IMG/VR virus record: IMGVR_UViG_2639762779_000001
Location: 76,320 to 140,319 of that record
Source: a virus
Taxonomy: Duplodnaviria; Caudoviricetes
Reading direction: 5' to 3' (one strand)
DNA: 64,000 nucleotides
The notes under the pieces are model-generated. The model searched no databases. It had not been told where the DNA came from and saw only the letters and a list, made by a program, of their open reading frames with translations. The position numbers were made by a program, and so were the translations under genes. Of this stretch, positions 1 through 64,000 are shown piece by piece; within the stretch, counting starts at the first letter, position 1; every line of letters begins with the position of its first letter.

Positions 1-830
1 TCCAGTGGATGATGTAGTCGTCGAGCTCGGCCTTGAACCGCTCGTACGAGTCGAGTTCGCGGTCGCGGTAGAACTCGTCCTTGAGATGGCCGAACACCTG
101 TTCGGTGGCGGCGTTGTCCAGGCAGTTGCCCTTGCGGCTCATCGACTGTCGTATGCCCAGTTCCCCGAGCCGTTCGCGCCACCACGGGTGCCGGTACTGC
201 CATCCCATGTCCGAGTGCAATACGGGGCTTGCGCCGGCGGGCAGCTTGGGCGCGAGCATGGCGAGCAGACGCTTCTGCTGTTCCATGTCGGGATGCCGGC
301 TGACGTCCCAGGCCATGATCTCCTTGCTGGCCATGTCATAGACCGGCGCGAGATAGGCCTTGGCGCCTGCGACCTTGAACTCGGTGACGTCGGTGCCGAG
401 CTTGGCGAACGGCCTGTCGGCCCGGAAGTCGCGCTTGAGCAGGTTCGGCACCCGTTCGCCGTCCTCGCCCCTGTACGAGCTGTACTTCCTCCAGGGGTTC
501 GCCGCCCGTATCCGGCACTTGAGCCCCATGCGGCGCATGACCCTGAGCACGGTCTTGGCCGACACCCTCCGCCCGAACTCGTGGACCAGGCACATGTGGA
601 TCTGCCGGTGCCCGCACCCGTTGGCGGTCCTGCCCCAGACCGCCGCGATCAGCGGTTCGAGGTCGGCTCGCGTCACATGCTCCGGATGAGACAGGTGACG
701 GTAGTACGTGGACCGAGCCAACCCGCTGGCCCTCAGCAAGTGGTCGAGCCGGTGTCCCCGCCCTGCGAGCGATCGCACGATGGCGCTTCGCTCGCGCCTC
801 GCGACTTCCACGCCCGCAGGGCGCGCACTT
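1..830 (-). CDS. IS3 transposase OrfB (partial, probably reached by -1 frameshift)
   Basis: Minus frame reads ...LLRASGLARSTYY...; GAAAAAG candidate slippery site at 828-834. Confidence 0.75.
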
Positions 831-1308
831 TTTCCAGGTACGCGACCTTCGCCCTGAGGTAGGCGACCTCCTCGGCGAGCTCCTGCTCGCGCGTCGGCTT
901 GGGCTTCGGACCGGATCTCGCGCCCCTCGGCCTGCCCTTGGGCCTCGGGCGCAGGGCCTCGGGCCCGCCGGTACGGTATTCGCGGCACCAGCGCTCCAGG
1001 GGCGCGACGCTCGCGATTGCGTATTTGGCCATGACCTCCGTCTTGGTCATGTCGTTGTCGACGTGGTCGCGGGCGGCCGCGACCTTCGTCCCCCAGTCGT
1101 AGCTGCGTTTGCCCTTCGCGCCCATGACCGCGTCCTCTCCGTTGGACCTGTATTTCATGATCCATTTTTCCGCGGTCTGCACGGGCATCGCAAGCCGGCG
1201 GGCAAGGAAATGCTTGCCCGCGCCGGCCTTGATGAGCCCCAGCGCCTCGTGCCGGAACCCGTCGTCGTAACGTTTCCTCCGATCCTCACGCATACGAAAG
1301 AACCGCAC
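733..1308 (-). CDS. IS3 transposase OrfA (HTH)
   Basis: Two HTH repeats; LERWCREYR..GPEAL and 'LRAKVAYLEK' coiled coil. Confidence 0.85.
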   Translation of the reverse strand: MRFFRMREDRRKRYDDGFRHEALGLIKAGAGKHFLARRLAMPVQTAEKWIMKYRSNGEDAVMGAKGKRSYDWGTKVAAARDHVDNDMTKTEVMAKYAIASVAPLERWCREYRTGGPEALRPRPKGRPRGARSGPKPKPTREQELAEEVAYLRAKVAYLEKVRALRAWKSRGASEAPSCDRSQGGDTGSTTC

Positions 1309-1397
1309 CTCCGATCATCGAATCTGAATTTCCTCAGCCCAACAATCGGGGTGCGGTTCAGTTCGTTAGTGGCCGCCCCTGTTTTTTCTGGATGCCG

Positions 1398-1952
1398 TCA
1401 GGCGTTGAACTCGAGCTTGTTGAACGCGCCACGGTATTGGGTCATGTCCATGCCGCCGTCACGCCAGTCTACGAACTTGTCCATGCCGGCTTCCGCTCGA
1501 CTGATGTAGAAGTGGCGCAGCCCCTTGCTGTCGGCCTTCTTCGAATCGAGCAGGGCCTGGAACTCCTCGGGCGTGAAGATGAAGAACACGGGCCTGCGCA
1601 GTTCGTCCTCGACGGAGAGGATGTACGCGCCGAACCGGGTGGTGTCGGCGTTGCGCGGGTTGATGGAGTGCCATCCGGACATGGGCTTGCCGGTGTCGGA
1701 GCCAAGGTTGCGGCTGGCGGCGATGAACACGGGGTGACGCCTGCCGTCGTGTCCGATGATGAAGCGGCCCCTGCGTCCCTCGTTGCTGAACGTCTCGCCC
1801 ATTTGGCCGACCTTTTCAGCAAGGGCTTCGATGGCGCGTTTGAGGGTGCCGCCGGTCACGGGCTTCGGGTTTTCGAGTTGGCTGACGCGGGTCTCGAGCT
1901 CGTTGATTCGTTGTTCGAGGATCGCGATCCGCTGGGTGTTGATGTCTTCCAT
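1398..1952 (-). CDS. hypothetical protein with N-terminal coiled coil
   Basis: AAGGAG RBS before ATG 1952; host-like codon usage. Confidence 0.7.
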   Translation of the reverse strand: MEDINTQRIAILEQRINELETRVSQLENPKPVTGGTLKRAIEALAEKVGQMGETFSNEGRRGRFIIGHDGRRHPVFIAASRNLGSDTGKPMSGWHSINPRNADTTRFGAYILSVEDELRRPVFFIFTPEEFQALLDSKKADSKGLRHFYISRAEAGMDKFVDWRDGGMDMTQYRGAFNKLEFNA

Positions 1953-2121
1953 CTTTTGCTCCTTGTTGTCGGGCTGTATTCCTGTCATCATAATTGATTT
2001 TATACTAGATGAAAGTTATATACAAGTAGATTACATAAAATAAATAAGATTTTTTTAGAAAATGCATCCAAACCCACGCTCCGGCTAAACTAGAAAACAG
2101 CACCAACGACGGGAGCAGACC

Positions 2122-2661
2122 ATGAACAGAAGAACAATCGCAACCATCAGCGCAATCCCACTGCTCCTACTCGCCACAGCATGCGGAACCCCAACAGCCA
2201 GACCGAATACCACCGCGCCGAAAACGCAGACACAGACGGAAACGAAAAAGAAGCCAGCACCCGAACCCAAGAAGGAAACCACCACCGAGGAAAAGCCCGC
2301 CGAGGAACCCGCGAAACCGACGGAACCAGCCACAGACCCGACCCTAGGCGAATGGACCGAAACCATGAACTCTCCATCCGATTTATCCGGACAGCTTGAC
2401 GAAGCGTGGCTGCGCTGCTCACCACAGAACAACCCGACCCCCGGACTGTTCTCATGGAAACGATCCCTGAATCACGACGGCGTATGGCTGCACGTCGCGG
2501 AAGGCGGAATGGACGGCTCAGTCCAGCAATCCTGTATGAACAGTCTGTTCGGTGAAGCTGAGTCGGAACCGACCGGTGAATGGACCGCAACGAACCTGAA
2601 CGGAATCACACTCTGGCAGAAGTCAAACGGTGGTGCAATTGATTCCGTTTGGCGTTACTAA
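2122..2661 (+). CDS. lipoprotein, Pro/Thr/Glu-rich linker
   Basis: GGGAG RBS; signal peptide with LATAC lipobox. Confidence 0.8.
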   Translation: MNRRTIATISAIPLLLLATACGTPTARPNTTAPKTQTQTETKKKPAPEPKKETTTEEKPAEEPAKPTEPATDPTLGEWTETMNSPSDLSGQLDEAWLRCSPQNNPTPGLFSWKRSLNHDGVWLHVAEGGMDGSVQQSCMNSLFGEAESEPTGEWTATNLNGITLWQKSNGGAIDSVWRY

Positions 2662-2880
2662 GCAACGCTCTTAGACACAAATATTCCGCATACGGAACGT
2701 TTGTGTATATTGTCCGAATTTGTTTCAGAAAAAAAATATCCCCTCATCAGTCAGTAGGCACGCCGAAGAGACGAGGCCTCCCTTAGGCTTCGCGCCGGCC
2801 GGCTAGGGCTCGGCCGAGGGTGATTTCGTCGGCGTATTCGAGGTCGGAGCCGACCGGCAGACCACTGGCAAGGCGCGTGA

Positions 2881-3324
2881 TCAGTATTCTGCTGGCTGCC
2901 CGTAGTCGTCGTATTGTTCTTCCGTCTCGGCTTTGCGTCGGCCTTTTTCCTGTATTTCGCTGGTTTGGTCGGTGCCGCTGATTTCGGTGCGTCGGCCGAT
3001 CCAGCCGATGATGGTGAATGTGATGCAGAAGATGACGAGCAGGATTCCGATAATGGCGATGATGCCGAGAATCCAACCGTAGCTGTGCGTCTGTCCGGTC
3101 AACCATTGGATGACGTTCGCCGCGGTCACGTCGTTCGCGTATTCGGGACTGTCGGATAGCGTTTCCAAACGCTGATTGTTCATGCCGAGAAAATAGGAGG
3201 CGTAGCCGACCAGGGGAGCGGCTATCGCGGTGACGGCTCCTGCAGCCCACATGAAGAACTGGTACCGGTTGTACCATTTGCTGATTTTCCAAAGGATGCC
3301 CATGATTTCTATTGAACCAGTCAC
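2881..3324 (-). CDS. two-TM membrane protein
   Basis: Two hydrophobic helices; start position uncertain. Confidence 0.7.
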
Positions 3325-3357
3325 AGACGGAAATAAATCCCTAAAATTCTAGGATAT

Positions 3358-4524
3358 TCAGTTTTCCGCCTGAGCTTTAGCGATGTCCTTCTTCATTTGA
3401 TGGTGGACTGCGTGCTCTTTTAGATAATCACGCAAATAGGGAATCTTGAAGTCAACATATCCGAAGCTGGTTTGTTCAATGACATCTTCTTTAATCAGCT
3501 GTGCCCTATACACGCCTGCATACTTGACATCACGGTGAATTCGTTCGGCTATAACGCGGGTATTCGACGGGCCGTCGTCTTGTGACATCGCAATCAGATA
3601 ATCTCTTGCCATCGGGGAAAGGTTGTCGAATTCTGGACCATGAACCATGCTGCCCAAACTGATTCGAGCTTTCTCTATACCTTGTTGTGCATCTTGCATG
3701 TGTATGCGATCCAAGTGGCTATTCACATCTGAATAACGCCATGACCAGTATCCGACCAGCTGGATCATGAAAGGATAGCCATTTGTGGCTTCGGTCAATG
3801 AGTTCAGTACATCATAGTCTGCATCCTTCCCGTATTGTGAAGTGGTTTTTTCAAAAGCGGACCATATTTCCTTAAGGTCAACGCTCCCTAGATGATGACA
3901 TTCAGCTCGTCTCAAAAAAGTAAGCACATCATCATTAATGACGGTATCCACCATTGAAGGAAGACCAGCGAACACAAATGCCACATTCCTTTTTTCTCGG
4001 ATTAAATGTTGGATTCCAATGGCAAGGGAGCGGATTTCCGGCAAAGAGCTGGGTTGGACCTCATCCAACGTGATCAATACACCCTGTTCGGCTTCGTCCA
4101 ACCGGTCTAAACGATCAACGATGGCGTGCCTTATATCCAGAACTTGATTATCTCTTTGAAGCTCAACCGAACCTAAATCTAATGACGCTTGAAATCCTAC
4201 CCCCGGCACTGCAAACCCGCCTGAGGGTAGCTCATATTTGCGTATACGGGTTTCCGGCTTATCCAGTAGTTCTTGAATCAACCTGCTCAGAAAGCCCACT
4301 TCAGCAGTTTCGTCGATTACGTGCCATCCACGATTTCTGGCGATGTCTCCAAGAGCATTCAACATGACGGTTTTCCCCACGCCTCGGGCACCGGTTACGT
4401 ATAGGAGTCTTCCTGGAGCGCCCACTCCATCATCTAGCGCAATCTGAAAATCGTCCAGCTCGGATTGTCTGCCTACTAGCACAGGAGGCGTCATTCCTGC
4501 AGTCGGCTTAAATGGATTGGGCAT
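3358..4524 (-). CDS. AAA+/STAND-like P-loop ATPase with C-terminal HTH
   Basis: NPFxP..P..LVGR start, Walker A GARGVGKT, Walker B ITLDEVQ, GYPFMIQ; lower GC than flanks. Confidence 0.88.
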   Translation of the reverse strand: MPNPFKPTAGMTPPVLVGRQSELDDFQIALDDGVGAPGRLLYVTGARGVGKTVMLNALGDIARNRGWHVIDETAEVGFLSRLIQELLDKPETRIRKYELPSGGFAVPGVGFQASLDLGSVELQRDNQVLDIRHAIVDRLDRLDEAEQGVLITLDEVQPSSLPEIRSLAIGIQHLIREKRNVAFVFAGLPSMVDTVINDDVLTFLRRAECHHLGSVDLKEIWSAFEKTTSQYGKDADYDVLNSLTEATNGYPFMIQLVGYWSWRYSDVNSHLDRIHMQDAQQGIEKARISLGSMVHGPEFDNLSPMARDYLIAMSQDDGPSNTRVIAERIHRDVKYAGVYRAQLIKEDVIEQTSFGYVDFKIPYLRDYLKEHAVHHQMKKDIAKAQAEN

Positions 4525-4565
4525 AACCTTGACTTTCTGTTTGTGTTTCTTTCAACACCATAACA

Positions 4566-4602
4566 CAAAATCTAAAAAATCTAAAAAATCTAAAATCGTC
4601 TA
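4566..4602 (+). repeat. short tandem repeat (AAAAATCTA x3) upstream of ATPase gene
   Basis: aaaatctaaaaaatctaaaaaatctaaaatcgtctaa. Confidence 0.6.
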
Positions 4603-4680
4603 AAAAACAATTCGTAAAGTAGGGGAGTTTTTTGTCTGTGTGTTTTTTGTGTTTTGTGTGTTGCGAACAGCAGTATATGC

Positions 4681-4720
4681 TATACTGAATACGTCCACAT
4701 GAAATTGAAAGAGGAAAAAT
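4681..4720 (+). promoter_or_regulatory. conserved promoter/operator/RBS module, copy 1
   Basis: TATACTGAATACGTCCACATGAAATTGAAAGAGGAAAA. Confidence 0.75.
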
Positions 4721-4728
4721 CATGAGCC

Positions 4729-4772
4729 AAAAAGCATCCTTCCCACGTCAAAGAAAAACGTGGAAAGGATGC
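4729..4772 (-). terminator. Rho-independent terminator of 4806..5822
   Basis: GCATCCTTCCCACGT/ACGTGGAAAGGATGC stem followed by T5 on minus strand. Confidence 0.7.
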
Positions 4773-4805
4773 TGTAATACTTTGGCGGCAGAGGGTCTGA
4801 AAAAA

Positions 4806-5822
4806 TCAGAAACCAACAGAACTGCAGGGAACCCAAGTTCCAGGCTTTCCACTCGTGTCTGTTACGGAACACATCTGCTCGTATTCATCTCCACTCGGAG
4901 TTGGAGCTGGTGCAGGGGCGGTGGTCCTCGGTGCCGGTGCCGCGTTCCCCCTTCCGGTACTGGTCCGCTGGTAGGAGCCACCGGATGAGGTGGAGCGGCG
5001 GTAGGTGGTGTTCGAATACGGATTCGACTGCGCCGCGGCCGCCTGAGCCGCCGCTGCCGCGGCTGCGGCCTCCTCGTCGGCCTTGGTCTTCGCTGCGATC
5101 GAATCGTTCACGCCCTTGATGGCCAACTCCAATGCCTTGCGGGCCTCGTCGAGCTTCGAAGGCTCCTTGCCGTCCTTGAGCTTGTTCCCGGAATCGATGG
5201 CCTTGGTCAGGGTCTCGCGGGTCGCGTTGTCCTGCACCTTGCCGTCGGAGTCCTTGAGGAGCTTGGACGCTTCATCGACCTTCTTGGCGAGCGCGTTCTT
5301 CGCGGTTTCCAGGGTCTTCGCGGCCTTGGATGCGGTCACGGCCTTCACGGCTTCCGACAGGCTCTTCTCGTGGGATTCGTACCATTTCGCTTGGGAATTC
5401 AGCTTCACGGTCGCCGCATCCAGGCCATCCTTGCCGTCGGTCACGCAACCCTCATACCCGGGCGCCGTTTCCTTCAACGCCTTGGCCAGGGCATCAACGG
5501 TCTTCGAATCCTTCACCTGATCCGCCTTGATGGCGGAAGCATCGGCAGCAGCCCCGTTGACCAATGAGTTGTATTCGTTGGCGGCGCCACGCAGCGTATC
5601 GCTTGCCTGGGCGCACGCTGACTTCGCCACGTTCAATTCATGAGTAGTGTATGCATGCCATCCACCCAGACCGGCTCCGATCAGCACGACGATGGCGCCT
5701 GCGGCGATGGCGGGAACCAGCCACTTGGGACGCCTGCGCATCGTAGACTCCGTGCTCTCGATACCGGTCTCCGTCGGGGGAGTGGTATCCTCGACGATAT
5801 CGTTCTTCTTTTCCTCGTTCAT
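4806..5822 (-). CDS. membrane-anchored coiled-coil extracellular protein
   Basis: GGAGA RBS; N-terminal TM helix, Ala/Lys-rich helical body, Ala and Ser/Pro linker, C-terminal Cys pair. Confidence 0.85.
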   Translation of the reverse strand: MNEEKKNDIVEDTTPPTETGIESTESTMRRRPKWLVPAIAAGAIVVLIGAGLGGWHAYTTHELNVAKSACAQASDTLRGAANEYNSLVNGAAADASAIKADQVKDSKTVDALAKALKETAPGYEGCVTDGKDGLDAATVKLNSQAKWYESHEKSLSEAVKAVTASKAAKTLETAKNALAKKVDEASKLLKDSDGKVQDNATRETLTKAIDSGNKLKDGKEPSKLDEARKALELAIKGVNDSIAAKTKADEEAAAAAAAAQAAAAQSNPYSNTTYRRSTSSGGSYQRTSTGRGNAAPAPRTTAPAPAPTPSGDEYEQMCSVTDTSGKPGTWVPCSSVGF

Positions 5823-6122
5823 TGCTGTTGTTCTCCTTGGTGGTTCTTCGCTGATTATCGTCCACCCTGTGGATGGGCAGGCGATTCGCGAACGTGTTTT
5901 ATTTTTTGTTCAGTTTCAGTCTTACCTGTCAATTGCGAAACGTAAAGCTGCGAGGCGGAGTGGCCGCAGCTTATATATAGGGGAGTTGTTGCCTTTTCCA
6001 CAAAAAACGTTTTTTTCATATTTTTTAGTGTTAATTGCGCAATCTACGGCTAGTCTTGTTTTGTTGTAGGCACCATGGGAAATTCCCCGTGCCGGTGAGA
6101 TAGTCAAGATTAAGGAGACGAT

Positions 6123-9100
6123 ATGGGGAGGATCCTCAACAACGTCAACCATGGTCCGGGCTTGCTGAAACGTTTGGGACGGATCGTTGCGGCATCGGTC
6201 GCAGCCGTCGCTACGTTGGCGGGTGGCATGCTGGTTGCGGGCACCGCAAACGCTGCCACCGCGCAGGGGCCGGGCTACTGGTTCAACCCGTTCAACAGCG
6301 GGCTCGTGTATGCGGGCCACCACGGGTTTGCACTCGGCGTGCAGGGCACGCGCAACGGGCGTCCCGCGTATTGCATCCAGATCGGCGTGGCCGGTATCGA
6401 CACGAACGCGGGCACTTGGGCGGATGCGACCGACGCCACGTCGAAGGTCGCCGCGTACATGGTCGACAAGAACGCGGGCGACATGAGCGATTTGACCCAG
6501 GCGGCTGTCGCCTACGCGATCCACGAGCATCTGGACGAGCACCCCACCTGGTGGGCCTCCGTGAAGACGCACCAGACCGGTCTTGAGGGCGGGGACTGGA
6601 ACACGGTCGCCACACGCGCCGCCCAGTTGTGGCAGGATGCGGCCGACAACATGCCCGCCAACATTAGGGCCTCCTACAAATACACGCAGGGCGAACGCAA
6701 AGGCACTTATGACCCAGGTATCAGAACCTCTACCGGAGCTTTCATAAGTGGGCTTGCATATACATTGAAAATCAACGGTCCGGCCGTGTTTGATGCGACC
6801 GGCACAAATACCTACACCGGTACGACCACTGGTGCAGCCGAGCATATTGCGTGGACGGCAACTGGCAACGGTTCTGTGAGTGTCACAGCATCTCATAAGA
6901 TATCCAAGGCCATTAAGCAGAGCGCTCCCGGTCAGGATCTGTTCGCGCCCACCGATCCTGAGACCACTTCCGCGAACATCACGTTTAATGTACGTCGTGA
7001 TTTCCAGCCGACCGTGTCCACCCAGGTCGGCAGCAAGATCGTGCCCAGGGGCGCGAGGGTGTCCGACAGGGTGACCAGCGGCATCAAGCAGGGCGACGAA
7101 TGGGCCAACGGGGTCAACGTGACCGCCAAAGGCTACTACTACACGCTCGACGCCCGGCAGGCCAACGGCCTCGCGGTCCTCAAACAGAACGGGAACGAGA
7201 AGACCGCCGACTATTTGAACCGCGTCGCCAAGACGTACGGCAACCCGGCCGCCACCGCGGACGCCACGTTCTCCGGCCCCGGCCAGACGCAGGCCGTCAC
7301 CGCGAAGAACGCGGACGGCACCGACTACGTCAACCCGCAGGACGGGCGCATCGGCACCTGGGTGTGGGCGATCCTCAAGAACGAGCAGACGCAGCCCGAC
7401 TACATCACCGCCGACTACACGGACCCGTTCGGACAGGCCACCGAATCCGACATCCACAAGACCGGCCCGAACCATGACTCCACCGTGCTCGAACAGTACA
7501 CGGGCCTGAACAAGGACATCATGGACACGATCACCATCGGCGGCCTGCCCCAGGACTACGGCCAGTTCAACACGAACCAGGCCTACGGCTTCGGTGGCGA
7601 CGTGAAGGCCAAGATCCGCGTCTGGTGGGCGGGCTCCGGCACCGGCGACCGCACGCAGGACGAGAAGTTCAAGCCGAACACCCAGGCCGAGCCGGCCGCG
7701 GACGCCAACCACAGGCTGCTCGGAGAATGGGAGGTCCCCGCGGGCAACGGCACGTACAAGGTCGGCGGCGGCAGGATCACGTTCCGTCCCGCGAACGCCG
7801 GCAAGGCGCAGACCGTCGCGGAGGATGTGAACATCACCGCGACCGACGCGAGCCAGACCGGATACTACGTGTTCGTCTACGACTTCCCCGGCTCCGACCG
7901 CGCCAGCGCGTTCAAGAGCGCGTACAACGACCCGTGGGAGCGCAGCTTCGTGGAAAAAAACCCGGCGACCGTTGACCTGACGTCCAACGTGAGCGCCATC
8001 GAGGTCGGACAGGGCGAGGAGTTCCACGACGTTGCACACATCAACGGCAAGGTGTCGCGCGGCAGCTACGTGCTGTTCACCGCGTACGACGCGGTGCCCG
8101 GACGCCCGGACACCAGCGCCGCGAAGCTGCTCGACGCCGTCCGCGTGGACATCACCGACGAGCAGGCCGACGCGTCCGACAAGAGCGCGTTCGACGTGGT
8201 CAGCCCCACCGTCAAGACGGACAAGACCGGTAACGTGTACTGGCAGGCCGAACTGTACAACGCGGACGGCGAACCGCTCGCCACGCACGAACTCGGCATC
8301 GAGAGCGAGACCACCATCGTGCGCGGCGTCAGCGTCACCACGAAGGTCAGCAGCGAGCAGGTGTACGTCAACCAGAAGTTCCACGACACCGCCATCATCG
8401 ACGGCAAGGTGGGGCGCGGCAGCTACGTCGTGTTCGACGCGTACGGCCCGTGCGACGACGAGTACACGGACGGTGCGCCCAAGCTGCTCGACAGCGCCAA
8501 GGTCGCCATCCCCGACGGCGTGGCCGACAAGAGCGCATGGAACACGAGCTTCACCATCGACAGCCCCGACATCACGTCCAAGACGGCGGGCAACGTGTAC
8601 TGGCAGGCCAAGGTGTACCGCAAGGACGGGCTGCTGCTCGCCCAGCACGACTTGGGCATCGCCGGCGAGACCGTGAAGGTCATGCAGCCGACCATCACCA
8701 CGCAGGTCACCAAGACCACCGTCCATCCGGGCGAGGAGTTCGCCGACAAGGCCACCATCGAAGGCAAGGTCGAGCGTGGCAGCTACGTCACCTTCGACGC
8801 CTACGAGCCGGTCAGCGGCGACCCCGACACCACTGCGGGCAAGCTGCTCGACAGCGCGCGCGTGGACATCACCGACGAGCAGGCCGACCGCTCCGACAAG
8901 GAGAAGATAACGGTCACCAGCCCGAAGACGAAGACCGACAACTCCGGCAGCGTCTACTGGAAGGCCACCCTGCACGCCAAGGACGGCACCGCCATCGCCA
9001 CCCACGACTTGGGACTGCCGTCCGAAACCGTGTACGTCGCGCCCGGCGGCTACCTCAGCTCGCAGGCGCAGGTCATGGGCGCCACCGGCGAACCGCTGTA

Positions 9101-12100
9101 CGACACGATCACCGTGTACAACGAGTCGGACGGCCACGAGGGCAACGGCAACAGCAACCCGAGCGGCATGATCGGCTCGATCCCGGCCGGCTCCCATGTG
9201 ACCGTGGAGGCCTACCGTCAGGACGGCAACAACACGGCATCCAAGAGCAACCTGATCGGCACGCACGACTTCCCGATCGACATCAGCCAGATGCGGGACG
9301 GGAGGCTCACGTTCAAGGCGCAGGACAAGGCCTTCACCATGACCGACCCGGGCATGGTCTACTGGGTCGCGACCCTGAAGACCGCGAACGGCGCCGTGTT
9401 GGACAAGGGCGTGTTCGGCGAATCCGGCGACCAGCACGGCACCGGAGTCGAGAGCATGGAACGCACCCCCGTGCAGGAGTACGACACCACCATCAGCAAG
9501 AAGTGGTTCAGCGTCAACTCCGACGAATACGAGGAGAAGACCGTCAGCGTGTATGACGTTCTCAAGCAGACCTCGTGGCGTCAGCACAAGGGCGACGTGG
9601 CGACCCTGATCGGCCAGACCGCGGACGGCACCAAGTACCAGTTCGAGGTGTGGAAGCAGGGCGACGGCGACCAGACGAGCGACAAGCTCATGTGGCACGG
9701 CGACAGCCACGAGATGCCGCAGTCCAAGCTCGCGCCGAACGACCCGAAGTCGGATTCCGTCTGGCAGCAGATGAAGTCCGAGACGTTCACCATCGGCAAG
9801 GACTGGGGCGTGGGCGCGTACTACGTGCGCGTGCTCGTCACCAACCCGAACGTGGACAACACGGTCGAAGGCAAGCAGAACGTGATCAAGTACACGGCCG
9901 CCCGCGACGAGGCCGAAACGTTCCGCGTGTTCAAGGTCACCTCCACATCCGCCGAAAAGCTGTGGACCTCGAACCAGAAGCACGTGCAGGACATCCTGCA
10001 CGTGGAGGGCACCATGCCGAAGGGCAGCAGCCTCCTGACCGAGGTCTGGTCGACCGACGACAAGGGCAACAGCCTCAAGAAGGTGGCCGAATCCACGAAG
10101 CTCACACTCGACAAGGATGTGACCAACGCGGACATCAAGGCCCCCGTCATGGACAACCCGGGCAAGGCCGGAAGCTACCAGTTCCGCTTCCGCATCTGGA
10201 GCCCCGACAACCTCGGCGGAGACCCGGACATCGACCCGGGGAACGTGATCCTCGACGACTCCTGGAAGCAGGGCGACGGATACGCGAACAGGAACCTCAT
10301 CTTCGACGGCAGGAACGTACCCTCCGAGCACTTCGAGATCGTCAAGATCACGACCAGGGTCGCAGGCACCGCGAACATCCACTCCTACAAGGGCGAGAAC
10401 TACGTGAACGTCACCCATCCGACCCAGATCGGCGACCACGCCGACATCGAGGGCAAGATACTCGACGGATACAAGCTCGGCTTCGAACTCTACAAGCAGG
10501 ATACCGGCAAGGACACGTCCAAGGACACGCTCGCCGCCACCATCCAGCCCACGGACCTGCACGCCGCGCAGACCGCGTTGGACTCCGCACTCACCTCGCT
10601 CGACAAGCCGGGCGACTACTACTGGGTGTGGGTGTTCCAGAAGGCCGACGGAAGCAAGTTCCAGCCCGACGGCGAGACCCAGGTCCGCTCCGACCACCGC
10701 ATCAAGGACGAAAGCCTGCACGCGGCCCGGATCACGACCACCACCGCCAAGTGGACCGCCAAGGGCGGCGAAACCCAGGACGTGGCCCTCATCGAGGGTT
10801 GCGTGCCGGATGACGCCATCGCCAACTTCGAACTCCACGAGTACGAGACCGGCGACATCGCGGCCACCACCAGCGACAAGACCCTCAAGCAGCTCGGCTA
10901 CAAGACGTGCGCGAACGGCGACAGCAAGCAGACCATCGAATCCGAGAAGATCACCGTCCCGGACGCGAAGGACTACTACTTCGTCGAATCCGTCCACTTC
11001 CCGGGCGAGGACAAGGATCACGGGTTCCACCGCGGCGACACCAAGGTCCCGTACGAGTCGACGCGCAGCATCGACGCGACCACGGAAACCTACGTGGAGC
11101 AGGCGCTGGGCACCGCCGTATCCGACCGCACCGACCTCGAGAACATCAAGTACTCGAAGAACGACGGCAAGGACATCCGCGACGACCTGACCGGCCCGCT
11201 GACCGCAAGCTGGGAAGTGTGGAAGCAGGCGGCCGGCGACGACGAGTCGAAGGACGTGAAGCTCACCACCCTGGCCGACAAGGACCGGGCCGTCAAGCTC
11301 GAATCCGGCCAGACCACGGTCGACAGCCCCGAATGGAAGCCGAGCCAGACCGGCGTCTACTACTTCCGCGTCATCATCCGCGACGAGAACGGCAAGACGC
11401 TCAAGTACGGCGCGGCCCGCGAACCGTCCGAAACGATCCATATCATCAACGCCAAGTCGGCGACCGATGAGGTGATCGAGGAAGGCGGCAGGCTCCACGA
11501 CAGGGTCACCATCAACGGCCCGGTCGTGGAAGGCACCATGATCGGCTGGAGCATCTACAACACCGGCGACGGTGCGGCGGATGCGGACACGCTGGTCGAA
11601 CAGTGGAACACGCCGCAGGATGGCGCATACGTGATCACCGCCGAGGATGCCGCCAAGGCGGCCAAGGACGGGAAGATCACCATCACCAGCCCGAAGGCGT
11701 ACGAGAAGGGCAAGGCGGGAGACCGCCCGTACTTCGTGTTCAGCCTGACCGGCCCCAGGCGCGGCAAGGACGGCCGGCCCGTCAAGCCCGCCAAGGACAA
11801 GGACGGCGTGTACACGATGGACCACCTGATGACCGACGGCCTGCTCCCGATCGGAAGCGAACCGCAGGTCGATGGGGATGATGCGACACCGGAGACCGTG
11901 CCGGCCGCCTTCTACATCGATCCGGCGCGCACACCGTCCGAGACGGGCAGCGTCATCAGGATCACCACCACCGCCAGCACGCACAACGCGACCGTGGGCG
12001 ACAGGATCCATGACACCGCGCACATCACCGGATACGTGCCCGAAGGCTACTGCGTGAAGTTCGAGTACTGGCAGCAGAACGACGGGGATGTGAGCAACGA

Positions 12101-12458
12101 CAAGCTGCTCACCACCACCGACTGCGTGACCGTGCCGGCAGGCGCCACCAGCGTTGACTCCCCGGAGATCACCGCCGACAAGGAGGGCACCTTCTACTGG
12201 CGTGAGCAGCTGATCCCGGTCAAGCCGGAACAGCCGACCGGCCCGGACTCCGACAAGCCGAACAAGCCGACCACCCCGGTCACCTATGGCAAGCCGCGCG
12301 TGCCGGATGAGACGGTGAGCGTGCATCCGCTTGCCTCCACTGGTGTCGGTGCTGATCTGTTCGCCGGTCTTGGCCTGCTTCTCCTTGGCGCAGGCACGGT
12401 GATGGGCTTGGCTGGAGCCAAGCGTCGTCGCCGCATGATTGGCCGACACAGCGCCTAA
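6123..12458 (+). CDS. 2111-aa sortase-anchored adhesin, putative N-terminal thioester domain and Ig-like stalk repeats
   Basis: AAGGAG RBS; signal peptide; AYCIQ and TQAA motifs; repeated D.A.I.G...YW...H..G...ET domains; LASTG-TM-KRRRR sorting signal. Confidence 0.92.
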   Translation: MGRILNNVNHGPGLLKRLGRIVAASVAAVATLAGGMLVAGTANAATAQGPGYWFNPFNSGLVYAGHHGFALGVQGTRNGRPAYCIQIGVAGIDTNAGTWADATDATSKVAAYMVDKNAGDMSDLTQAAVAYAIHEHLDEHPTWWASVKTHQTGLEGGDWNTVATRAAQLWQDAADNMPANIRASYKYTQGERKGTYDPGIRTSTGAFISGLAYTLKINGPAVFDATGTNTYTGTTTGAAEHIAWTATGNGSVSVTASHKISKAIKQSAPGQDLFAPTDPETTSANITFNVRRDFQPTVSTQVGSKIVPRGARVSDRVTSGIKQGDEWANGVNVTAKGYYYTLDARQANGLAVLKQNGNEKTADYLNRVAKTYGNPAATADATFSGPGQTQAVTAKNADGTDYVNPQDGRIGTWVWAILKNEQTQPDYITADYTDPFGQATESDIHKTGPNHDSTVLEQYTGLNKDIMDTITIGGLPQDYGQFNTNQAYGFGGDVKAKIRVWWAGSGTGDRTQDEKFKPNTQAEPAADANHRLLGEWEVPAGNGTYKVGGGRITFRPANAGKAQTVAEDVNITATDASQTGYYVFVYDFPGSDRASAFKSAYNDPWERSFVEKNPATVDLTSNVSAIEVGQGEEFHDVAHINGKVSRGSYVLFTAYDAVPGRPDTSAAKLLDAVRVDITDEQADASDKSAFDVVSPTVKTDKTGNVYWQAELYNADGEPLATHELGIESETTIVRGVSVTTKVSSEQVYVNQKFHDTAIIDGKVGRGSYVVFDAYGPCDDEYTDGAPKLLDSAKVAIPDGVADKSAWNTSFTIDSPDITSKTAGNVYWQAKVYRKDGLLLAQHDLGIAGETVKVMQPTITTQVTKTTVHPGEEFADKATIEGKVERGSYVTFDAYEPVSGDPDTTAGKLLDSARVDITDEQADRSDKEKITVTSPKTKTDNSGSVYWKATLHAKDGTAIATHDLGLPSETVYVAPGGYLSSQAQVMGATGEPLYDTITVYNESDGHEGNGNSNPSGMIGSIPAGSHVTVEAYRQDGNNTASKSNLIGTHDFPIDISQMRDGRLTFKAQDKAFTMTDPGMVYWVATLKTANGAVLDKGVFGESGDQHGTGVESMERTPVQEYDTTISKKWFSVNSDEYEEKTVSVYDVLKQTSWRQHKGDVATLIGQTADGTKYQFEVWKQGDGDQTSDKLMWHGDSHEMPQSKLAPNDPKSDSVWQQMKSETFTIGKDWGVGAYYVRVLVTNPNVDNTVEGKQNVIKYTAARDEAETFRVFKVTSTSAEKLWTSNQKHVQDILHVEGTMPKGSSLLTEVWSTDDKGNSLKKVAESTKLTLDKDVTNADIKAPVMDNPGKAGSYQFRFRIWSPDNLGGDPDIDPGNVILDDSWKQGDGYANRNLIFDGRNVPSEHFEIVKITTRVAGTANIHSYKGENYVNVTHPTQIGDHADIEGKILDGYKLGFELYKQDTGKDTSKDTLAATIQPTDLHAAQTALDSALTSLDKPGDYYWVWVFQKADGSKFQPDGETQVRSDHRIKDESLHAARITTTTAKWTAKGGETQDVALIEGCVPDDAIANFELHEYETGDIAATTSDKTLKQLGYKTCANGDSKQTIESEKITVPDAKDYYFVESVHFPGEDKDHGFHRGDTKVPYESTRSIDATTETYVEQALGTAVSDRTDLENIKYSKNDGKDIRDDLTGPLTASWEVWKQAAGDDESKDVKLTTLADKDRAVKLESGQTTVDSPEWKPSQTGVYYFRVIIRDENGKTLKYGAAREPSETIHIINAKSATDEVIEEGGRLHDRVTINGPVVEGTMIGWSIYNTGDGAADADTLVEQWNTPQDGAYVITAEDAAKAAKDGKITITSPKAYEKGKAGDRPYFVFSLTGPRRGKDGRPVKPAKDKDGVYTMDHLMTDGLLPIGSEPQVDGDDATPETVPAAFYIDPARTPSETGSVIRITTTASTHNATVGDRIHDTAHITGYVPEGYCVKFEYWQQNDGDVSNDKLLTTTDCVTVPAGATSVDSPEITADKEGTFYWREQLIPVKPEQPTGPDSDKPNKPTTPVTYGKPRVPDETVSVHPLASTGVGADLFAGLGLLLLGAGTVMGLAGAKRRRRMIGRHSA

Positions 12459-12466
12459 CCTCAATG

Positions 12467-12510
12467 GCGTCAGACCCCTTGTATAACCAACGACAAGGGG
12501 TTTGACGCTT
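12467..12510 (+). terminator. stem-loop after adhesin gene
   Basis: GCGTCAGACCCCTTGT/ACAAGGGGTTTGACGC; second hairpin at 12522-12560. Confidence 0.65.
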
Positions 12511-12602
12511 GTCCATGTTCTTGCGGGACGGTTTGTCTCTCCCCATCAAACCGTCCCGCATTCTCATATGAAAAGCTTTTTTTAAGAGAGGGACGAGAAG
12601 CG

Positions 12603-15600
12603 ATGCATCGCAAATTTTTGGCATCATGTCTCGCGTCAGTGTTGACCGTATCCACCTTGCTTGCAGTGACAATGCCGGCTGGCGCGGCCGAAAACCGTCA
12701 AGCCACAACACAAGCGGCATCGACTGTTTCCACCAAGGCCCTAACCGTACAGGTGCCATCAGGAGCGAGCATCACCATCAATGGCAGAGATGTCGGCCTG
12801 AATCCGGCGGACGGATATGATCCGAATCCGAGCGACAACGACATCTCCACGATGAAGGTCATCGGCACCGGTGCCGGTACTACCGAACTCAAGAACCTGC
12901 CGGCCGGCTGGTATGTCAGCACCCAGACATGGAACTGGCAAGGCCGGAACGGTATCCGCTACCACGTATGGAGCGGCAGCACGAACTACAACTGGTTCCT
13001 GTCGGGGGCCACCAACTTCAAGCACTGCGTGTACGAGCTGCGTAGCCTCGACTACTTCCGGTTCGGCGACGAATCGAATCTGCTGACCGGCTACGACTGG
13101 AGCCAAAACCAGACCCTCCACGGGTACATCGAAAACGCGCAACCCGGCTATCATATTGTTGCCGGCTGGTCTGGAGGCGGGCAACCATTGTCCGACCGCT
13201 ACCGTTACCAGTGGACGGCGGATGATGATCCCAGTCTGACCATCACCCACGATTTCATGTACGACAGTGGAGAAGCCCCAGCCGACTGGAGCAAACTCAT
13301 GGCATGGCTGCCGGACGGAAGCCCGGTCACCGGATTCAACCCGAACGGCTCATCCAACAAGATTCCTACAGGCACGAAAAGCGTTACCTGGACTGGTATC
13401 CCAGATGGGTGGAATGTCTCGGACACAAGAGTCAGAACCGATCGAATAGTCACGGATTTTTCCAAAACCGGACAGGCTGATAGAACAGTCATCCTCTTTT
13501 ACTCCGATGATTACGAGCCCACGTACACGGCAGACCAGCTTAAAAAGCTGATTGCCACCACGGATACAGGCGACCCGATAACCGGCTTCGACCCGGTAGA
13601 CGGCGGCACCTTCGCATTGCCCGCCACCGCGACCGGAGTCACCATCGACGGACTGCCCGAAGGCTGGACTCTGGAAGGACCGGATTATGACGGCACCTCC
13701 ATCACCTATCAGGTTTCCAGCCCCGATTCGAAAATCATCCGCCGCTACACGTTCGCCCTGCCTGACCACACGCCCACATTGGACGATCTGGCGGATCTGA
13801 CGCCGACCACCGATGGCGGGAAAACCATCGACGGTTTCGACCCGACCAAATCCGGCACCTACCAGGTACCGGAGGATGCGACCGTCAGCTGGACGGGAAT
13901 TCCCCGCAACGGTTGGACATGGAGCCACGTGAAAGGCACGCTTGCGTGGACGATTGCCAGTGTTGACGGACAATACTCTTTCACCTACACGTTCCTGCCC
14001 ACTCATGACCCGGTTGCGGACGATTTGGTCGGAGTGACCGCGACCACCGATACCGGCGAAGCAGTCGAGGGTTTCGACCCGGTCAACGGCGGCACGTTCC
14101 CAGTGCCGGCTGGCACCAAACAGGTCAGCCTCGGCAACATTCCGGACGGTTGGACGGCGACCCCATTGGATGGGGGCATCGGCTACACTCTGACCGCATC
14201 GAACGGACTGACCGTCACCTACACGTTCGACGTGCAACCGTATACGCAGATGACTGCGGACGAACTCGCCGCACTTGCCAAATACCAGTGGAAGTCAGAT
14301 GATTCGACCGTGCAGGCCACGGCCAACGATACGGATACCCTTGAAGGTCATCCGACGGATTGGACTCTCGTATGGTCCGGTACCGGAACGAACCCTCTGA
14401 CCGAGGATCCGGATGCCGGCTGGTACGACTCGAAAGGCAACAAGGTCGAAGCCTCCAGTCTTGACGCATACGAGTACCGGATGAAAGTCACCGGCCTGAC
14501 CAGTGGGGTCACCGCCACGTTCACGCTTCATACCTCGCTGCGGAACGAGCCGATCATCCACAACGTCAGCTTCGACATGAAGGGCGGTTCGCCACAGGAA
14601 CGCACCAAGCGTGTGATTGACGGCAAGACCGTCGCCCAACCAGCTGACCCGACTCGCGAAGGCTACCGTTTCGCGGGCTGGCTGTTGAACGGCAAACCTT
14701 ATGATTTCTCCACGCCGGTGACTGCGAACATCGTGCTTACCGCTTCTTGGACTGCTATCGGAGAGCATGCGATCATCTTCGATTCGGCTGGCGGCTCGTT
14801 CATTCCAGCTCAGACCGTGGAAGACGGGGAGACCGGCACCCAGCCGGAACCACCGACCCGTGAAGGCTACACGTTCAAGGGGTGGTTGTTGGATGGCCAA
14901 CCGTATGATTTCACCCAGCCGGTCACTGGTGACATCACCCTGACCGCCGACTGGGAGCAGAGCATGCTGTCCGTCACCTTCGACCCAGGTGACGGGGAAC
15001 CGGTCACCAAGGATCTCACTTTGGTTGCGGATTGGATGAAAGCGGAGCATACCGTCACGTTCGACACCGATGGGGGAGCGGAGCTTCCCTCCCAGACGGT
15101 CGCCGATGGTGAAACGGCCACACAGCCTGAGGTACCCGTCCGTGATGGATACGTGTTCCTTGGTTGGCTGCTGAACGGCAAAGCCTACGATTTCAGCACG
15201 CCGGTCACTGGTGATATCACGTTGACCGCCAGCTGGGAGAAGGAAAAGCCCGCCACGCACACCATTCGTTTCGACACTGCGGACGGTACGACCATTCCAG
15301 CGCAGACCGTCACGGACGGTTCCATGGCAACCAAGCCGGCTGACCCGACCCGTAAGGGCTACATGTTCAACGGGTGGACCGTCAACGGTCAACCGTATGA
15401 CTTCTCCACTCCGGTGACGGCCGACCTGACCATCATCGCCAAATGGGTTCCGCTGCCGGTGGAGCACACCGTCCTGTTCGATGCCGGCGACGGTTCCAAG
15501 CCGACTCCCACCACAGTCGAGGATGGGAAGCCGGTGGACAAGCCGAAGGATCCTACCCGCAAGGGCTACACGTTCGACGGTTGGCTGCTCAACGGCAAGG

Positions 15601-17876
15601 CCTACGATTTCACGCAACCGGTGACCGGTGACATCACGTTGACCGGTTCATGGACGCGTCTCACGCATACGGTCACGTTCGACACGAACGGCGGCACTCC
15701 AGTCGCATCGCAATCCGTCGAGGATGGCGGTGTCATCACCAGTCCGAAGGATCCGACCCGCGAAGGATACACGTTCAAGGGATGGCTGCTCAACGGCAAA
15801 TCCTACGACTTCCAGACGCCGGTCACTGGTGATATCACCCTGACCGCGAATTGGGCAAAGGCCAAGCCGGCCAGCCACACGGTCACGTTCGATGCGGCGA
15901 ACGGTTCCAAGCCCGATACTGTCAAGGTTGAGGACGGCAAGACCGTCACCAAGCCGAAGGATCCGACCCGCGAAGGGTACACGTTCCAAGGCTGGACGTC
16001 AGGTGGAAAAACCTATGATTTCGACGCTCCCGTCACCGCGGACATCACGTTGACCGCCCAATGGGAGAAGAACAAGCCGGTAACCCATACGGTGACCATC
16101 GACCCGGCCAACGGCACAACCGCCGACAAGCTTCAGGTCGAGAACGGTCAGACGGTGAGGAAGCCGGCCGACCCGGTCAGGAAAGGCCACACGTTCCAAG
16201 GCTGGTATCAGGGAGACAAACCCTACGATTTCAGCACGCCAGTCACCGGGGACATCACCATCACCGCGCACTGGTCTGAAGACAAGCCAACACCGGTCAC
16301 GCACACCGTCACCATCAACCCCGACAACGGAGAAAAGACGACAACCATCAAAGTGGAAGATGGCAAGACCGTCACCAAGCCGGCCGACCCCGTGCTGGAA
16401 GGCTTCACGTTCACGGGCTGGTATAAGGGCAACAACCCCTACGAATTCAGCACGCCGGTCACCGGTGACTTCACTTTGACCGCGCACTGGCAGCAGTCCA
16501 CGCCGCCGATGACGATCCGTACGGTGACCATCGACCCGGCCAACGGTGAGAAGACAACGGTTCTGAAAGTCGAAGACGGTCAGAAACTCACCAAGCCCAC
16601 CGACCCGAAGAAGAATGGATACACGTTCCTGGCCTGGTACCTGAACGACAAGCCATACGACTTCAACCAGCCGGTCACCGGGGACATCACCATCGTCGCC
16701 CAATGGGAGAAGAACAAGCCCAAGACCCATACCGTGACCTACGATTACGCCTATGACGGTCTCAAGGGCACCGCTGTCGTCACCGACGGCAAGCCCCTTC
16801 CCAAGCCCACCGACCCGAAACGTGCAGGCCACGTGTTCAAGGGTTGGAGGCTCGATGGCAGGACGTATGACTTCAACCAGCCAGTGACCAAGGATCTCAC
16901 CCTGACCGCCGACTGGGAGCTGTCAGTCCCCGATAGGCATACGGTCACATTCGACACGAAGGGCGGTAGCGCCGTCAGTCCGATCACCGTGAAGGATGGA
17001 AACACAATCGCCAAACCTATGACCCCGACCCGCAAGGGCTACGAGTTCAAGGGCTGGCTGCTGAACGGGAAGCCGTACGATTTCACCACTCCGGTCACCT
17101 CGGATATCACGTTGATCGCCGACTGGGAGAAAGCCGGTACGACGAAGCCCTCCTACGGAATCGATGATCTAAAGGATCTCGGGTTCCTCGTAGATGGGAA
17201 GCCGTATAAGCCTTTCGACCCGAACACCCATGAATACAGGTTGGGCGATGGCGAACACACCGTCAAAATCGGCAAGGGTACAATCTCGGCCGATTGGCGA
17301 ATCATGTCCGACACGGTACGGCAGCCGGACGGGACGAACAAGATTGGTTACAGTCTGACCAGTCCGGATGGTTCTTTCACCGTCAGCTACACGTTCGCCT
17401 GGAACGAGAAGGCCCCGGAGTATACGGCCGATGACCTCAAGCATGTGTCAGCCACCATCAACGGGAAACCGGTCAACGGTTTCAACCCCACCCATGACGG
17501 CTCCTACACGGTTCCGGACGGTTCCACCGTCAAGATCGAGGGCCTGCCCTCGGAGTGGAGAATGACCGAAGACCATGATCCGGCACAGCCTAGCATGTGG
17601 CTTCGGTACACGATCACCAGCCCCGACTCCAATGTGAAGGTGTCCTACACGTTCACCTCCGACAAGAAGGGTGAAACTACCAAGCCGGAAACCGGCGATA
17701 CCAACCAAACCGAGCCTGGCAAGGGCGTGGATGGGACGATAGCCAACACAGTGGATAGCCAACTGTCCTCGACCGGTATCGGCATCACTCGACCGCTGAT
17801 ATTGGCCGTGCCGCTGCTACTGGCTGGCATCGTCATCGCGGTCTGGCCTTCGCTCCGCAGGAAGCGGATCCGGTAA
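12603..17876 (+). CDS. 1757-aa sortase-anchored protein with InlB B-repeats (Listeria-Bacteroides/Flg_new)
   Basis: Signal peptide; 12 full TVTFD..GG...PTR.GY.F.GW...YDF..PVT.DITLTA.W repeats plus one internally deleted repeat; second repeat type (GFDP...P.GW); LSSTG-TM-RRKRIR. Confidence 0.93.
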   Translation: MHRKFLASCLASVLTVSTLLAVTMPAGAAENRQATTQAASTVSTKALTVQVPSGASITINGRDVGLNPADGYDPNPSDNDISTMKVIGTGAGTTELKNLPAGWYVSTQTWNWQGRNGIRYHVWSGSTNYNWFLSGATNFKHCVYELRSLDYFRFGDESNLLTGYDWSQNQTLHGYIENAQPGYHIVAGWSGGGQPLSDRYRYQWTADDDPSLTITHDFMYDSGEAPADWSKLMAWLPDGSPVTGFNPNGSSNKIPTGTKSVTWTGIPDGWNVSDTRVRTDRIVTDFSKTGQADRTVILFYSDDYEPTYTADQLKKLIATTDTGDPITGFDPVDGGTFALPATATGVTIDGLPEGWTLEGPDYDGTSITYQVSSPDSKIIRRYTFALPDHTPTLDDLADLTPTTDGGKTIDGFDPTKSGTYQVPEDATVSWTGIPRNGWTWSHVKGTLAWTIASVDGQYSFTYTFLPTHDPVADDLVGVTATTDTGEAVEGFDPVNGGTFPVPAGTKQVSLGNIPDGWTATPLDGGIGYTLTASNGLTVTYTFDVQPYTQMTADELAALAKYQWKSDDSTVQATANDTDTLEGHPTDWTLVWSGTGTNPLTEDPDAGWYDSKGNKVEASSLDAYEYRMKVTGLTSGVTATFTLHTSLRNEPIIHNVSFDMKGGSPQERTKRVIDGKTVAQPADPTREGYRFAGWLLNGKPYDFSTPVTANIVLTASWTAIGEHAIIFDSAGGSFIPAQTVEDGETGTQPEPPTREGYTFKGWLLDGQPYDFTQPVTGDITLTADWEQSMLSVTFDPGDGEPVTKDLTLVADWMKAEHTVTFDTDGGAELPSQTVADGETATQPEVPVRDGYVFLGWLLNGKAYDFSTPVTGDITLTASWEKEKPATHTIRFDTADGTTIPAQTVTDGSMATKPADPTRKGYMFNGWTVNGQPYDFSTPVTADLTIIAKWVPLPVEHTVLFDAGDGSKPTPTTVEDGKPVDKPKDPTRKGYTFDGWLLNGKAYDFTQPVTGDITLTGSWTRLTHTVTFDTNGGTPVASQSVEDGGVITSPKDPTREGYTFKGWLLNGKSYDFQTPVTGDITLTANWAKAKPASHTVTFDAANGSKPDTVKVEDGKTVTKPKDPTREGYTFQGWTSGGKTYDFDAPVTADITLTAQWEKNKPVTHTVTIDPANGTTADKLQVENGQTVRKPADPVRKGHTFQGWYQGDKPYDFSTPVTGDITITAHWSEDKPTPVTHTVTINPDNGEKTTTIKVEDGKTVTKPADPVLEGFTFTGWYKGNNPYEFSTPVTGDFTLTAHWQQSTPPMTIRTVTIDPANGEKTTVLKVEDGQKLTKPTDPKKNGYTFLAWYLNDKPYDFNQPVTGDITIVAQWEKNKPKTHTVTYDYAYDGLKGTAVVTDGKPLPKPTDPKRAGHVFKGWRLDGRTYDFNQPVTKDLTLTADWELSVPDRHTVTFDTKGGSAVSPITVKDGNTIAKPMTPTRKGYEFKGWLLNGKPYDFTTPVTSDITLIADWEKAGTTKPSYGIDDLKDLGFLVDGKPYKPFDPNTHEYRLGDGEHTVKIGKGTISADWRIMSDTVRQPDGTNKIGYSLTSPDGSFTVSYTFAWNEKAPEYTADDLKHVSATINGKPVNGFNPTHDGSYTVPDGSTVKIEGLPSEWRMTEDHDPAQPSMWLRYTITSPDSNVKVSYTFTSDKKGETTKPETGDTNQTEPGKGVDGTIANTVDSQLSSTGIGITRPLILAVPLLLAGIVIAVWPSLRRKRIR

Positions 17877-17890
17877 CTCGGCCTAAGTAG

Positions 17891-17934
17891 GGGAGGGATG
17901 GACGCTCACAGAGGGCTGTCCGTCCCTCCTTTTT
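17891..17934 (+). terminator. Rho-independent terminator
   Basis: GGAGGGATGGAC/GTCCGTCCCTCC followed by TTTTT. Confidence 0.75.
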
Positions 17935-17958
17935 CCTCCTTGAATCAAATAAATATGT

Positions 17959-17997
17959 TATACTGGTGATGCCCACATAAAATAATCAGAAAGGAAC
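17959..17997 (+). promoter_or_regulatory. conserved promoter/operator/RBS module, copy 2 (ssb)
   Basis: TATACTGGTGATGCCCACATAAAATAATCAGAAAGGA. Confidence 0.7.
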
Positions 17998-18000
17998 ACC

Positions 18001-18597
18001 ATGGCTGGAGAACCACCAATCACACTCGTAGGCAACATCACCGCAGATCCCGAACAAAGGGGAGACGTAGCCAGCTTCACCATCGCCCACAACACCCGAC
18101 GACGCGACCGCAACGGGCAGAGCATGGACGGAGATTCCATCTTCATGCGATGCGCCGCATTCGGCGACCTCGCCAACAACATCCTGCAAACCTGCCACAA
18201 GGGCATGCGCGTGGTAGCCACCGGCTACGTGAAAACCAACAGCTGGACTGACAAGAACACCGGCCAACAACGCAGCAGCCTCGAAATGATCGTCACCGAC
18301 CTAGGCCTGAGCCTCCGGTTCGGCGTCGCCCAATTTCAGAAGACCAGCGGACAACAGTCCAACGGCAACGGGTATCAGCAGAACAATTACGGCGGCGGAT
18401 ACCAGCAGCCGAACAATGGCTACCAGCAAGGCGCATACAACAACTACCAGCAGCAGGGGTACAGCCAACAGGCCCTCGCACAGCCGACGGCACCGGCACA
18501 ACCTGCAGCACCCTCACAGCCCGCGATGGATCCGTGGGCTACGACCACGCCAGCCAGTACCGACCCGAACGGTGACGGCACCGACCCGGAATTCTAA
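18001..18597 (+). CDS. ssb: single-stranded DNA-binding protein
   Basis: MAGE..IT.VGN.TADPE OB-fold, KGMRVVATG, Gln/Gly-rich tail ending DPEF. Confidence 0.95.
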   Translation: MAGEPPITLVGNITADPEQRGDVASFTIAHNTRRRDRNGQSMDGDSIFMRCAAFGDLANNILQTCHKGMRVVATGYVKTNSWTDKNTGQQRSSLEMIVTDLGLSLRFGVAQFQKTSGQQSNGNGYQQNNYGGGYQQPNNGYQQGAYNNYQQQGYSQQALAQPTAPAQPAAPSQPAMDPWATTTPASTDPNGDGTDPEF

Positions 18598-18609
18598 ACG
18601 TTTCCGACA

Positions 18610-19847
18610 TTGATCGAACTGGAAGATCTGGGCGACAACCTCCGTCTCTACAACGGAGACTGCCGCCAACTTATCTCATCCCTCCCTGACAGCAGCGTCG
18701 ATTCCGTGGTGACCGACCCGCCGTACGAAATCAACTTCATGAACCGGGGTTTCGATTCGACTGGCATCGCATTCGACGTGAACCTGTGGAAGGATATTCT
18801 CCGCGTGCTGAAACCGGGCGGGCATGTCGCGCATTCGCCGCCAGCCGCACCTACCACCGGCTCGCCTGCGCTATCGAGGATGCGGGCTTCGAAATCCGCG
18901 ACCAGATTGACTGGGTGTACGCGTCCGGCATGCCGCACGGCTCGGATGCGAGCCTGCTCGTGGACAGGGAGCTCGGCGCGAAACGCACCGAAGTCGTGGA
19001 ACATGCGACACGGCACGGAACCGGCTGGTCGAATACGAAGGGGCTTGGCGTATCCACCGCGAACGGCGGCGAGGCAAAATCCGAATGGGACGTGCTCGCG
19101 CCCGCCACCCCGGAAGCCGAACAATGGGCCGGCTGGTACAGCCAGCTGAAACCCGCGCATGAACCCATCTGCCTCGCCAGGAAACCTTTGGACGGGAATC
19201 TCGCCCATAACCTGCTTGAACACGGTGCCGGCGCGTTGCACATCGACGCATGCCGCGTCCCGTTCCGCAACACGGCGGATGAGGCGGAGTCGAAGAACAA
19301 GAACCGGCACGCCGACTTCGGTTCCGGACCACGAGACAATCATGTATACGGAGCGGATAGTGCGAATCGCACCGACTATAAGGCGGATGCCAGGTTCGCG
19401 CCCAACATGCTGTTCGACCAGACCATGGCCGGAGAGCTTGACCGGCAGTCCGGGGTGACGGTCAGCCGGAAGGGCGAACCACGCGCGAGCGCGAGACCGG
19501 GCGCCGGCTGGGGCATGACCAGGACGGGCGCGGAATACGACGATATGGGCGGCGCGAGCCGCTTCTACCCGGTGTTCCGGTACTGTCCGAAGGCCGGGCC
19601 GGGGGAGCGGCCGAAGGTGGACGGCATCCTGCATCCGACGGTCAAGCCGGTCGAACTGATGCGCTGGCTGGTGCGTCTCGTCACGCCGCCGGACGGGCTC
19701 GTGTTGGAGCCCTTCGCCGGTAGCGGCACCACATTGGAAGCCTGTCTGCTCGAACACATGCAATGCACGGCAAGCGAACTCGACCCCGATTACATCAAGC
19801 TGATCCACGCACGACTCAGCAAACCAATACAAAACGAACTGTTCTAG
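18610..19847 (+). pseudogene. N6/N4 DNA methyltransferase (beta class), one frameshift near 18830
   Basis: VTDPPY in the first frame; HPTVKP and LEPFAGSGTT in the second; adding one base restores GGHVAAFAASRTY. Confidence 0.85.
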
Positions 19848-19970
19848 AAAGAAGCAAATATATTCTATTTTAGCCGATAATGTATATTATGTCTGATAGG
19901 AATAATTCTCAATAAGATGGAGGATGTCAACGGCCGAGAAAAAACGGTCGGCTTACAAAAAACAAATCCT

Positions 19971-21008
19971 CTACTTCATCGAGTGAATGCGGTTATCATA
20001 TACGACATTTTCGCAGGAGCGAATCGTGGCAAGTACCGCGCATTTCAGGCGTTCGCCGATGCTCAGCTTGCTGATCAGGGCGCGCATGGTGGCCACGTCA
20101 TCGAGATGGTTCTGCCAGTCGCTGTCATGTAGTTCTTCGGAGCCGAGCGCCTTGAGGCCTTTGCCTTCATCGCGCACGCTGGCGGTCAGGCCGAAGTAGT
20201 TCCGGCACGGGGTGATGCCCTGTTCCAGAGTGAACTGGAAGTTCTCGGCTGCGGAGAGCACGTTATCGTGCCAGAATGCGGCGGTTCGCTTCGAGTGCGT
20301 CACCGAGTCGGGCTCCTGAAGCCAGTAGTAGAGCACGCAATCGATGTCGGCCACTTTGCCCATGCGGGCGTACAGGGGGCCTGCCATACGGATGTCCTGC
20401 GCGTAATGGCCCTCGGGGAACCGCAGGCCGTCCCATAGTCCGCGCTTGTATAGGCGGCACCAGTTCGCCTCGTTGAAGTAGCGGGCCTCGGTGTTGCGGC
20501 CGAGCTTGCTGCCGAGCAGTCGCAGGCTTTTGCAGAACACGGTCTGGTAGGCAGCGAGCGGGTGCTCGAACACAGTGATTTTGCCGGGCGCATGCGCGCC
20601 CGTCTCGGCCTCTTTGGACACCTCGCTCAGCTGGGAGACGCCGAACTGACGCCAGCGTGCCTTGCTCATATCCGCGCCGGTGTTTTGCAACGCGTGCAGC
20701 AGGTATTCGATATTGCGGCGGTCGAGGATGTCGTCGTTGTCGGCAAACGCGATGTACTCGCCATGCGCGGCATCGAGGCCGGTGTTCTGGGCCTTGGCGA
20801 TGCCGCCGTTTTCCTGATGGATCACGGTGACGCGGCTGTCCTGCGCCGCATACTCATCGCAGATGGCCGGGCTGGAATCCTTGGCCCCATCGTCCACCAG
20901 AATCACCTCGAGGTTTGTATACGACTGCTGCAGAATGGAGTCCACGCAGTAGCGCAGGTAGTCTTCGGCGTTGTACACCGGCACGATCACGGAAACGAGT
21001 GGCTGCAT
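19971..21008 (-). CDS. glycosyltransferase family 2
   Basis: VSVIVPVYNAE.YL..CVDSIL.QSY.NLEVILVDDG; F.DNDD motif. Confidence 0.93.
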   Translation of the reverse strand: MQPLVSVIVPVYNAEDYLRYCVDSILQQSYTNLEVILVDDGAKDSSPAICDEYAAQDSRVTVIHQENGGIAKAQNTGLDAAHGEYIAFADNDDILDRRNIEYLLHALQNTGADMSKARWRQFGVSQLSEVSKEAETGAHAPGKITVFEHPLAAYQTVFCKSLRLLGSKLGRNTEARYFNEANWCRLYKRGLWDGLRFPEGHYAQDIRMAGPLYARMGKVADIDCVLYYWLQEPDSVTHSKRTAAFWHDNVLSAAENFQFTLEQGITPCRNYFGLTASVRDEGKGLKALGSEELHDSDWQNHLDDVATMRALISKLSIGERLKCAVLATIRSCENVVYDNRIHSMK

Positions 21009-21111
21009 GTGTATCAATGTCCCAGAACAAGGGGACAACCCCCGTATGACATGGTTGCGATCAAAGTCGAAAAAGCAAGGAAAAACACCGGCTTCCCGTC
21101 AGAGCATCGAC

Positions 21112-21155
21112 CATAATTAAATGTGTCCACATAAGAATCGAAAAAAAAAGGAAAA
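21112..21155 (+). promoter_or_regulatory. conserved promoter/operator/RBS module, copy 3
   Basis: CATAATTAAATGTGTCCACATAAGAATCGAAAAAAAAAGGAAAA. Confidence 0.6.
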
Positions 21156-21163
21156 CAGGGAAA

Positions 21164-21271
21164 ATGCCCAGCCTCGTTTTTGCCTACATGCTAGGCGTGC
21201 TTCTGATGACGATCGGCTCCTACATCATCAGAGCCCAGCAGCCGCGCCCCCGGAATGGGAGGAACGCGTGA
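21164..21271 (+). CDS. 35-aa single-TM peptide (not in ORF track)
   Basis: MPSLVFAYMLGVLLMTIGSYIIRAQQPRPRNGRNA*; stop overlaps next GTG (GTGA). Confidence 0.55.
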   Translation: MPSLVFAYMLGVLLMTIGSYIIRAQQPRPRNGRNA

Positions 21272-21582
21272 CTGCAATCAAAATCTTCATCGACAACACG
21301 ATCTATCCCGTAGAAATCCACAAGGGCCAGGAAGTAGCATTTGTTTTCCTGCCAGCCGGAAAACAAACCGCCCAAGGACGCGAACAACCGGTGTATCGGG
21401 CTACATTGGACAACGATACAGGCCGTGTCATCAACGTGACCTGGCAAGCCAAAGGCATGTTCAACCGTCTGGTCACACGGCATGCGCCGTTCCTACGCAG
21501 AATGTTCGGCCAAACGGACACCTACCGGTTCGACAACAACATCGACAGTCCGAAGTTCCTCAACAGCGAGGAGCGTCCATGA
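21268..21582 (+). CDS. hypothetical protein
   Basis: GGAGGA RBS before GTG; ATGA overlap with next gene. Confidence 0.7.
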   Translation: MTAIKIFIDNTIYPVEIHKGQEVAFVFLPAGKQTAQGREQPVYRATLDNDTGRVINVTWQAKGMFNRLVTRHAPFLRRMFGQTDTYRFDNNIDSPKFLNSEERP

Positions 21583-22325
21583 GTAGCGCCGCGCATAAGG
21601 CATCGAAGACCGTCACCCGTTCGGCGATTCGCAAAAAACGCGCCATGCAACGCAGAATCGCGGTCTGTCTGCTGGCGGCGATGATGGGCTCTGGTGCCGT
21701 TGCCTACTGTCTTCTCCCCCACGGCGAGACGGCATATGCAGGCGAACGTTTCGACACTTCGACGGCATTGACTTCAAGCCAGTTGACCTCCGGGTCGGCT
21801 TCGCGTGACAGTCAGCGTGATTCCTTGGATGGTTCGTCATGGGATAGCGGCGAGAACATCGATGCGGATAATCTGACCCTCCTTCACGCCGATAATCCGG
21901 TGGTGCGCGCCCTGATCAACGGGCGCGACCTGAACGCCACGCCGGCCGGCTTCAATCCGGATCACGACAGCGGCGATGACGGCTCCGGATACCCGTACGG
22001 GCAATGCACGTGGTGGGCGTACAAACGCCGGCATGAGCTCGGACTGCCCGTCGGAAGCCGCATGGGCGACGCGAAGGATTGGACGGACGCGGCGCAAAGG
22101 CTCGGCTATTGGACGGACTCCACGCCCCGCCGGGGCGACATCGCCGTGTTCCGGCCCGATCAGAGGGGAGCCAGCCCCGTGTACGGGCACGTCGCCATCG
22201 TCGAGAACGTGAACCCGGACGGGTCGGTCACGATCAGCGAAAGCAACGTGAAGGGGCTCGGCGTGGTCACCACCCGCACCATGGACGCGGACACCGCGCA
22301 CGGCCTCGAATACATCCACTATTAG
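21579..22325 (+). CDS. CHAP-domain peptidoglycan hydrolase
   Basis: TM anchor; YPYGQCTWW, YGHVAIVE, ISESN motifs. Confidence 0.92.
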   Translation: MSSAAHKASKTVTRSAIRKKRAMQRRIAVCLLAAMMGSGAVAYCLLPHGETAYAGERFDTSTALTSSQLTSGSASRDSQRDSLDGSSWDSGENIDADNLTLLHADNPVVRALINGRDLNATPAGFNPDHDSGDDGSGYPYGQCTWWAYKRRHELGLPVGSRMGDAKDWTDAAQRLGYWTDSTPRRGDIAVFRPDQRGASPVYGHVAIVENVNPDGSVTISESNVKGLGVVTTRTMDADTAHGLEYIHY

Positions 22326-22339
22326 AAAGGACTTCCCCG

Positions 22340-22873
22340 ATGGGAGACAGGAAACTTGAAACGGTCGCCAAAGAGGTGTTCCTGAGCATCCCGCCCGCCG
22401 TCAGGACGGGCGTGTTCATCGACGTTTTCACGCCATGCGACTGGCATCACGCCGCCCAGTGCATGGTCGATTACGCGGGGATTCTAGACGACCCGCGCGA
22501 ACCGTTCGCCCCCGCCTGCGACATGCCGGTCATCTGCACGACCACGGTCACGGAAAAGACCGTCGTCTCGGACGTGCGCCCGCTGGTCGGACTGCCGGAC
22601 GACGCCTACGACGACATCGTGGCCGGCGAGATGGATTACGTTGGCGTGCGCAGCGGAACGGACGGACCCGTGTACGTGGGACAGCTGCCGGGCAGCGTCG
22701 AACAGGCATACGACGAATACCTCGATATGATGACCGACATCATGTCCGGGTCGGGGAGGGCCGTGCTGCAGGACGCCCTGGAGGCCGCCCAGTGGCTGGC
22801 ATACCGGCTTTCCGACCTGACCCAAAGGCATCTCGTCTTGGAAAGGAGCCGGACTTGGAAACTCGCGGAGTAA
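22340..22873 (+). CDS. hypothetical protein
   Basis: GAAAGGA RBS; operon context. Confidence 0.7.
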   Translation: MGDRKLETVAKEVFLSIPPAVRTGVFIDVFTPCDWHHAAQCMVDYAGILDDPREPFAPACDMPVICTTTVTEKTVVSDVRPLVGLPDDAYDDIVAGEMDYVGVRSGTDGPVYVGQLPGSVEQAYDEYLDMMTDIMSGSGRAVLQDALEAAQWLAYRLSDLTQRHLVLERSRTWKLAE

Positions 22874-23166
22874 GAGTCAGGTTCTCCTCCCCCGCGCATG
22901 AGAACCGGTACTGGTGGACGATACACGAATGCGACGAACGGTACGTGGTGTGCGTACGCGAACGCCTCGCCTTGCCGGACGGCTTGCTCGCGTACACGGT
23001 GGCCGACCGGCGGAACGGAACACGCGGACACGTTAAGGACGAACGTTCAGGCGTCAAGGGCGCATGCCGTCCATCCGATGCGGCATGGCTGCTGGAACAG
23101 GCGAAAGCGCAGGGAATTACCGACACCGAGCCGCTGCGCGTAGCGGAATACAAGGAGAAGCATTGA
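22855..23166 (+). CDS. hypothetical protein
   Basis: GAAAGGAG RBS before TTG; overlaps neighbours. Confidence 0.55.
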   Translation: METRGVRVRFSSPAHENRYWWTIHECDERYVVCVRERLALPDGLLAYTVADRRNGTRGHVKDERSGVKGACRPSDAAWLLEQAKAQGITDTEPLRVAEYKEKH

Positions 23167-23614
23167 ACGGATTCGACCATACGGGCGTAACGCCCGCGAA
23201 ACATCAGAACAACGCCGCGTCGGACATCCTGACCGGCTGGCACGAGGGGATGTGGGTTTGAGATTCACTGACGACGAGAACCGCCTCCTCGAACTGCATG
23301 TGACCGGCTGGTGCGACGTGGACATCACCGAACGGGCGCTCGACGACATGGGTGAACCCGGCCTGTTCGGCAGACATGTGGCTGACGTGCGCGAAGTGCT
23401 GCGCAGGGCGTTGGACTTGGCGAAATACCCCAACCCGAGCCTAGGTTCGACGATAAGGACATCCTACCGGCTTACAGGCAAAGACCACACCAGTTCCGGC
23501 TGGTACCAAACCGGCGGCGACATGCTCATGAGCACACCCGAACTGGTCTTGGCTGTCAAGGATGGTGTCGGGTCGGTGAGCAAAGGACAAGGAAAAAACG
23601 AATGGAATATCTAG
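23163..23614 (+). CDS. hypothetical protein, probable frameshift in G4 run near 23248
   Basis: AAGGAG RBS before TTG 23163; one extra G joins it to ORF 23252..23614. Confidence 0.5.
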
Positions 23615-23656
23615 GAAAAAACCGACTCACGCACAGGAAAACACAGACCCCCCCGC

Positions 23657-24550
23657 ATGTTCAGTAGGACACTGACCACACTCGCCCTCATCGGCATGCT
23701 CGCATCACTGACGGCCTGCACCGGCACGACGACCGCCATGGACGCCGCAATCCGGCAGCCACAGGCCACAGCCACGGCCCGAACGGACACGGACCTGCCC
23801 GACCATATCGTCAACGGAGGATTCGACTACCCCGACATGGGTATGTTGGGCGCGCGGGATTCCCTGTTCGTGTACATCAGCCGGAAAGACCTCAGCTACG
23901 CGCGCAAGGACACGCAGGACAAGGCGAATCCGGCGGATCCTCCCAGGTTCGCGCTGCCCTCCGGTTTCGACGCCTCCGGATTCGCATGGCATTCCACTCA
24001 GGGGAACACCGGGCTCGCCAACGAGAAACCCGACGACGTGCAGGTCTGGACAGCCTATGACGGAGGCAACCATTATGCGGAACTCGCCGCCGCCCAGACC
24101 GGCACCGCCATCTACCAGGACATCGCCACCGAACCGGGCGTCATGTACAAGTGGAGTCTGAGGCACGCAAGCCTCGACGAGGCGTATCTCGACAAAATGA
24201 GCGTCATGATCGGAACACCCGGCAAGGAGACCGCGCAGGATGCGGTCAGGGTCACGTCGAACGGGCACGGCGACAAGACCGGGCCGGTCGGCAAGATCAT
24301 CGCCACCAGGGTCGCGAACCATCGGAACGCCCAATCCTGGAACGTGGAAACCGACCACACCGGGCAATGGGAATCATACGAGGGCACGTACATCGCGACC
24401 GGCAAGATCACTCGGTTCACGTTCAGGAACGTGGATTCGGCAGCCGACCACGACGGCAACCTGCTCGACGACATCATCTTCGCCAAGGCGTACCCGCTCT
24501 CTTACGACGGGAACGGGAACACGAATGGAAACACCCCGCAAAACAAGTAG
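23657..24550 (+). CDS. lipoprotein with DUF642/galactose-binding-like domain, paralog 1
   Basis: LTAC lipobox; VNGGFDYP...IYQDI.T.PG...GNLLDDI.F; ends YPLSYDGNGNTNGNTP; true start may be 23602, across a C7 run. Confidence 0.85.
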   Translation: MFSRTLTTLALIGMLASLTACTGTTTAMDAAIRQPQATATARTDTDLPDHIVNGGFDYPDMGMLGARDSLFVYISRKDLSYARKDTQDKANPADPPRFALPSGFDASGFAWHSTQGNTGLANEKPDDVQVWTAYDGGNHYAELAAAQTGTAIYQDIATEPGVMYKWSLRHASLDEAYLDKMSVMIGTPGKETAQDAVRVTSNGHGDKTGPVGKIIATRVANHRNAQSWNVETDHTGQWESYEGTYIATGKITRFTFRNVDSAADHDGNLLDDIIFAKAYPLSYDGNGNTNGNTPQNK

Positions 24551-24563
24551 AAAAGAGACAGCA

Positions 24564-25430
24564 ATGAAAAACATCGCACTCCCCCGGACGGTTAAAGCCC
24601 CGGCGGCCGTCATCGCCGCGCTGCTCATGCTCGCCGGCATCCTGTTCGCGCCGCCCTCCCCCGCCGTCGCCGCCCCATTGCCCGACCATCTGGTCAACGG
24701 CGACTTCCAGTATCCGACCGTCCCCGACGACTGGTGGATCTACCCGTGGGGCGGCAACGGCGACGTAAACAAACGGTTCCTCACCATCAACCCCGGCAAG
24801 GCCCGCGCGGGCCAGGGATGCCGTCTTTCCGCCAACGGGCACGACCTCAAGGGCTTCGACCGGGCAAGGTTCGGCTGGGCAAGCACGCAGGACGGCGGAA
24901 GCTGCCCCGGCGGCTCCGGCGAACCGGGCAACGTGGAACCGAACAGGGAATCCGGCGGCAACGTGTACGGCGAGATCACCGCCGACCAGGAGAGGACCAC
25001 CATCTACCAGGACATCGCCGTCACGCCGGGCGCGATGTACACGGTCAGCCTCAGGCACGCCAGCAGCAACCGCGGCCACGTGGATTCCATGCACGTGCTC
25101 GTCGGCGCCCCCGGAAGGGGGCAGCCGATCGACATGACGCGCATCACGTCCAACGGGCACGGCGACAGGGCGGGGGTGACGAGCAAGCTCGTCGCCACCA
25201 GGGTCGGCAACATCGCCAACGAGGACAAGGCCGGGCAATGGGAGTCGTACCGGGGCACATGGAGATGCCCCGACGGGCTGACCGTGGCGCGCTTCTCGTT
25301 CGAGGCGGTTTCCTCCTCGAGCTGGTCGAGCGGCAACGACGTGGACGACATCGCGTTCGTCAAGGCCTATCCGCTCGCATACGACGGCAACGGGAACACC
25401 ACCGGAAACGTTCCGAAGCAATCCAAGTGA
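24564..25430 (+). CDS. secreted DUF642/galactose-binding-like protein, paralog 2
   Basis: Sec signal (AVA); same conserved blocks; ends YPLAYDGNGNTTGNVP. Confidence 0.85.
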   Translation: MKNIALPRTVKAPAAVIAALLMLAGILFAPPSPAVAAPLPDHLVNGDFQYPTVPDDWWIYPWGGNGDVNKRFLTINPGKARAGQGCRLSANGHDLKGFDRARFGWASTQDGGSCPGGSGEPGNVEPNRESGGNVYGEITADQERTTIYQDIAVTPGAMYTVSLRHASSNRGHVDSMHVLVGAPGRGQPIDMTRITSNGHGDRAGVTSKLVATRVGNIANEDKAGQWESYRGTWRCPDGLTVARFSFEAVSSSSWSSGNDVDDIAFVKAYPLAYDGNGNTTGNVPKQSK

Positions 25431-25444
25431 TCAAGGAGAAGACA

Positions 25445-26320
25445 ATGAGAACAATCACCCCCCCCCGGAAAGCGTGTGACCGTCTGACGGCGGCCATCAT
25501 CGGACTCGCCATGCTCGCCCCGCTGGCCGCCTGCTCGACCGGGACCCCCGATCCGCGGGCGGCCTTATCATCCCCCGCGCCGGCCTCCGCCGTCGGGGCG
25601 CGCATGGCCGCGGACGCGGATTTGCCGGAGTACCTTGTCAACGGCGACTTCTCCTACCCGGGGGCGCCATGGGGCAGGAACATGGCATGGAACGTCTGGC
25701 CGGACACCGGCCAGTACGCGACCGTGGACACTTCTTCACCCGCGGGCCGGATCGACGGCTGGGATGCGAAACGGTTCGGCTGGACAAGCACCCAGACCGT
25801 CGGACATGCGGGCGTCGTCGAACTCCAGAACCATTCCGCGTCGGGCAACATCTACGCGGAGCTCGCCGCCTACGAGCCGAACACGAGCATCTACCAGGAC
25901 ATCCGCACCACGCCCGGCACCATGCTCGTCTGGCGGCTGCGCCACACGAGCCTGAACAAGGACTATCTCGACAGGATGAGCGTCATGATCGGCGCGCCCG
26001 GACACGAGACCGCCCAACAGGCGACCCGCGTCAGCGTCAACGGGCTCGGCGACAGGACCGGCCCCGTCGGCACGGTCATCGCCACGCCATCCGGCGTCGA
26101 CACATACGACGGGGACACGGACCCGTGGTGGGAGACGTACACCGGCGAATACCTCGTGCCCGCCGGCCAGACCGTCACCCGGCTCGGGTTCCTCAACGTG
26201 GACTCGAGAAGCGGCACGCAAGGCAACCTGCTCGACGACATCGTCCTCGGCCGCCTCTACCCGCTCCATTACGACGGCAACGGGAACACCAGGGGCTCCA
26301 CTCCGGAACAGAAACAATAG
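25445..26320 (+). CDS. lipoprotein with DUF642/galactose-binding-like domain, paralog 3
   Basis: AAGGAG RBS; C9 run in codons 5-8; LAAC lipobox; ends YPLHYDGNGNTRGSTP. Confidence 0.85.
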   Translation: MRTITPPRKACDRLTAAIIGLAMLAPLAACSTGTPDPRAALSSPAPASAVGARMAADADLPEYLVNGDFSYPGAPWGRNMAWNVWPDTGQYATVDTSSPAGRIDGWDAKRFGWTSTQTVGHAGVVELQNHSASGNIYAELAAYEPNTSIYQDIRTTPGTMLVWRLRHTSLNKDYLDRMSVMIGAPGHETAQQATRVSVNGLGDRTGPVGTVIATPSGVDTYDGDTDPWWETYTGEYLVPAGQTVTRLGFLNVDSRSGTQGNLLDDIVLGRLYPLHYDGNGNTRGSTPEQKQ

Positions 26321-26339
26321 AAAGCAGCAGAAAAAAAAA

Positions 26340-27039
26340 ATGAGAAAACAACCTATATTCAGTGTGACAGCAGTGATCTTGGCCGCCATACTACTCTCCC
26401 CCACTGGAATAGCCATGGCCGGGGAAACCAGCAGAGGGGTTGTTTTTCAGTACTCAAAGCTTTCCGTCAACCACCACAACCCATCGAAATCTGACGGCCG
26501 AAAGCACGTCCACCGAGAACACCGGCACATGGGGAGATGTCGAATCGTTGGACGTGCCGCAAACCAAATCCCAGGCCGAGAAGGATGCCGAAGCAACCCG
26601 TGAAAGACTGGAACAAGAGGCCGCGCAGAATCAGACCGCGAACCGTTCCGAACAACGCGAACCCATTCCGCAGATTGAGCTTGGCTCCGCCACCGGCACC
26701 GGAGCCGATGTGGCCCGGTTCGCAACCGGATTCCAAGGCTACCCGTATGTGTCTGGAGGGAACAGTCCGTCCGGTTGGGATTGCAGTGGTTTCGTCCAAT
26801 ACGTGTATTCTCGGTTCGGTGTGAATCTGCCGCATTATTCTGGAGCCCAGGCGACGGTCGGAACCCCTGTCTCCGGTTTGGCGGAAGCCCAGCCGGGTGA
26901 CATCATTGCGAACAGTGGGCATGCGGCAATCTATATCGGCAATGGCATGGTGATGAATGCGTTGAATCCTGGGATGGGGACGCAGATAACCGGGTTGAAC
27001 GTGTTCCATGGAGGCTATTCGATTCGTCGCGTCCTTTGA
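26340..27039 (+). pseudogene. secreted NlpC/P60 peptidase, frameshift near 26440
   Basis: Signal peptide in the first frame; PYVSGG.SPSGWDCSGF and HAAIYIGNG in the second; removing one T from the T5 run joins them. Confidence 0.85.
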
Positions 27040-27058
27040 TCTTTTCGCGCTCATGGAG

Positions 27059-27100
27059 AGAGGCCGGTGTTCCGCTTGTTTTCGACGGACACCGGCCTCT
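27059..27100. terminator. hairpin between convergent NlpC/P60 and sortase genes
   Basis: AGAGGCCGGTGT/ACACCGGCCTCT. Confidence 0.65.
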
Positions 27101-27138
27101 TCGATACGCTACTTTCCCTAGAATCAAGATACGTTCAT

Positions 27139-28512
27139 CAAATTTTGGCGTGGAGACTCCGTCCTTTAGGGCGGAGAGGAAACGCCCCACCATGTTTTCA
27201 CATTCTATAGTGGTATAATGTGAGTATGTCCGATTCGCAGCAGTTCAAGCGGGCCTACAGGTTCCGCTTCTATCCGACGCCCGAGCAGGAGAACCTGTTG
27301 CGGCGTACGGTCGGCTGCTGCCGTCTCGTGTACAACAAGGCGTTGCACGAGCGTTCCACTGCCTGGATCAGGGAACAGCGCAAGGTGTCCTACAAGGACA
27401 CGAGCGCGCTCCTGACCGGATGGAAGAAGACCGATGACCTGGACTTCCTTAACGAGGTCTCCTGCGTCCCGCTGCAGCAGACGCTCAGGCACCTACAGCG
27501 GGCTTATGCGAACTTCTTCAACCAGACCGGCGACTATCCGGTCTATAAGAGGAAGTCGCACGGGGGTTCCGCCGAATACACGAGGAGCGCGTTCAAATGG
27601 GACGGGCGCAGCCTCACACTGGCGAAGATGAACGAGCCGTTGGACATCCGCTGGTCGCGAACCCTGCCGCGCAAAGCCCAACCCAGCACCGTGACCGTAT
27701 CCCTCGATGCGGCGGGACGCTGGCATGTCAGCATTCTTGTCGAGGAAGGCATATCCAAGCTCCGCAAAAAGAGCACCGCAGTCGGAATCGATTTGGGGGC
27801 CGACAGCTTCGCCATCCTATCCACCGGTGAGAAGATCGACAACCCACGCCACCGCAACCGTGACGCGAAACGACTCGCCAAAGCCCAGAAATCCTTGTCC
27901 CGTAAACAGAAAGGAAGCCGCAACTACGAGAAGGCAAGACTCAAGGTAGCCCGAATCCAGGCGCACACCAAAGACCGACGCACCGATTTCCTGCACAAGC
28001 TGTCCACGAGACTGATCCGCGAAAACCAAACGATCGTGCTCGAGGACCTGGCAGTCAAAAACATGAGCCGCAGGTGCAAGCCGAAACCCGATCCGGAGCA
28101 TCCAGACCGGTACCTTCCCAATGGGCAATCCGCAAAAAGGGGATTGAACCGGAGCATCACCGACACCGGCTGGCGCGAGTTCCGCACCATGCTCGAATAC
28201 AAGAGTATATGGTACGGGCGCACGCTCACCGTGATCGACCGCTGGTATCCCAGCAGCCAGATCTGCTCCACGTGCGGGGAAAACACCGGACACAAACCGT
28301 TGGACATACGCCAATGGGACTGCCCGCATTGCGGAACCCACCATGATCGCGACATCAACGCCGCCAGGAACATACTCGCCGCAGGACTTGCGGTGACCGT
28401 CTGCGGAGACGGGCGAAGCCGACGTGATAACGCCGGTTCCGCCCGTTAGTGAAACAGAAACTCCCTATTGCGAGATAGGGAATCTCCCGTCTTCAGGCGG
28501 GAGAGAAGTCAA
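27139..28512 (+). mobile_element. tnpB-only IS200/IS605-family (IS1341-like) element inserted in sortase 3' end
   Basis: LE hairpin CTCCGTCC-TTTA-GGGCGGAG after TTCAT; RE hairpin TCTCCCGTC-TTCA-GGCGGGAGA ending TCAA; empty site restores a sortase stop. Confidence 0.88.
27226..28449 (+). CDS. tnpB: TnpB RNA-guided endonuclease
   Basis: AYRFRFYPT HTH; RuvC GIDLG, VLEDL, DRDINAA; CxxC...CxxC zinc finger. Confidence 0.95.
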   Translation: MSDSQQFKRAYRFRFYPTPEQENLLRRTVGCCRLVYNKALHERSTAWIREQRKVSYKDTSALLTGWKKTDDLDFLNEVSCVPLQQTLRHLQRAYANFFNQTGDYPVYKRKSHGGSAEYTRSAFKWDGRSLTLAKMNEPLDIRWSRTLPRKAQPSTVTVSLDAAGRWHVSILVEEGISKLRKKSTAVGIDLGADSFAILSTGEKIDNPRHRNRDAKRLAKAQKSLSRKQKGSRNYEKARLKVARIQAHTKDRRTDFLHKLSTRLIRENQTIVLEDLAVKNMSRRCKPKPDPEHPDRYLPNGQSAKRGLNRSITDTGWREFRTMLEYKSIWYGRTLTVIDRWYPSSQICSTCGENTGHKPLDIRQWDCPHCGTHHDRDINAARNILAAGLAVTVCGDGRSRRDNAGSAR

Positions 28513-29673
28513 CGCACCGTTTCCGGAAAACATGGGGAAAATCGTGGCAAGCCACGGGCTGAGCCACGCCCATTGCGCGAACATGATGGTCATCCACATC
28601 ATCAGCCAACTGATGGCTTTCAACGGAATCGGTCCGGTCTGAATACGCCACAACCAAGTGAACAGGCTCCAAGAACTCGGCAACGGTTTCCTGTCCTTAC
28701 GCCAAACCAGCCAGCATACAGAGAAGAACAGTAGCCAGATCATACCGGATGCCACAGCGAAGAACCTATTGACCGGCATATGCTTGCTGACTTTCTGCAC
28801 GGTCTCGCTGACGGTCGCATGAGCCTGCTTCACCACATTCGACTTATCCAGCACAAGCTCTTGAGGAATGCCGTCGGCGGTCTTGGCCCAGTATTTGAAC
28901 CGGCCACGCACGATGAAACGTGCCGACAACGAGTCCTGCAAGTTCAATGAGTTCTTGCATGTGGTCAGGGTTATGATTCTCGCATCACCTTGATCGGATA
29001 ACACGTTCACGTCTTCCGGTGTGGTCTGCCAACTGGATTGCATCTCGTACACGTACCAGTAGTCGGCGGTTTGGATGACGATGGCGTCACCTGTTTCCAG
29101 CCGGTCGGCCGGACCCATATCGCCGGGCGTACGATGTCCCGCATACGCGCTGTTGCCTTTCCCTCCCGGCATGACGGTGTTCTCATAATGTCCGAGACCG
29201 TAATTGTCGAGAACGGTAAGGTCTGTTCCTTGTTGGATGGCTCGTTTCCAATTGTCTCCGAACCGGGGAATGTACATCCATCCGAGCACCGCGCCGTGTT
29301 TTGGCACTGTTTCGATGGGCGGATCCCCTTCCTGCGCTTTGGCTATTCGCTGTTCGCCATTCGCAGTGGAGTCTTTCACTTCCTTGAACCCCTCATTTTT
29401 TGACAGTACCTGCTGGGTGTGTATCTGATCCATGCCGTTGCCAATGTAAATCCACCCCATGTGGAATCCGAGCAGTATCGCGGTCACTATCATCAATCCG
29501 CTCAACAGTTGCAGAATATGCCTGCTGGATGAGGTTTTGGGCTGCACCGGCAATGATCGTCTGCCGCGCGGCTGCTGTTGGCCGTCGGTATTCATCGGCG
29601 TGGTTTTCTGCGCTGTTTCTGCGGCTTCCTTTAACCGGTTTCGTTTGACGGCTGATACCGTGTGTCTTCCCAT
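28465..29673 (-). CDS. sortase (class E/C-like); last 15 aa come from the IS
   Basis: N-terminal TM, AGHR, TLTTC and downstream catalytic R, C-terminal TMs. Confidence 0.92.
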   Translation of the reverse strand: MGRHTVSAVKRNRLKEAAETAQKTTPMNTDGQQQPRGRRSLPVQPKTSSSRHILQLLSGLMIVTAILLGFHMGWIYIGNGMDQIHTQQVLSKNEGFKEVKDSTANGEQRIAKAQEGDPPIETVPKHGAVLGWMYIPRFGDNWKRAIQQGTDLTVLDNYGLGHYENTVMPGGKGNSAYAGHRTPGDMGPADRLETGDAIVIQTADYWYVYEMQSSWQTTPEDVNVLSDQGDARIITLTTCKNSLNLQDSLSARFIVRGRFKYWAKTADGIPQELVLDKSNVVKQAHATVSETVQKVSKHMPVNRFFAVASGMIWLLFFSVCWLVWRKDRKPLPSSWSLFTWLWRIQTGPIPLKAISWLMMWMTIMFAQWAWLSPWLATIFPMFSGNGALTSLPPEDGRFPISQ

Positions 29674-29676
29674 AGT

Positions 29677-30231
29677 TTATTCGTTCCTGCCTGTTATCGG
29701 ATAAGTGCTGCCATGCAGCGTGTAGTAGGCATCCGCGATGTGTGCGCTGTCGCAGGGAACACCGTGATCATGAAGCCGGTCGAAAAGTTCGTCGGAATCG
29801 CATGGTGTTTGCGCCACAAGCCTAGGAATCGGCCTGTACCCTTTTGGAGTCGCGAACTCGTATTCCACGCCGGATGGTTCATGCGAGCCGGTGAATTGGA
29901 TTCTCAGATCGGCTTGCACGGTGATGCCGGTTTCCTCGCATAGTCTGACCGCATTCTCCATGTCGCCTATCTCAAAACGGTTGAGAATGCTTTCGGCTAT
30001 CTGCCGTTCCATCGTATATTCACGGTCATCCGTGTCAATACATGAGGCCAACAGTGCGCTTCTCTTCCGCTTGTCAGGAAGTCGTATCATGTCGGCGAGC
30101 TTGGACTCTTCCAGATGTGTGTGGAAAGCCAGCAGGTTGACTGCCAGTTCGGAGTCGTTGTTGGAGAAAACGATTCGGACGTTTTCCAACTGGTTTGGGG
30201 CGAGCCAGTCCAATGCTTTGAGTGGGCTCAC
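29677..30231 (-). CDS. hypothetical protein
   Basis: GTGA overlap with upstream gene; GGGGA RBS. Confidence 0.7.
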   Translation of the reverse strand: MSPLKALDWLAPNQLENVRIVFSNNDSELAVNLLAFHTHLEESKLADMIRLPDKRKRSALLASCIDTDDREYTMERQIAESILNRFEIGDMENAVRLCEETGITVQADLRIQFTGSHEPSGVEYEFATPKGYRPIPRLVAQTPCDSDELFDRLHDHGVPCDSAHIADAYYTLHGSTYPITGRNE

Positions 30232-30437
30232 TCCCCTGCCTCCTCGTTATTGGTGAGGTTGGCGGAACGCTCCCATCCTGAGTAGATATGCATGATGAGC
30301 AGGCATGCGGATAGGGGAAATGTGATGGACAGGATTGCCATGAGGAGTCCTGTGGTATGCCACATGAATATTCCACTGATCAGACATAGAGAGATGAGCG
30401 TCATGTTGGCGTTTTGGGTGAAGGTGTTGTTGTGCAT
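30228..30437 (-). CDS. small two-TM membrane protein
   Basis: Directly follows conserved promoter/RBS module. Confidence 0.7.
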   Translation of the reverse strand: MHNNTFTQNANMTLISLCLISGIFMWHTTGLLMAILSITFPLSACLLIMHIYSGWERSANLTNNEEAGE

Positions 30438-30439
30438 GG

Positions 30440-30502
30440 TTTCCTCTTCAAATGTTTTTTATGTGGACATATTCAGTATAACATATTTAATTCTGGCGTC
30501 AA
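30440..30502 (-). promoter_or_regulatory. conserved promoter/operator/RBS module, copy 4
   Basis: TTGACG-N16-TATACTGAATATGTCCACATAAAAAACATTTGAAGAGGAAA; a partial opposite-facing copy lies at 30548-30570. Confidence 0.8.
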
Positions 30503-30671
30503 ACCAAAAAAAATGGTTCCCGACCCTCAGAGAAGAGCCGGGAACCGGTGTCCACATAAAAAAATCTTCAAAAGGAAAGTGCAAAAAACACAACCTAAAA
30601 AATCTTTTTTTATGGCATCCGAAGATGCACTGATTACTGTAAATGCCATACTGGACAGTCTCAAATAACGA

Positions 30672-31103
30672 CTATTCGCCATCCATATACAGCTCCTCGT
30701 CGGCCACGTCATCACTGCCCTCATATACAACCACTCCATCAACATCACGATGCTCGTCGAACCAATCCTTGGCCGTCTCGACATCCATGCCTTCCGGAGC
30801 GGAGAACCGCACATACTGGCGGGTGGTTGTGAGAATAGTGACACCGTAGAGACGGTTCTCCGGCTCCTCCACGATATTGTCGTCGATATGGGTTTGTAGC
30901 CAGAACGGGAACGTGCCGCGATCTTCGGGCTGGTTCTCGTTCTCCTGTTCGGCCCAGAGTTCGGCCAGTTGATTCAGTGTGGTGTCGTTGCCGTTATGCT
31001 TCCAGCCGTCGTTTGGATAGTTGTGGAGCTGTTCGACGTTGCGGACTTCGCGGAGAATGTCGTTGCGGGTGATGTCGTCTTCGTGCATGTAGGTGCGTTC
31101 CAT
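30672..31103 (-). CDS. acidic hypothetical protein
   Basis: ATG after conserved module RBS. Confidence 0.75.
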   Translation of the reverse strand: MERTYMHEDDITRNDILREVRNVEQLHNYPNDGWKHNGNDTTLNQLAELWAEQENENQPEDRGTFPFWLQTHIDDNIVEEPENRLYGVTILTTTRQYVRFSAPEGMDVETAKDWFDEHRDVDGVVVYEGSDDVADEELYMDGE

Positions 31104-31110
31104 TTTCTTG

Positions 31111-31150
31111 TTTCCTCTTTCGATTATTTTATGTGGACATATCCAGTATA
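31111..31150 (-). promoter_or_regulatory. conserved promoter/operator/RBS module, copy 5
   Basis: TATACTGGATATGTCCACATAAAATAATCGAAAGAGGAAA. Confidence 0.8.
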
Positions 31151-31205
31151 GCATATATCTTGACAAATCAATACCATAAACACAGCACCCAATGAAGGAA
31201 AACCC

Positions 31206-31919
31206 ATGCCAGCCAACCGATCAGAACAAGCAAGACAACGCCACCGCAACATCGGCGGAACATTCGCAAAAGAGCTGGACGATATCGGATTCCCCGGCTC
31301 CGACACCCTTTCAAAATATGAACAGAAACACCTCCAAGAACAAGAGAAAACAACCCAATCCCCCACTCACGCCGACGATATAACGCCCATATCACTGCCA
31401 GAAGGTTGGGCCGAACAACCAGCCAGCCACAATGGAGCCATCAACGGTTACGGGAATTCCTCAAGCACCATAAGGCGATTCAACGGGCCGGATGGCAGCA
31501 GCCTGACCGTAGAGCACAAGGCCGGTTACGAAAAAGACTACGGAGAATACGACGAACAGTACGTCACCTATCAAGCCGGGCCGGTAACAATCAAACGTAT
31601 TCTTCCACCGATAAGCCAAACAGATGTCAGCGAACTGGTTCGCACCGGCGAACGACTCGAACAATATCGGGCAATGCTCAACAATCAGCCGGAATCTGAG
31701 TATGCGGCACCGGTCATTGGCTTGGAGGCTTTAACCTCGGAAACCGGTTTCACCTGCATACGCCCCGAATATGGGGAACCACCAAAGGAACCATATCTGC
31801 CATGGAACCGCAATGCCTGGCTGCGGGCGCGCGAAGCGGAAAGTCAAGCCAGAGTGGACGGGTTGGTGGATATTCCTCCGCTTTGGGACGGTGATAAGCA
31901 GGTTTCCGAAAACCAGTAG
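31206..31919 (+). CDS. hypothetical protein with N-terminal RNxxGTFAxE motif
   Basis: GAAGGA RBS; 237 aa. Confidence 0.75.
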   Translation: MPANRSEQARQRHRNIGGTFAKELDDIGFPGSDTLSKYEQKHLQEQEKTTQSPTHADDITPISLPEGWAEQPASHNGAINGYGNSSSTIRRFNGPDGSSLTVEHKAGYEKDYGEYDEQYVTYQAGPVTIKRILPPISQTDVSELVRTGERLEQYRAMLNNQPESEYAAPVIGLEALTSETGFTCIRPEYGEPPKEPYLPWNRNAWLRAREAESQARVDGLVDIPPLWDGDKQVSENQ

Positions 31920-31932
31920 GGAAGGAACGATA

Positions 31933-32778
31933 ATGGTTGACCAAAAGAAATCAGCACAAGCCAAACAGCAGCTCCGCAACTCCGACGGTACTTATGCCAA
32001 TGAAGGGAAATCCAGTGGAATGCCGACCGGTGATATTCTCAACCGGTTCGCACAGCACAGCCAGCCCAATACTGGCGGAGCACCCGTCGAAACCTATGAG
32101 CAGGGCGAGAAACGTATGCAGGAGCTGGATCAGAAGCTTATTGACATTGCCCGCAAAGAATATGAGGAACGTAAGTTCGGTCCAGACGATGAAGGCTACC
32201 GAGTGGAATCCGGCCTGTACGTCAGCCGTGAGGAGTTCGAGAAGCTGCCTGAATTGGATCGCAACCGGTACATCGCATGGGGTAACGATTGCGTGGATGG
32301 CAACGAGGATGCTTGGAACGACCCACAGCAAATGTCCGAACTTGCCAGTGAGGCCGCTGAAGACGGTGATGCCGAAGTGTATCTCACCAATCCGGAACTC
32401 ACCTACACGGATGACATGGACTACTCGTTCGGCGAGTATTTGGAGTCCAAGGGTTGTGACCCGCAGTCGGCTGAGGAAGGCGCGAACATGGCTCTCCAAG
32501 GCCACCCCGATTTGGAATTGACCGGCAACACGTATCCACAGGTGTGGCCAACCGACACCGATAACAACCATCGTCGCGCGAAACTCTTCTACCTAGGTGG
32601 CAGCAAAGGATGGCGAGTCACCTTCTCAGACGGTCGCGGAGACGTGAACAACACCGTCATCGACTATAAGAAAAGCGACATGGGCAGCGACTACTACGAT
32701 CAGACCAACACCGCACGAGAAGCATTCAAGACCGCATTCGACTGGGTCGACGGCGGAAACAAAAAGAAGAAGCACTGA
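31933..32778 (+). CDS. acidic hypothetical protein with N-terminal RNxxGTYAxE motif
   Basis: GAAGGA RBS before ATG 31933. Confidence 0.8.
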   Translation: MVDQKKSAQAKQQLRNSDGTYANEGKSSGMPTGDILNRFAQHSQPNTGGAPVETYEQGEKRMQELDQKLIDIARKEYEERKFGPDDEGYRVESGLYVSREEFEKLPELDRNRYIAWGNDCVDGNEDAWNDPQQMSELASEAAEDGDAEVYLTNPELTYTDDMDYSFGEYLESKGCDPQSAEEGANMALQGHPDLELTGNTYPQVWPTDTDNNHRRAKLFYLGGSKGWRVTFSDGRGDVNNTVIDYKKSDMGSDYYDQTNTAREAFKTAFDWVDGGNKKKKH

Positions 32779-32883
32779 CATTCATGGGTTCTTGGCCCGT
32801 ATTTCTTCCGAAAGAAGTCCACGCCAAGAACCCGGTCTGCCTTTGCCAATATCTTGGGGAATATGCCTGATATTTCCGTCAAC

Positions 32884-34197
32884 TTACCGCGATGACGAGC
32901 ATCGCGGCTTGGACGTGAGTGTTGTTCCCATGACTCTGCCCTGACCTGTTGGGGTCGGGAGGTCATCATGGGCGCTCCATCCATCATGGTCGGTTGACTG
33001 CGACCTGTCCACGGGTCTATCCGTGGATGTGTGTTCCTCTTCCGCAAGGCTGGACAACGCTCTGTCCCTGATGTTCATTGCGGCGTTGTGGTCGGCGTTG
33101 TCCGACCATCCGCAGCGGCGGCAGTCGAATCTTGCGCCGTTCCGGTTGCGGGCGTCCACGTATCCGCAGCGGTTGCAGCGTTGGCTGGTATAGCTTGGAT
33201 CAACCATGAGGATGCGTATGCCGTTGCGTGCCGCTTTGTATGCGGTGAACTCCTGCAACTGGCTGAACGACCATTGGTTGAGCATGTTGCGGCGTCTCGC
33301 CCCGGTCTTCGTGCGTTTGGATGCCTGCCTGCGGATGTACGTGAGGTCTTCGAACGCTATCGCTTGGACGCCTTGCGTGTTGACGAGTCGTTTGGATGCC
33401 TGATGGTTGACGTCACGGATGAACCGCTCTTCCCGCTGTTTCATCGCCTTCAGCCGGCGGTGCGCCGAACAGGTGCCTTTTTCCTGCAACGTCTTCCTGT
33501 TGTGTGCGTAGCGTCTTTTCGCTCCTTGGACTCGCGCGTATGGTGCTTCACCTCCCCTCGAATCCATGTAGAGGCTGTGTTGTCCCAAATCCACGCCAAG
33601 CACGTCCCCGTCCGCAAGCGGCTGCGGGTCGGATATTCGGTAGATAAGCGCTATGCGGGTGTCCTCGGGCTTGTCGCCGAGCAGGAGCTTCGCCGCGTTG
33701 GGCTTCCCCTCGGGGTATCGCGCGGTGAACCATTCCGGCAGGTCGGGGAGCAGGAGCCTGACCCGTTTCTCCCCGTGCGCGACGCTGAGCGTGAGCAGGT
33801 TGCCGCGTAGGCTCATGACCCTCATGTCGTAATTGATGGTCAGCGCCTTGCGGGAGGCTTTCATGTTCCAGCGCCGTTTCGGGTGGTTCGAGTTCCATGA
33901 GCGCATCGCACCGGCCGCGTCCCTCATGGCGATGCACGCGAACTGAGCGGGAAGCGTCGGATGCCGGTCGCGCAGCCGCCGGTAGTTCTCCTTCTGTATG
34001 CGCGTGCGGTTCACGGTTTTGTTGGAGTCGCACCATGAGATGAGCGACGACCACATGCGGTTGTATTCCTCCGCAGACCGCCTGATGGGGTCGTACTGTT
34101 CACGGGTCAATGGCAACGGAAGCACGATGGTGCGCTGCTGGGTGGAGGACGAAACCCTCTCCCGGCGTTGCGCCGTCTTGCTTTTCCTTACTGCCAT
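32884..34197 (-). CDS. tnpB: TnpB RNA-guided endonuclease
   Basis: GVDLG, AFEDL, NADHNAA RuvC motifs; TSQRCNRCG...CRRCG zinc finger. Confidence 0.93.
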   Translation of the reverse strand: MAVRKSKTAQRRERVSSSTQQRTIVLPLPLTREQYDPIRRSAEEYNRMWSSLISWCDSNKTVNRTRIQKENYRRLRDRHPTLPAQFACIAMRDAAGAMRSWNSNHPKRRWNMKASRKALTINYDMRVMSLRGNLLTLSVAHGEKRVRLLLPDLPEWFTARYPEGKPNAAKLLLGDKPEDTRIALIYRISDPQPLADGDVLGVDLGQHSLYMDSRGGEAPYARVQGAKRRYAHNRKTLQEKGTCSAHRRLKAMKQREERFIRDVNHQASKRLVNTQGVQAIAFEDLTYIRRQASKRTKTGARRRNMLNQWSFSQLQEFTAYKAARNGIRILMVDPSYTSQRCNRCGYVDARNRNGARFDCRRCGWSDNADHNAAMNIRDRALSSLAEEEHTSTDRPVDRSQSTDHDGWSAHDDLPTPTGQGRVMGTTLTSKPRCSSSR

Positions 34198-34220
34198 ACT
34201 TAAATGATAACATGGTTTTC

Positions 34221-34625
34221 ATGAGAATGATGAAAAACAGTCATCAAGTCTATGAACTCGGATACCACATCATCTTCTGCACCAAATACCGGCACAAGGT
34301 GCTCGACGGCGACGTGGCCGTGGCATGCCGCAACAGCATCGCCGAAACCTGCGCCGCATACGGATGGGGATTGGAGGAGATAGAGGTCATGCCCGACCAT
34401 GTGCACATGTTCGTCACCGCATCACCGCAGACCGCGCCGGCGGAAATCGCGCGAACGGTGAAAAGCATCAGCGCCGTCCGCATATTCACCCAATTCCCGA
34501 AACTCAAGGGACGAAAATTCTGGGGAAGCGGACTATGGTCACCCAGCACCTATTTCGGCAGTGTCGGACACATCAGCGAGGAAACCGTCAGACGATACAT
34601 CCAAACACAGAAGGAAAGAACATGA
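34221..34625 (+). CDS. tnpA: IS200/IS605 Y1 transposase
   Basis: YHIIFCTKYR, MPDHVHM (HUH), LWSPS.Y, YIQTQ. Confidence 0.95.
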   Translation: MRMMKNSHQVYELGYHIIFCTKYRHKVLDGDVAVACRNSIAETCAAYGWGLEEIEVMPDHVHMFVTASPQTAPAEIARTVKSISAVRIFTQFPKLKGRKFWGSGLWSPSTYFGSVGHISEETVRRYIQTQKERT

Positions 34626-35017
34626 CGGCGATTCCTCCCCGCCCACAAGAGGCGGAGAATCCTCGCCCAAACCTCTTGAACTGCACGAGACTCGATTCGA
34701 ACGTAATCGAAATCGAGTTTGATGATGGTCTGCTGCATTACCGTTTGAATCTGTCTCCGAATGCTGCACATACGCTGCTTACGCTTATCGACAGCGTGCT
34801 TAAGGAACCATCCGCGAACAAACTAGAGAGAATAGAAGACCTGCGATTCGATGTTTGGGACGATGGAGGAAATCGTTATGGCATCAGGGTATCAAACCAC
34901 GGTGCAAGCATAACCGGCCGTGTATCGGCAATCGAATTGGATACATTCGCGGACAAGCTGGAACAATTCGAATTCGGCGTACAGACGGGAGTCGGCCTCA
35001 GCAAGCCAGAAGAATAG
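34622..35017 (+). CDS. hypothetical protein; native N-terminus (32863-32877) separated by the IS
   Basis: Frame continues from an IS-internal ATG overlapping the tnpA stop. Confidence 0.6.
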   Translation: MTAIPPRPQEAENPRPNLLNCTRLDSNVIEIEFDDGLLHYRLNLSPNAAHTLLTLIDSVLKEPSANKLERIEDLRFDVWDDGGNRYGIRVSNHGASITGRVSAIELDTFADKLEQFEFGVQTGVGLSKPEE

Positions 35018-35077
35018 AACAATGTGGCCAGTCTTCCTTGATCCCGTACAAGACAGATAGGCCACATTGCAATGCAA

Positions 35078-35521
35078 TCAGTCCTGATTCTTTTGGAGCC
35101 AATCGACTAGACCAGCAGCGGTCAGATCAGACAGCCTTCTATTGGTTCTCAATTGTCGCGCAACTTCATAGTCGTGAAGAAAATCGCTGATTTCGGACAT
35201 GGTCCAATCCTCGTTTCTCAAATGGCGTTTCAATCGTTCCAAAGGCCAGTAAATGCGATGAGCCTCCAACATCAGCTCTTCAGCGTCTCTTCTACCTGTA
35301 TCCCATTCAAAGACGAGAAGATTGATTGCCTTCTGCCTGTCAATACCTAATTCAGCGAATACACGAGCAACATGCTTCCTTTCCTGTTTCCGTTCGAAAG
35401 CTAACGCCTGATTGACTTCCTCATTGACATTGTCTATTGCATTATCTCGGGCCGCATCTAATGCGACTGAACCTATTTGACTAATGGTGTCTACGATTAG
35501 ATTTTTGTCTACCACTGTCAT
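35078..35521 (-). CDS. hypothetical protein coupled to MmeI-like gene
   Basis: GAGG RBS, ATGA overlap; lower GC. Confidence 0.7.
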   Translation of the reverse strand: MTVVDKNLIVDTISQIGSVALDAARDNAIDNVNEEVNQALAFERKQERKHVARVFAELGIDRQKAINLLVFEWDTGRRDAEELMLEAHRIYWPLERLKRHLRNEDWTMSEISDFLHDYEVARQLRTNRRLSDLTAAGLVDWLQKNQD

Positions 35522-38313
35522 ACCTCACTGCTACCTGTCATACGCGTGTATGACTTAAACAACACTTGCAGACGCGCATCGTCATCGTCCTTCAGCCATT
35601 TCCTCGCACCGAACGCCCTGTCCGCGATCTTGTCCAGTTCCCGGTGCGCGGCGCGCAGGTCGGTCGGCATGTAGTCGGGATCGTACAGGTCGGCCAAAGA
35701 CTGGCCGGGATGGTTTTCGCGCGCCGCCAATACACCCTCGCCGGCCGCGATCAGCGCCGCACGGGTGTCTTCGTCGAGTGCGGGCAGGGGCAGGTTGTTC
35801 CACACGACCGTATTGCTGAACCGGTAGTCGGATTTCAATCGACCGCCGACCGCCGCCTGCCAGACGATGAACATGCGTGATTCGATGATTGCGAACGCGA
35901 GCCCGGTCGGATCGGGACTGGTGTAGCAAAGGTCGCTCACGATCACATCGGGATCCAATGACATGCAGGTGGCATACATGCGACGACCACTGAATACTTT
36001 GGGAAGACAGAGAAAGCGGCTTGCCGGCTGGTGGTCTTCATCGAACAGCCATGGAGTCACGGCTTTCTCCCTGGTGGGGGCCTTCTTGGATGCGAGCCTC
36101 ATATCCTTGACTGCGTCCACGCGGCGGCGGAGGAATGCGGATTTTCTGATTTCGGAGGGTTCGATTCCGTGCATCCACAGGCACCAGCGGTCTATCCCGT
36201 TGATGAGCTCCCGGGATCCGCGGAACGGACGCACGTATTTGGCCGCGATCGGGTCGGACATCGCCTCCTCGTATGTTTCCTGGTCATCGAGTATAAGATT
36301 GCCGCCATCCGTAGGCTGGGACCCTCGCCCCGCGGCAGAAAGTTCCGGGCTGAGTACCTTCATCCGCTTCTCCACGAACACGTTAGGAGCGTCGAGCAGG
36401 TACCCGTTGATGTTCGATACGGTCCTGGTGTCCGGGTCGCCGTCGATGTCCTTGTATTCGAACAGGACGGGCGCCGGCCTCGGTGCCTTGTCCATGCCGA
36501 TGATGACCACATGCACGTGCGCGTTGTCCGTGGACTGGGCGTCCCAGGCGAACGTGCGGTGCGCGAACCTGATCCGCCATCCCTCTTGGAACAGGGGACG
36601 GAACAGGCTGGGCACGGGCTGGCCCTGGCTGATGCTGTTCGTGGACACGAACGCGAACGCGGCATCCGGTTTGGTCAGGTATTCGCCGGCCTTGCGATGC
36701 CAGCCGGTCGCGTAGTCCAGATACCCGTCATAATCCTTGCCCCATACAAGCTTCATGTCCTCCTTCTGTCCGGCGTTCATGAGGTATTGTCCGATGAACG
36801 GCGGATTGCCCATCACGTAATCGCACTCGGTGCCGGACAGCAGCTGGTTCCAGTCGAGTCTGAGCGCGTTGCCTTCGATGATGTGCGCGGCGTCTTTGAA
36901 CGGGAGCCGGTTGGCTTCGGTTCCCTGGATGATGCTGGCCGTATCCGAAATGGACTGCTGTTCCGCGATCCAGAGCGCGGTGCGGGCGACCGCGCACGCG
37001 AACCCGTTGATTTCGATGCCGTGGAAATGGCCGATGCTCACCCGGATCGGGTTGATGTCGTCGCCGAGGTCGAGGGCGAGCTGACCGTCCTTGTCCAAGT
37101 CGGCGAGGATCCGGTTCTCCAGACGGCGCAGTTCCAGGTAGGTTTCGGTCAGGAAGTTGCCGGAACCGCAGGCGGGGTCGAGGAACCGGAGGCCGGCGAT
37201 CCTGTCGTGCAGCTTGTTGAGCGCGTTGGTGCGGGCCCCGCCCGCGACCGGTTTCGTCTCGGCCTCCTCGAGCTCGGCTTTCAGATCGTCGAGGAACAAC
37301 GGGTCGATGAGCCTGTGGATGTTTTTGACGGTCGTGTAGTGCATGCCGCCCCTGCGTCGTTCGTCATGGCTGAGCGTCTCCTCCATGAGGGAACCGAAGA
37401 TGACGGGGCTGATGCCGCTCCAGTCGAAGCCTTCGCTGATCTCCAACAGGGCGTCACGCAGTTCCTCGGTTAAAGGTGGTACGTCAATTTGTTCGGCGAA
37501 CAGGCCGCCGTCCACGTAGGGGAACACTTTCAACGATTCCGGCAGGTAACGGCGCCGTTTCTCGATTGGTGTGTCCAACACTTCGAACAGGTCGTACAGG
37601 TCTTCGCCCAGACGTTCGGGCGTGGATGCCGCCACATAGTCGCGGAGCGCGTCCGGTTTGAACAGGTTCGCGTCCTCCGCATACAGACAGAACACGAGAC
37701 GCACGGTCAGCATCGCCAGCGCATCATGCTCCGCCGGATCATCCGGGTTCTTGAAGCATTTCGCCAGGGAATCATGGAGCTTGGCGACTCGTTGGCCAGC
37801 TTTGACGGACAGTTTCTCCTGTTGGACGACGCGGGAGTTTTCATGGGCGAACAGGCGGCTTATCTCGTTGATATGATTCGGCAGGTCGGCAAGCGTGAAC
37901 TCCGATTGCGGGGTGCGGGCCAACGGGTCGGCTTCCAGATCGTAGAGGCGGAACAATCCGAAATTGCAGGTGATGAGCACGGACGGGCGTTCCGATGGCG
38001 GCAGGCTGTCGGAATACCGTTTCGCCTGTTCCACCGGGGTGACCATGGTTCCCTGACGTGGTTCCGGCCTGTCCAAATCCACGTCGAGGCTCTTCTGCTC
38101 GACGAGCACACGGGCTTGGATCATGAGCGCGTCGATGAACCCGTCCAATGCGGTGCGCCGTTCGAACCAGAGCGTCTGTCTGTCGCTCGTGTTCGGGATG
38201 AGCAGCACCTTGTCCAGCAGGTCACGCCAGTACTGTTGGGTGTCGGATTTCTCGTCGCCGCGTCCCGCCCATGTTTCGGCGAACCGGGCCGCCCTGCTCT
38301 TCAGATCATCCAT
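35518..38313 (-). CDS. MmeI-family type IIL restriction-modification enzyme, copy 1 (intact)
   Basis: ID...VEQKS nuclease motif; GMHYT, LDPACGSGNFL, GNPPF; C-terminal TRD. Confidence 0.93.
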   Translation of the reverse strand: MDDLKSRAARFAETWAGRGDEKSDTQQYWRDLLDKVLLIPNTSDRQTLWFERRTALDGFIDALMIQARVLVEQKSLDVDLDRPEPRQGTMVTPVEQAKRYSDSLPPSERPSVLITCNFGLFRLYDLEADPLARTPQSEFTLADLPNHINEISRLFAHENSRVVQQEKLSVKAGQRVAKLHDSLAKCFKNPDDPAEHDALAMLTVRLVFCLYAEDANLFKPDALRDYVAASTPERLGEDLYDLFEVLDTPIEKRRRYLPESLKVFPYVDGGLFAEQIDVPPLTEELRDALLEISEGFDWSGISPVIFGSLMEETLSHDERRRGGMHYTTVKNIHRLIDPLFLDDLKAELEEAETKPVAGGARTNALNKLHDRIAGLRFLDPACGSGNFLTETYLELRRLENRILADLDKDGQLALDLGDDINPIRVSIGHFHGIEINGFACAVARTALWIAEQQSISDTASIIQGTEANRLPFKDAAHIIEGNALRLDWNQLLSGTECDYVMGNPPFIGQYLMNAGQKEDMKLVWGKDYDGYLDYATGWHRKAGEYLTKPDAAFAFVSTNSISQGQPVPSLFRPLFQEGWRIRFAHRTFAWDAQSTDNAHVHVVIIGMDKAPRPAPVLFEYKDIDGDPDTRTVSNINGYLLDAPNVFVEKRMKVLSPELSAAGRGSQPTDGGNLILDDQETYEEAMSDPIAAKYVRPFRGSRELINGIDRWCLWMHGIEPSEIRKSAFLRRRVDAVKDMRLASKKAPTREKAVTPWLFDEDHQPASRFLCLPKVFSGRRMYATCMSLDPDVIVSDLCYTSPDPTGLAFAIIESRMFIVWQAAVGGRLKSDYRFSNTVVWNNLPLPALDEDTRAALIAAGEGVLAARENHPGQSLADLYDPDYMPTDLRAAHRELDKIADRAFGARKWLKDDDDARLQVLFKSYTRMTGSSEV

Positions 38314-38929
38314 GATCCCCAATGGTATCCGGTTTCCCGCATGCCGGTCGGATATCGGCCACATCATGCGGCGTGATCGTCCATAGGCAGGCCTGGATCC
38401 ACCGGTCCGGCAGATGCGCAGGGTCCACTATCGCGTTCTCCCTATACTGGAACCGTTTCTTTTCGGCCGGATCGTCCCAATGCTCGTCCAGCCACCGGTC
38501 GTACTCGGCGGGCGGCCATGTGTCGGCGTCCAACGGGGCGCACGGCCACCGGCTGATGACGCAATGGTACTGGTCGAAATCCGTGCACAGCACACGGCTC
38601 TCATCGACCCGCAGATGCAGGAGCTCCAATCCGTCGTACTGGTTGCGGAAGCCGGGATACCGGCGGTCGGGACGCGTATGCGCCCTGCCTTTCGAATCGA
38701 CCCAGCGGGCCCACGCCCACAACGGCGCCGCATCCGGGTTCGGACACGGCATGCCCTGGTGCTCCATTTCGCCCATCATCCACCGGTAGGCGGGCGAAAT
38801 CGTGTTCCACCAGTCCTCATCCCCGTCGTCGGCGATGGCCTGCCGGCGTGCGGCCGACCATGAGGGCGTGTACGAGCCGAACCGGTCGAAAGCGGCCCTG
38901 ACATCCGGCCACCGCTGGAACGAATACAA
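38306..38929 (-). CDS. DUF3841-like protein
   Basis: AYRWM..M...PLWAW...VL.TDFD.YH...IQACLW. Confidence 0.7.
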   Translation of the reverse strand: MYSFQRWPDVRAAFDRFGSYTPSWSAARRQAIADDGDEDWWNTISPAYRWMMGEMEHQGMPCPNPDAAPLWAWARWVDSKGRAHTRPDRRYPGFRNQYDGLELLHLRVDESRVLCTDFDQYHCVISRWPCAPLDADTWPPAEYDRWLDEHWDDPAEKKRFQYRENAIVDPAHLPDRWIQACLWTITPHDVADIRPACGKPDTIGDHG

Positions 38930-39035
38930 ATCGATCAGAATCAGGCTCCGTTTCCGTCAAGCTTCGGGGAATCAGAATCCCCAGTGCCCCTCACGTCCGG
39001 GACCCTTCGTTTCGAAGCGGTTGACATCCATGATC

Positions 39036-39239
39036 CTACCGCCGTTCCGGCCGGCGCGAACCATCCGATTCGAACAGGGCGAGCTGCCCGATCGCGTTGC
39101 CCGTGTTGTTCAACGCGCCGTTCAGCAGGCGGATCCGCTCCCCCGTATCCTTGGTTTCGAGCGCGAGCCGCAGCTGGTCGATGGCCGCGTTCACCTGATT
39201 GCGGTACGTGTAATCATCATTCGCGGATGATGCCGTCAT
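39036..39239 (-). CDS. small helical hypothetical protein
   Basis: GGAAGG RBS before ATG 39239. Confidence 0.6.
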   Translation of the reverse strand: MTASSANDDYTYRNQVNAAIDQLRLALETKDTGERIRLLNGALNNTGNAIGQLALFESDGSRRPERR

Positions 39240-39280
39240 GCCGTCTGCCTTCCTTTTGTCCTTGGGGCTGATATGCGTTT

Positions 39281-39832
39281 TCAGCGGATCAGTTCCAGAA
39301 GCCCTCGGTTCTCGTTCCTGCCGAACCGGTGCAGTCTCGAATACTCCTTGAGCGCGTGTTCGAGGCGGCCGGGCTCGGCCCAGTATCGTTCCAGCCATGC
39401 GCGGCTCTTCACCTGTTTCAATCCGAGGGTCTGCTTGCAGTAGTCGGATGGTTTCGCCCGTTTGGAGCCGTTCGTGTATTTGCCGTACATGCCCTCGTTG
39501 ATGATGACCAGCATTTCGATTTCGGGATGGGTTCGCAGGTTCACGACCTCGGCCGCATGTTCGTACCCTCGGGGTACGCGCAGTACATCCGAGTCCGAAT
39601 CAACTATTCGGACGATGAGCAATGGATGTTCGCCGTATGACATGTTGAGGAACCGGTCGAGCATCTGTTTTGATTCCTTGCGCGTGAAGTACCATGTTCC
39701 GCGCAGCTGGTTGGGCACGATAAAATCGGCCGGTATTGTCAGTTCCCCTCGTTCGATGAGGGTCGTGAGTATGTACTGTTCGGCCACGCCCTCGCAGACG
39801 AACAGCACGTACTGGCCTTCCGCGTTAAGCAT
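39281..39832 (-). CDS. RloB/TOPRIM-like protein
   Basis: hhhhCEGxxE and VDSD motifs, HPEIEMLVII; coupled to ATPase. Confidence 0.65.
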   Translation of the reverse strand: MLNAEGQYVLFVCEGVAEQYILTTLIERGELTIPADFIVPNQLRGTWYFTRKESKQMLDRFLNMSYGEHPLLIVRIVDSDSDVLRVPRGYEHAAEVVNLRTHPEIEMLVIINEGMYGKYTNGSKRAKPSDYCKQTLGLKQVKSRAWLERYWAEPGRLEHALKEYSRLHRFGRNENRGLLELIR

Positions 39833-41006
39833 GCACGTACCTTTCCGCATAATCCTGGAGGGCGCGGACGGCCGCGTATGAGGGCGCGGTGCCGGGCACC
39901 CGGTTGGCGAAGAAGGAAACGCTCTTCTTCAAATCGGTGCGGCCCAGGTATGCGCCCAGATTCCGGAGGGCGAAGCCTTTTCCATCGCGGACGGCGAACC
40001 ATATCGAATCCTTGCGGGTGAAATGATCCAGCAGCTCCGGATAGTGGGTGGAGAACAGGAGCGTGGCCCCATGCGGGTTCGTGACCGGGGAGGCGAACAG
40101 GTCCATGATGGTGAATACGAGCTGCTTGTTGATGCTGTTCTCCAGTTCGTCCACAATCAGATAGCCGCCCGCGCGCAGTGTCTCCAATGCTCGGCCGACC
40201 AGTGCGCCGCCTCTCAGGGTACCGGACGAGACCATGTTGACCAGCGAGTTCGGGGTGACCTCCCGCTCCTCCCCCTCATTGCGGAATTTCAGATGGATTC
40301 CGTCCTTGTCGTAGTCGAGGCGTTCGATGCTGGCATCGAACAGCGTCACGACGGGGCGGGCCGGGCTGACGGTGAGCGTCGGGGACACCGGCAGTAGTTC
40401 GGTTACGATGTCGGTGTCCTTGACGAAGGCCCCGCAAATACTCCGGTCGGGCGGCAGATACCGTTTCGCGTCGGCGGACAGTTCGCCGCGGACGCCGGGC
40501 CTGCCCACGTTGCGGGATGAGAGCACGGTCCACCGTTCCGAATCCAACGTGCCGTTCATGGCGGAGGCAAGCATTTTCTTGCTGAGCTTGCCATGGTGGA
40601 TGCTCAGGGTCTCGCGGATGAACCTCAACGGCGTGCGACCCTCGCCTGTCCGCTCGAGCAGGCTGTCGATGAAATGGAAGCGGCCGTCCTGTTCGAACAG
40701 CGCGCGCACCCCGATCCGGTCGTCCATGGTGTCGTACAAGGGGAACAGGTCGGGGTTCAGCGAACCCAGCGACATGCCGCCGGCGACGGCGAGGGCAAGT
40801 TCGGCGACCCTCAATGCGGTGGTTTTGCCCGATGCGTTGATGCCGGCGATGCCGATGACCGTATTGACGCTGATGTTGCGGGCCGCGCCGTCGAGCATGT
40901 GGGTGTATCCGGGTTCCCTTACGGCGTCGATGGCGTACAGATCCATCCTGCATTCATGGTTTTCATACAGACGCAGGCCGCTGATGGCATAGCTCAACAA
41001 CCTCAT
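39825..41006 (-). CDS. ABC-like ATPase (AAA_21/RloA type)
   Basis: GINASGKTT, SSGT signature, IVDELE, FSTHYPE. Confidence 0.9.
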   Translation of the reverse strand: MRLLSYAISGLRLYENHECRMDLYAIDAVREPGYTHMLDGAARNISVNTVIGIAGINASGKTTALRVAELALAVAGGMSLGSLNPDLFPLYDTMDDRIGVRALFEQDGRFHFIDSLLERTGEGRTPLRFIRETLSIHHGKLSKKMLASAMNGTLDSERWTVLSSRNVGRPGVRGELSADAKRYLPPDRSICGAFVKDTDIVTELLPVSPTLTVSPARPVVTLFDASIERLDYDKDGIHLKFRNEGEEREVTPNSLVNMVSSGTLRGGALVGRALETLRAGGYLIVDELENSINKQLVFTIMDLFASPVTNPHGATLLFSTHYPELLDHFTRKDSIWFAVRDGKGFALRNLGAYLGRTDLKKSVSFFANRVPGTAPSYAAVRALQDYAERYVHA

Positions 41007-41064
41007 GTTTTCTCCCCTGTAAACGTTTTTTCCGTATACATAGAATATCATCGGAGCGGGACCG

Positions 41065-42111
41065 TCAGATACAGGTCTCCCTGACGCCCAGGCAGCCTGG
41101 CATGCCGCCCCGCGACGGGTCGGGCATGAACTGCTCCGGATTGTCCCGTATGGCCGTCAGCAATGCGTCCATGTCGAGCGCGTAGAGCCCGCTGTTCGAC
41201 TGCGGGTTGAGTTCGATGACATGCGGTTGCCCGTCGTCATCCAGATACATGTCGATCACATACGGGCCTTTGACCTCATCGCGTATCGCGTGGGCGACCT
41301 CGTATGCGAACGCCTCATACAACCGTGCGATGTCGGGGTGCGATTCGATGCGCCCGTCGTTGCGCGTCTCCTCCATGCGCGGATCATACCGGTCGCCCGT
41401 GTTGTCGGCGGGCGTGAACCGTTCGACGCAGCCGGCGCCGCACACCGGTTCCCCGCCTATCACCTGCACCCGGTATTCGTATCGCATGCGCGCCCGCTGC
41501 TGGACGAGCACCGCGTCCTGCTCGCCCTCGAACAGGGCGAGGTCATAGCCGGCCCACCGCCATGCGGCGAACGGGATACGCTCCGGCTTCCCGCCATACT
41601 CGTCCGACTGTTCGAACGTGCCGTCCGGGTCGATGAACGCGAGCGGCAGTCGTTTCTCCCTGAGCATGAACTTGACAACCACACCCGCACCCGGATGCCG
41701 GTCGAGCATGCCCCGCACCGCCGCATCGATCATGTCCCCGTCGCAGGCGACGGATCGCACGTCGCGTCCCAGAAACGGGCGCAACGAGGGCATGAGATCC
41801 CACCGGTCGACGTTCGAGGCGGGCAACGTCAGCTGATCCATATACGGCCTGATTCTCACCACGCCGTAATGGGCGAGCGTCATCGGATCCGGCCCCTCAT
41901 ACGATCGGCCGGCCACGCGCACATGCGGGTTCGGGAGGATACGGGTGGCGGCCTCCAGGCGCGCCGCCTGTTCGCGCCAATCCTCCGGATCCCCGTCGCC
42001 GGGAGTCACCTTGCCGACATGCCGCTCCCATGCGGCGCGGTACGGTTCCGGCGCGTCCATCACGTCGGGCGGGCATTCCTGGGGAATGATGTCGATAAGC
42101 CAGCCGGTCAT
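41065..42111 (-). CDS. ATP-grasp protein, R2K clade
   Basis: VVKF, EYRVQVIGG, YVIDM, VIELNP..NSGLY. Confidence 0.75.
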   Translation of the reverse strand: MTGWLIDIIPQECPPDVMDAPEPYRAAWERHVGKVTPGDGDPEDWREQAARLEAATRILPNPHVRVAGRSYEGPDPMTLAHYGVVRIRPYMDQLTLPASNVDRWDLMPSLRPFLGRDVRSVACDGDMIDAAVRGMLDRHPGAGVVVKFMLREKRLPLAFIDPDGTFEQSDEYGGKPERIPFAAWRWAGYDLALFEGEQDAVLVQQRARMRYEYRVQVIGGEPVCGAGCVERFTPADNTGDRYDPRMEETRNDGRIESHPDIARLYEAFAYEVAHAIRDEVKGPYVIDMYLDDDGQPHVIELNPQSNSGLYALDMDALLTAIRDNPEQFMPDPSRGGMPGCLGVRETCI

Positions 42112-42488
42112 TCGAAATCCCTATCGGTCAGCAGGTTCCCCTTCTGGTCGAGCATCAGCATACCGCCGTGCGGATGCCGTTCGCGCAGTTCACGTGCGGT
42201 TTCCGCGCCGTATCCCAGGTATTCGAGCGAATACATGCTGTCCGGCGAACCCAGGTCGAGGTTCAGCGGGTCGGTATCGCCCAGCACATATCGGTCCAAC
42301 GCCCTCATGGCCAGCCGGAACGCCTCGTACCGGGAGGGCAGGCCGGCCGGCCGTCCCCATGATGGCATCATGCCGGTGAAGATCGTGATGCCAAGCACTT
42401 CCATTGATCGTTCGCATGGCCCGTAATGGTCTGCCAGCCGCCAGCAGATGCAACCGGATTCGTATGCCACGAGTTTTTCGGGATCCAT
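42108..42488 (-). CDS. hypothetical protein
   Basis: Overlapping start/stop with both neighbours. Confidence 0.65.
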   Translation of the reverse strand: MDPEKLVAYESGCICWRLADHYGPCERSMEVLGITIFTGMMPSWGRPAGLPSRYEAFRLAMRALDRYVLGDTDPLNLDLGSPDSMYSLEYLGYGAETARELRERHPHGGMLMLDQKGNLLTDRDFE

Positions 42489-43909
42489 TATTCTCCTTCC
42501 AGTTCGGGTATCCAGTTTTCGACCATCGGACGGCGCTTCGATGCCGGCACCGCCTGCCCGTAGAAGGTGGAGCGTTCGGCGGGCGCCATATCGATGAGCC
42601 AATACTCGTCGCCGTCGCGCATGATGTCGAGCGACCATTGGCCCGCCAGATCCAGGCCGGGCAGGAGTTCACGCACGTGTGCGGCCACCGTGTCCTTCGA
42701 TTCCTCGTATTCGCGCATCAACGAGGGTTCTCGCATCCCGTAGGTGACCGCATCATGCCGCATGTGCGGGTTGGAGGCGTCGGGCGCGTCACGGAACCGT
42801 TTGTTCATGACTTCGGGATCCCAGTACGGGTGGATGCCCAGCAGCTCCTTCGTGTCGCAGTCGATGAAGCACCGGTATTCGCATCGCAGCGGCAGGCCCA
42901 TGTAGATGGTCGGCAGTCCAAGCCGGTCGGGGATGTATTCTCGCACCACGAACTCGTTGGTCGTGGAGACACCGTACATGGCGGGCTCGTTCAGGGGGCC
43001 TGCCATGTCGACCGCCTGCGACTGGATGTACAGCAGGTATTCGCCGATCTGGGCGACTTCGTGCGGATCGTCGACGTGCGCGTTCCGGTAGTCGTATTTG
43101 CTGGAATACGTGCCGGTCTTGAGGAAATACGATTCGTTCGGGTCGAGTCCGAACGCGGCCTGGGCCCACCGGTCCACGACATCCAACGTGGCGGCGGTCA
43201 GGGACTCGTATTCGACGCGCGACAATTGCAACAGGGTCAACGGCGCTTTGGCTATCGTGGTCTTCGGGATGCGGAAGAACGTCTTGTCTTCGTTCGCCTT
43301 GACCAATGTGGGCAGCCAATGGCCTATGCTCGCCGGGTTCATGTCGAGCATTCGGTACATGACCGGATCCAGGTCGAGCAGGTCGAGGCCGGTGCGGAAC
43401 ATGCCGTACGCCTCATGCCGTTGCCTCGCGGAACGTTTCGGATCCGTGGCGCGCCGCCACATATCCAACAGGAGCGGATAGTTCACCGCATCAATCTGAC
43501 GGTGGATGAGCTCGCCCGCCAACTGGGGGCGCTCCCCCGTCTGCAGGGCATTCACGTCCGATTCCGTCACATACTTTTCCGGGACGGGAGCCAATGCCGG
43601 AATCGTGGTCAGACGTTCCCCGTCGAACCGGATGACGCCTGTATCCGACAGCAGTTCGCGCACGATGCGCGCATCCAACGCCAACGCCTCGTCCGACAGC
43701 CCGTGTCCGGAACGGGATTCGACAACGGTCTTCGCGTCCGGACCCAATGGTCCCGTGGGCGCATTCTTCCGGTCGAGCACGTTCGCATGGTAGGAGCGTT
43801 CGAACTCGCGCAATAGTCCGGGCGTGGTGCTGAGCATGGCGGCCGCCGTGTCCACGTCCAACGGTTGCGGTTTATCCGCGTGCGGCAGCCGGTCGAGAAA
43901 GCCGGTCAT
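42488..43909 (-). CDS. R2K/Cdc123-like ATP-grasp protein
   Basis: YFLKTG..SSKYD, VVREYI, EYRCF, WSLDI, WLIDMAP; GGAGG RBS. Confidence 0.7.
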   Translation of the reverse strand: MTGFLDRLPHADKPQPLDVDTAAAMLSTTPGLLREFERSYHANVLDRKNAPTGPLGPDAKTVVESRSGHGLSDEALALDARIVRELLSDTGVIRFDGERLTTIPALAPVPEKYVTESDVNALQTGERPQLAGELIHRQIDAVNYPLLLDMWRRATDPKRSARQRHEAYGMFRTGLDLLDLDPVMYRMLDMNPASIGHWLPTLVKANEDKTFFRIPKTTIAKAPLTLLQLSRVEYESLTAATLDVVDRWAQAAFGLDPNESYFLKTGTYSSKYDYRNAHVDDPHEVAQIGEYLLYIQSQAVDMAGPLNEPAMYGVSTTNEFVVREYIPDRLGLPTIYMGLPLRCEYRCFIDCDTKELLGIHPYWDPEVMNKRFRDAPDASNPHMRHDAVTYGMREPSLMREYEESKDTVAAHVRELLPGLDLAGQWSLDIMRDGDEYWLIDMAPAERSTFYGQAVPASKRRPMVENWIPELEGE

Positions 43910-44379
43910 GATTCCTCCAGATCCCTGATTTGTTGCTCCAGTTTCCCGCAGGTCTTCGCCTGACCCAACGCCTTGCGCAGCCGTGGCACCAGCTCCTCGC
44001 ATGAAAGTTGCCGACTGTCCTGCGGTATCGCCTCCAACAGTTCCTGCAACGTGTCCAATCCGTCATCCAACAGGGCTTTCAAGGTATTCGTTTCCCGATT
44101 TCTCCTCAACACGTCGATCCACGCTTCGGCAAGGCGGCCGCCCTCGAACAGGCGTCCGCCATGCCATTTCGCAAACACCCTGCCTCCATCGAATGCGAGA
44201 ATCGTACGTGTCCGGTCGTACCGTTCCACCGGCTCCCCGTTCATGTCCACGCGGCCCAGATACAATGCCGTCCCATCATCGTCATCGGTGAACGACCAGA
44301 CATGATAGTGCGGATCCTCGCGGCGCAACCGTTCCTCCGCCATGCCGGCGAACCGGATTTCAGTATCGATTTTGTCCAT
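43906..44379 (-). CDS. hypothetical protein
   Basis: AAGGA RBS; ATGA overlap. Confidence 0.7.
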   Translation of the reverse strand: MDKIDTEIRFAGMAEERLRREDPHYHVWSFTDDDDGTALYLGRVDMNGEPVERYDRTRTILAFDGGRVFAKWHGGRLFEGGRLAEAWIDVLRRNRETNTLKALLDDGLDTLQELLEAIPQDSRQLSCEELVPRLRKALGQAKTCGKLEQQIRDLEES

Positions 44380-44531
44380 CAGTTGTTCCTTTCCGCATCG
44401 GTTCCCGTATGCGTTCCACATTTCGATGCCGCCATCGGAATGTTCCGGCTCTTCTCGGAAGGATGGTGGATATTACAAAATGGGTGTACATTTGTATACA
44501 TATATGTATATATTCCTTTTGGAGGTTTGCG

Positions 44532-44816
44532 ATGGCAGCAGAAACGATCACCGTCCCATTGGACACGATTGTTCCGATCAGCAAATTCGGACGCGCGGGG
44601 GCAAGCGGCGAATTCGCCAAGGTCGAGGACGATACGCCGGTCACCGTGCTCCGCAACGGAGAACCCACCTATTTCATCATCAACGCGCACGACTACCGCA
44701 TCTACCGGCAGGCGGTCATAGCTGCCGAAAACAGGCAGGCGAGACACGAGGCGCTGAACGGTATCGGCAAAAGGTTCGGCAGCGTGGACGATCTGATGGC
44801 GGACCTCGATGCTTAA
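44532..44816 (+). CDS. Phd/YefM-family antitoxin
   Basis: GGAGG RBS; VPISKF...PVTVLRNGEP; palindromic AT-rich operator at 44485-44512. Confidence 0.85.
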   Translation: MAAETITVPLDTIVPISKFGRAGASGEFAKVEDDTPVTVLRNGEPTYFIINAHDYRIYRQAVIAAENRQARHEALNGIGKRFGSVDDLMADLDA

Positions 44817-45111
44817 CGACATATCCCGGACGCCTACCTTCGAACGAGACTGGAAACGTCTGAGACGGAAGCACTACGATTCCGCCAAACTGCGTAAGGC
44901 GATACAAACCCTGATGGCCGAAGACGCGGATACGCTGATCCACACGTACCGGGATCACTCGCTGAAAGGCGAATGGGCGGGATTCCGCGAACTCCACATC
45001 GAGGGTGACTGGCTTCTTATCTACCGGATCGATCATGGCGAACTGTGCCTCGTGCTCACCCGCACCGGCTCGCACGATGCCTTGTTCGGTCGTGGAGGGA
45101 AGAACTTCTGA
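44809..45111 (+). CDS. yafQ: YafQ-family mRNA interferase toxin
   Basis: FERDWK, YRDHSLKGEW.GFRELHI.GDWLLIY, RTGSH. Confidence 0.92.
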   Translation: MLNDISRTPTFERDWKRLRRKHYDSAKLRKAIQTLMAEDADTLIHTYRDHSLKGEWAGFRELHIEGDWLLIYRIDHGELCLVLTRTGSHDALFGRGGKNF

Positions 45112-45116
45112 CCGGT

Positions 45117-45467
45117 TCACGACGACACTTCGACCAGGATCAGTCCGACAATCGCAAACGCGAGAATCCATACACCGAACAGCACGTACCGTGCGCAGCG
45201 CATGCCCGTCAGATACCGGTCGAACATGCGGTTCCGTTCGTCGAGCATCCGATACCAGTCTTTCTCGCATCGGTCGAAATCGGCGGCGGTCATGCCGATA
45301 CCACCGTAGGATTCCAGATGCTCACGCAGGGACGGCATCGACGGCGCCGGCCACGGTTCAAACCGGAGCGGGCGGAAGCACATCGCATCCCATGCGACAC
45401 GCAATCCACGTCGGAAACCGGCCCTGAAGCCGCTGCCCATGTAGTCCATCAACCTCTCCTGTTCCAT
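45117..45467 (-). CDS. hypothetical protein with C-terminal TM
   Basis: Operon context; hydrophobic C-terminus. Confidence 0.55.
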   Translation of the reverse strand: MEQERLMDYMGSGFRAGFRRGLRVAWDAMCFRPLRFEPWPAPSMPSLREHLESYGGIGMTAADFDRCEKDWYRMLDERNRMFDRYLTGMRCARYVLFGVWILAFAIVGLILVEVSS

Positions 45468-45703
45468 TTCTCGACCGCCGAATACAGGCAGGTGACACGG
45501 GTCTGGAACGATGGGTCGATCGGAACGTACCGGCCCGGCATGTTCCCGCCGCAGTCGCAGCGCACCGTGTACCGTTCCGTCGTATCGTTCACATCATCGT
45601 CGATTCGTGGCGTGCCGGCGCAGAACGGGCATGGTTCCAACGTCTCGTGTTCGACCGTCGCATGCCTGTTGTTGCGGGAATCCCAGATTCCTGTGGTCTC
45701 CAT
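45449..45703 (-). CDS. Lar-family restriction alleviation protein
   Basis: LEPCPFC...VRCDCG...AVEKWNRR. Confidence 0.8.
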   Translation of the reverse strand: METTGIWDSRNNRHATVEHETLEPCPFCAGTPRIDDDVNDTTERYTVRCDCGGNMPGRYVPIDPSFQTRVTCLYSAVEKWNRRG

Positions 45704-47040
45704 CAGAGCCTGCCCTTCCGCCTGTTTCGTTCCAGACAGTCGCCCATCGCCCGTCCGACCTCCTCATCGGTGATGCCGAACGCCGTGATCAGGTTGCCTA
45801 CCGTCTGCAGCACGTCGGCCAGTTCGTCGAGCATGGCCTGGCGGCGCTGGTCGCGCACATGGCCTATCCAGCCGGCCTTCGCCTTGTCCCAGTCGTCGCC
45901 GAGCTCGCCGCCCACGTTAACCCCGTAGCAGGCGAGACAGTTCGCATGGTCGTCGAACTGGTCGCCGATATGGCTCGGATCGGTCGGATCGCAGGCCTTC
46001 AAATACTGTTTGCACGCCTCCACGAGTTCGGCCGACTCTTCGAGGTTCTTGACGGCCAGCCACTTGTCCCGTTCCAGACGGCCGAACGATCGGACATCCG
46101 GGAGATGCACGGTGCGGCTCCCCTCATGGATCGGAGTGGAATCGCCGGATTCCGGCTTCCATGGGACCTCTTCGACGGTTTGGAGCGAATACCGGGTGTA
46201 CGGGCCATGCGCGGACGGTTCCCCGGAATCGTCGTCAAGCTCTTCGGCCATCCAGTCATGGTTGTTCCAAATCCTCACCCGACGTTCCCCGGACACCGCC
46301 AACAGGTTCCCGTCCTTGTCCATCCACACGCCCGGCAGGTTCGGGATCGGCGCGGAACCGACCGGAATGCCGAGTCGGAGCCGTGCGCATGAGCCCAAAC
46401 CCCCGTCCAGGAAACCTCCGCCCGAATCGAACAGGAACAGGCGCTTCCCGCCGCCGTCCCCGAAGACGACGCCGGACCCGGCATGTCCGAACCTCCACAG
46501 GCCGTTCTCCTCCGGCAGACTCTTCCGAATCTCCTTGATACGAGCCAGCAGAGACGATGCGGGTTCGGACATATCATCATCCCAACCATGATCGGCGATC
46601 CACGGCTTGCACCAGTCAAAACGAACGGCTTCATCATCCTTCGGATTGAAGTCGCAGCGTGCCCACGGGCCCCATTCGTGGAGCATCCTCACGGTGATGC
46701 CGAAACACGGCGCGCATTCCCATTCGCGGCCTGGTTCCTTCAGCCGGAAGATGTGCCCGTCGATCCCGTCGCCGCCCGTGATGAGCCAGAGCGTGCCGTT
46801 CGCGTCGCACCAGCATCCCGCCGTGTCGGGCATGGCGGCGAGCCCGGCCCCGATCAGTTTCGGCCCTTTCCATTCGGCTTGACGGAACGGCGCGGCCCGT
46901 TCCACCCGCTCCCCGGACAGGACCATGCCGGTATCCGGGTCGCGCATCCTGAGCTCGCCGGATTCCATGCAGGCCACGACCGTTTTCTCGTTCGCATCCC
47001 GCCATAGTCCGGGCTTATCCGGTTTCCCATGGTCGCTCAA
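45703..47040 (-). CDS. repeat protein fused to MazG-like NTP pyrophosphohydrolase
   Basis: GGAGA RBS before TTG 47040; four PxxxGxWxDxxG-type repeats; KNLEESAEL...DELADVLQ. Confidence 0.75.
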   Translation of the reverse strand: MSDHGKPDKPGLWRDANEKTVVACMESGELRMRDPDTGMVLSGERVERAAPFRQAEWKGPKLIGAGLAAMPDTAGCWCDANGTLWLITGGDGIDGHIFRLKEPGREWECAPCFGITVRMLHEWGPWARCDFNPKDDEAVRFDWCKPWIADHGWDDDMSEPASSLLARIKEIRKSLPEENGLWRFGHAGSGVVFGDGGGKRLFLFDSGGGFLDGGLGSCARLRLGIPVGSAPIPNLPGVWMDKDGNLLAVSGERRVRIWNNHDWMAEELDDDSGEPSAHGPYTRYSLQTVEEVPWKPESGDSTPIHEGSRTVHLPDVRSFGRLERDKWLAVKNLEESAELVEACKQYLKACDPTDPSHIGDQFDDHANCLACYGVNVGGELGDDWDKAKAGWIGHVRDQRRQAMLDELADVLQTVGNLITAFGITDEEVGRAMGDCLERNRRKGRL

Positions 47041-47158
47041 TCGTCTTCTCCTATCTGTTTGTCCAGCCATGTTTCGGCCTCGTCCAAAGTCGCGCATTGT
47101 TTTCGCACGCTGTTCTCCACACCGGATGGCTGCCTGATGAGCAGTATCACCCCATTGC

Positions 47159-48019
47159 TTAATCCCATTTCGGTTTGATGGTGGCGACGTGGCGGGCGAC
47201 TAGGCCGGTCGGATCGATGATGGTCACGTCCAGGGCGGTCCTGTCGCCTTTCAGGTATTTCCCGTAACGGACGGCGAACCGTTCGAGTATCCTCGGCTGG
47301 TCCGCGAACATGGTCAAATCCACGCAGAACCGTCTGTGCGGCAGCCGGTCGAGCGTATGCGCGGTTATCGCCCACAGTTCGCGTCCCGCCCGTTCCAATG
47401 CGCCGGTCGCGTTGGCGACGACGGGGCGCAACGGGAGGAACCCCGGATACCGTTCCGCCCGGTCGAGCAGGCCGAGCCGGTCGGGGAACCGCATGCTGGT
47501 CAGGTTCACGCCATAATCGACGGGCCTGTCGAGCCGGCCATGGTAGGCGAACAGGAATTGGGTGCCGAGCAGGCGGATGCCGGTCGCATCCAGGAGAACA
47601 TCCCCCGTCAGGGCGTTCAGCGTGTTCGCGAGACGTTTCGCCGTGTTCTCGCCCGGCGTCGGCTCCGACGGGATGATGAGGATCCGGTCCGGGGTCTCCG
47701 CGACGAAGCAGGCGCACCCTTCGGCCATCTCCATGGGTTTCAGGCCGTCGGCGATCGGGTTCGGCTCCCACTTGTCGCCATCCGTGAGATGACGTGCGCA
47801 GGATTCCAGGTCCGCGATGATCGCGTCCGCGTTCATGTACGTGGCGTACAGACGTCGCCAATGAGCGCGAACCTGTTCCATAATCTTCGGATCGTCGCAG
47901 GACAGATGGCCTATCCCGTTCTCCGCGTCGTTGATGGCGGCGGCGAGCCCGCGGCGGGCGACCGCCAGCATCATCCTCGCCTCGGTGTTCTGTTCGAGCG
48001 TGAAATCATGACCGTTCAA
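47159..48019 (-). CDS. hypothetical protein
   Basis: GGAGG RBS before TTG 48019. Confidence 0.7.
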   Translation of the reverse strand: MNGHDFTLEQNTEARMMLAVARRGLAAAINDAENGIGHLSCDDPKIMEQVRAHWRRLYATYMNADAIIADLESCARHLTDGDKWEPNPIADGLKPMEMAEGCACFVAETPDRILIIPSEPTPGENTAKRLANTLNALTGDVLLDATGIRLLGTQFLFAYHGRLDRPVDYGVNLTSMRFPDRLGLLDRAERYPGFLPLRPVVANATGALERAGRELWAITAHTLDRLPHRRFCVDLTMFADQPRILERFAVRYGKYLKGDRTALDVTIIDPTGLVARHVATIKPKWD

Positions 48020-48326
48020 TCGGGATCTCCTCCTTGATGCATTCGGGGCATTGCCCGTCCTTCCATCCGGCCGGGTCGGCCATGATGTTCGTGCATGTCG
48101 CGCATTCGGGCAGCCGGTGCGCCGGACAGTATTGCATGTCGCGTTCCAATTCGGGATGCTCGTCCCTGTACAGGATCTGCCAGCCGGCATCCATGCGCGC
48201 ATCGTTCAGCAGATCGTCCTCGTCCGCATACCATTCGCCGTCGTCGAACCGTTGCTCGCAGTTGGGGTCGTCGCATTCGATCATGTACCAGTCGCGTCCA
48301 TCGAATGTTTCTTCGATTCTTGCCAT
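48006..48326 (-). CDS. Cys-rich zinc-finger protein
   Basis: CDDPNC, YCPAH, CATC, CPEC. Confidence 0.7.
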   Translation of the reverse strand: MARIEETFDGRDWYMIECDDPNCEQRFDDGEWYADEDDLLNDARMDAGWQILYRDEHPELERDMQYCPAHRLPECATCTNIMADPAGWKDGQCPECIKEEIPIERS

Positions 48327-48577
48327 CAGCCCTCCCTCTCTTTTTCGTATTCGAGTTCGTTGACGCAGCAGGCGCACAGTCCATCCACCAGATTGGGGCA
48401 CATGTCGCCGCAGCGGCGGCAACGGCCGGCCTCCGGCACGCGGTCCATCCGGTCGAACAGGTAGTCGCCCATCGCGTTGATGTCGATGCGGCCGGCCTTG
48501 CCGTGCAGGTATCCGGCCAGCATCCTCTTCAGTTCGCGGCGGGCCACCTGCCTCGATTCGTTCCCCTTTGAAGCCAT
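48326..48577 (-). CDS. small protein with C-terminal CxxC..CxxC, paralog of 48579..48755
   Basis: RRELK...YL.G...D...MGD.LFD. Confidence 0.7.
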   Translation of the reverse strand: MASKGNESRQVARRELKRMLAGYLHGKAGRIDINAMGDYLFDRMDRVPEAGRCRRCGDMCPNLVDGLCACCVNELEYEKEREG

Positions 48578-48578
48578 G

Positions 48579-48755
48579 TCACTCCCTTTCCAACCGGATT
48601 TCGTATTCCGGGGTTTCGACCATCCCGTCGTCGAACAGGAAGTCGCCCATATGCTCCACGTCGACGGGCAGCCCGCTCCCGTAGAGGTATTCGGCGATCG
48701 CGTTCTTCAGTTCGCGCCGGGGCACCATGCGGGCGTCGTCATCGTGTTTCGCCAT
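48579..48755 (-). CDS. small hypothetical protein
   Basis: GGAGG RBS; homologous to downstream ORF. Confidence 0.65.
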   Translation of the reverse strand: MAKHDDDARMVPRRELKNAIAEYLYGSGLPVDVEHMGDFLFDDGMVETPEYEIRLERE

Positions 48756-49344
48756 GATTCCCTCCTCCATCACGTGTTTCATCGATCCCGGCGAGCAGCT
48801 TCGAGAACATGCCCGATATGGCGCGCGCCCGGTCGCCGTTATCCCCGGTCGCGAAACGGTGGAGCTCCCACTGGTCGGCGGCCGCCGTCAGCAGTCGGAG
48901 CGCCTCCGGCACGTGATCCATGGACGGCTGCGGCACGGCCGGTTCCGCCGTTTCGGGCAGATAGCGCCATGACTGCGGCGCGTGCTTCAAACCGACTTCC
49001 GACAGGGTCTTCGGCCTGTCGTATCTGACGGGCGACTCCAATCGGTATGCGTACAGGCGGTCGGCGCCCTGCGCGTATTCGTCGAATTCCTCTTTCGACA
49101 AGCCGGATGCGGGACCGTATTTCCTCCAGATGACATCCGGCATCGCGGCGTGCATGCCCTTCACCCGAACCTCTCCGACGATCAGGCCGGTGCCGGTCCG
49201 GTAGACGAGCATCCGGCCGATCATCCGGCTCATGCGGCTGCGCCGGATTTCGATGGTTTTCTCCCCGTCCAGGATGAGATCCGCCCACTTGGGTTTCAGC
49301 GCGAACACGGCCGCCGAGACCCGGATTCCGTCATTCATCGTCAA
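48739..49344 (-). CDS. ASCH-domain protein
   Basis: LKPKWADLILDGEKTIEIRR (GxKxxExR), APQSWRY. Confidence 0.85.
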   Translation of the reverse strand: MTMNDGIRVSAAVFALKPKWADLILDGEKTIEIRRSRMSRMIGRMLVYRTGTGLIVGEVRVKGMHAAMPDVIWRKYGPASGLSKEEFDEYAQGADRLYAYRLESPVRYDRPKTLSEVGLKHAPQSWRYLPETAEPAVPQPSMDHVPEALRLLTAAADQWELHRFATGDNGDRARAISGMFSKLLAGIDETRDGGGNHGETR

Positions 49345-49603
49345 TCTCCTCCCATTCCATGCCGTATGCGGCCCTGACCGCGACGGTCGCGATGCCTTCC
49401 CGCTGGCTTTTGGTCAGCCACGGGTATCGTTCCAATGCGCGGCGGACGCGCCTAATCGCCTGCTTGTCCGCGCATCGCATGGCCCCGTCCATCCAGCCCA
49501 GCTGGTAGGCGTTCACGAGCCCGCAGGCGCGCAGCGTGGCGTCCGGCGTGGTTTCGACCCACCGGGCCGCGGCATCGGCGCTCTCATCCAACGGGTTCGT
49601 CAT
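49331..49603 (-). CDS. hypothetical protein
   Basis: GGAGG RBS; overlaps neighbours. Confidence 0.6.
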   Translation of the reverse strand: MTNPLDESADAAARWVETTPDATLRACGLVNAYQLGWMDGAMRCADKQAIRRVRRALERYPWLTKSQREGIATVAVRAAYGMEWEEIDDE

Positions 49604-49826
49604 CCCGGCCTCCCTCGTTCGCGATTGTCTGGAGAATGCCCGCCAGACAGCCGATTTCGCCGGGACTCAACCGGATTCGGCGGATCGTGCCGCCGTCGTC
49701 GGTGGACAGCACCCACGTGCGGACGCCGTGTCGGCCGTCGCCCGGCAGCCAGGTGAGGCTCGTATGCCCGCATGAGGCGCCCGTGATCATGCCAGCGCGG
49801 CGTTCGACTTCGATTTCCGGCTTCAT
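49584..49826 (-). CDS. hypothetical protein
   Basis: GGAGG RBS; ATGA overlap. Confidence 0.6.
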   Translation of the reverse strand: MKPEIEVERRAGMITGASCGHTSLTWLPGDGRHGVRTWVLSTDDGGTIRRIRLSPGEIGCLAGILQTIANEGGRDDEPVG

Positions 49827-50377
49827 CGCGCACCTCCCAGGATCAGGGGCACGGCGGCCCAACGGTGGAACACGCGGCCCGGCGCGGCCCTGCAGTACGC
49901 GTGGTCCGGATGCAACACGGTCACGCCCTCCGCGGCCATCGCCTCCAACGTGTCCGGCCTGTCGTCGATCAGCACGTCCGGCGTGAGCAGCGTCTTGTCG
50001 CCGTTGTAGTAGCCGTCGAAACGGAAGCCGTTGCGGTGCAGCCAGCGTTGGCTTTCGCCGCGCCAGTCATCCGTGCGGCTGGTCGCCATGATCACCCGCC
50101 AGCCCGCATCGTGCAGATGGTTCAAGGCTTCGGCGGCTCCCGTATACGGTTCTTCTCTGGAGTACAAGCCGTCGGCGACGGCGCGCGTATGCCACCATCG
50201 GAACGATTTCGCATCCCCGCTGAACGGCCATCCGTCGGTCAGCGTGAAATCGTAGGCCGTCGGTTCCGGGCACGGGCATTCGTCCTCGCCATGTCCGCAT
50301 TCGCGGATGTAGTCGCGCAGCCCGTTCGTGTAGTCGGCGACGGTGTTGTCGATGTCCACCAGAATGGTCTTGCTCAA
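49823..50377 (-). CDS. HAD phosphatase (5'(3')-nucleotidase / Pnkp 3'-phosphatase-like)
   Basis: ILVDIDNTV (DxDxT), ATSR, K, LIDDRP. Confidence 0.88.
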   Translation of the reverse strand: MSKTILVDIDNTVADYTNGLRDYIRECGHGEDECPCPEPTAYDFTLTDGWPFSGDAKSFRWWHTRAVADGLYSREEPYTGAAEALNHLHDAGWRVIMATSRTDDWRGESQRWLHRNGFRFDGYYNGDKTLLTPDVLIDDRPDTLEAMAAEGVTVLHPDHAYCRAAPGRVFHRWAAVPLILGGAR

Positions 50378-50473
50378 AACAATTCTCTCTTTCCGAGTTT
50401 TCCGCCGGTTCGTCGAGCCGGGCATCGACGGCTTCGCTCTTGTGCCCGCAGGAGCCGCAGGGTATGTCATGTC

Positions 50474-51511
50474 CTACAGTCCGTTCTTCGTCAGGTACTT
50501 GTTGTTGATGATCTTGAAGCACCGATTGGCTCCCAGTTCGTTCGCCAATCCTTCGGACAACTGCTGGTCTTCGTGCAGATGCCAGACGATGCCTTCGTCC
50601 AGACGGTCTTTGTTGACGTTGCCACGCAACCCGTCCACTTTGGCGATCATGTCGTCCACGCTCCCCGTCAACGCCCACTCGTTTTCGTCGAGTTCGGGAA
50701 CGGCGAGATTCGGCATGCCGGTCGGCCATTGGTCGCGGTCGATCTTGTGATGGTCTTTCCAGACGGCGAAGACGAACGGGCGTTGGGCCGGCAGTTTCAA
50801 CCGGTTGGATTGGATGCCGGGGCCGCATAGCTCGAACTGGACGGCCATGCCGGGCCATAGCATCTTGTCCAACTGGAACCTTTTGGCGAGCCGCATGTTC
50901 GTGGACATGGAGTCGAGTTCCCAGTTGCGTGAATACACGTGGACTTGTCCTCGTTCGTCCATGCTGAGCGTGGTGCTGGTGCCATCGACCTTCACGGTCG
51001 GCACGGCTTTCAACGTCTTGATTTCGTCCCAGTGGTCGGTGAGCGTCTGCAGACGTGGCGCGTCCGACTTGGAGCAGGGCGCGTCGAATCGGCCGATCTG
51101 AGCACCGCCCATCGGCAGGGGCTCTTCGTATTTGAGTACGTTCGCCTTATCGGTGATGTCCGTGCCGACTGCCGGCGTATACCGGAATCCGAGTTCATCC
51201 AAACGCATGATGAGGCCCTGCGAGTAGACTCCGCGCAGTTTCATGGTGCGGAGCACATGGCCGGTGATTTCCATGGAACCTACGATCATGGTCTTCTGGC
51301 CATGCTCCTGGAACGCCTTATAACGCGGGTCATAGGCGGGCAGGAGACTGTCGGTCTCGAAATAGGCGACCCTATCGCCCGGTTTCAATCCCATGTCCTT
51401 GCCGACCACCACACGCCAGCCCAATACGCGGGCGACCTCGATGCGATCGGCCCCTTCGATGGGCTCGATGTTGGTAATCTCCTGTACGCTGACGAGTTTC
51501 CTATTGCTCAT
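50474..51511 (-). CDS. ATP-dependent RNA ligase (DRB0094/Rnl2-like) with N-terminal OB domain
   Basis: RKLVSVQ.I..I.PIEGAD.IE, KLRGVYSQGL, KVDGTS, SRN, ELCGPGIQ.N, EGIV, FKIIN. Confidence 0.93.
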   Translation of the reverse strand: MSNRKLVSVQEITNIEPIEGADRIEVARVLGWRVVVGKDMGLKPGDRVAYFETDSLLPAYDPRYKAFQEHGQKTMIVGSMEITGHVLRTMKLRGVYSQGLIMRLDELGFRYTPAVGTDITDKANVLKYEEPLPMGGAQIGRFDAPCSKSDAPRLQTLTDHWDEIKTLKAVPTVKVDGTSTTLSMDERGQVHVYSRNWELDSMSTNMRLAKRFQLDKMLWPGMAVQFELCGPGIQSNRLKLPAQRPFVFAVWKDHHKIDRDQWPTGMPNLAVPELDENEWALTGSVDDMIAKVDGLRGNVNKDRLDEGIVWHLHEDQQLSEGLANELGANRCFKIINNKYLTKNGL

Positions 51512-51717
51512 GCCGCCACTCCTATGCTGTATTGTTTCGGTGAGATGGTGATGACCATTTCGTTTTCGTCGTCGTAGATGCTTGCCTCATACCCGTTCTC
51601 GTTGGCGATGTCTCGTGCCATGGCGAGCATTTGCTTGAAGCTGTAGTCTGCTGGTACTGGTGTCGAATACTCGTATGCGCCAGCCACGCCGTCTTTTGTG
51701 CTTCTGATTTCATACAT
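51508..51717 (-). CDS. small hypothetical protein
   Basis: ATGA overlap with ligase. Confidence 0.7.
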   Translation of the reverse strand: MYEIRSTKDGVAGAYEYSTPVPADYSFKQMLAMARDIANENGYEASIYDDENEMVITISPKQYSIGVAA

Positions 51718-51734
51718 TTCGTGTTCTCTTTTTC

Positions 51735-52112
51735 TCAGTCGTCGACCGCGTCGAATTTCGTCCAGTCGCTCATGAAGTCGGCGACGCTCCAGCCACGGAC
51801 GAGGAGAACCACCTCATTCGGGAAGTCTTCTTCGATCGCGTATCCGCTGGGTTTGAACGTGGTGATGCCATACAGGGAGCAGGCGTAACGGTCGGAAATC
51901 ACTTCAGTGGGGTCTGCCAGATCCTCGCAGGAATGGATTTCCCCGCCGTCGAAAATCTTGTCTGCTGCTTCCTTGGGAAGTTCCTCGTATTTGCATCCGT
52001 CAGAAGTGTTGCGGCGCATGGACACGTCGAGTTGTCCTTTTCGCCACTTGTCCCAGATTTCATGGCTCAGGTGGGCGCGGAACATGTTCTTGAAGTCTTC
52101 GATGTTCATCAT
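51735..52112 (-). CDS. acidic hypothetical protein
   Basis: Operon context. Confidence 0.7.
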   Translation of the reverse strand: MMNIEDFKNMFRAHLSHEIWDKWRKGQLDVSMRRNTSDGCKYEELPKEAADKIFDGGEIHSCEDLADPTEVISDRYACSLYGITTFKPSGYAIEEDFPNEVVLLVRGWSVADFMSDWTKFDAVDD

Positions 52113-52116
52113 GATT

Positions 52117-52497
52117 TCATGCCTCGATGCTTTCACGGTCGATTCCAAGTGCCTGGATTGCGTTGTCGAGAGAGTCGGGAATGATGCCACAACAATCGCT
52201 TCCGAGCATGTCGTGGGCTTCTTCCGTCCAACGGGTCATGAGCTGGTCGAACTGGAGCGCATCCAGCTTGCCGGGGTCGATGCCGTTGTCTTCGAGGCTT
52301 CCCTTGTCGAAGTAGGTGACGCCGTACTGTCCGAACGCATCGCCGTAACCGTAGAAGTCCGGTTCGCGGAGGCTTAATCCCTTGGGCTTGTAGTTTGACA
52401 GGAATTTCAGGAAGGCCTGTGCGCCTTGCTTTTCCTCTTCGGTGAGAGTGCTGTGCTTGAGCGCGTCATATAGGTAGAAAGCGTATGCGTTGTTCAT
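52117..52497 (-). CDS. acidic hypothetical protein
   Basis: First gene after conserved module. Confidence 0.75.
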   Translation of the reverse strand: MNNAYAFYLYDALKHSTLTEEEKQGAQAFLKFLSNYKPKGLSLREPDFYGYGDAFGQYGVTYFDKGSLEDNGIDPGKLDALQFDQLMTRWTEEAHDMLGSDCCGIIPDSLDNAIQALGIDRESIEA

Positions 52498-52502
52498 GGT
52501 GT

Positions 52503-52565
52503 TTTCCTCTTTCAATTATTTTATGTGGACATATTCAGTATAACGAGTAAAAAAGAAAAAGTCAA
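52503..52565 (-). promoter_or_regulatory. conserved promoter/operator/RBS module, copy 6 (RNA ligase operon)
   Basis: TTGACT-N17-TATACTGAATATGTCCACATAAAATAATTGAAAGAGGAAA. Confidence 0.85.
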
Positions 52566-52602
52566 AGACACCACAAAAACCAAGGAGAGACACCAAAAGA
52601 AG

Positions 52603-52675
52603 TGGAGCAGACGGGAATCGAACCCGCGACCTTTTCGTTGCGAACGAAACGCTCTACCAACTGAGCCACAACCCC
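52603..52675 (-). tRNA. tRNA-Ala(CGC)
   Basis: Cloverleaf, G3:U70, loop TTCGCAA. Confidence 0.9.
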
Positions 52676-52840
52676 AATCGAGCTGCCGGTCGGATTTAAA
52701 CAGAGGCTTCTTTCCCTGTTTGTTGCCGTGTCGGCGCGGCTTCCCCTCATCTACCGAAACTGCGGGGGGTTACATTATTCGGTGCAGTCATAGGAATCTC
52801 CTTAATCTCGTGGAAACCTGGAATAGGTTTCCCTCCTGCG

Positions 52841-52913
52841 AGCCGTCGACCGGATTCGGACCGGTGACCTGCGCATTACGAGGGCGCTGCTCTGCCAGCT
52901 GAGCTACGACGGC
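52841..52913 (-). tRNA. tRNA-Thr(CGT)
   Basis: Loop CTCGTAA; T-loop TCCGAAT. Confidence 0.88.
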
Positions 52914-53055
52914 GAAAAACCGTTCCGGCATGAGGAACGGCGGATGGGCCATGCGAGCAAGGGGTTTCTAATCCTACGACCGGTTCATGCCGCCGACCGT
53001 AGACTGCTCCCATTCGGGAACCCAGTTTTTTCGCATGTGGCCACTGGGCCCATCG

Positions 53056-53121
53056 TGCTTCGACGGGATTCGAACCCGCATTACTCCAAAAACAGAGCAT
53101 CCTACCGTTAAATGACGAAGC
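53056..53121 (-). pseudogene. degenerate 66-nt tRNA-like gene, anticodon unassignable
   Basis: Acceptor and TTCGAAT arms present; anticodon arm GCTC-TGTTTTTG-GAGT. Confidence 0.6.
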
Positions 53122-53382
53122 GGTGTTGCGGATACGATGCTGGGGAAGCGGTTCTGTCAGGCTACTGAGGTGAAGGCCTGCGCCGTGACCATCGTTCCAT
53201 CCCGCCCCCAATATGGCAGCGGGCGGGTGGTGGCGTTGATATCGCATTCGCAAGAAATAGAGCGGATACGGGCGCTACGTTAATCATCGGCCTCAATTAT
53301 GAAAAGTCCTCCCAACGTATCGTTCCCAAAACAGGTAAGCGTTCAATACCTGTATGGGTGGCGTTGACGCCCGTGTTTCCGC

Positions 53383-53459
53383 TGGTGCTTTCGCCGGGAT
53401 TCGAACCCGGACTGAATGCGTCCTTAGCGCATCGCCTCTACCGGTTGGGCCACGAAAGC
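53383..53459 (-). tRNA. tRNA-Leu(AAG), short variable loop, encoded CCA
   Basis: ATGCG-CTAAGGA-CGCAT; A73 then CCA. Confidence 0.85.
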
Positions 53460-53871
53460 ATGCGCAGGCAATCCGCAGGGATATGCCCGCGCAGTCCACA
53501 ATCGATCCGGCCACTCGTGTCGAATCCTTGCACTCATGCTTGCGGTGGACGCGCATACTGCAGCGTGAGGCATGACGAGGATCACGGGCTGTGACGCCCA
53601 TGCTCCGCCGAGACCGTTCCCACATCCTGTGGGTCGGCTGACGAGAGACGCGGTCACCCACGTCTCAGGGAACCTTTTCCGCACTGGGCGGATAGGCTGA
53701 TCGGATTCGCGCCGACCCCTCCGACGGGGGCTGTTCGCATCATCCTGGAATGATGGGCGCCGGCGATAATCCGCGTGTCCGTCGAACAAAACGGAGGCGC
53801 GGATATCGGACACGATCCACATGGTCATGACTGCCCCGCCGGGAACTCCCAACGGGCATGGACTCGTATCG

Positions 53872-53943
53872 AGCGGTGTACGGGAATCGAACCCGCATCA
53901 TCAGTTTGGAAGACTGAGACACTGACCGTTGTGCTAACACCGC
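53872..53943 (-). tRNA. tRNA-Gly(TCC)
   Basis: GCG start, loop CTTCCAA, U73. Confidence 0.9.
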
Positions 53944-53999
53944 GAAAAAAAGGAATCCACGGACACGCTTCACCTTGATTTTTTCTAGTGGATTCCTTA

Positions 54000-54073
54000 G
54001 CGGACATCTCGGGCCTCGAACCCGGACCTCCATCCACAGGGGATGGCGTGCTGTCCATTTACACCAATGCCCC
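54000..54073 (-). pseudogene. atypical tRNA, Gln(CTG)-like
   Basis: TGGTGTAA D arm; CCATC-CCCTGTG-GATGG with C33; imperfect acceptor and T stems. Confidence 0.55.
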
Positions 54074-54201
54074 GCATGGTCGCGCGTCATGATCACATGC
54101 CCATGCGTTCGCCTGACCGAGGATTCGTTACAACGGAGGCCGGTCGGGACTCCAATGGTTTCGATTTTTTGAGAGTGCCAAACCATCAAATGCCGCACTC
54201 G

Positions 54202-54274
54202 TGCCCCCGGCCGGAGTCGGACCGGCTGCGCCCGGTTTAGGAAACCGGCGCTCTATCCACTGAGCTACAAGGGC
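54202..54274 (-). tRNA. tRNA-Arg(CCT)
   Basis: Loop TTCCTAA; T-loop TCCGACT. Confidence 0.88.
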
Positions 54275-54383
54275 GATGGCATCGTTTTCGCGGCCTGGGG
54301 TGATGCCGAAACCCTGTATGTCCGGTACAACACATCGTTCGAGTGTAGAGGAAGAAATCGAAACGAAGAATGCTGCCGCTGAG

Positions 54384-54457
54384 AGGCGGTTGTGGGGGTC
54401 GAACCCACCGTTCACGGTTTTGCAGACCGTTGCCAACAGCCGGTTGGCGTAACCGCC
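54384..54457 (-). tRNA. tRNA-Cys(GCA), atypical D arm
   Basis: Loop CTGCAAA, U73. Confidence 0.8.
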
Positions 54458-54464
54458 GATTATG

Positions 54465-54535
54465 TTCCTCCTCCTGGTCTTGAACCAGGACTATGGGTTC
54501 CAAAGACCCGTGTGCTGCCGTTACACCAAGGAGGA
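54465..54535 (-). tRNA. tRNA-Gln(TTG)
   Basis: Loop CTTTGGA; TGGTGTAA D arm. Confidence 0.87.
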
Positions 54536-54654
54536 ATGTGCGCGAACGCATCGGACACGTATGCCCGACTGCGTTCCGCCATGCCGATCCAACCCTTTTT
54601 GCTGACTGGATTCCAGGCCCTGTCCCGTGGCCTAACACATTGTTGATCGGCCAG

Positions 54655-54741
54655 CGGATGGTGCGAGAGTCGAACTCGCCAGGGACTTCCGCCCCCAACA
54701 GTCTTAGCAGGACTGCGCCTTTGCCGCACGGCCCACCATCC
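54655..54741 (-). tRNA. tRNA-Ser(GCT)
   Basis: Loop CTGCTAA, long variable arm, G73. Confidence 0.85.
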
Positions 54742-54813
54742 ATGCCGGTGTTTGCGATTCAGGGCACACCGGCTAAGCCTCGATAGAGCCGCCAAGAACT
54801 GCCAGCGGTTTCG

Positions 54814-54898
54814 CGGAGGATGAGGGAGTTGAACCCCCGGAACCTTGCGGTTCGTCTGTTTTCAAGACAGGTACGTTCGACCGCTCCGCCAATCCTCC
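54814..54898 (-). tRNA. tRNA-Ser(TGA)
   Basis: Loop CTTGAAA, long variable arm, G73. Confidence 0.87.
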
Positions 54899-54902
54899 AA
54901 CG

Positions 54903-54977
54903 TGCTCCCGGTGGGATTCGAACCCACGACCAGCCGGGTAGAAACCGGCGGCTCTGATTCCACTGAGCTACGGGAAC
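54903..54977 (-). tRNA. tRNA-Arg(TCT)
   Basis: GCCGG-TTTCTAC-CCGGC. Confidence 0.88.
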
Positions 54978-55122
54978 AAACTCGGAAGAGCATCTGGTTC
55001 AAGAAAAGACATCGAAGTTTTTCTTACGCTCGTCCGAGTTTTCGCCTTGTTTCGCGCGTGGTCTGCGATACCACCGTATCTGTGTGTTGGTGCGCTTACG
55101 TGTGACCTTTTGCCTCACGTCG

Positions 55123-55195
55123 TGTTTCCGGCAGGATTCGAACCCGCACTGATTGATGTTTAGGACCATGCCTCTACCATTTGGGCTACGGAAAC
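55123..55195 (-). tRNA. tRNA-Leu(TAA), short variable loop, weak anticodon stem
   Basis: TGGT-CCTAAAC-ATCA with C33; Leu-type D arm. Confidence 0.65.
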
Positions 55196-55364
55196 TTGGC
55201 CAACTGCCCCCCACCACGGTTGACCGGCGTGGCTGATACCAACCCAGGCTGCTGGATAGAGAAGAGAAAAACCAGAGCAAGGCTTTCGGGGAAAATTAAT
55301 ACTGTTCTCCCCCCCTCGTGTGACAGGAATCGGTTTGCACATTGAAGAAGGAGAGAACAGCAAG

Positions 55365-55440
55365 TGCCCCCAGCGGGGTTCGAACCCGCAACCTCTGGTT
55401 CCGTAGACCAACGCTCTGAATCCGATTGAGCTACGAGGGC
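55365..55440 (-). tRNA. tRNA-Arg(ACG)
   Basis: Loop CTACGGA. Confidence 0.9.
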
Positions 55441-55768
55441 GATGGCACATTTCGATCCCTTAACGACGTACGCCTGTGCCGGGCTGTGTTCGGCATGGTC
55501 CTCATTGATGTCGCTCCGGAGACCATCGCTGCAAAAAGAGCGTCCTCCCCATCCGTCCTGAATGACAGATGGAGGGAATCGGGAGACTGGATTGGGTTTT
55601 TACCAGCAACGTCGAGGACAAACGAGATCATGTCAGATCCCCTCTGGACGTGCCGCCGGTTCGGTCGCAAACCACCCTGCCGGGCCCGGCTCATCTTATC
55701 GTCTCGTTTCCGATGCGATTGTTCGATCACTCCCTGAAAGCAGTCCATTGATCGGATGGATTGCTTCG

Positions 55769-55840
55769 TGCCTCCGTCTGGAATCGAACCAGCATCCACG
55801 GTGCTTCAGACCGTTGCTCTACCATTTAAGCTACAGAGGC
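55769..55840 (-). tRNA. tRNA-Phe(GAA)
   Basis: ACGGT-CTGAAGC-ACCGT. Confidence 0.88.
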
Positions 55841-56004
55841 GCCGTACGACGGACTGTTATGGAATCTGGGTTATAGGCCCTTCCCCGGTCCGTCGCACTG
55901 TGTGTTTTCCTTCCCCTGTTTCGCGCGCGGCCGGAAGAAGAAGCTGCCGCAGCCTATCTGATAATAGATTGATGCGCTTATGCATGGCGATGTACCAAGC
56001 ATCG

Positions 56005-56076
56005 TGCCCCGACGGAATTACGATATCCGGACCCAGTGCTTAAAAGGCACCTGCTCTTCCTCTGAGCTACCGGGGC
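56005..56076 (-). tRNA. tRNA-Lys(TTT), non-canonical T-loop
   Basis: Loop CTTTTAA; T-loop ATCGTAA. Confidence 0.8.
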
Positions 56077-56218
56077 GATGGCATGTTTCCTTATTCCTTG
56101 ACGCTGCGTGCCCATGCCGGGGCTGTTCGTCCATGTTTTCTCCGGAAGCGTCCACATGGAAAGGACGGCTGCGAGTCCCATTGTTGGATCGGATCCATTG
56201 TTCTGGTTTTCCGGATAG

Positions 56219-56290
56219 AGCGGATGACGGGGTTCGAACCCGCGGTTTCCTGCTTGGGAAGCAGGCGTGCTACCACTGCACCACATCCGC
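56219..56290 (-). tRNA. tRNA-Gly(CCC)
   Basis: Loop TTCCCAA, U73. Confidence 0.9.
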
Positions 56291-56370
56291 ATGGCCGTGC
56301 TTTTTTCGGATACGTCGCACGGCGGTGACGTATAGTCCGCCAGCCGAAAGAGGGATGGCTGGTCTCCGAG

Positions 56371-56444
56371 TCGGATTGACAGGATTCGAACCTGCGACCC
56401 CATGCTCCCAAAGCACGTGCGCTACCAAACTGCGCCACAATCCG
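56371..56444 (-). tRNA. tRNA-Pro(TGG)
   Basis: CGG start, loop TTTGGGA. Confidence 0.92.
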
Positions 56445-56447
56445 ATA

Positions 56448-56699
56448 TTTTTGACAGGACTCCGTGGCTTACCAGCTACGTACGTGCCCTATTAAACGCG
56501 ATTTCCTCAGATTCTGGCACCGTCTTAAGCCAGTACCACGATGCTTTCATCTTGATTCTTTCGCGTGTTTAGACTGTCTCCACCGGTTTTCCTAACCTCC
56601 TGCGAAACCTCCCCTTCCAAGCGTGCGACCTAGGATTTGCACGCTCTTCCAGTTTTTCTTCACAGTCCTCGACTCTCCGGTTGTAAGACCTGTCAAAAA
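56448..56699 (-). ncRNA. candidate ~250-nt structured ncRNA of unknown family
   Basis: 11-bp closing stem TTTTTGACAGG/CCTGTCAAAAA with nested helices. Confidence 0.55.
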
Positions 56700-56701
56700 C
56701 G

Positions 56702-56761
56702 TGGCTCCGGGTGGATTCGAACCACCAACCATGCATGCTCCGCCGTTTGAGCTACGAAGCC
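56702..56761 (-). ncRNA. 60-nt tRNA-like RNA lacking the anticodon arm
   Basis: GGCTTCG/CGGAGCC acceptor, GCTC/GAGC D stem, GGTGG-TTCGAAT-CCACC T arm. Confidence 0.7.
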
Positions 56762-56949
56762 GGCCGGAACGCGTCGTCTCATGGCGCGTATCATTCCGGC
56801 TTTTACCGTTCGCTGTCAGACTAATGAGACTGGCCTGACAGCGGATAAAATCCGTTTGTTGTTTAGATACTGTGTACAAACGAAAACCACAGCACGGCCT
56901 TGAAGGCGCCGCTACCTGTTAATCCGCCTGTTTGCAACCAGGCGGATAG

Positions 56950-57031
56950 TGGTGGCGGGAGGACTCGAACCTCCGGTGTTTCCTTGTCGCAGATTTACAG
57001 TCTGCTGCCGTCGCCGCTGGGCCACACCACC
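56950..57031 (-). tRNA. tRNA-Tyr(GTA)
   Basis: GCAGA-CTGTAAA-TCTGC, long variable region. Confidence 0.9.
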
Positions 57032-57136
57032 GGTGCATCGCTTCTGCCCGTCACGGTGCGATGCATACCGTGCCCGATTCATCTGTACCCGCAGACCGTG
57101 AGTCTGCACAAGCTCATGGGAGATGGATCAGGGTCG

Positions 57137-57530
57137 TGGAGCTGCCGAGAATCGAACTCGGGTCTAGCCTGCTGTCAGCCTTTGCTTGCTGTCACGTGCG
57201 TATCCGACGCGGCTGATCCCCACTTGCGTGGGGAAGATCATCCGTGGACAGGGTGCGTTCGGCGAACCTGCACGGCTTGTAGACGATGTTCATATGCTGG
57301 CCGGGCGAATCCATCGTCCGACTGTCTGACCAGTCCGATTCAAAGTTTTCCGATTCTGGCCTGTTAATCGGCAATGGGGTCAGAATCGGGTTTCACGCTG
57401 CGAGGGTGAAACGGGAAGAAGAAACGGTGTTGGCGTTCGTTCTTGTGGCAAGGTTGATGACGGTTGTCCTTGCCGGCCTCCGGCACGTAGCAAATGGTTT
57501 CCTGCAGGCTATCGAAAGCCTGTCAACCCC
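57137..57530 (-). ncRNA. ssrA: tmRNA, tag ANTVSSSRFTLAA*
   Basis: 5' GGGGTTGA..TTCGA; 3' GACCCGAGTTCGATTCTCGGCAGCTCCA; tag ORF 57434-57393 ending LAA. Confidence 0.93.
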
Positions 57531-57821
57531 AGTGATATGGGTTGAACGGCGTGAACTTCAGTCGTTCAACCCATGTCTTTACTGCTGCCACCTTGCAAGG
57601 GTGGCGATTCCAAGGTCTTGTCCTCACGCCCATGCGGGCGTGAGTTGCCTTGGTAAGAAATGTTTTTTGGTGTCTCTCTTCGGTTTTCAATCGTCCTGCA
57701 TCACGTGCGTGGTGGTAGGGGTTGGCTTCCTACGCAGGATGCTTCACGCCGGCGTGGATTGCTCTTGGCCGGTTTGAAAGGAGAGAGTGTTTTGACTTCC
57801 TGTTTGGGCAGGAGGTGTTGG

Positions 57822-57884
57822 TTTCCTCTTTCGATTCATTTATGTGGACACATTCAGTATAATATGTTTCTTGAGCTCTGGCAA
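57822..57884 (-). promoter_or_regulatory. conserved promoter/operator module, copy 7 (tmRNA/tRNA array)
   Basis: TTGCCA-N17-TATACTGAATGTGTCCACATAAATGAATCGAAAGAGGAAA. Confidence 0.82.
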
Positions 57885-58007
57885 CACCAGTTCAAGGGAA
57901 AAGCCATCAAACCATTGAAAACACTGGAATCCACAGGGAAAAAACAAGCCGACAACAACGGCGTGTCGCACTATCGGCAAAAGAAAACACACCCGGAAAA
58001 ATCCACT

Positions 58008-59009
58008 ATGATGTCAACCATGACAAAAAACAGCGTTGACCATCCGGACGATCACGAAGCCAAGATCGCCCGCCCGACCGAGCTTGCCCTCGAACGGGTG
58101 GCCACGCTTGCCGACATCGAAAGCCGACAGCCGGACAGCAAGGAAATCTGGTACGGCCATTCAATCCTCACCAGCACCCTGTTTCCGGCCACTCCCCCAG
58201 CGGAAGGCACCCCCTTCGTCAGCAAGGACAACAACACCGTCGAATATATCCTCGAAGCCGGTATCGATAGCCTCACCCGATCGAGGGACTACCCGTATGG
58301 GAAATACCCTCGGCTGCTGATGGCATGGATGGCCAAACAGATCAGATCCGCAGGCGCCCGGAAAACCACGACTGTGGATCCGGCGCAGCACACCATCACC
58401 ATTCCAAGCATGTACCAGCTATCCGAAGAACTCGGTATCCCACGCGGAGGCCAATCATCGAAACGCTTGCAGGAACAGTTGCGCCGACTTCTGTTCTGTC
58501 ATATCAGCATCAGGCAGAAGACGGGGTTTGCAGGCAACCGTGACCGGTTCGATTCCGTGAACATGCAGATGGTGAAAGCCGTCAGCTTCCTGAACGACAA
58601 TAACAATCAGGATTTCAGCGGAGCGAAGTTTATTCTCACCGACGAGGTGTGGGACAGGCTTGCCCAAGAGTCAGCTCCGTTCGATACCCGAGCCACCAAC
58701 TATCTGCTGAGCGGCAAATCCGTGCTCCCCTACGACGTGTACGTGTGGCTGACCGGCACGTTCAAGAACCTGCGTCATGACCTCACGTTGGATTGGGATT
58801 GGCTACATGGACGTTTCGGCGACAGCATTAAGGAACGCCGCGTATTCAGAGCCAAGTTCCGTGATGCGTTGAAGAAAGTCCACGAAGTGTATCCCGCCGC
58901 GAACGTGGAAACCACCAGGGACGGCGTCATCCTGCACCCGTCCCCCACGTCAGTACCACCCAAGGCAGAACGGCGTGCATTGGACGAGGGGCGGGGCGAT
59001 TGGCAGTGA
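58008..59009 (+). CDS. repA: plasmid replication initiator (RepA_C family)
   Basis: PYGKYPRLLMAW, L.EQLRRL, YDVYVWL, W..L..RFG, HPSPT; adjacent iterons; start position uncertain. Confidence 0.87.
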   Translation: MMSTMTKNSVDHPDDHEAKIARPTELALERVATLADIESRQPDSKEIWYGHSILTSTLFPATPPAEGTPFVSKDNNTVEYILEAGIDSLTRSRDYPYGKYPRLLMAWMAKQIRSAGARKTTTVDPAQHTITIPSMYQLSEELGIPRGGQSSKRLQEQLRRLLFCHISIRQKTGFAGNRDRFDSVNMQMVKAVSFLNDNNNQDFSGAKFILTDEVWDRLAQESAPFDTRATNYLLSGKSVLPYDVYVWLTGTFKNLRHDLTLDWDWLHGRFGDSIKERRVFRAKFRDALKKVHEVYPAANVETTRDGVILHPSPTSVPPKAERRALDEGRGDWQ

Positions 59010-59047
59010 TAGGCCACTAATCGTCCCGCCCCATTCGCCGATGCTGC

Positions 59048-59209
59048 TCAGTGCTTGACGCAGTCGGTTTTGACGCTGATGCCCTTTTCCAGGCTCAGCG
59101 TTATCGTCTGCGAGCTTTCGCCGCATTTGATGTCCCCCATCACCATTCCAGTAATGGAGACTCCCGCGAACGCCACAATCAACACCAACGCGACTACCAT
59201 TTTCTTCAT
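59048..59209 (-). CDS. 53-aa signal-peptide/TM protein with two Cys (not in ORF track)
   Basis: MKKMVVALVLIVAFAGVSITGMVMGDIKCGESSQTITLSLEKGISVKTDCVKH*. Confidence 0.55.
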   Translation of the reverse strand: MKKMVVALVLIVAFAGVSITGMVMGDIKCGESSQTITLSLEKGISVKTDCVKH

Positions 59210-59366
59210 CGCTACACTCTCTTTCTGGAAGCTCTATGCTTCCCTCTCTGTTAATATTGCGAGCCGGTTTTCTCGACCCAATATGGAATATCGGAGACGA
59301 GCTTTTCCTGCTCGTATGGTTAATATCTGGCGTGTTCGCGATTGAAGCGTTTTTTTCTGAAGTTGA

Positions 59367-60161
59367 TGGCCTATCGGTGTAGCGACACGTGGCCTATCGG
59401 TGCAGTTTTCGATTTTTTTAAAGTTGGTTCGTGGATTGTGTTCTGTGAGCAGTGGCCTATCGGTGCAGTTTTGGTTGCGTGCGGAAACTTTCCCGGCTTC
59501 GAGAACGGGCTGGCTTTTTCCTTTGCCGCGGTAGTGGCCTATCGGTGTAAAACCCGATGTACTGGATAGTGGACTATCGGTGCAATCCCGCCGATTCGTT
59601 GATGGCCTATCGGTGCAGTTTTTTTTGACCGTATTGATGGCCTATCGGTGCAAAGCCTTCCGGTCAGAGTCTCGGATAGGTGGATACCGCAGTTTCCGAC
59701 CGCTATGAAAGGCTTGTGTTCCGCGACTCCGGGAAAATAGTGGCCTATCGGTGTAAAATACCTGATTCCCAGTCCTGCTACGTTTCTTTCCGATAGCCTC
59801 GTGCCCTGTATACTGACCCTATCCGACACTCTTCGCGGATAGTGGACTATCGGTGTAATCAGTAGTGGCCTATCGGTGTAATCGTCTTTGGTGACGGTCT
59901 TCCGGCGTGGAGTATCCCTGCAACGGTAGTGGCCTATCGGTGCAGTTTTAGTGGCCTATCGGTGTCGTTTTCATGGACTATCACTGTCGAATCCGTGGAC
60001 TATCGGTGTAATGAGCCTGCTCAAACCGCTTCTCCCGTAAGGTCTGACGGGCAGTGCTTATAGTCATACTACATACTTGACATACTCTCTTATAGCAGGA
60101 AGAACGAGAACGAACGATAGTGGCCTATCGGTGAATACATTTACACCGATAGGCCACTATC
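59367..60161 (+). repeat. iteron array / putative replication origin (TGG[C/A]CTATCGGTG, ~15 direct copies and 1 inverted)
   Basis: Copies at 59367, 59390, 59453, 59535, 59570, 59603, 59638, 59741, 59843, 59866, 59930, 59952, 59974 (degenerate), 59996, 60121; inverted pair 60116-60161. Confidence 0.85.
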
Positions 60162-60186
60162 TTGATCTCCTAGGAGGTTGCATCCA

Positions 60187-62985
60187 TCAGCTCATTCGTT
60201 GGTACGAGTCGAAAAGAATCCTCAACCGTGCATCATCGTCATCCTTCAACCATTTATCGGCTCCGAATGCGACATCCACAATCTTGTCCAACTCCTCGTG
60301 AGCCTGTCTCAAATCCAATGGCATGTATTTCGGATCATACAGGGTCTTCAGGCTGCTGGTTGGATGAACTGCCCGCACAGAGATTATGTCTTGGCCGGCT
60401 TCAATCAGCTTTGTTCTGACACCTTTATCCAAAGTAGGCGCCGGAAGATTATTCCAAACGACAGTAGATGAAAAACGTCTCCGAGATTCCAGCTTTCCTC
60501 CTGCGATATCTTGCCAGACGGTATACATCCTGGATTCAATCAGAGAAAACAGTAGGCCCGCATCAATTCCACATACGAAACAGCTATCCACAACAATTGA
60601 GTTTTTCACGTAACCGCATGGCATATATTCACGATTCTCAGAAAAGACTCGGGGAATGACGAGTAGGTTCGAGTCAGTTGGATACTCGGTCATCCGGAAG
60701 AGCCAAGGGGTATGCCGGAGCTTGTATGCGTCGCCTGTTTTCTTTGATGTTTCTCTGAATTGTCTGACCATGTTGACTCCTTCACGTAGGAATTTGGATT
60801 TTTTCGATTTCGTCCGGTTCCACGTCAACAAGCCATAAACACCACCTGTCCTTGCCTTTGATGAGTTCGTCGGCGCCTACGCATTTGCGTACGTATTTCG
60901 CAGCGATCGGGTCGTTCATGGCCTGTTTGTATTCGGCTTGGGTTTTCAGCATCAGTCCTCCGCCGTCCGCGGGCTTCAACCCACTGACGGCGGAGGACTG
61001 TGAACCCAATGGTGTCATGCGTTTACTGATGAAGATATCCGGGCCGGGAATCAGATACGGGTTGATATGCGGCACGGTTTCAACCTGATCCAGCTTGTAC
61101 AACGTGGCATTGCCGTGAGCCATACGGGTAAACCCAGTGACGATCACGGAAACACCGGCGACAATCCTTGACTGGGCATCCCATTTGAAACTGGTGCGGG
61201 CGAACTTGATATGCCAACCGTCATCGATCAACGGTTTGAACAGGGCGGCTACCGGCTGGCCTTGGCAGATGCTGTTCGTGGACACGAACGCGAACTCGGC
61301 GCCTGGTTTCACGCAATATTGGGAGGCCTTGCGAAACCAGCAGGTCACATAATCCAGGTATCCGTCGTATTGGTCGCCCCATACGAGTCGCATGTCCTCG
61401 CGTTGCTCGTCGGTTTTCTGCGATTGGCCGATGAACGGCGGGTTGCCCATCACGTAATCGCATTCCATGCCGGGCAGGAGCGTGTTCCAGTCGAGTCTAA
61501 GCGCATTTGTTTCGAGAATGTGCGCGGTGTCTTTGAATGGGAGTCGCGGCACGCCGCTGATGCTGCTGCTGGTGTCGTCGAGCATCTGCTGTTCGGCTAT
61601 CCATAAGGCGGTTCGTGCCACGGCGCAGGCGAAACCGTTGATTTCGATTCCGTAGAAATGATCGATGGACACGTGGATGTTGTTGACGGTGTCGCCCATA
61701 TCGAGCTGCAATTGGCTGGCTGGCAGCGTGTTCTTCATGGTGACGAGGTCTTTGATGATCCGGTTCTCCATGCGTCGTAGTTCGAGGAACGTTTCGGTCA
61801 GGAAGTTTCCGGAACCACAGGCGGGGTCAAGGAACTTGAGGCTGCCGATATGCTGTTGCAATGCCATCAACGCTTTGGTTCTCGCGCCGCCCGCGATGGG
61901 ACTGTTTTCGGCATGCTCCAGTTCGGCTTTCAAATCGTCGAGGAACAGGGGTCAATGACCCGGTGAATGTTACGGACGCTTGTATAGTGCATGCCGCCTT
62001 TACGGCGTTCGTCACGGCTCAGCGTCTCCTCCATCAAGGAACCGAAGATGACCGGGCTGATGTCACGCCAGTCGAACTTTTCACTGATCAGCAGTAGCGT
62101 GTCGCGTAGCTCTCCGGTCAACGGTGGCACGTCTATGAGCTCGTTGAACAGGCCGCCATCCACATACGGGAAGGATTTGAGCCGTGGATCGGGATATTTG
62201 GGCCGGTTCTCGGGTGCTGTGTCCAGGTAGAGGAACAGATCATACAGGTCGGTGTGCAGCCTGTCCGGCGAACTGTGCTCCACATAATCATGGAAGGCGT
62301 TTGCCATGAACAGGCCCGCATCCTCCGCATACAGGCAGAATACGATACGCACCGTGATCATCGCCAACGCCATGTGTTCGACCGGATCGTCAGGGTTCGG
62401 GAAGCATTTCGCCAACGCGTCATGCAACTGGGCCACGTAGATGCCGGCTTTGACGCTCAGCTCCTCCTGTTGGACGACACGAATGGTCTCCTTTGTGGAT
62501 TCGCGTTGGAACAGGCGCGCCAGTTCGTTGACATGATTCGGTAGATCCGCGAGAGTGAACTCGGATTGTGGTTTGCTGGCGATCCAATCCTGTTCGAGGT
62601 CGTAGATGCGGAATCGGCCGAAATTGCAGGTGATCAGTACGGTCGGTTTTCCCGATGGCGGCAGATTGTCCGCATACCGTTTCGCCTGTTGGATTGGTGT
62701 GAGCATCAATCCTTGGCGTTTCTCCGGCTTGTCCAAGTCCACGCCCAATGATTTCTGTTCCACCAAGACACGGGATTTGATCATCAGCACGTCGATGTAC
62801 CCGTTCAATCCGGTTTTTCGTTCGAAACATACGGTTTTCGGATTGTTCGTGTCAGATAGTTGCAGCACGTCCTGCAACAGTTCCATCCAGAAGCTTCTTG
62901 CTTCGCTTTTCTCGTTGCCACGGTTCTGCCAGTTCTGGGCGAAAAGGGTGGCACGGTTCCTGAGTCCGGTGAGAGTGTTGTCCAC
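60187..62985 (-). pseudogene. MmeI-family type IIL RM enzyme, copy 2, with two homopolymer frameshifts
   Basis: Three ORFs collinear with copy 1; breaks at G4 61948-61951 and T6 60799-60804. Confidence 0.88.
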
Positions 62986-63142
62986 TTGATTTTTCCTTGC
63001 GGAGTCAAGCGACGGCCATGATTCTTCTTGCTTTCGGGGATTCCACCGGACAAAGGAAATCCTTGGACAAGGCCGTGGCCTATCGCTGTATTTTTTGCGG
63101 AACGTCGCCCCTCTTCTGCGATGATCCACCTGTTTCTGTTGT

Positions 63143-64000
63143 CTAATCGGTTGTTTCGGCGGCTTCTTCGGCCATTTGAATGCGTTCTCCAATCCATCGC
63201 ATGACCGGTACGGCCATGCTGTTGCCTAACGCCTTGTAACGGGCCCCGTCCGGAGCGTGCCCCTTGTTTCGATATGGAATATCGGTGTAATCGTCGGGAA
63301 AGCCTTGCAGGCGTTCGCATTCTCGTGGGGTCAAGCGGCGGACGGTAAGCCCGTCCTCTGTACGCTCTTCTGCGTCGGCGGTGATGCTCGTATCCTGCTG
63401 GGATAATGAGCCTTTTCCTTCGTCGGAGTCGTCTGCCGGATAGATGAACGGCGGGTCCTTCTTCGCATGCGAAGTCAAGGTAGGAGCCAGATTCACACTG
63501 GTCATCGCATTCGTCTGACCGTCAGCCCGGCAAATATACGTCTGCTGTTTGGCTCCCTGACGCACTACCAGCGCTCCGGCGACATCCCCCTGTTCTCGAC
63601 TATCATCACACTGGTTCTGAGCGAATGCTACAACCGGGTTATGATCGGTCTTCAACGTGGGGCTTATCTCCCCTAAGCCGAGGCTTCGGGCTTTTGACCC
63701 CTGATTGTAGAGGAATGCGACCGGTTGCACTTGTATCAGTGGAACCTGGTTGCCTCCGGTTCCGGCCCGTGCGGTCAATGTCTGGCTGACATCATCATGC
63801 GCGTATCGGAGTCTGGCATCGGTTGGATTGAAATCCAACGCAGCCACTGCGGTACTGTTCGTCCGATCCAACGTGTTCATCACATCGTCCTGTTTGACGA
63901 GTTTCCCGTTGCTGCCGGTTTGCGCTGTCTGGCAAAGCCAGACACCATCGGAATCCTCACGCTGTATGAGGACGGAAGAGGGGTGTTCCGTCCTCAACAT
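63143..64000 (-). CDS. dcm: C5 cytosine DNA methyltransferase, C-terminal part
   Basis: RRLTPRECERLQGFPD and YKALGNSMAVPV (motifs IX and X) after a long variable region. Confidence 0.9.
   Translation of the reverse strand: MLRTEHPSSVLIQREDSDGVWLCQTAQTGSNGKLVKQDDVMNTLDRTNSTAVAALDFNPTDARLRYAHDDVSQTLTARAGTGGNQVPLIQVQPVAFLYNQGSKARSLGLGEISPTLKTDHNPVVAFAQNQCDDSREQGDVAGALVVRQGAKQQTYICRADGQTNAMTSVNLAPTLTSHAKKDPPFIYPADDSDEGKGSLSQQDTSITADAEERTEDGLTVRRLTPRECERLQGFPDDYTDIPYRNKGHAPDGARYKALGNSMAVPVMRWIGERIQMAEEAAETTD

Follow-up and report, generated by a model that had tools for sequence, protein, structure and literature searches.

KorA and KorB of IncP plasmids and omega of inc18 plasmids act on many promoters of one plasmid through a common short operator, and regulators of this kind may also function in partition; the operators are palindromes or heptad arrays that stand at variable positions. 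In the Cluster A mycobacteriophages (L5-type), as described in PMC9283540, a single repressor encoded by the element binds stoperators as a monomer. For IncN plasmids, the account in PMC3490853 describes repeated promoter-containing elements (CUP) that stand before several plasmid genes and form one regulon, and recombination between these repeats is proposed to delete segments, a proposal for which it cites Delver and Belogurov 1997.

The DNA analysed here, a stretch of 64,000 nucleotides that we call the window, is the reverse complement of the B. breve megaplasmid pMP7017 (record positions 178405-114406); its positions 30000-34000 are 100% identical to NZ_KM406416.1. By sequence comparison, the module repeated in it is the 34-bp promoter motif already in print in Dineen et al. 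2024 (Microb Biotechnol; PMC10832533). The parts of that paper dealing with the motif list 19 sites and a 'presumed regulon' of 56 genes, give a consensus, AWAYATGYTATACTGAATATGTCCACATAAAAWA, that overlaps the -10 and lies upstream of many genes, and describe the motif as 'likely a transcription factor binding site' that is not in bifidobacterial chromosomes. It stands at genes that are highly expressed in log-phase, plasmid-carrying cells, and their transcription starts are given as 'presumed' (PMC10832533). That study mined gut microbiome samples, mostly of infants and mothers, and reports pMP7017-like megaplasmids in about 10% of them. The repeat is genuine and has biological meaning, and was already known from that work. 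What we add are computational refinements, namely a putative TGn extended -10, an asymmetry in conservation that singles out one box (GTCCACATAAAA), the variant box (a second dialect) of another lineage and candidate regulators, none of which appears in the sections of that paper dealing with the motif.

The motif resembles stoperators in comprising more than 20 short asymmetric sites across an actinobacterial mobile element, in an orientation that follows transcription; all copies in pMP7017 are oriented with the downstream gene. It differs in that about 80% of boxes follow a -10 at a set distance, whereas stoperators are mostly found in intergenic gaps with no promoter. Stoperators act through a monomeric two-domain repressor, also without a promoter to stop elongation, but only five pMP7017 copies are a box alone. 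In addition, the repressor is known there, while here there are only candidates and expression of the motif genes is reported to be high (PMC10832533). CUP is similar in its repeated promoters, but belongs to another host phylum, so that related sequences would not be expected, and to the leading region only, whereas the pMP7017 motif is plasmid-wide. As in the KorA, KorB and omega systems, many promoters of one plasmid share a short site, and here the parA promoter also bears the motif, in degenerate form; unlike in those systems, each site is one asymmetric box that always has the same place in the promoter.

Results

Copies of the motif in the window

Six full copies and two partial ones lie in the window (Table 1), where chance would give none. 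A scan with the 40-mer consensus allowing up to 3 mismatches returned 31150(-), 52542(-) and 57861(-), with any match in 0/100 shuffles; an ungapped scan allowing up to 14 mismatches added 4681(+), 17959(+) and 30480(-), in which the mismatches are due mostly to small leader indels. In all six, TATACT and G[T/C]CCACAT are separated by exactly 6 nt. These six copies also match AWAYATGYTATACTGAATATGTCCACATAAAAWA, as do 24 copies on the plasmid within 7 mismatches of its 28-nt core; our scans of pMP7017 return 24-27 copies, depending on threshold, against the 19 published.

The preliminary description had counted seven or eight copies. The repeat itself stands, but the copy at 21112(+) is diverged and that at 30548(+) is a box alone. 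We confirmed the TTGnnn reported 16-17 bp upstream of three copies, as well as the motif-headed units that had been listed: ssb, the CHAP, sortase and RNA ligase operons and the tmRNA/tRNA array, in which ARAGORN finds 18 tRNA genes (52602-57031) and Rfam adds a weak one (53055-53122). The view of the module as a promoter, leader and RBS cassette placed before many unrelated units and specific to the plasmid family matches the published reading, as given in the motif sections of PMC10832533. Copy 1 had been thought to run straight into a terminator. There is a strong hairpin 40 nt downstream of its predicted +1, but by its T-run on the minus strand it is the terminator of the convergent gene for a 338-aa protein (4806-5822, -).

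Table 1. Motif copies, associated features and candidate regulator genes. Positions are those of the window unless marked as record positions.
Feature	Position	Strand	-35 and spacer	-10	Box	Context
Copy 1 (4681, full)	4678..4724	+		TGC-TATACT 4681-4686	GTCCACATGAAA 4693-4704	RBS; ATG 4722; orphan promoter
Hairpin after copy 1	4733..4773	-				17 pairs, then minus-strand T-run; -29.7 kcal/mol, z -4.3
Copy 2 (17959, full)	17956..18003	+		TGT-TATACT 17959-17964	GCCCACATAAAA 17971-17982	RBS; ATG 18001 of ssb
ssb	18001-18597	+				Downstream of copy 2
Diverged copy (21112, partial)	21112..21166	+		CATAAT 21112-21117 for TATACT	GTCCACATAAGA 21125-21136, after 7-nt gap	Purine-rich RBS; upstream of CHAP-domain operon
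Copy (30480, full)	30435..30483	-	TTGACG, 16 bp	TGT-TATACT 30480-30475	GTCCACATAAAA 30468-30457	ATG 30437; heads sortase operon
Box-only copy (30548, partial)	30550..30581	+		none	GTCCACATAAAA 30550-30561	Directly behind hairpin preceding the 30480(-) promoter
Copy (31150, full)	31101..31153	-		TGC-TATACT 31150-31145	31138-31127	ATG 31103; 143-aa protein of unknown function
Copy (52542, full)	52495..52565	-	TTGACT, 17 bp	TATACT 52542-52537	52530-52519	ATG 52497; heads RNA ligase operon
Copy (57861, full)	57822..57884	-	TTGCCA, 17 bp	TATACT 57861-57856	GTCCACATAAAT 57849-57838	RBS-like GAAAGAGGAAA, no ORF; upstream of tmRNA/tRNA array
tmRNA and tRNA array	52602..57530	-				tmRNA 57134-57530; 18-19 tRNA genes; downstream of the 57861(-) copy
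XRE-type candidate	record 106877-107530					Present in 5/5 relatives
ImmR/ImmA-like pair, candidate (ImmR-like gene, record 24932-25486)	record 24932-26028					
Small-protein candidate (record 40761-41117)						Encoded after parA

A putative extended -10 joined to an invariant box

The promoters appear to be of the TGn extended -10 type (TGnTATACT), mostly without a usable -35. TG stands at -15/-14 next to TAnnnT in all 63 unique IMG/VR instances, collected with a search pattern that left TG free, and in 17/25, 20/21 and 27/41 copies by plasmid. A -35 matching at four or more of six positions is present in only 8 of the 25 pMP7017 copies, and 17 are without one. With TG at -15/-14, a TAnnnT -10 and a dispensable -35, they resemble known extended -10 promoters; ordinary members of that class, however, have no conserved +1 to +12 sequence and no fixed C at the fifth hexamer position, which in 24 copies here is C in 20, G in three, T in one and never A.

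Between the -10 and the box lie exactly 6 nt, and the box begins at the predicted +1. Its G, C, A, C, A and T columns are the same in 24/24 copies and its T and second C in 23/24, while the 5 nt before it vary (consensus base in 17-19/24). The 6-nt gap recurs in 87/87 copies, all collected with a pattern requiring that gap. With this gap fixed and leaders varying in length between 22 and more than 100 nt, it is the promoter, not the RBS, to which the box is tied. We infer that transcription starts at the box. Four public RNA-seq runs from a single study cover the region as sparse assembled contigs only; none of these contigs has an end at a motif copy, and depth does not vary within a contig. 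The predicted leaders are short and A-rich, carry a Shine-Dalgarno sequence and are unstructured as RNA (z -0.2 to +0.4 in the four folded). Frpo/ssi promoters depend on a long imperfect hairpin in single-stranded DNA; the folds made here cover the RNA leaders.

The palindrome is not conserved across the family

The preliminary description had proposed a symmetric dimeric repressor bound to TATGT-N2-ACATA over the start site, which would keep the genes off in established cells and allow zygotic induction in recipients, like IncN CUP. The palindrome TATGTNNACATA belongs to the lineage A consensus, but it is exact in only three of the six full window copies (30460, 31130 and 52522; 0.02 expected by chance). 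In the pMP7017 copies the left arm is much less conserved than the right (17-19/24 vs 22-24/24). Complementarity between the arms equals that predicted from column composition, so there is no compensatory change between them, and in the divergent lineage (lineage B) the arms shrink to TGT/ACA (3 bp). From these alignments, the palindrome is not kept across the plasmid family, and the two conserved, co-varying half-sites of a symmetric-dimer operator are not found. In addition, half-sites about 7 bp apart from centre to centre, as a 2-bp spacer imposes, are too close for a classical helix-turn-helix dimer. The regulon does include genes of an establishment type (ssb, orphan methylases, Lar and recombination genes), and the CUP repeats, as described in PMC3490853, are a precedent for a leading-region regulon controlled by repeats. 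However, the pMP7017 copies extend over the whole 190 kb and not one leading region, and the high log-phase, steady-state expression reported for motif genes (PMC10832533) sits badly with repression relieved only on transfer. We therefore regard a symmetric dimeric repressor as highly improbable.

Plasmid-wide distribution and purifying selection

pMP7017 carries about 25 copies of the motif. Its box sequence GTCCACAT occurs 32 times against 5.3 expected. Every copy of GTCCACATAA but one lies between genes, upstream of a gene and in its sense orientation; the exception, at record 107051, is inside the annotated XRE gene, also in sense. In other coding sequence GTCCACAT has four matches, all without the AA extension. 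The motif is restricted to the plasmid family: a strict pattern, which of the 25 pMP7017 copies catches only about 10 and could let weak chromosomal copies escape, gave no Bifidobacterium match among 185,579 species genomes (596 Gb), and three lone non-bifidobacterial matches. The same pattern is present in at least 116 stretches of IMG/VR relatives, and two relatives read fully or nearly so carry 21-41 copies.

We compared 17 cross-plasmid pairs of promoters with matching downstream proteins (30-96% identical). The core, from about -15 to +8, is recognisably conserved in all 17; it is near-identical in pairs of pMP7017 with the B. longum relative W01, while pairs with G001 show that lineage's own variant. 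The flanks are unalignable in 15 pairs and similar in the two closest. On this comparison, positions -15 to +10 are under purifying selection between orthologous promoters.

Alternatively, with no dedicated regulator, the module might be a self-sufficient strong extended -10 promoter-leader cassette, a 'mobile promoter' spread by duplication and kept uniform by gene conversion, with the box serving promoter escape or the mRNA 5' end. High expression of the motif genes (reported in PMC10832533) fits this, as do the unstructured leaders and the presence of the entire cassette, including the RBS-like GAAAGAGGAAA, before the non-coding tmRNA. Moreover, the base before TG is A in 22/24 pMP7017 copies and mostly C/T in W01, and the leaders have TAATCG versus AATG; lineage-specific flank details common to paralogous copies look like concerted evolution. 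However, we know of no base-specific contacts of RNA polymerase at +3 to +8, so that the near-absolute conservation of CCACAT at these positions is left unexplained by this reading. That the box persists where backbone proteins are only 30-60% identical favours a specific reader over drift and conversion. We consider a regulator-free cassette somewhat unlikely.

A possible operator for a plasmid-encoded protein

One cis element overlaps many promoters of a single plasmid. It is quite possible, and is the reading that we tentatively adopt, that the motif is a promoter class of the plasmid family and the box the operator of a plasmid-encoded protein damping these promoters together. Host RNA polymerase with the housekeeping sigma factor would read each TGnTATACT promoter, and about 25 units would drive much of the plasmid backbone, with ssb, dnaB, the recombination module, methylases, type IV secretion genes and parA, operons for sortase and for surface proteins, and the tmRNA/tRNA array. 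A sequence-specific protein encoded by the plasmid would occupy +1 to +12 and so damp otherwise strong promoters jointly. The asymmetry of the site makes a monomer, or a protein that binds in one orientation, a likelier binder than a symmetric dimer. We infer the operator role and the joint damping from the position and conservation of the box; the high expression of motif genes reported for established cells in log phase (PMC10832533) argues against tight repression.

Five copies in pMP7017 have the box without a -10, each before an RBS and start codon, and count against the operator model.

Since the invariance starts exactly at the predicted +1, it would fit a role at the RNA 5' end or in the initial transcript as well as an operator. 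Transcripts would then share a 5'-GUCCACAUAAAA tag that sets stability or translation, with an RNA-binding protein, small RNA or RNase as its reader. Box-only copies before an RBS and ATG inside operons (e.g. record 60373) would suit such a tag, and the lineage differences in the box are C/U transitions at the RNA level. Yet the +1 is a prediction, the distance of the box is fixed to the -10 and not to the RBS, the box forms no structure and no RNA-binding candidate was found. Additionally, where the box-only copy at record 60373 is conserved, at 64042 in W01, the entire surrounding intergenic region is conserved and not the box alone. An RNA-level element is thus very unlikely.

Candidate regulators

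The preliminary description found no regulator gene in the window. This holds: among the plasmid proteins encoded in the window, Pfam returned no DNA-binding regulator, in a scan that left out an IS3 helix-turn-helix ORF (record 177109-177669; helix-turn-helix by record annotation only). If the box is an operator, the candidate genes for its reader, namely an XRE-type gene, an ImmR/ImmA-like pair and a small protein after parA, all lie outside it (Table 1). The XRE gene adjoins a divergent box-bearing promoter in the three elements read at sequence level, and in G002 and G004 coordinates alone put an exact box no more than about 160 bp from it. Its own promoter is without a box; the protein has an acidic C-terminal half (by eye) and no evident second DNA-binding domain. 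Before the ImmR-like gene stands another inverted repeat, with 17-bp arms, that differs from the box.

A heptad or iteron arrangement of the omega type was considered and rejected: pMP7017 has only one small cluster, of three TCCACA units (record 60354-60380), and W01 and G001 have no such cluster.

The reader might instead exert positive control, a plasmid factor on the box, or on the composite of -10 and box, helping or redirecting host RNA polymerase to promoters without a -35, as phage middle and late activators do. The 17 of 25 copies without a -35, the strict spacing of the composite and the high expression in plasmid-carrying cells (PMC10832533) are all consistent with this, and in lineage A a WhiB-family gene (record 74481-74720) lies within a motif-led operon. 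Nevertheless, TGn with TATACT should suffice for the housekeeping holoenzyme, and +1 to +12 is an unusual position for an activator. WhiB can be set aside as a universal factor, being missing from three of five relatives that still carry the motif class, and none of the 197 plasmid proteins scanned is encoded by a sigma factor or RNA polymerase gene. Activation through the box is decidedly unlikely.

Two dialects of the box

The box has a lineage-specific variant. GTTCACAC has 15-17 strict-pattern copies each in G001, G002 and G004 and none in W01 or G003, whereas GTCCACAT has 14 copies each in W01 and G003 and 2-3 each in G001, G002 and G004. A 6-kb piece of G001 had no near match in PLSDB. 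The box might be an oriented, asymmetric 'self' tag that lets one megaplasmid protein, binding as a monomer or jointly with RNA polymerase, govern a quarter of the plasmid and with it the plasmid's own tmRNA/tRNA supply. We think this unlikely; if true, the dialects GTCCACAT and GTTCACAC would divide bifidobacterial megaplasmids by regulatory specificity, much as immunity groups divide the Cluster A mycobacteriophages. That lineage B retains 2-3 lineage A boxes beside its own variant counts against a strictly co-evolving specificity.

One promoter class appears to drive roughly a quarter of pMP7017-family genes. The reader of the box, if found, would be a master switch of the plasmid family, and once it is found the motif could serve as a compact, strong and portable promoter for Bifidobacterium genetics.

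Finally, the preliminary description had suggested that the repeats could also provide homology for cassette exchange. When pMP7017 is compared with W01, four of 25 copies (64493, 68466, 183009 and 160450) have the start of homology no more than 5 bp from the edge of the motif, which is not clearly above the 2-3 or so that a rough estimate gives by chance if the ends are intergenic.

A published promoter class on megaplasmid pMP7017

Over a 4-kb piece, the window matches the Bifidobacterium breve JCM 7017 megaplasmid pMP7017 (NZ_KM406416.1, 190,178 bp) at 100% identity; in reverse complement, the window corresponds to record positions 114,406-178,405. Five plasmids of B. longum, 169-198 kb in size, match parts of the same piece. 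The repeated module is real: it forms a promoter class that departs strongly from randomness and is under functional constraint. According to the available parts of the paper describing it, the motif first came to light in highly expressed units, with 13 more sites found afterwards, is predicted to control 56 genes (~24% of coding capacity), also precedes comparable genes of homologous plasmids and is absent from bifidobacterial chromosomes; the passages found name no regulator (PMC10832533). A full-text literature search found no later publications on the pMP7017 motif. The core idea of the preliminary description, a plasmid regulon marked by this module, was correct and agrees with the general interpretation in those passages, but it is not new, since motif and interpretation have been in print since January 2024. 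Raw sequence alone had sufficed to spot the class correctly.

The 40-mer consensus gave three matches in the window at ≤3 mismatches, compared with none in 100 shuffles, and looser scans gave six full copies, each with TATACT, a gap of exactly 6 nt and G(T/C)CCACAT. The seven or eight copies originally counted therefore resolve into these six, a diverged copy and an isolated box. The TTGnnn 16-17 bp upstream of three copies and the downstream units (ssb, the CHAP, sortase and RNA ligase operons, and the tmRNA/tRNA array) are as first described. Copy 1 has an RBS and ATG but encounters a 17-pair hairpin (4733-4773) 40 nt past its predicted start. This had been read as a promoter leading into a terminator, as after loss of its gene; judged by its T-run, the hairpin is the terminator of a convergent 338-aa gene, so that copy 1 is an orphan or antisense promoter.

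Coordinates of motif copies and candidate regulator genes
Feature	Position	Strand	Details
Full copy (copy 1)	window 4681	+	
Full copy	window 17959	+	
Full copy	window 30480	-	
Full copy	window 31150	-	
Full copy	window 52542	-	
Full copy	window 57861	-	
Diverged copy	window 21112	+	CATAAT, 7-nt gap, box, then RBS
Partial copy	window 30548	+	box only
XRE-type candidate	record 106877-107530		217 aa; helix-turn-helix residues 6-55
ImmR-like repressor and ImmA/IrrE-type protease, candidate	record 24932-26028		
118-aa candidate protein			encoded after small ParA

The tmRNA (Rfam, 78 bits) and the tRNA array that follows it together span window 52602-57530 on the minus strand; in the array ARAGORN finds 18 tRNA genes and Rfam adds a weak one at 53055-53122 (total 18-19). 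A manA RNA motif is reported at record 122,656-122,830 (~window 55,576-55,750) in the available text of PMC10832533; an Rfam scan at gathering thresholds returned only tRNAs and the tmRNA there.

Promoter architecture

Across the whole plasmid, 27 sites lie within 9 mismatches of a 28-nt core and 24 within 7, while the family-wide pattern finds 25 copies. Over the 24, the hexamer's TA and last T are invariant, as are the G directly after it and GTCCACAT (23-24/24), figures somewhat inflated by the ≤7-mismatch selection; the 5 nt between that G and GTCCACAT are variable, 17-19 of the 24 copies having the consensus base. TG occupies -15/-14 in all 63 unique instances among the IMG/VR matches listed, collected with a pattern that left these positions free, and a -35 matching TTGACA at ≥4/6 positions precedes only 8 of 25 pMP7017 copies (9% at random positions). 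By their sequence, the copies are promoters of the TGn extended -10 type. At 7 nt from the hexamer, +1 is predicted to be the G of GTCCACAT, which would place the invariant box at ~+1 to +12. The gap from -10 to box is 6 nt in 87/87 copies, all collected with a pattern demanding it, and leaders range from 22 to >100 nt. Because the gap is fixed and leader length varies, the box is part of the promoter and not of the ribosome-binding site. All four predicted leaders that we folded are unstructured.

With TGn and TATACT, the host housekeeping holoenzyme should initiate without a -35, and a Pfam scan found no sigma or polymerase genes among the 197 plasmid proteins. Polymerase is not known to read bases at +3 to +8, and the box would consequently need another reader. 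The most economical interpretation, held tentatively, is that the box is a putative start-site operator, where a bound plasmid-encoded protein would tune ~25 units jointly. Tight repression is argued against, since the available text places the motif's discovery at highly expressed genes of log-phase carriers (PMC10832533). Positive control seems improbable.

A slightly less probable alternative is that the box serves as a 5' tag on the RNA. In its favour, five box copies without a -10 still lie upstream of an RBS and start codon, and one such box is kept in both pMP7017 and the B. longum plasmid CP143940 (W01), although the entire surrounding spacer is kept too.

Symmetry and orientation of the box

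The preliminary description saw in TATGT-N2-ACATA the site of a dimeric repressor, possibly with zygotic induction in a new host. The palindrome did not hold up, and the dimer is not supported. The exact palindrome TATGTNNACATA occurs in 3 of the 6 full window copies; 22-24 of 24 copies keep the right arm ACATA, but no more than 17-19 keep the outer left arm TAT. When all possible centres were scanned in three elements (25 + 21 + 41 copies), the complementarity seen at each pair was the one predicted by column composition, and hence there are no compensated changes. In the divergent lineage the symmetry is reduced to TGT-TC-ACA. As judged from these alignments, selection maintains a box that is asymmetric and oriented. 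A monomeric oriented binder fits it better than a symmetric dimer does, and we regard the dimer with zygotic induction as very unlikely.

The box always points with transcription. Given this and its asymmetry, the nearest mechanistic precedent is the Cluster A mycobacteriophage repressor, described in the accessible part of PMC9283540 as monomeric and oriented, with >20 asymmetric operator/stoperator sites.

A cluster of three TCCACA units in ~7-bp phase (ATCCACA ATCCACA ACAACTG TCCACAT; record 60354-60380, in stretch L002) sits in a dnaB-operon spacer that has no promoter, and W01 retains most of it. The three plasmids contain no other cluster of this kind.

Distribution and box dialects

The preliminary description had called for comparison with chromosomes. 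The strict pattern TATACTG-N5-GTCCACATAAA, run against 596 Gb of species genomes, had no match in Bifidobacterium and three lone matches (Kineothrix, Murimonas and Methanobrevibacter), compatible with chance. In IMG/VR it was found in at least 116 stretches, on contigs of 9-217 kb. W01 carries 21-24 copies, and the first 200 kb of G001, a 217-kb IMG/VR relative with backbone proteins of 30-60% identity, carry 30-41 with a variant box, TGnTATACTGGAATTGTTCACACAAAA. Two strict-pattern counts separate five relatives into clean groups: G001, G002 and G004 have 17, 16 and 15 instances of GTTCACAC and 3, 2 and 3 of GTCCACAT, whereas G003 and W01 have none of GTTCACAC and 14 each of GTCCACAT.

The promoter core (~-15 to +8) is recognisable in 17/17 cross-plasmid pairs with matching downstream proteins (30-96% identical), near-identical between pMP7017 and W01 and in the lineage's own variant in G001 pairs. 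Flanks are unalignable in 15 of the 17; the two closest pairs retain similar flanks. At 4 of 25 copies, homology between pMP7017 and W01 begins ≤5 bp from the upstream edge of the motif, against an estimated 2-3 if alignment ends merely fall in intergenic DNA; this is no evidence for the cassette exchange once proposed.

Parallel lineage-specific differences among paralogous copies do suggest sequence exchange between the copies, or else a common reader that all of them follow. A strong, regulator-free cassette kept uniform by gene conversion, for which the lineage-specific details shared by paralogous copies and the RBS-like sequence ahead of the tmRNA speak, is considered unlikely, if the foremost of the alternatives.

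Candidate readers of the box

All four candidate regulators are encoded outside the window, in line with the earlier remark that the window holds none: no small window protein is common to the three elements except a toxin-antitoxin partner. The XRE protein is present in 5/5 relatives (42-80% identity). Its gene, whose own promoter lacks a box, lies back to back with the box-bearing promoter of a Gp2.5/DUF2815-type single-strand-binding gene, at sequence level in three elements and from coordinates only in G002 and G004; in the divergent lineage this box stays of the pMP7017 type. Within the pMP7017 XRE gene, an internal box (GTCCACATAAAA) precedes an RBS and in-frame ATG (record 107051-107092; L003:7051-7092); W01 lacks this box and retains a GGAG-type RBS and in-frame ATG. 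A shorter isoform that lacks the N-terminus, and with it the helix-turn-helix domain, may be made.

W01 and G001 both conserve the ImmR-like/ImmA-type pair. An inverted repeat with 17-bp arms (GCGTGTTCCTCGTCGCA ... TGCGACGAGGAACACGC; record 24815-24870, stretch L001) lies between the ImmR-like gene and the gene diverging from it; the repeat is distinct from the box and probably the operator of the ImmR-like repressor itself. For the 118-aa protein, the parA promoter motif is degenerate in pMP7017 and good in W01. A WhiB-family protein, its gene inside a motif-led operon, is ruled out as general reader because 3 of 5 relatives lack it.

Other features of the plasmid

IMG/VR classes pMP7017 (as a 140-kb contig) and dozens of relatives as viral, one as 'provirus', although pMP7017 is conjugative by experiment; its phage-like content includes a tail-type lysozyme, DnaB, a Gp2.5-like SSB, RNA ligase and the tRNA array. 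Motif-led genes interrupt the type I-E cas genes (cas6e, casA, casB, cas7, cas5, cas1; no cas3 or cas2 annotated) at record ~65,200-73,500 (L002), and a repeat array, visible as laddered self-similar alignments at 72,570-73,520, comes after them. Between copy 1 and the ssb copy (window 6123-17876, plus strand) lie two giant surface-protein genes (one of 2111 aa, the other of 1757 aa and carrying the annotation InlB B-repeat-containing), with 36-40% identity to genes in G001. IS200/IS605 tnpA and TnpB (RNA-guided endonuclease) occur in several copies, at window 32884-34197 (minus strand) and elsewhere on the plasmid, and one window TnpB is 99% identical to a copy on another B. longum plasmid.

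What the first reader, a model, noticed from the sequence alone, without database searches (positions are those of the whole stretch)
48739..57884. Plasmid-borne translation supply and repair island: tmRNA/tRNA array followed by RNA ligase, HAD phosphatase and ASCH genes
Seen: tmRNA and about 20 tRNA or tRNA-like genes are followed on the same strand by an operon with an ATP-dependent RNA ligase, an adjacent DxDxT phosphatase, an ASCH protein and a MazG-like protein. Both units start at the same promoter/operator module. Known: T4 Pnkp/Rnl1 heal and seal tRNAs cut by anticodon nucleases, and phage tRNAs can replace cleaved host tRNAs. As I recall, a tRNA cluster is already reported on pMP7017; the link to RNA repair and shared control is my inference. 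Hypothesis: a co-induced system that protects translation from recipient tRNases and toxins during plasmid establishment. No 5' kinase is visible in the window.
Basis: partly seen in the sequence, partly recalled or inferred. Interest (0 to 1): 0.8.

Follow-up and report, generated by a model that had tools for sequence, protein, structure and literature searches.

The report
Plasmid tRNA array beside RNA ligase
A published tRNA and tmRNA gene cluster on a Bifidobacterium megaplasmid lies next to an RNA-sealing enzyme, a pairing that recurs in other plasmids and phages, but the proposed complete RNA repair kit is not there.

Summary
The window is 100% identical to B. breve megaplasmid pMP7017. 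The tmRNA, 20 tRNA(-like) genes and the shared promoter/operator are real. All three are already published: Dineen 2024 reports the 34-bp motif at 19 promoters driving 56 genes, so shared control is plasmid-wide.

The ligase is an intact Rnl5-family nick-sealing RNA ligase. The DxDxT protein is a capped NT5C-type mononucleotidase by Pfam, fold and the fusions of its relatives, not an end-healing phosphatase. ASCH is variable cargo. The MazG-like call is sub-threshold and lies outside the stated coordinates. The whole plasmid has no RtcB and no kinase match above cut-off.

The ligase–array link does hold up. 19 of 59 representative Rnl5 loci sit in or beside tRNA arrays, with at least 10 gains or losses on the ligase tree. 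Those loci are enriched for RtcB, SAK-HAD, Macro and cREC. However, the ligase's closest relatives lack an adjacent array, and one sister plasmid keeps the array without the ligase.

Verdict: a new plasmid member of the known "tRNA supply plus RNA repair" theme, at most seal-only. Interest is moderate.

The parts
57816..57884 (-). Promoter of the tmRNA unit: -35 TTGCCA (57884-57879), 17-nt spacer, -10 TATACT (57861-57856), then copy A of the plasmid-wide operator motif with a vestigial Shine-Dalgarno and no ORF. It overlaps the divergent repB promoter region.
   Evidence: RNA contigs stop at 57821 and 57797 just downstream. The motif is published.
57134..57530 (-). tmRNA gene. The tag reads ANTVSSSRFTLAA and the acceptor stem keeps the G3:U70 pair.
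   Evidence: Rfam RF00023 78.1 bits, model positions 1-374. Alignment to sister plasmids. Not called by ARAGORN. Published as highly transcribed.
52602..57031 (-). Array of 18 canonical tRNA genes plus 2 tRNA-like genes. 53055-53122 has a shortened anticodon loop. 56702-56761 lacks the anticodon arm.
   Evidence: Published as 20 tRNAs in three transcription units.
55576..55750 (-). manA-like structured RNA inside the array
   Evidence: RF01745 41.5 bits, below the gathering score of 55.2, E 2.8e-8. Reported by Dineen 2024 at the same place.
52497..52565 (-). Promoter of the ligase operon: -35 TTGACT (52565-52560), 17-nt spacer, -10 TATACT (52542-52537), copy B of the operator motif, then a Shine-Dalgarno GAAAGAGGAA and the ATG at 52497.
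   Evidence: RNA contigs end at 52455-52503.
51508..52497 (-). Three small acidic ORFs of unknown function (126, 125 and 69 aa). The last overlaps the ligase start.
   Evidence: No Pfam, PHROG or NCBIfam hit. Atlas uninformative. Conserved only within the pMP7017 family.
50474..51511 (-). [quoted passage not shown]
   Evidence: PF21189 75 bits, PF09414 33.2 bits. NgrRnl 5cot E 4.9e-32. TIGR02306 112 bits. Motif residues invariant in 6 of 6 aligned homologues.
49823..50377 (-). NT5C-type capped HAD phosphatase (5'(3')-deoxyribonucleotidase-like), misnamed IspD in RefSeq.
   Evidence: PF06941 30 bits against 24.8. PDB sequence match 2jao 5.4e-4. AlphaFold2 pLDDT 96.4. Foldseek top hits are mdN/cdN at TM about 0.7. 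Relatives are fused to dNMP kinase and dGTP diphosphohydrolase domains.
49331..49826 (-). Two small ORFs (80 and 90 aa) of unknown function
   Evidence: RefSeq CDS. No family hits.
48739..49338 (-). ASCH-domain protein with a plasmid-specific C-terminal extension. Variable cargo.
   Evidence: PF04266 32.6 bits. phrog_3136 1.8e-28. PRK12279 L22-fusion domain 3.7e-14. Absent here in L007, 143 aa in L009.
45117..48755 (-). Rest of the co-directional cluster, outside the finding. It holds five ORFs of unknown function. One is the 455-aa ORF with a weak MazG/PRA-PH-like C-terminus (45706-46125). A Lar-family restriction-alleviation gene (45449-45703) follows.
   Evidence: One RNA contig spans 44378-52472.

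Best explanation
The locus is the published tmRNA plus 20-tRNA array of conjugative megaplasmid pMP7017. It is followed by a separately promoted operon of about 8 kb. Both belong to the plasmid's general operator-controlled regulon.

Only one protein of the operon is credibly tied to the array, the Rnl5-type RNA ligase. My reading is a 'supply, rescue and seal' cargo:
- the tRNAs top up or replace the cell's pool;
- the tmRNA frees stalled ribosomes;
- the ligase reseals 3'-OH/5'-phosphate nicks in base-paired parts of tRNA-like RNAs, the ends left by metal-dependent nucleases, with no end-healing step.

The neighbouring HAD is a (deoxy)nucleoside-monophosphate phosphatase acting on the nucleotide pool. 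ASCH and the MazG-like protein are exchangeable cargo.

Shown here: the identities of the parts, the shared promoter and the recurrence of the ligase-array linkage. Inferred: the ligase's substrate and any role during plasmid establishment.
For: Identity and prior publication.

Ligase family and intact motifs.

Recurrent linkage. The ligase is embedded in the tRNA/tmRNA array of Curtobacterium megaplasmid pCPAA3, with the nearest tRNA 120 nt away. The same holds for phages Mimi (29 nt) and Cece (499 nt). It also holds in Agromyces, Leifsonia, Myxococcales and Sericytochromatia contigs.

Of 59 representative ligases (under 90% identical), 19 are array-adjacent. The tree needs 11 changes of that label, 10 of them forced by supported branches.

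Partner genes among the 58 representative loci other than the window (Pfam basis):
- 18 array-adjacent loci: RtcB in 6, SAK-HAD in 4, Macro in 3, cREC in 2.
- 40 non-adjacent loci: 1, 1, 0 and 0.

Within the pMP7017 family, 13 of 15 ligase loci have the array within 3.1 kb.

Independent literature. 'RNA ligase, DRB0094 family' is 140-fold enriched in gut phages that carry tRNA-associated theta ribozymes (passage read, PMC10879173). Jumbo phages combine tRNA provision with RNA repair (passages read, PMC7824862).

RNA contigs of one study begin just downstream of both promoter copies and cover 44378-52472 in one piece.
Against: Rnl5 enzymes seal nicks in duplexes and are feeble on single-stranded RNA. 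Loop breaks are the province of Rnl1 and Rnl4. The only physiological phenotype known for the family is DNA-repair-related (passages read).

The ligase's nearest relatives have no adjacent array. In B. callitrichidarum the array is 46 kb away on the same contig. The group at about 62% identity has 0 tRNAs within 10 kb in 31 of 31 loci. None is found at all in 2 of 3 near-complete contigs of that group.

Other exceptions:
- One Glaciihabitans plasmid carries the ligase and no tRNA.
- In an Arthrobacter plasmid the array is about 155 kb away.
- One of 6 PLSDB family plasmids keeps the array without the ligase or HAD.

In B. callitrichidarum the ligase's neighbours are DNA-metabolism genes: ThyA, a PD-(D/E)XK nuclease and a metallophosphoesterase.

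I ran no matched background control for the tRNA-proximity count.

Two results hint that the HAD could be PNK-like. PHROG 415, labelled 'polynucleotide kinase', matches it at 5.4e-17. Residues 75-152 match phage 'polynucleotide kinase/phosphatase' genes.
Confidence: 0.45

Rival explanations
1. Neighbours by descent only. The array serves codon-usage adaptation, as published. The ligase operon is unrelated establishment, DNA-metabolism or anti-defence cargo. In it the Rnl5 ligase seals RNA-ended nicks in DNA, for example primer or patch junctions during plasmid replication or complementary-strand synthesis. NT5C and the MazG-like protein groom the nucleotide pool.
For: The published analysis ties the tRNAs to plasmid codon usage. 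A DraRnl knockout is radiation-sensitive and delays genome reassembly. The locus abuts the RepB replicon. The operon also carries a Lar anti-restriction gene and acidic small ORFs. Relatives of the HAD are fused to dNMP kinase and dGTP diphosphohydrolase domains. The closest ligase relatives sit among ThyA, nuclease and phosphoesterase genes with no adjacent tRNAs.
Against: It does not explain why the same ligase family is found inside tRNA arrays in at least 10 separate places on its tree. Nor does it explain why RtcB, SAK-HAD, Macro and cREC gather at exactly those loci.
Confidence: 0.3
2. One reading: a dedicated, co-induced heal-and-seal tRNA repair island. The HAD removes 3'-phosphates, the ligase seals, and ASCH and MazG assist, analogous to T4 Pnkp/Rnl1.
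For: The DxDxT motif is intact. There are sub-threshold HAD_PNKP (16.6 bits) and PHROG 'polynucleotide kinase' matches. A HAD of a different family (SAK-HAD) does accompany array-embedded Rnl5 ligases elsewhere. Ligase-HAD adjacency holds in 15 of 15 family loci, and an NT5C HAD lies within 3.5 kb in 4 of 31 loci of the 62% group.
Against: The fold and family are those of capped mononucleotidases, and no polynucleotide phosphatase appears among the Foldseek rows listed. The whole plasmid has no kinase match above cut-off and no RtcB. The ligase is not Rnl1-like. ASCH is variable and MazG is sub-threshold. The operator is shared by 19 promoters.
Confidence: 0.1
3. The ligase takes part in the maturation or processing of the element's own tRNA-like transcripts rather than in damage repair, for example by joining or circularising processing products. 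The gut-phage theta-ribozyme study proposed a tRNA-maturation role for this ligase family.
For: The enrichment reported in PMC10879173. Two aberrant tRNA-like genes sit in the array, one strictly conserved. A conserved 23-nt complementarity joins the tmRNA leader to the array trailer.
Against: No ribozyme or split-tRNA signature was found in the array at Rfam E up to 1. Ribozyme and RNase products do not have the 3'-OH/5'-phosphate ends this ligase needs (established chemistry, recalled).
Confidence: 0.07

Closest known systems
pMP7017 tRNA array, tmRNA and 34-bp promoter motif (Dineen et al. 2024, PMC10832533; abstract, sections 15 and 21 and passages read)
   Same: The same DNA. The paper reports 20 tRNAs in three transcription units, a 397-nt tmRNA, the manA motif and a motif overlapping the -10 box at 19 promoters.
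   Different: 'ligase', 'ASCH' and 'MazG' do not occur in the paper's main text. It explains the tRNAs by codon usage, not by repair or defence. Its supplements, which list the regulon genes, could not be opened.
tRNA provisioning plus RNA-repair gene sets of jumbo phages (Iyer et al. 2021, PMC7824862; passages read)
   Same: tRNAs combined with an ATP-dependent RNA ligase on a large mobile element. Related loci found here carry RtcB, SAK-HAD, Macro, cREC and a Ro-like protein.
   Different: This is a conjugative plasmid and it has the ligase only. I found no kinase, 2H, cREC, SAK-HAD, PKN-HAD or RtcB.
Phage T4 Pnkp + Rnl1 repair of PrrC-cut tRNA-Lys (recalled; cited in PMC4408790)
   Same: A mobile element carries an RNA ligase and a DxDxT phosphatase gene side by side.
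   Different: The ligase is Rnl5 (a nick sealer), not Rnl1 (a loop sealer). The HAD is a capped NT5C type, not the Pnkp phosphatase. There is no 5' kinase.
Rnl5 family: D. radiodurans DraRnl and N. gruberi NgrRnl (PMC4408790, PMC5397189; passages read)
   Same: N-terminal OB domain plus nucleotidyltransferase domain, KxDG lysine, E 4.9e-32 to NgrRnl.
   Different: It scores below NCBIfam's equivalog cut-off (112 bits against 151). The genomic setting differs. The family's physiological role is called 'uncharted' in those papers.
DRB0094-family ligase enrichment in theta-ribozyme/tRNA-bearing gut phages (PMC10879173; passage read)
   Same: A statistical association of this ligase family with tRNA clusters on mobile elements.
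   Different: Those are phages with HDV-like ribozymes. None was detected here.
Anabaena megaplasmid trn operon co-regulated with rtcB (PMC8421152; passages read)
   Same: A plasmid-borne long tRNA array linked to an RNA ligase and to translational stress.
   Different: That ligase is RtcB, it is chromosomal, and the link is by regulation rather than adjacency.
5'(3')-deoxyribonucleotidases mdN/cdN (NT5C, PF06941)
   Same: The HAD core with a C1 cap, the DxDxT, T, K and DD motifs, and best fold matches at TM about 0.7.
   Different: Only about 20-24% identity. The substrate is unknown.

Membership tests
Rnl5 RNA ligase family | N-terminal OB-fold module fused to a C-terminal nucleotidyltransferase domain | tested here: met
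   PF21189 residues 6-102 (75 bits) and PF09414 residues 171-313 (33.2 bits). Aligns to NgrRnl over residues 2-281.
Rnl5 RNA ligase family | Motif I lysine (KxDG) and the other nucleotidyltransferase motifs | tested here: met
   K174, D176, G177, R195, N196, E227, E306, G307 and K333 are invariant in 6 of 6 aligned homologues. The residue aligned to K174 is the NgrRnl lysine in 'KlDGsS'.
Rnl5 RNA ligase family | Curated equivalog score (TIGR02306, RNA_lig_DRB0094) | tested here: not met
   112.2 bits against a cut-off of 151.15, full-length match 6-342. It is a divergent member, not an equivalog.
Rnl5 RNA ligase family | Seals 3'-OH RNA / 5'-phosphate nicks in duplexes | not testable with these tools
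   A biochemical assay is needed.
T4-type heal-and-seal tRNA repair (Pnkp + Rnl1) | 5'-OH polynucleotide kinase | tested here: not met
   PF13671 over the whole 190-kb plasmid gave one 16.4-bit match below the cut-off, about 68 kb away. No P-loop in the operon ORFs (read directly from the sequence).
T4-type heal-and-seal tRNA repair (Pnkp + Rnl1) | Pnkp-type (capless) 3'-phosphatase | tested here: not met
   PF25109 scored 16.6 bits against 27.6. The model has a cap of about 65 residues, and its best folds are deoxyribonucleotidases.
T4-type heal-and-seal tRNA repair (Pnkp + Rnl1) | Rnl1-type loop-sealing ligase | tested here: not met
   All 9 PDB sequence matches at E up to 0.01 are NgrRnl (Rnl5).
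NT5C 5'(3')-deoxyribonucleotidase family | Pfam PF06941 above the gathering score | tested here: met
   30 bits against 24.8. Relatives score up to 115 bits.
NT5C 5'(3')-deoxyribonucleotidase family | HAD catalytic motifs (DxDxT, T/S, K, DD) | tested here: met
   D8, D10, R101, K128 and D139 are invariant and T99 nearly so in 73 sequences.
NT5C 5'(3')-deoxyribonucleotidase family | Capped fold like mdN/cdN | tested here: met
   pLDDT 96.4. The top 16 listed Foldseek ranks are deoxyribonucleotidases or a design built on one, TM 0.68-0.75.
NT5C 5'(3')-deoxyribonucleotidase family | Mononucleotide substrate | not testable with these tools
   Indirect evidence only: of 10 longer relatives, 2 are fused to a dNMP kinase domain and 1 to a dGTP diphosphohydrolase domain.
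ASCH domain | Pfam PF04266 above the gathering score | tested here: met
   32.6 bits against 21.2.
MazG / all-alpha NTP pyrophosphohydrolase | Pfam family above the gathering score | tested here: not met
   PRA-PH 19.3 against 21.3, MazG 16.6 against 22, MazG-like 12.4 against 27. No PDB sequence match.
tmRNA | Full-length covariance-model match above the gathering score, with a tag reading frame | tested here: met
   78.1 bits against 47, model positions 1-374. The tag ANTVSSSRFTLAA* is read from the alignment. ARAGORN makes no call.
Mobile-element tRNA + RNA-repair island (jumbo-phage type) | tRNA array plus an RNA ligase on one element | tested here: met
Mobile-element tRNA + RNA-repair island (jumbo-phage type) | End-healing or alternative sealing enzymes (PNK, SAK/PKN-HAD, 2H, cREC, Macro, RtcB) | tested here: not met
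   The window has no RtcB, SAK-HAD or Macro hit with HMMs built from related loci. The whole plasmid has no RtcB. 2H and cREC were not searched for in the window.

The most novel reading that the evidence does not exclude
The long-'uncharted' natural job of Rnl5 ligases on mobile elements is to reseal nicked tRNA-like RNAs. In pMP7017 this forms a healing-free 'seal-only' arm that, together with spare tRNAs and a tmRNA, is switched on from a plasmid-wide operator when the plasmid enters a repressor-free recipient. That would protect translation from metal-dependent tRNases, which leave 3'-OH/5'-phosphate ends. The strictly conserved tRNA-like gene without an anticodon arm would then be a functional RNA of the same system, such as a decoy or cofactor, rather than a relic.
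Probability: 0.2. Interest if true: 0.7.

Novelty: new member of a known kind. Interest (0 to 1): 0.4.

Why it matters
If the ligase really services the tRNA pool, three things follow:
- It gives a testable physiological role to the Rnl5 family, whose function its own biochemists call uncharted.
- It extends the phage theme of 'bring tRNAs and repair RNA' to a conjugative plasmid of a major infant-gut commensal.
- It offers an alternative to the published codon-usage explanation of the pMP7017 tRNAs.

If not, the locus is an already described array next to ordinary accessory cargo.

Tried and rejected
- Conserved small partner ORF upstream of the ligase. The upstream ORFs of 97 loci fall into lineage-specific groups, and jackhmmer from the 69-aa ORF found only its own family. 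Rejected.
- P-loop protein next to the B. callitrichidarum ligase as a hidden kinase. It gave only generic ABC/SMC-type N-terminal matches and is unrelated to the same-sized ORF of the 62% group. Rejected.
- ESM Atlas for the two 125-aa ORFs: scores 0.81-0.86 with unnamed clusters. Uninformative.
- Using HAD loci as a background control for tRNA proximity. The 73-sequence alignment had no searchable stretch. The 12-sequence one returned 16 loci, of which only 3 were outside the family. That is too few, so no matched control exists.
- Leader/trailer complementarity (57665-57687 against 52576-52598) as a processing stem. It is conserved, but the changes are on one side only, with 2-3 mismatches of which some are wobbles. 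Undecided.
- RNA runs. All four laid runs are contigs of one study, so they show neither strand, level nor a single transcript. Parts of runs X3 and X4 without cover carry no meaning.
- Comparison of plasmid and host anticodon loops. Not done; only the tRNA positions of one Bifidobacterium genome were listed.
- The supplements of Dineen 2024 (regulon gene list, tRNA tables) could not be read. They may state whether these two promoters are among the 19 motif sites.

Full report
**What the DNA is.** The 9.1-kb stretch is 100% identical to Bifidobacterium breve JCM 7017 megaplasmid pMP7017, and 91-92% identical to five B. longum megaplasmids. Window coordinates equal 178406 minus record coordinates. 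The assembly that holds the window is filed as a 140-kb virus record.

**Check of the observation: the RNA genes.** ARAGORN finds 18 tRNA genes, all on the minus strand, between 52602 and 57031. Rfam finds the tmRNA at 57134-57530 with 78.1 bits against a gathering score of 47. It also finds two further tRNA-like genes at 53055-53122 and 56702-56761, giving 20 in all. A manA-like RNA lies at 55576-55750, below its gathering score.

**Check of the observation: the protein genes.** On the same strand follow three small ORFs and then:
- an RNA ligase at 50474-51511;
- a DxDxT HAD protein at 49823-50377;
- two more small ORFs;
- an ASCH protein at 48739-49338.

The 'MazG-like' protein is the C-terminal 140 residues of a 455-aa ORF at 45703-47070. 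It lies outside the stated coordinates, and its matches to PRA-PH and MazG are sub-threshold.

**The promoter module.** The two units do begin with the same module. A 47-nt repeat is 87% identical. It contains the two best sigma-70-like promoters of the region, TTGACT-17-TATACT and TTGCCA-17-TATACT, a short palindrome and a Shine-Dalgarno sequence. In the copy before the tmRNA, no ORF follows the Shine-Dalgarno sequence.

**What is already in print.** Dineen et al. 2024 (PMC10832533; abstract, sections 15 and 21 and search passages read) describe the following:
- the 20 tRNAs in three transcription units, 17 of them highly transcribed;
- the 397-nt tmRNA with its tag;
- the manA motif;
- a 34-bp motif overlapping the -10 box that they find at 19 promoters predicted to drive 56 genes.

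I find 5 copies of the motif core in this window alone, against 0 expected. Shared control is therefore real, but it is a property of about a quarter of the plasmid, not a private link between array and ligase.

The same paper's main text never uses the words ligase, ASCH or MazG.

An earlier paper from the same group reports that the repB promoter region, which overlaps motif copy A, is 1.6-fold more active without the plasmid (PMC8313286, passage read). That is weak support for a plasmid-encoded repressor.

**The ligase.** It has the PHA02142 OB domain and the RNA_ligase nucleotidyltransferase domain. It matches Naegleria gruberi RNA ligase at E 4.9e-32 over residues 2-281. It scores 112 bits on NCBIfam's DRB0094 model, below the equivalog cut-off. 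The KxDG lysine and the other motif residues are kept. It is therefore a divergent but intact Rnl5-family enzyme.

According to the family's biochemists, Rnl5 ligases seal 3'-OH/5'-phosphate nicks in duplexes whose 3'-OH strand is RNA. They are feeble on single strands, and their physiological function is 'uncharted'. Breaks in loops are handled by Rnl1 and Rnl4 (PMC4408790, PMC5397189, passages read). It is the only RNA_ligase-domain (PF09414) match on the plasmid.

**The HAD.** Every test but one points to a capped mononucleotidase:
- Pfam NT5C scores above cut-off, while HAD_PNKP is far below.
- The best PDB sequence matches are 5'(3')-deoxyribonucleotidases.
- 604 relatives were found in the representative library, most about 180-200 aa long.
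- All 10 longer relatives scanned are NT5C. Two are fused to a dNMP kinase domain and one to a dATP/dGTP diphosphohydrolase domain.
- The AlphaFold2 model (pLDDT 96.4) has a cap of about 65 residues.
- Its best structural matches are mdN, cdN and a staphylococcal deoxyribonucleotidase-like protein. No polynucleotide phosphatase appears among the rows listed.

The exception is PHROG 415, labelled 'polynucleotide kinase', at 5.4e-17. There is also a partial tblastn match to phage 'polynucleotide kinase/phosphatase' genes over residues 75-152. I read these as similarity of the shared HAD core.

The plasmid has no RtcB and no AAA_33-type kinase match above cut-off. The window has no SAK-HAD or Macro domain. 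A T4-like heal-and-seal set is therefore not present.

**How stable the gene set is within the plasmid family.**
- Of the 6 Bifidobacterium plasmids in PLSDB that match the region, 5 carry the ligase and the HAD. One keeps most of the array next to an ISL3 transposase but has neither.
- In 15 family loci (ligase at least 93% identical), the HAD follows the ligase in 15 of 15. The array lies within 3.1 kb in 13 of 15.
- In one of the two exceptions the array is about 14 kb away.
- ASCH is absent from this position in the B. longum K2-21-4 plasmid. It is a shorter 143-aa protein in strain DFI.7.60.
- In 4 of the 5 ligase-bearing PLSDB plasmids, but not in pMP7017, a FemA/FemB-family gene follows in the same operon.

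The conserved core is therefore three unknown ORFs, the ligase and the HAD.

**The ligase-array link outside the family.** The nearest non-bifidobacterial homologues (35-38% identity) are on large actinophages and actinobacterial megaplasmids.
- In Arthrobacter phage Mimi the ligase lies between tRNA-Asp and tRNA-His.
- In Microbacterium phage Cece it follows about 50 tRNAs. A cREC protein, an RtcB-like ligase, a Ro-like protein and a peptidyl-tRNA hydrolase lie nearby.
- In Curtobacterium megaplasmid pCPAA3 it sits inside a 36-gene tRNA/tmRNA array.

A scan of genome and viral contig collections gave 28 and 80 loci. After removing near-duplicates, 59 representative ligases remain, including the window. 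Nineteen of them are array-adjacent, and the tRNAs there are on the ligase's strand at nearly all of these loci.

On the ligase tree this label needs 11 changes, 10 of them forced by well-supported branches. The shuffled mean is 16.2, and 2 of 500 shuffles were as low. The label is thus partly inherited but has been gained or lost many times.

Profiles built from Pfam-verified hits gave these counts:
- 18 array-adjacent representative loci: RtcB in 6, SAK-HAD in 4, Macro in 3, cREC in 2.
- 40 non-adjacent representative loci: 1, 1, 0 and 0.

Two published observations agree. DRB0094-family ligases are 140-fold enriched in gut phages with tRNA-associated theta ribozymes (PMC10879173). Jumbo phages pair tRNA provision with RNA repair (PMC7824862).

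**Results against the link.**
- The pMP7017 ligase's own clade of four representatives contains three without an adjacent array.
- In B. callitrichidarum the array is 46 kb away on the same contig, and the ligase's neighbours include ThyA, a nuclease and a phosphoesterase.
- The group at about 62% identity has no tRNA within 10 kb in 31 of 31 loci. None is found at all in 2 of 3 near-complete contigs.
- A Glaciihabitans plasmid has the ligase but no tRNA. An Arthrobacter plasmid has its array about 155 kb from the ligase.
- I could not run a matched background control.

As a rough guide only: an array and its margins cover a few percent of a 200-kb element. Yet 4 of 8 array-bearing elements whose whole record or contig I examined have the ligase within 1.1 kb of the array.

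**Expression.** RNA-library contigs from four runs of one study cover the locus. One contig runs unbroken from 44378 to 52472. Contigs end at 52455-52503 and at 57797-57821, a few tens of bases downstream of the two promoter copies. This agrees with the published transcript map. It is not independent of that map, and it cannot show strand, level or a single transcript.

**Conclusion.** The interpretation survives only in reduced form. The array and tmRNA are accompanied by a ligase of a family that repeatedly travels with tRNA arrays and RNA-repair genes, so a role in resealing nicked tRNA-like RNAs is the best single reading (confidence about 0.45).

Three qualifications apply:
- Any such role is seal-only, because the HAD is a nucleotidase.
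- ASCH and the MazG-like protein are exchangeable cargo.
- The common operator is plasmid-wide.

The main rival is that the ligase operon is DNA-metabolism or nucleotide-pool cargo that merely neighbours the array (about 0.3).

Noticed in passing
window 56702-56761 (-): A tRNA-like gene with intact acceptor, D and T arms but no anticodon stem-loop: 13 consensus positions are replaced by none (44.8 bits). The 86-nt stretch around it is 98.7-100% identical without gaps in 8 related plasmid loci, although the region as a whole is about 91-92% identical. It looks selected rather than decayed.
   Followed up: partly
window 53055-53122 (-): A second tRNA-like gene with a shortened anticodon loop and a mismatched first acceptor pair (34.5 bits). 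It varies among relatives.
   Followed up: partly
window 57665-57687 and 52576-52598: A 23-nt inverted repeat, 91% complementary. On the minus-strand RNA it would pair the tmRNA leader with the trailer after the last tRNA. The leader arm is invariant in the 8 related loci that hold it, while the trailer arm differs by 2-3 positions, some wobble-compatible. It could be a processing stem or a protein site.
   Followed up: partly
window 57134-57530 (-): ARAGORN does not call the pMP7017 tmRNA, although it calls the B. longum plasmid copies. The pMP7017 copy has an 8-nt insertion, a C-to-U change in the acceptor stem (still pairing) and a tag ending LAA instead of LVA.
   Followed up: yes
L007 4134-5420 and L009 3706-4977 (B. 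longum sister plasmids): A FemA/FemB-family (aminoacyl-tRNA-dependent) peptidoglycan bridge gene follows the HAD or ASCH in the same operon in 4 B. longum megaplasmids. pMP7017 lacks it. This would be a second tRNA-using function next to the array.
   Followed up: partly
window 50378-50473: pMP7017 has a 96-nt gap between the ligase and the HAD. Sister plasmids carry a 77-aa 'DivIVA domain' ORF there, so this is probably a deletion.
   Followed up: no
window 49823-50377: RefSeq names the HAD '2-C-methyl-D-erythritol 4-phosphate cytidylyltransferase'. No result here supports that name.
   Followed up: yes
window 48739-49338: The ASCH domain matches the 'unknown domain' of NCBIfam PRK12279, a ribosomal protein L22 fusion (3.7e-14). 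This hints that the ASCH subfamily is linked to translation.
   Followed up: no
window 4681, 30458, 31128: Three further copies of the promoter/operator core lie elsewhere in the window.
   Followed up: no
L051-L080, L087, L094 (IMG/VR contigs of 100-217 kb): A second family of large elements carries a ligase about 62% identical. It has no nearby tRNAs, and an ATP-grasp (R2K) protein and a DUF3310 protein lie downstream. Its nature is unknown.
   Followed up: partly
window 45449-45703 and 44809-45111: A Lar-family restriction-alleviation gene ends the same co-directional cluster. A YafQ-type toxin gene lies just beyond it on the other strand.
   Followed up: no

What the first reader, a model, noticed from the sequence alone, without database searches (positions are those of the whole stretch)
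56448..56699. Unidentified ~250-nt multi-helix RNA filling the gap between two tRNA-like genes
Seen on the minus strand: an 11-bp terminal stem TTTTTGACAGG/CCTGTCAAAAA that starts and ends within a few nt of the flanking tRNA-like genes. It encloses nested pairs CTTAC/GTAAG, GACTGT/ACAGTC, ACTGG/CCGGT, AGCGTGC/GCACGCT, ACGCGA/TCGCGT, GATG/CATC and TGGTACTG/CGGTGCCA, with purine-rich junctions and lower GC than its neighbours. GACTG...GAGACAGTCT loosely recalls group I intron P7, but the rest of that core is not evident. Inference: a discrete ncRNA or ribozyme-like RNA released by tRNA processing.
Basis: partly seen in the sequence, partly recalled or inferred. Interest (0 to 1): 0.72.

Follow-up and report, generated by a model that had tools for sequence, protein, structure and literature searches.

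The report
Conserved structured RNA in plasmid tRNA array
A 257-base stretch between two tRNA-type genes on a Bifidobacterium megaplasmid looks like a real, transcribed and unusually well-conserved folded RNA of unknown function, not a group I intron and not any catalogued RNA family.

Summary
The window is part of the published Bifidobacterium breve megaplasmid pMP7017 (100% identity), mislabelled a provirus. The finding lies in its minus-strand tmRNA/tRNA array, between a tRNA-like gene with no anticodon arm (56702-56761) and tRNA-Pro(UGG) (56370-56444).

The 11-bp terminal stem is real and non-random (0 of 20,000 shuffles).

No Rfam family matches at E<=10, so the group I idea is not supported.

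Every homolog is 99.6-100% identical and confined to this plasmid family, so covariation cannot be tested. Across 82 metagenomic copies it is the least polymorphic feature of the region (pi 0.0024; other spacers 0.015-0.056; tmRNA 0.040). It always abuts tRNA-Pro (81 of 81), and RNA-library contigs of two studies cover it.

One contig joins the tRNA-Pro 3' end back to the RNA's 5' end. That could be a 331-nt circle sealed by the plasmid's Rnl5 ligase, or a reverse-transcription artefact.

Five of 90 loci carry an unrelated cassette instead.

Earlier notes of this scan on other DNA called the array published; as shown to me, they did not mention this RNA.

The parts
56445..56701 (-). The candidate RNA: 257 nt between the predicted RNase Z site after A56702 and the RNase P site before C56444
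   Evidence: fold; conservation; RNA-library contigs; no Rfam match; no plausible ORF
56689..56700 (-). 5' strand of the closing helix (GUUUUUGACAGG)
   Evidence: exact inverted repeat; 12 bp, mean pair probability 0.96; 0 of 20,000 shuffles
56447..56458 (-). 3' strand of the closing helix (CCUGUCAAAAAU); CCUGUCAA also occurs in the 3' part of tRNA-Pro
   Evidence: the repeat inside tRNA-Pro is read directly
56619..56646 (-). Hairpin 1: 8-bp stem with a 12-nt loop AAAUCCUAGGUC that carries the palindrome CCUAGG (56629-56634)
   Evidence: P 1.00; palindromic loop
56515..56538 (-). Hairpin 2: 8-bp stem with loop GCUUAAGA that carries the palindrome CUUAAG (56524-56529). The only common polymorphism, loss of one G at 56530/56531, shortens this loop
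   Evidence: P 0.76; indel
56496..56566 (-). 3' domain closed by ACGCGA/UCGCGU (56561-56566 with 56496-56501); encloses hairpin 2
   Evidence: P 0.95
56582..56681 (-). 5' domain closed by ACCGG/CCGGU; contains CUGUGAAG/UUUCGCAG, hairpin 1 and purine-rich unpaired stretches with two GGAGGU motifs
   Evidence: P 0.92 and 0.98; GGAGG at RNA positions 90 and 102
56702..56761 (-). Upstream tRNA-like gene with acceptor, D and T arms but no anticodon arm; predicted RNase P/Z handle that sets the RNA's 5' end
   Evidence: Rfam tRNA 44.8 bits, 13 model positions deleted; ARAGORN does not call it; pi 0.0035 in 90 loci
56370..56444 (-). tRNA-Pro(UGG), always directly downstream. Its acceptor stem would stack on the closing helix (A56371-U56445, C56701.A56446, G56700.U56447)
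   Evidence: adjacency 81 of 81; geometry read
50474..51511 (-). Context: Rnl5-type nick-sealing RNA ligase gene in the operon after the array; candidate enzyme if the circular junction is real
   Evidence: PF21189 6.5e-21, PF09414 7e-08; Naegleria gruberi RNA ligase 5cot_A, E 4.9e-32, residues 2-281 of 345
55576..55750 (-). Context: manA-motif RNA in another spacer of the same array
   Evidence: RF01745, 41.5 bits, below the gathering score of 55.2, E 2.6e-08; reported for pMP7017 in PMC10832533 (passages)
57134..57530 (-). Context: plasmid tmRNA at the head of the array
   Evidence: RF00023, 78.1 bits; PMC10832533 (passages)

Best explanation
It is a discrete, stable, structured non-coding RNA specific to the pMP7017 family of Bifidobacterium megaplasmids. 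It is made as part of the polycistronic tmRNA/tRNA-array transcript.

Inferred steps:
1. RNase Z cuts after the discriminator of the anticodon-arm-less tRNA-like element (A56702) and creates the 5' end.
2. The 3' end is made either by RNase P at the 5' end of tRNA-Pro, giving a 257-nt RNA, or by RNase Z after tRNA-Pro A56371, giving a 331-nt RNA-plus-tRNA-Pro unit.
3. The 12-bp closing helix seals both ends against exonucleases and stacks on the tRNA-Pro acceptor stem.

Shown here: the anatomy, the non-random closing helix, the exceptional sequence constancy, the fixed linkage to tRNA-Pro, and presence in RNA-library contigs.

Not shown: what the RNA does. My committed guess is a trans-acting scaffold or decoy tied to the plasmid's translation and RNA-repair island (tmRNA, tRNAs, Rnl5 ligase, HAD phosphatase, ASCH). 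It may self-associate through its two palindromic apical loops.
For: Structure:
- The closing helix is far beyond chance and unique among the 17 spacers.
- The fold is more stable than shuffles (z -3.73), with five helices at P>=0.92.

Conservation:
- Against diverged plasmid lineages the RNA shows 0 mismatches and 1 loop indel in 257 nt. In the same comparison other spacers are 78-98% identical, tmRNA 92%, the ligase CDS 93% and the rep CDS 78%.
- In 82 full metagenomic copies, pi per site is 0.0024 and 1 of 257 sites segregates with minor allele >=3. Other spacers have 4.8-21% such sites and tmRNA 18.6%.
- Identical RNA copies sit next to tmRNA alleles that are 83.7-99.5% identical to the window's.
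- All 6 rare substitutions fall on MFE-unpaired positions, which make up 44% of the RNA.

Linkage and expression:
- The RNA is followed by UAU plus tRNA-Pro in 81 of 81 copies with enough flank.
- RNA-library contigs cover it in X1 (record 3, 56370-56702), X2 (record 9, 55984-57700) and X4 of a second study (record 13, 56493-56700). X4 contigs break at 56700/56701.
- PMC10832533 (passages) reports the array as highly transcribed in three tandem units.

Exclusions:
- No plausible ORF.
- No Rfam match.
Against: - No covariation test is possible. Every homolog found is 99.6-100% identical and all belong to one plasmid family.
- The slot holds an unrelated cassette of about 269 nt in 5 of 90 metagenome loci and 2 of 8 IMG/VR contigs. 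The RNA is therefore dispensable or replaceable.
- Folding stability is not specific to it: 5 of 17 spacers, the target included, have z <= -3.3.
- The conservation island (tRNA-like + RNA + tRNA-Pro) could reflect recent recombinational spread of a block linked to a selected tRNA-Pro, rather than selection on the RNA.
- The metagenome sample was drawn with an exact pattern in the adjacent tRNA-like gene, which may bias towards one haplotype.
- The RNA-seq evidence consists of contigs only. They show no ends, strand or level, and DNA carry-over was not controlled.
- The published transcriptome analysis did not list this RNA. I saw passages only; supplements are closed.
Confidence: 0.45

Rival explanations
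1. It is a cis-acting structured spacer with no function of its own as a free RNA. The closing helix extends the tRNA-Pro acceptor helix and insulates neighbouring tRNA folds. It then acts as a processing or timing element for tRNA-Pro maturation, for example as an RNase III or RNase P/Z determinant.
For: - Invariant adjacency to tRNA-Pro (81 of 81).
- Co-conservation of the block tRNA-like + RNA + tRNA-Pro.
- The closing helix abuts the acceptor stem, with A56371-U56445 and G56700.U56447 pairs possible.
- Other spacers of the array are also rich in strong hairpins.
Against: - The same tRNA-Pro (75 of 75 nt identical) sits behind an unrelated cassette with no terminal helix in type-B plasmids. 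tRNA-Pro therefore does not need this RNA.
- A processing stem alone would not explain why the 230 internal nucleotides, long unpaired purine-rich stretches included, are invariant.
Confidence: 0.3
2. It is a remnant of a mobile or recombined cassette (MITE-like, bounded by terminal inverted repeats). It is carried along neutrally in a cassette-shuffling tRNA array, and its constancy only reflects recent spread.
For: - 11-bp terminal inverted repeats sit exactly at the edges of the variable slot.
- Alternative cassettes occupy the same slot, and a further indel of about 180 nt lies after tRNA-Pro in some lineages.
- The terminal motif recurs at the ends of inverted-repeat elements in 24 environmental genome stretches.
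Against: - No target-site duplication: the flanks are ACG and TAT.
- It is single-copy in the 140-kb record.
- The environmental elements share only the terminal 11-16 nt and nothing inside.
- Type A occupies 84 of 90 metagenome loci, next to tmRNA alleles that differ by up to 16%. That is hard to reach neutrally.
- The rare substitutions avoid paired positions.
Confidence: 0.15
3. It is a group I intron or another self-processing ribozyme.
For: Size of about 250 nt, a multi-helix fold and a tRNA context. Bacterial group I introns do sit in tRNA genes (recalled knowledge).
Against: - No Rfam hit at E<=10 to any of 4227 families.
- The proposed P7-like pairing has probability about 0.
- It lies between two complete genes rather than in an anticodon loop.
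Confidence: 0.03

Closest known systems
manA RNA motif (Rfam RF01745)
   Same: A structured RNA of unknown function in a tRNA island on a mobile element. One copy sits in another spacer of this same array (PMC10832533 passages).
   Different: No similarity: the target gives no manA hit or any other Rfam hit at E<=10. manA is widespread, whereas this RNA is confined to one plasmid family.
ROOL and GOLLD RNAs
   Same: Encoded on phages and prophages, 'often near tRNA islands', function unknown. They assemble through kissing loops, some of them symmetric and palindromic (preprint 10.1101/2024.12.08.627333, passages read). The target has 6-nt palindromes in 2 of its 3 predicted hairpin loops.
   Different: They are about 580 and 800 nt or more, against 257 nt here. 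No covariance-model match. Oligomerisation of the target is untested. The carrier is a plasmid, not a phage.
tRNA-punctuated release of a non-tRNA RNA (e.g. MALAT1/mascRNA, mitochondrial tRNA punctuation; recalled knowledge)
   Same: A tRNA-like fold that cannot decode serves as an RNase P/Z handle and defines the end of a neighbouring RNA.
   Different: Those are eukaryotic or organellar systems. Here the handle is upstream and a real tRNA is downstream. Cleavage sites are inferred, not mapped.
Circular RNA intermediates made when flanking sequences pair, are cut and are ligated (archaeal pre-rRNA, permuted tRNA genes of Cyanidioschyzon; recalled knowledge)
   Same: A helix formed by the two flanks brings the ends together. 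One RNA-library contig shows the matching back-junction, and a nick-sealing ligase is encoded nearby.
   Different: The enzymes would differ: RNase Z plus Rnl5 rather than splicing endonuclease plus RtcB. The host is a bacterial plasmid. The evidence is one contig in one of four runs, and an RT artefact is not excluded.
Group I introns in bacterial tRNA genes
   Same: Similar length and tRNA context.
   Different: No core match and no interrupted gene. See the membership test.

Membership tests
Group I intron (Rfam RF00028) | Conserved P3-P9 core with a G-binding P7, detectable by the covariance model | tested here: not met
   cmscan with permissive filters gave 0 matches at E<=10 on 266 nt and none in the region on 801 nt. 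GACUGU/ACAGUC has pair probability about 0.
Group I intron (Rfam RF00028) | Interrupts a host gene, with exon sequence on both sides | tested here: not met
   It is flanked by a complete tRNA-Pro and by a closed tRNA-like gene. The missing anticodon arm of that gene is not at the junction.
Group I intron (Rfam RF00028) | Self-splicing activity | not testable with these tools
   Needs in vitro transcription and a GTP-dependent splicing assay.
MITE / TIR-bounded mobile element | Terminal inverted repeats | tested here: met
   11-bp perfect inverted repeat at both ends.
MITE / TIR-bounded mobile element | Target-site duplication | tested here: not met
   The flanks are ...CCACG and TATCGG...; no direct repeat.
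MITE / TIR-bounded mobile element | Multiple copies, or relatives at other sites | tested here: not met
   One copy in the 140-kb record and in the window. All 81 fully flanked metagenomic copies sit at the same site. The 24 environmental elements with the same termini share only 11-16 nt.
manA / ROOL / GOLLD / raiA / Y RNA and the other 4227 Rfam families | Match to the family covariance model | tested here: not met
   no match in 56445-56701 at E<=10.
Y RNA (YrlA-type) in an RNA-repair operon | Partner Ro60/Rsr (TROVE) gene | tested here: not met
   PF05731 was not found in the held 140-kb record, while controls were positive in 2 of 14 genomes. The record is about 65% of the plasmid, so absence is not proven.
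tRNA-punctuated processed ncRNA | Directly flanked by tRNA or tRNA-like folds usable by RNase P/Z | tested here: met
   The tRNA-like gene ends 2 nt upstream and tRNA-Pro starts 3 nt downstream. Neither encodes CCA.
tRNA-punctuated processed ncRNA | Co-transcription, and discrete ends at the predicted sites | tested here: inconclusive
   X2 record 9 spans 55984-57700. X1 record 3 starts at 56702. X4 records 13 and 14 meet at 56700/56701, but record 13 carries 9 loose letters. Contigs cannot show ends.
Ligase-made circular RNA | Back-junction joining the 3' end to the 5' end | tested here: inconclusive
   X1 record 3 (361 nt) reads 56702->56370 and then 56700->56673. That equals a 331-nt cycle plus a 30-nt overlap, with a 2-nt ambiguity (AC). 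It was seen in 1 of 4 runs laid. RT template switching is not excluded.
Ligase-made circular RNA | A suitable ligase and a nicked-duplex geometry | tested here: met
   Rnl5 homolog (5cot_A, E 4.9e-32). The closing helix stacks on the acceptor stem, so A56371-OH and p-C56701 face U56445 and A56446.
Self-assembling RNA (kissing-loop homo-oligomer) | Self-complementary apical loops | tested here: inconclusive
   CCUAGG and CUUAAG lie in 2 of 3 MFE hairpin loops. 0 of 300 shuffles have two such loops. Elsewhere in the array 2 of 76 loops have one. This test was chosen after I saw the pattern. Assembly itself is untested.

The most novel reading that the evidence does not exclude
After RNase Z cuts behind both the armless tRNA-like element and tRNA-Pro, the RNA and tRNA-Pro remain as one 331-nt piece. 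The two ends of that piece face each other as a nick in a nearly continuous helix (closing stem stacked on acceptor stem). The plasmid's own Rnl5 nick-sealing ligase closes the nick, giving a covalently circular, tRNA-containing RNA. This would be the first physiological substrate for an Rnl5 ligase. The circle, or the linear RNA, may further self-assemble through its two palindromic apical loops, as the larger tRNA-island RNAs ROOL and GOLLD do.
Probability: 0.12. Interest if true: 0.85.

Novelty: new member of a known kind. Interest (0 to 1): 0.5.

Why it matters
Megaplasmids of the pMP7017 family are common in infant-gut Bifidobacterium. Their tRNA/tmRNA island has been read only as a codon-supply device.

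An invariant, transcribed 257-nt folded RNA inside that island would add a new class to the small set of enigmatic structured RNAs that travel with tRNA islands on mobile elements (manA, ROOL, GOLLD). It sits next to a tRNA mimic that cannot decode, and upstream of an RNA-repair-type operon.

If the back-junction is real, it would give the Rnl5 ligase family a natural substrate. The abstract of PMC5397189 describes the physiological functions of that family as uncharted. It would also be a bacterial example of tRNA-processing enzymes making a circular RNA.

If it is only a structured spacer, the result still shows which parts of the array are under the tightest constraint.

Tried and rejected
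1. Known RNA families. Rfam gathering search on 64 kb and E-value searches on 801, 6201 and 266 nt gave nothing in the target.

2. Distant homologs.
- blastn against phages: 703 records matched, but none covers 80% or more of the query. The 20 rows I saw cover 6-7% of it, 18 at tRNA-Pro and 2 at tRNA-Tyr.
- Plasmids: only 6 Bifidobacterium megaplasmids, 99.6-100% identical.
- blastn and nhmmer against all fetched loci: only near-identical copies.
- Covariance model R1 over 68 sources, 708 kb: only the window itself. The next best hit is 18 bits and gap-ridden.
- IMG/VR scan for hairpin 1 with free stems: only 6 known family contigs.

3. MY ERROR. The metagenome scan used 8 N per stem where the stem has 7. 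Its zero result is therefore meaningless. Because it found nothing, the tool allowed a second scan, so that extra scan came from my own slip.

4. Protein-anchored search of GTDB genomes with the ligase: no relatives. The species representatives seem to lack this plasmid.

6. MITE idea. The terminal-repeat pattern found 24 stretches in environmental MAGs. Most of them have ends built of ACAGGAT-like repeats. They share only the terminal 11-16 nt with the target, so I rejected them as relatives.

7. Replication iterons. The 20-mer iteron occurs at 59390-59971 and 63076, not in the target.

8. Promoter or terminator role for TTGACA/T5: no matching site in the scan.

9. Coding potential: only tiny ORFs or ORFs overlapping tRNAs.

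10. Type-B cassette as a structural analog: no terminal helix and no similarity.

11. CRISPR-repeat mimicry: not tested. The held 140-kb record has no array.

12. RNA-seq limits.
- X1 has no cover at 56272-56352, and no contig continues linearly past 56370.
- X2 shows no back-junction.
- X6 carries a different array layout.
- The 9 loose letters on X4 record 13 match nothing informative.

13. Supplements of PMC10832533 (tRNA and transcription-unit tables) are closed and may bear on transcript boundaries.
Full report
WHERE THE WINDOW COMES FROM. The window is the last 64 kb of a 140-kb IMG/VR record classed as a provirus. Over 56300-57600 it is 100% identical to Bifidobacterium breve megaplasmid pMP7017 (NZ_KM406416.1) and 96-98% identical to five B. 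longum megaplasmids. The finding lies in the plasmid's minus-strand RNA island. That island holds a tmRNA (57134-57530), 18 ARAGORN tRNAs, two more Rfam-only tRNA matches (53055-53122 and 56702-56761) and a sub-threshold manA motif (55576-55750). Passages of PMC10832533 describe 20 tRNA genes in three tandem transcription units, 17 of them highly transcribed. They name the tmRNA and the manA motif as the plasmid's non-coding RNAs. They do not mention the stretch studied here, which is pMP7017 121704-121961. Two earlier notes of this scan on other DNA (e1-1952919, e1-1952940) reached the same identification of the array. As shown to me, they did not mention this RNA.

THE OBSERVATION. TTTTTGACAGG (56689-56699, minus strand) and its exact complement (56448-56458) are present. 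With G56700.U56447 they make a 12-bp closing helix, mean pair probability 0.96. No mononucleotide shuffle out of 20,000 gives an 11-bp end-to-end stem, and the other 16 spacers of the array reach 3-5 bp. The 258-nt stretch folds at -82.1 kcal/mol with z -3.73. This z-score is not special: 5 of 17 spacers, the target included, have z <= -3.3.

GAUG/CAUC is weak (P 0.24). CUUAC/GUAAG, GACUGU/ACAGUC and ACUGG/CCGGU have probability about 0 and are replaced by ACCGG/CCGGU and CUGUGAAG/UUUCGCAG. GC is 0.49, the lowest among the spacers. Purines are 62%.

The upstream neighbour is a tRNA with acceptor, D and T arms but no anticodon arm (Rfam tRNA 44.8 bits, 13 model positions deleted). The downstream neighbour is an ordinary tRNA-Pro(UGG).

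WHAT IT IS NOT. No Rfam family matches at E<=10, even when only 266 nt are searched with the laxest filters. This removes group I introns, RNase P, 6S, Y RNAs, manA, ROOL, GOLLD and raiA as candidates by model. There is no plausible ORF, no replication iteron and no promoter- or terminator-like site involving the terminal repeat.

It is single-copy and has no target-site duplication. A GTDB-wide scan for the same termini 220-250 nt apart returned 24 stretches in Planctomycetota, Bacteroidota, Verrucomicrobiota and other MAGs. Most of those elements have ends built of ACAGGAT-like repeats. They share only the terminal 11-16 nt with the target, so I do not count them as relatives.

DISTRIBUTION AND CONSERVATION. 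Loci anchored on the neighbouring replicase and RNA-ligase genes and on the tRNA-like gene give eight IMG/VR contigs. Six carry the RNA at 99.4-100% identity. Two carry an unrelated cassette of about 269 nt in exactly the same slot.

A metagenome scan with the tRNA-like pattern gave 90 loci. Of these, 84 start with the RNA (one of them truncated), 5 have the other cassette, and 1 is different, possibly chimeric. All 81 copies with enough flank are followed by UAU and tRNA-Pro.

Against diverged lineages the RNA has 0 mismatches and one loop indel in 257 nt. In the same comparison other spacers are 78-98% identical, tmRNA 92%, the ligase CDS 93% and the replicase CDS 78%. Over 82 full copies, pi per site is 0.0024 and 1 of 257 sites has a minor allele of 3 or more. 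The other spacers give pi 0.015-0.056 and 4.8-21% such sites; tmRNA gives 0.040 and 18.6%. Only tRNA-Pro (0.0025) and the tRNA-like gene (0.0035) are comparable. Identical RNA copies are linked to tmRNA alleles 83.7-99.5% identical to the window's.

The six rare substitutions all fall on MFE-unpaired positions, which make up 44% of the RNA, and the common indel shortens a hairpin loop. Some singletons come from contigs of about 1.7x coverage and may be errors.

Together this marks a sharp conservation island made of tRNA-like gene, RNA and tRNA-Pro. It argues for constraint, but recent recombinational spread of the block is not excluded. Because all copies are nearly identical, no covariation test is possible.

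EXPRESSION. Twenty runs hold part of 55300-57700, 14 of them recorded as RNA. Four were laid, all as assembled contigs.
- X1: a 361-nt contig, mean depth 187.6, covers 56370-56702.
- X2 (same study): one contig spans 55984-57700.
- X4 (another study, a related plasmid): one contig covers 56701-56945 and another covers 56493-56700 with 9 unexplained extra letters. A third is exactly the manA spacer, 55442-55767.
- X6: carries a different array layout.
Contigs cannot show ends, strand or level, and I could not lay a silent control. With the published statement that the array is highly transcribed, I take transcription as likely and discrete ends near 56700-56702 as a weak hint.

THE BACK-JUNCTION. 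X1 record 3 reads 56702 down to 56370, and its last 28 letters read 56700 down to 56673 again. With the shared dinucleotide AC (56702-56701 equals 56371-56370), this is what a 331-nt cycle with a 30-nt overlap looks like in a k=31 graph. In other words, some reads join the 3' end of tRNA-Pro to the first bases after the tRNA-like gene.

The two joined positions are the same with respect to each tRNA, at or next to the discriminator. They are the ends expected after two RNase Z cuts: a 5'-phosphate on the RNA side and a 3'-OH on tRNA-Pro (enzymology recalled).

In the fold of this 331-nt unit, the closing helix stacks on the acceptor stem. A56371 can pair with U56445, C56701 faces A56446, and G56700 pairs with U56447. 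The ends therefore form a nick in an almost continuous duplex.

The operon after the array encodes a ligase with an N-terminal OB domain plus an RNA_ligase domain. It matches Naegleria gruberi RNA ligase at E 4.9e-32. That enzyme is the type member of the Rnl5 family, which seals 3'-OH/5'-PO4 nicks in duplexes whose 3'-OH strand is RNA (abstracts of PMC7261155 and PMC5397189). HAD-phosphatase and ASCH genes follow.

This fits well, but it rests on one contig in one of four runs. Structure-guided template switching by reverse transcriptase, with a 2-nt microhomology, would give the same junction. I rate a real circle at roughly 40%. Either explanation implies that the two ends lie close together in the folded transcript.

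A POST-HOC OBSERVATION. Two of the three predicted hairpin loops carry 6-nt palindromes: CCUAGG in a 12-nt loop and CUUAAG in an 8-nt loop. None of 300 shuffles has two such loops, and elsewhere in the array 2 of 76 loops have one. ROOL and GOLLD are also encoded near tRNA islands of mobile elements, and they assemble through kissing loops, some symmetric and palindromic (preprint 10.1101/2024.12.08.627333, passages). Self-association is therefore a testable idea, nothing more.

VERDICT. A purely cis-acting structured leader or spacer for tRNA-Pro comes next (0.30), then a neutral cassette remnant (0.15). The group I or ribozyme idea is not supported (0.03).

It belongs to no known family. I class it as a new member of the known kind 'structured RNAs of unknown function in tRNA islands of mobile elements'. 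Interest is moderate (0.5): a narrow host range and no covariation, against exceptional constancy, an unusual neighbour (a tRNA that cannot decode) and a possible ligase-made circle.

LIMITS AND ERRORS. My first metagenome pattern was mis-specified, so its zero result means nothing. Paper supplements were closed.

Noticed in passing
window 56702-56761; loci L044-L079: A generic pattern for tRNAs with D and T arms but too little sequence between them for an anticodon arm hit 44 IMG/VR stretches. Nine are from this plasmid family and 35 from unrelated viral contigs. Armless tRNA-like genes may be a recurrent feature of mobile elements. I did not check acceptor pairing systematically.
   Followed up: partly
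L027:2929-3197 (also L006, L009, L037, L041): Alternative cassette of 269 nt in the same slot. It has a strong 5' hairpin, a long-range 10-bp stem and a T-arm-like GGAGTTCGAATCTCC. Fold z is -2.35. No Rfam match at E<=1 and no similarity to the target.
   Followed up: partly
L027:5053-5127 and 5308-5382: In the type-B relative, ARAGORN calls a tRNA with anticodon CUA (labelled Pyl, amber-reading) and one with a 4-base anticodon call (ctaa). The window has tRNA-Leu(UAA) and tRNA-Arg(UCU) at the matching places, 79-86% identical. These are possible suppressor-type tRNAs on related plasmids.
   Followed up: no
window 57134-57530: The plasmid tmRNA is highly polymorphic among metagenomic copies: 18.6% of sites segregate, and identity to the window is 83.7-99.5%. 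The tRNAs and the target RNA next to it are almost invariant.
   Followed up: partly
window 56762-56948: The neighbouring spacer has the most negative folding z-score of the array (-4.94), with three strong 7-9-bp hairpins. One loop carries the palindrome UUGCAA.
   Followed up: no
window 55442-55767: In run X4 a 326-nt contig coincides almost exactly with the manA-containing spacer between tRNA-Arg and tRNA-Phe (55441-55767). This may mean that spacer also persists as a discrete RNA.
   Followed up: no
after tRNA-Pro: L029:3014-3192, also L005, L026, L027: An extra GC-rich insertion of about 180 nt follows tRNA-Pro in several lineages and is absent from the window. The array evolves by gain and loss of cassettes.
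   Followed up: no
L171-L194 (GTDB MAG contigs): Inverted-repeat elements of about 240-270 bp. Most have ends built of repeated ACAGGAT-like units and finish in TTTTTGACAGG / CCTGTCAAAAA. Two stretches each were found in five MAGs of Planctomycetota, Bacteroidota, Verrucomicrobiota and an FCB-group bacterium. I did not identify them.
   Followed up: partly
whole record G000: IMG/VR classes this record as a provirus (CheckV completeness 65%), but it is a conjugative megaplasmid of the pMP7017 family.
   Followed up: yes
window 56725-56735: The short linker that replaces the anticodon arm of the tRNA-like gene reads GCAUGCAUGG and contains the palindromes GCAUGC and AUGCAU. Variants are GCGUGCAUGG (type B) and GCAUGCAAGG.
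   Followed up: no
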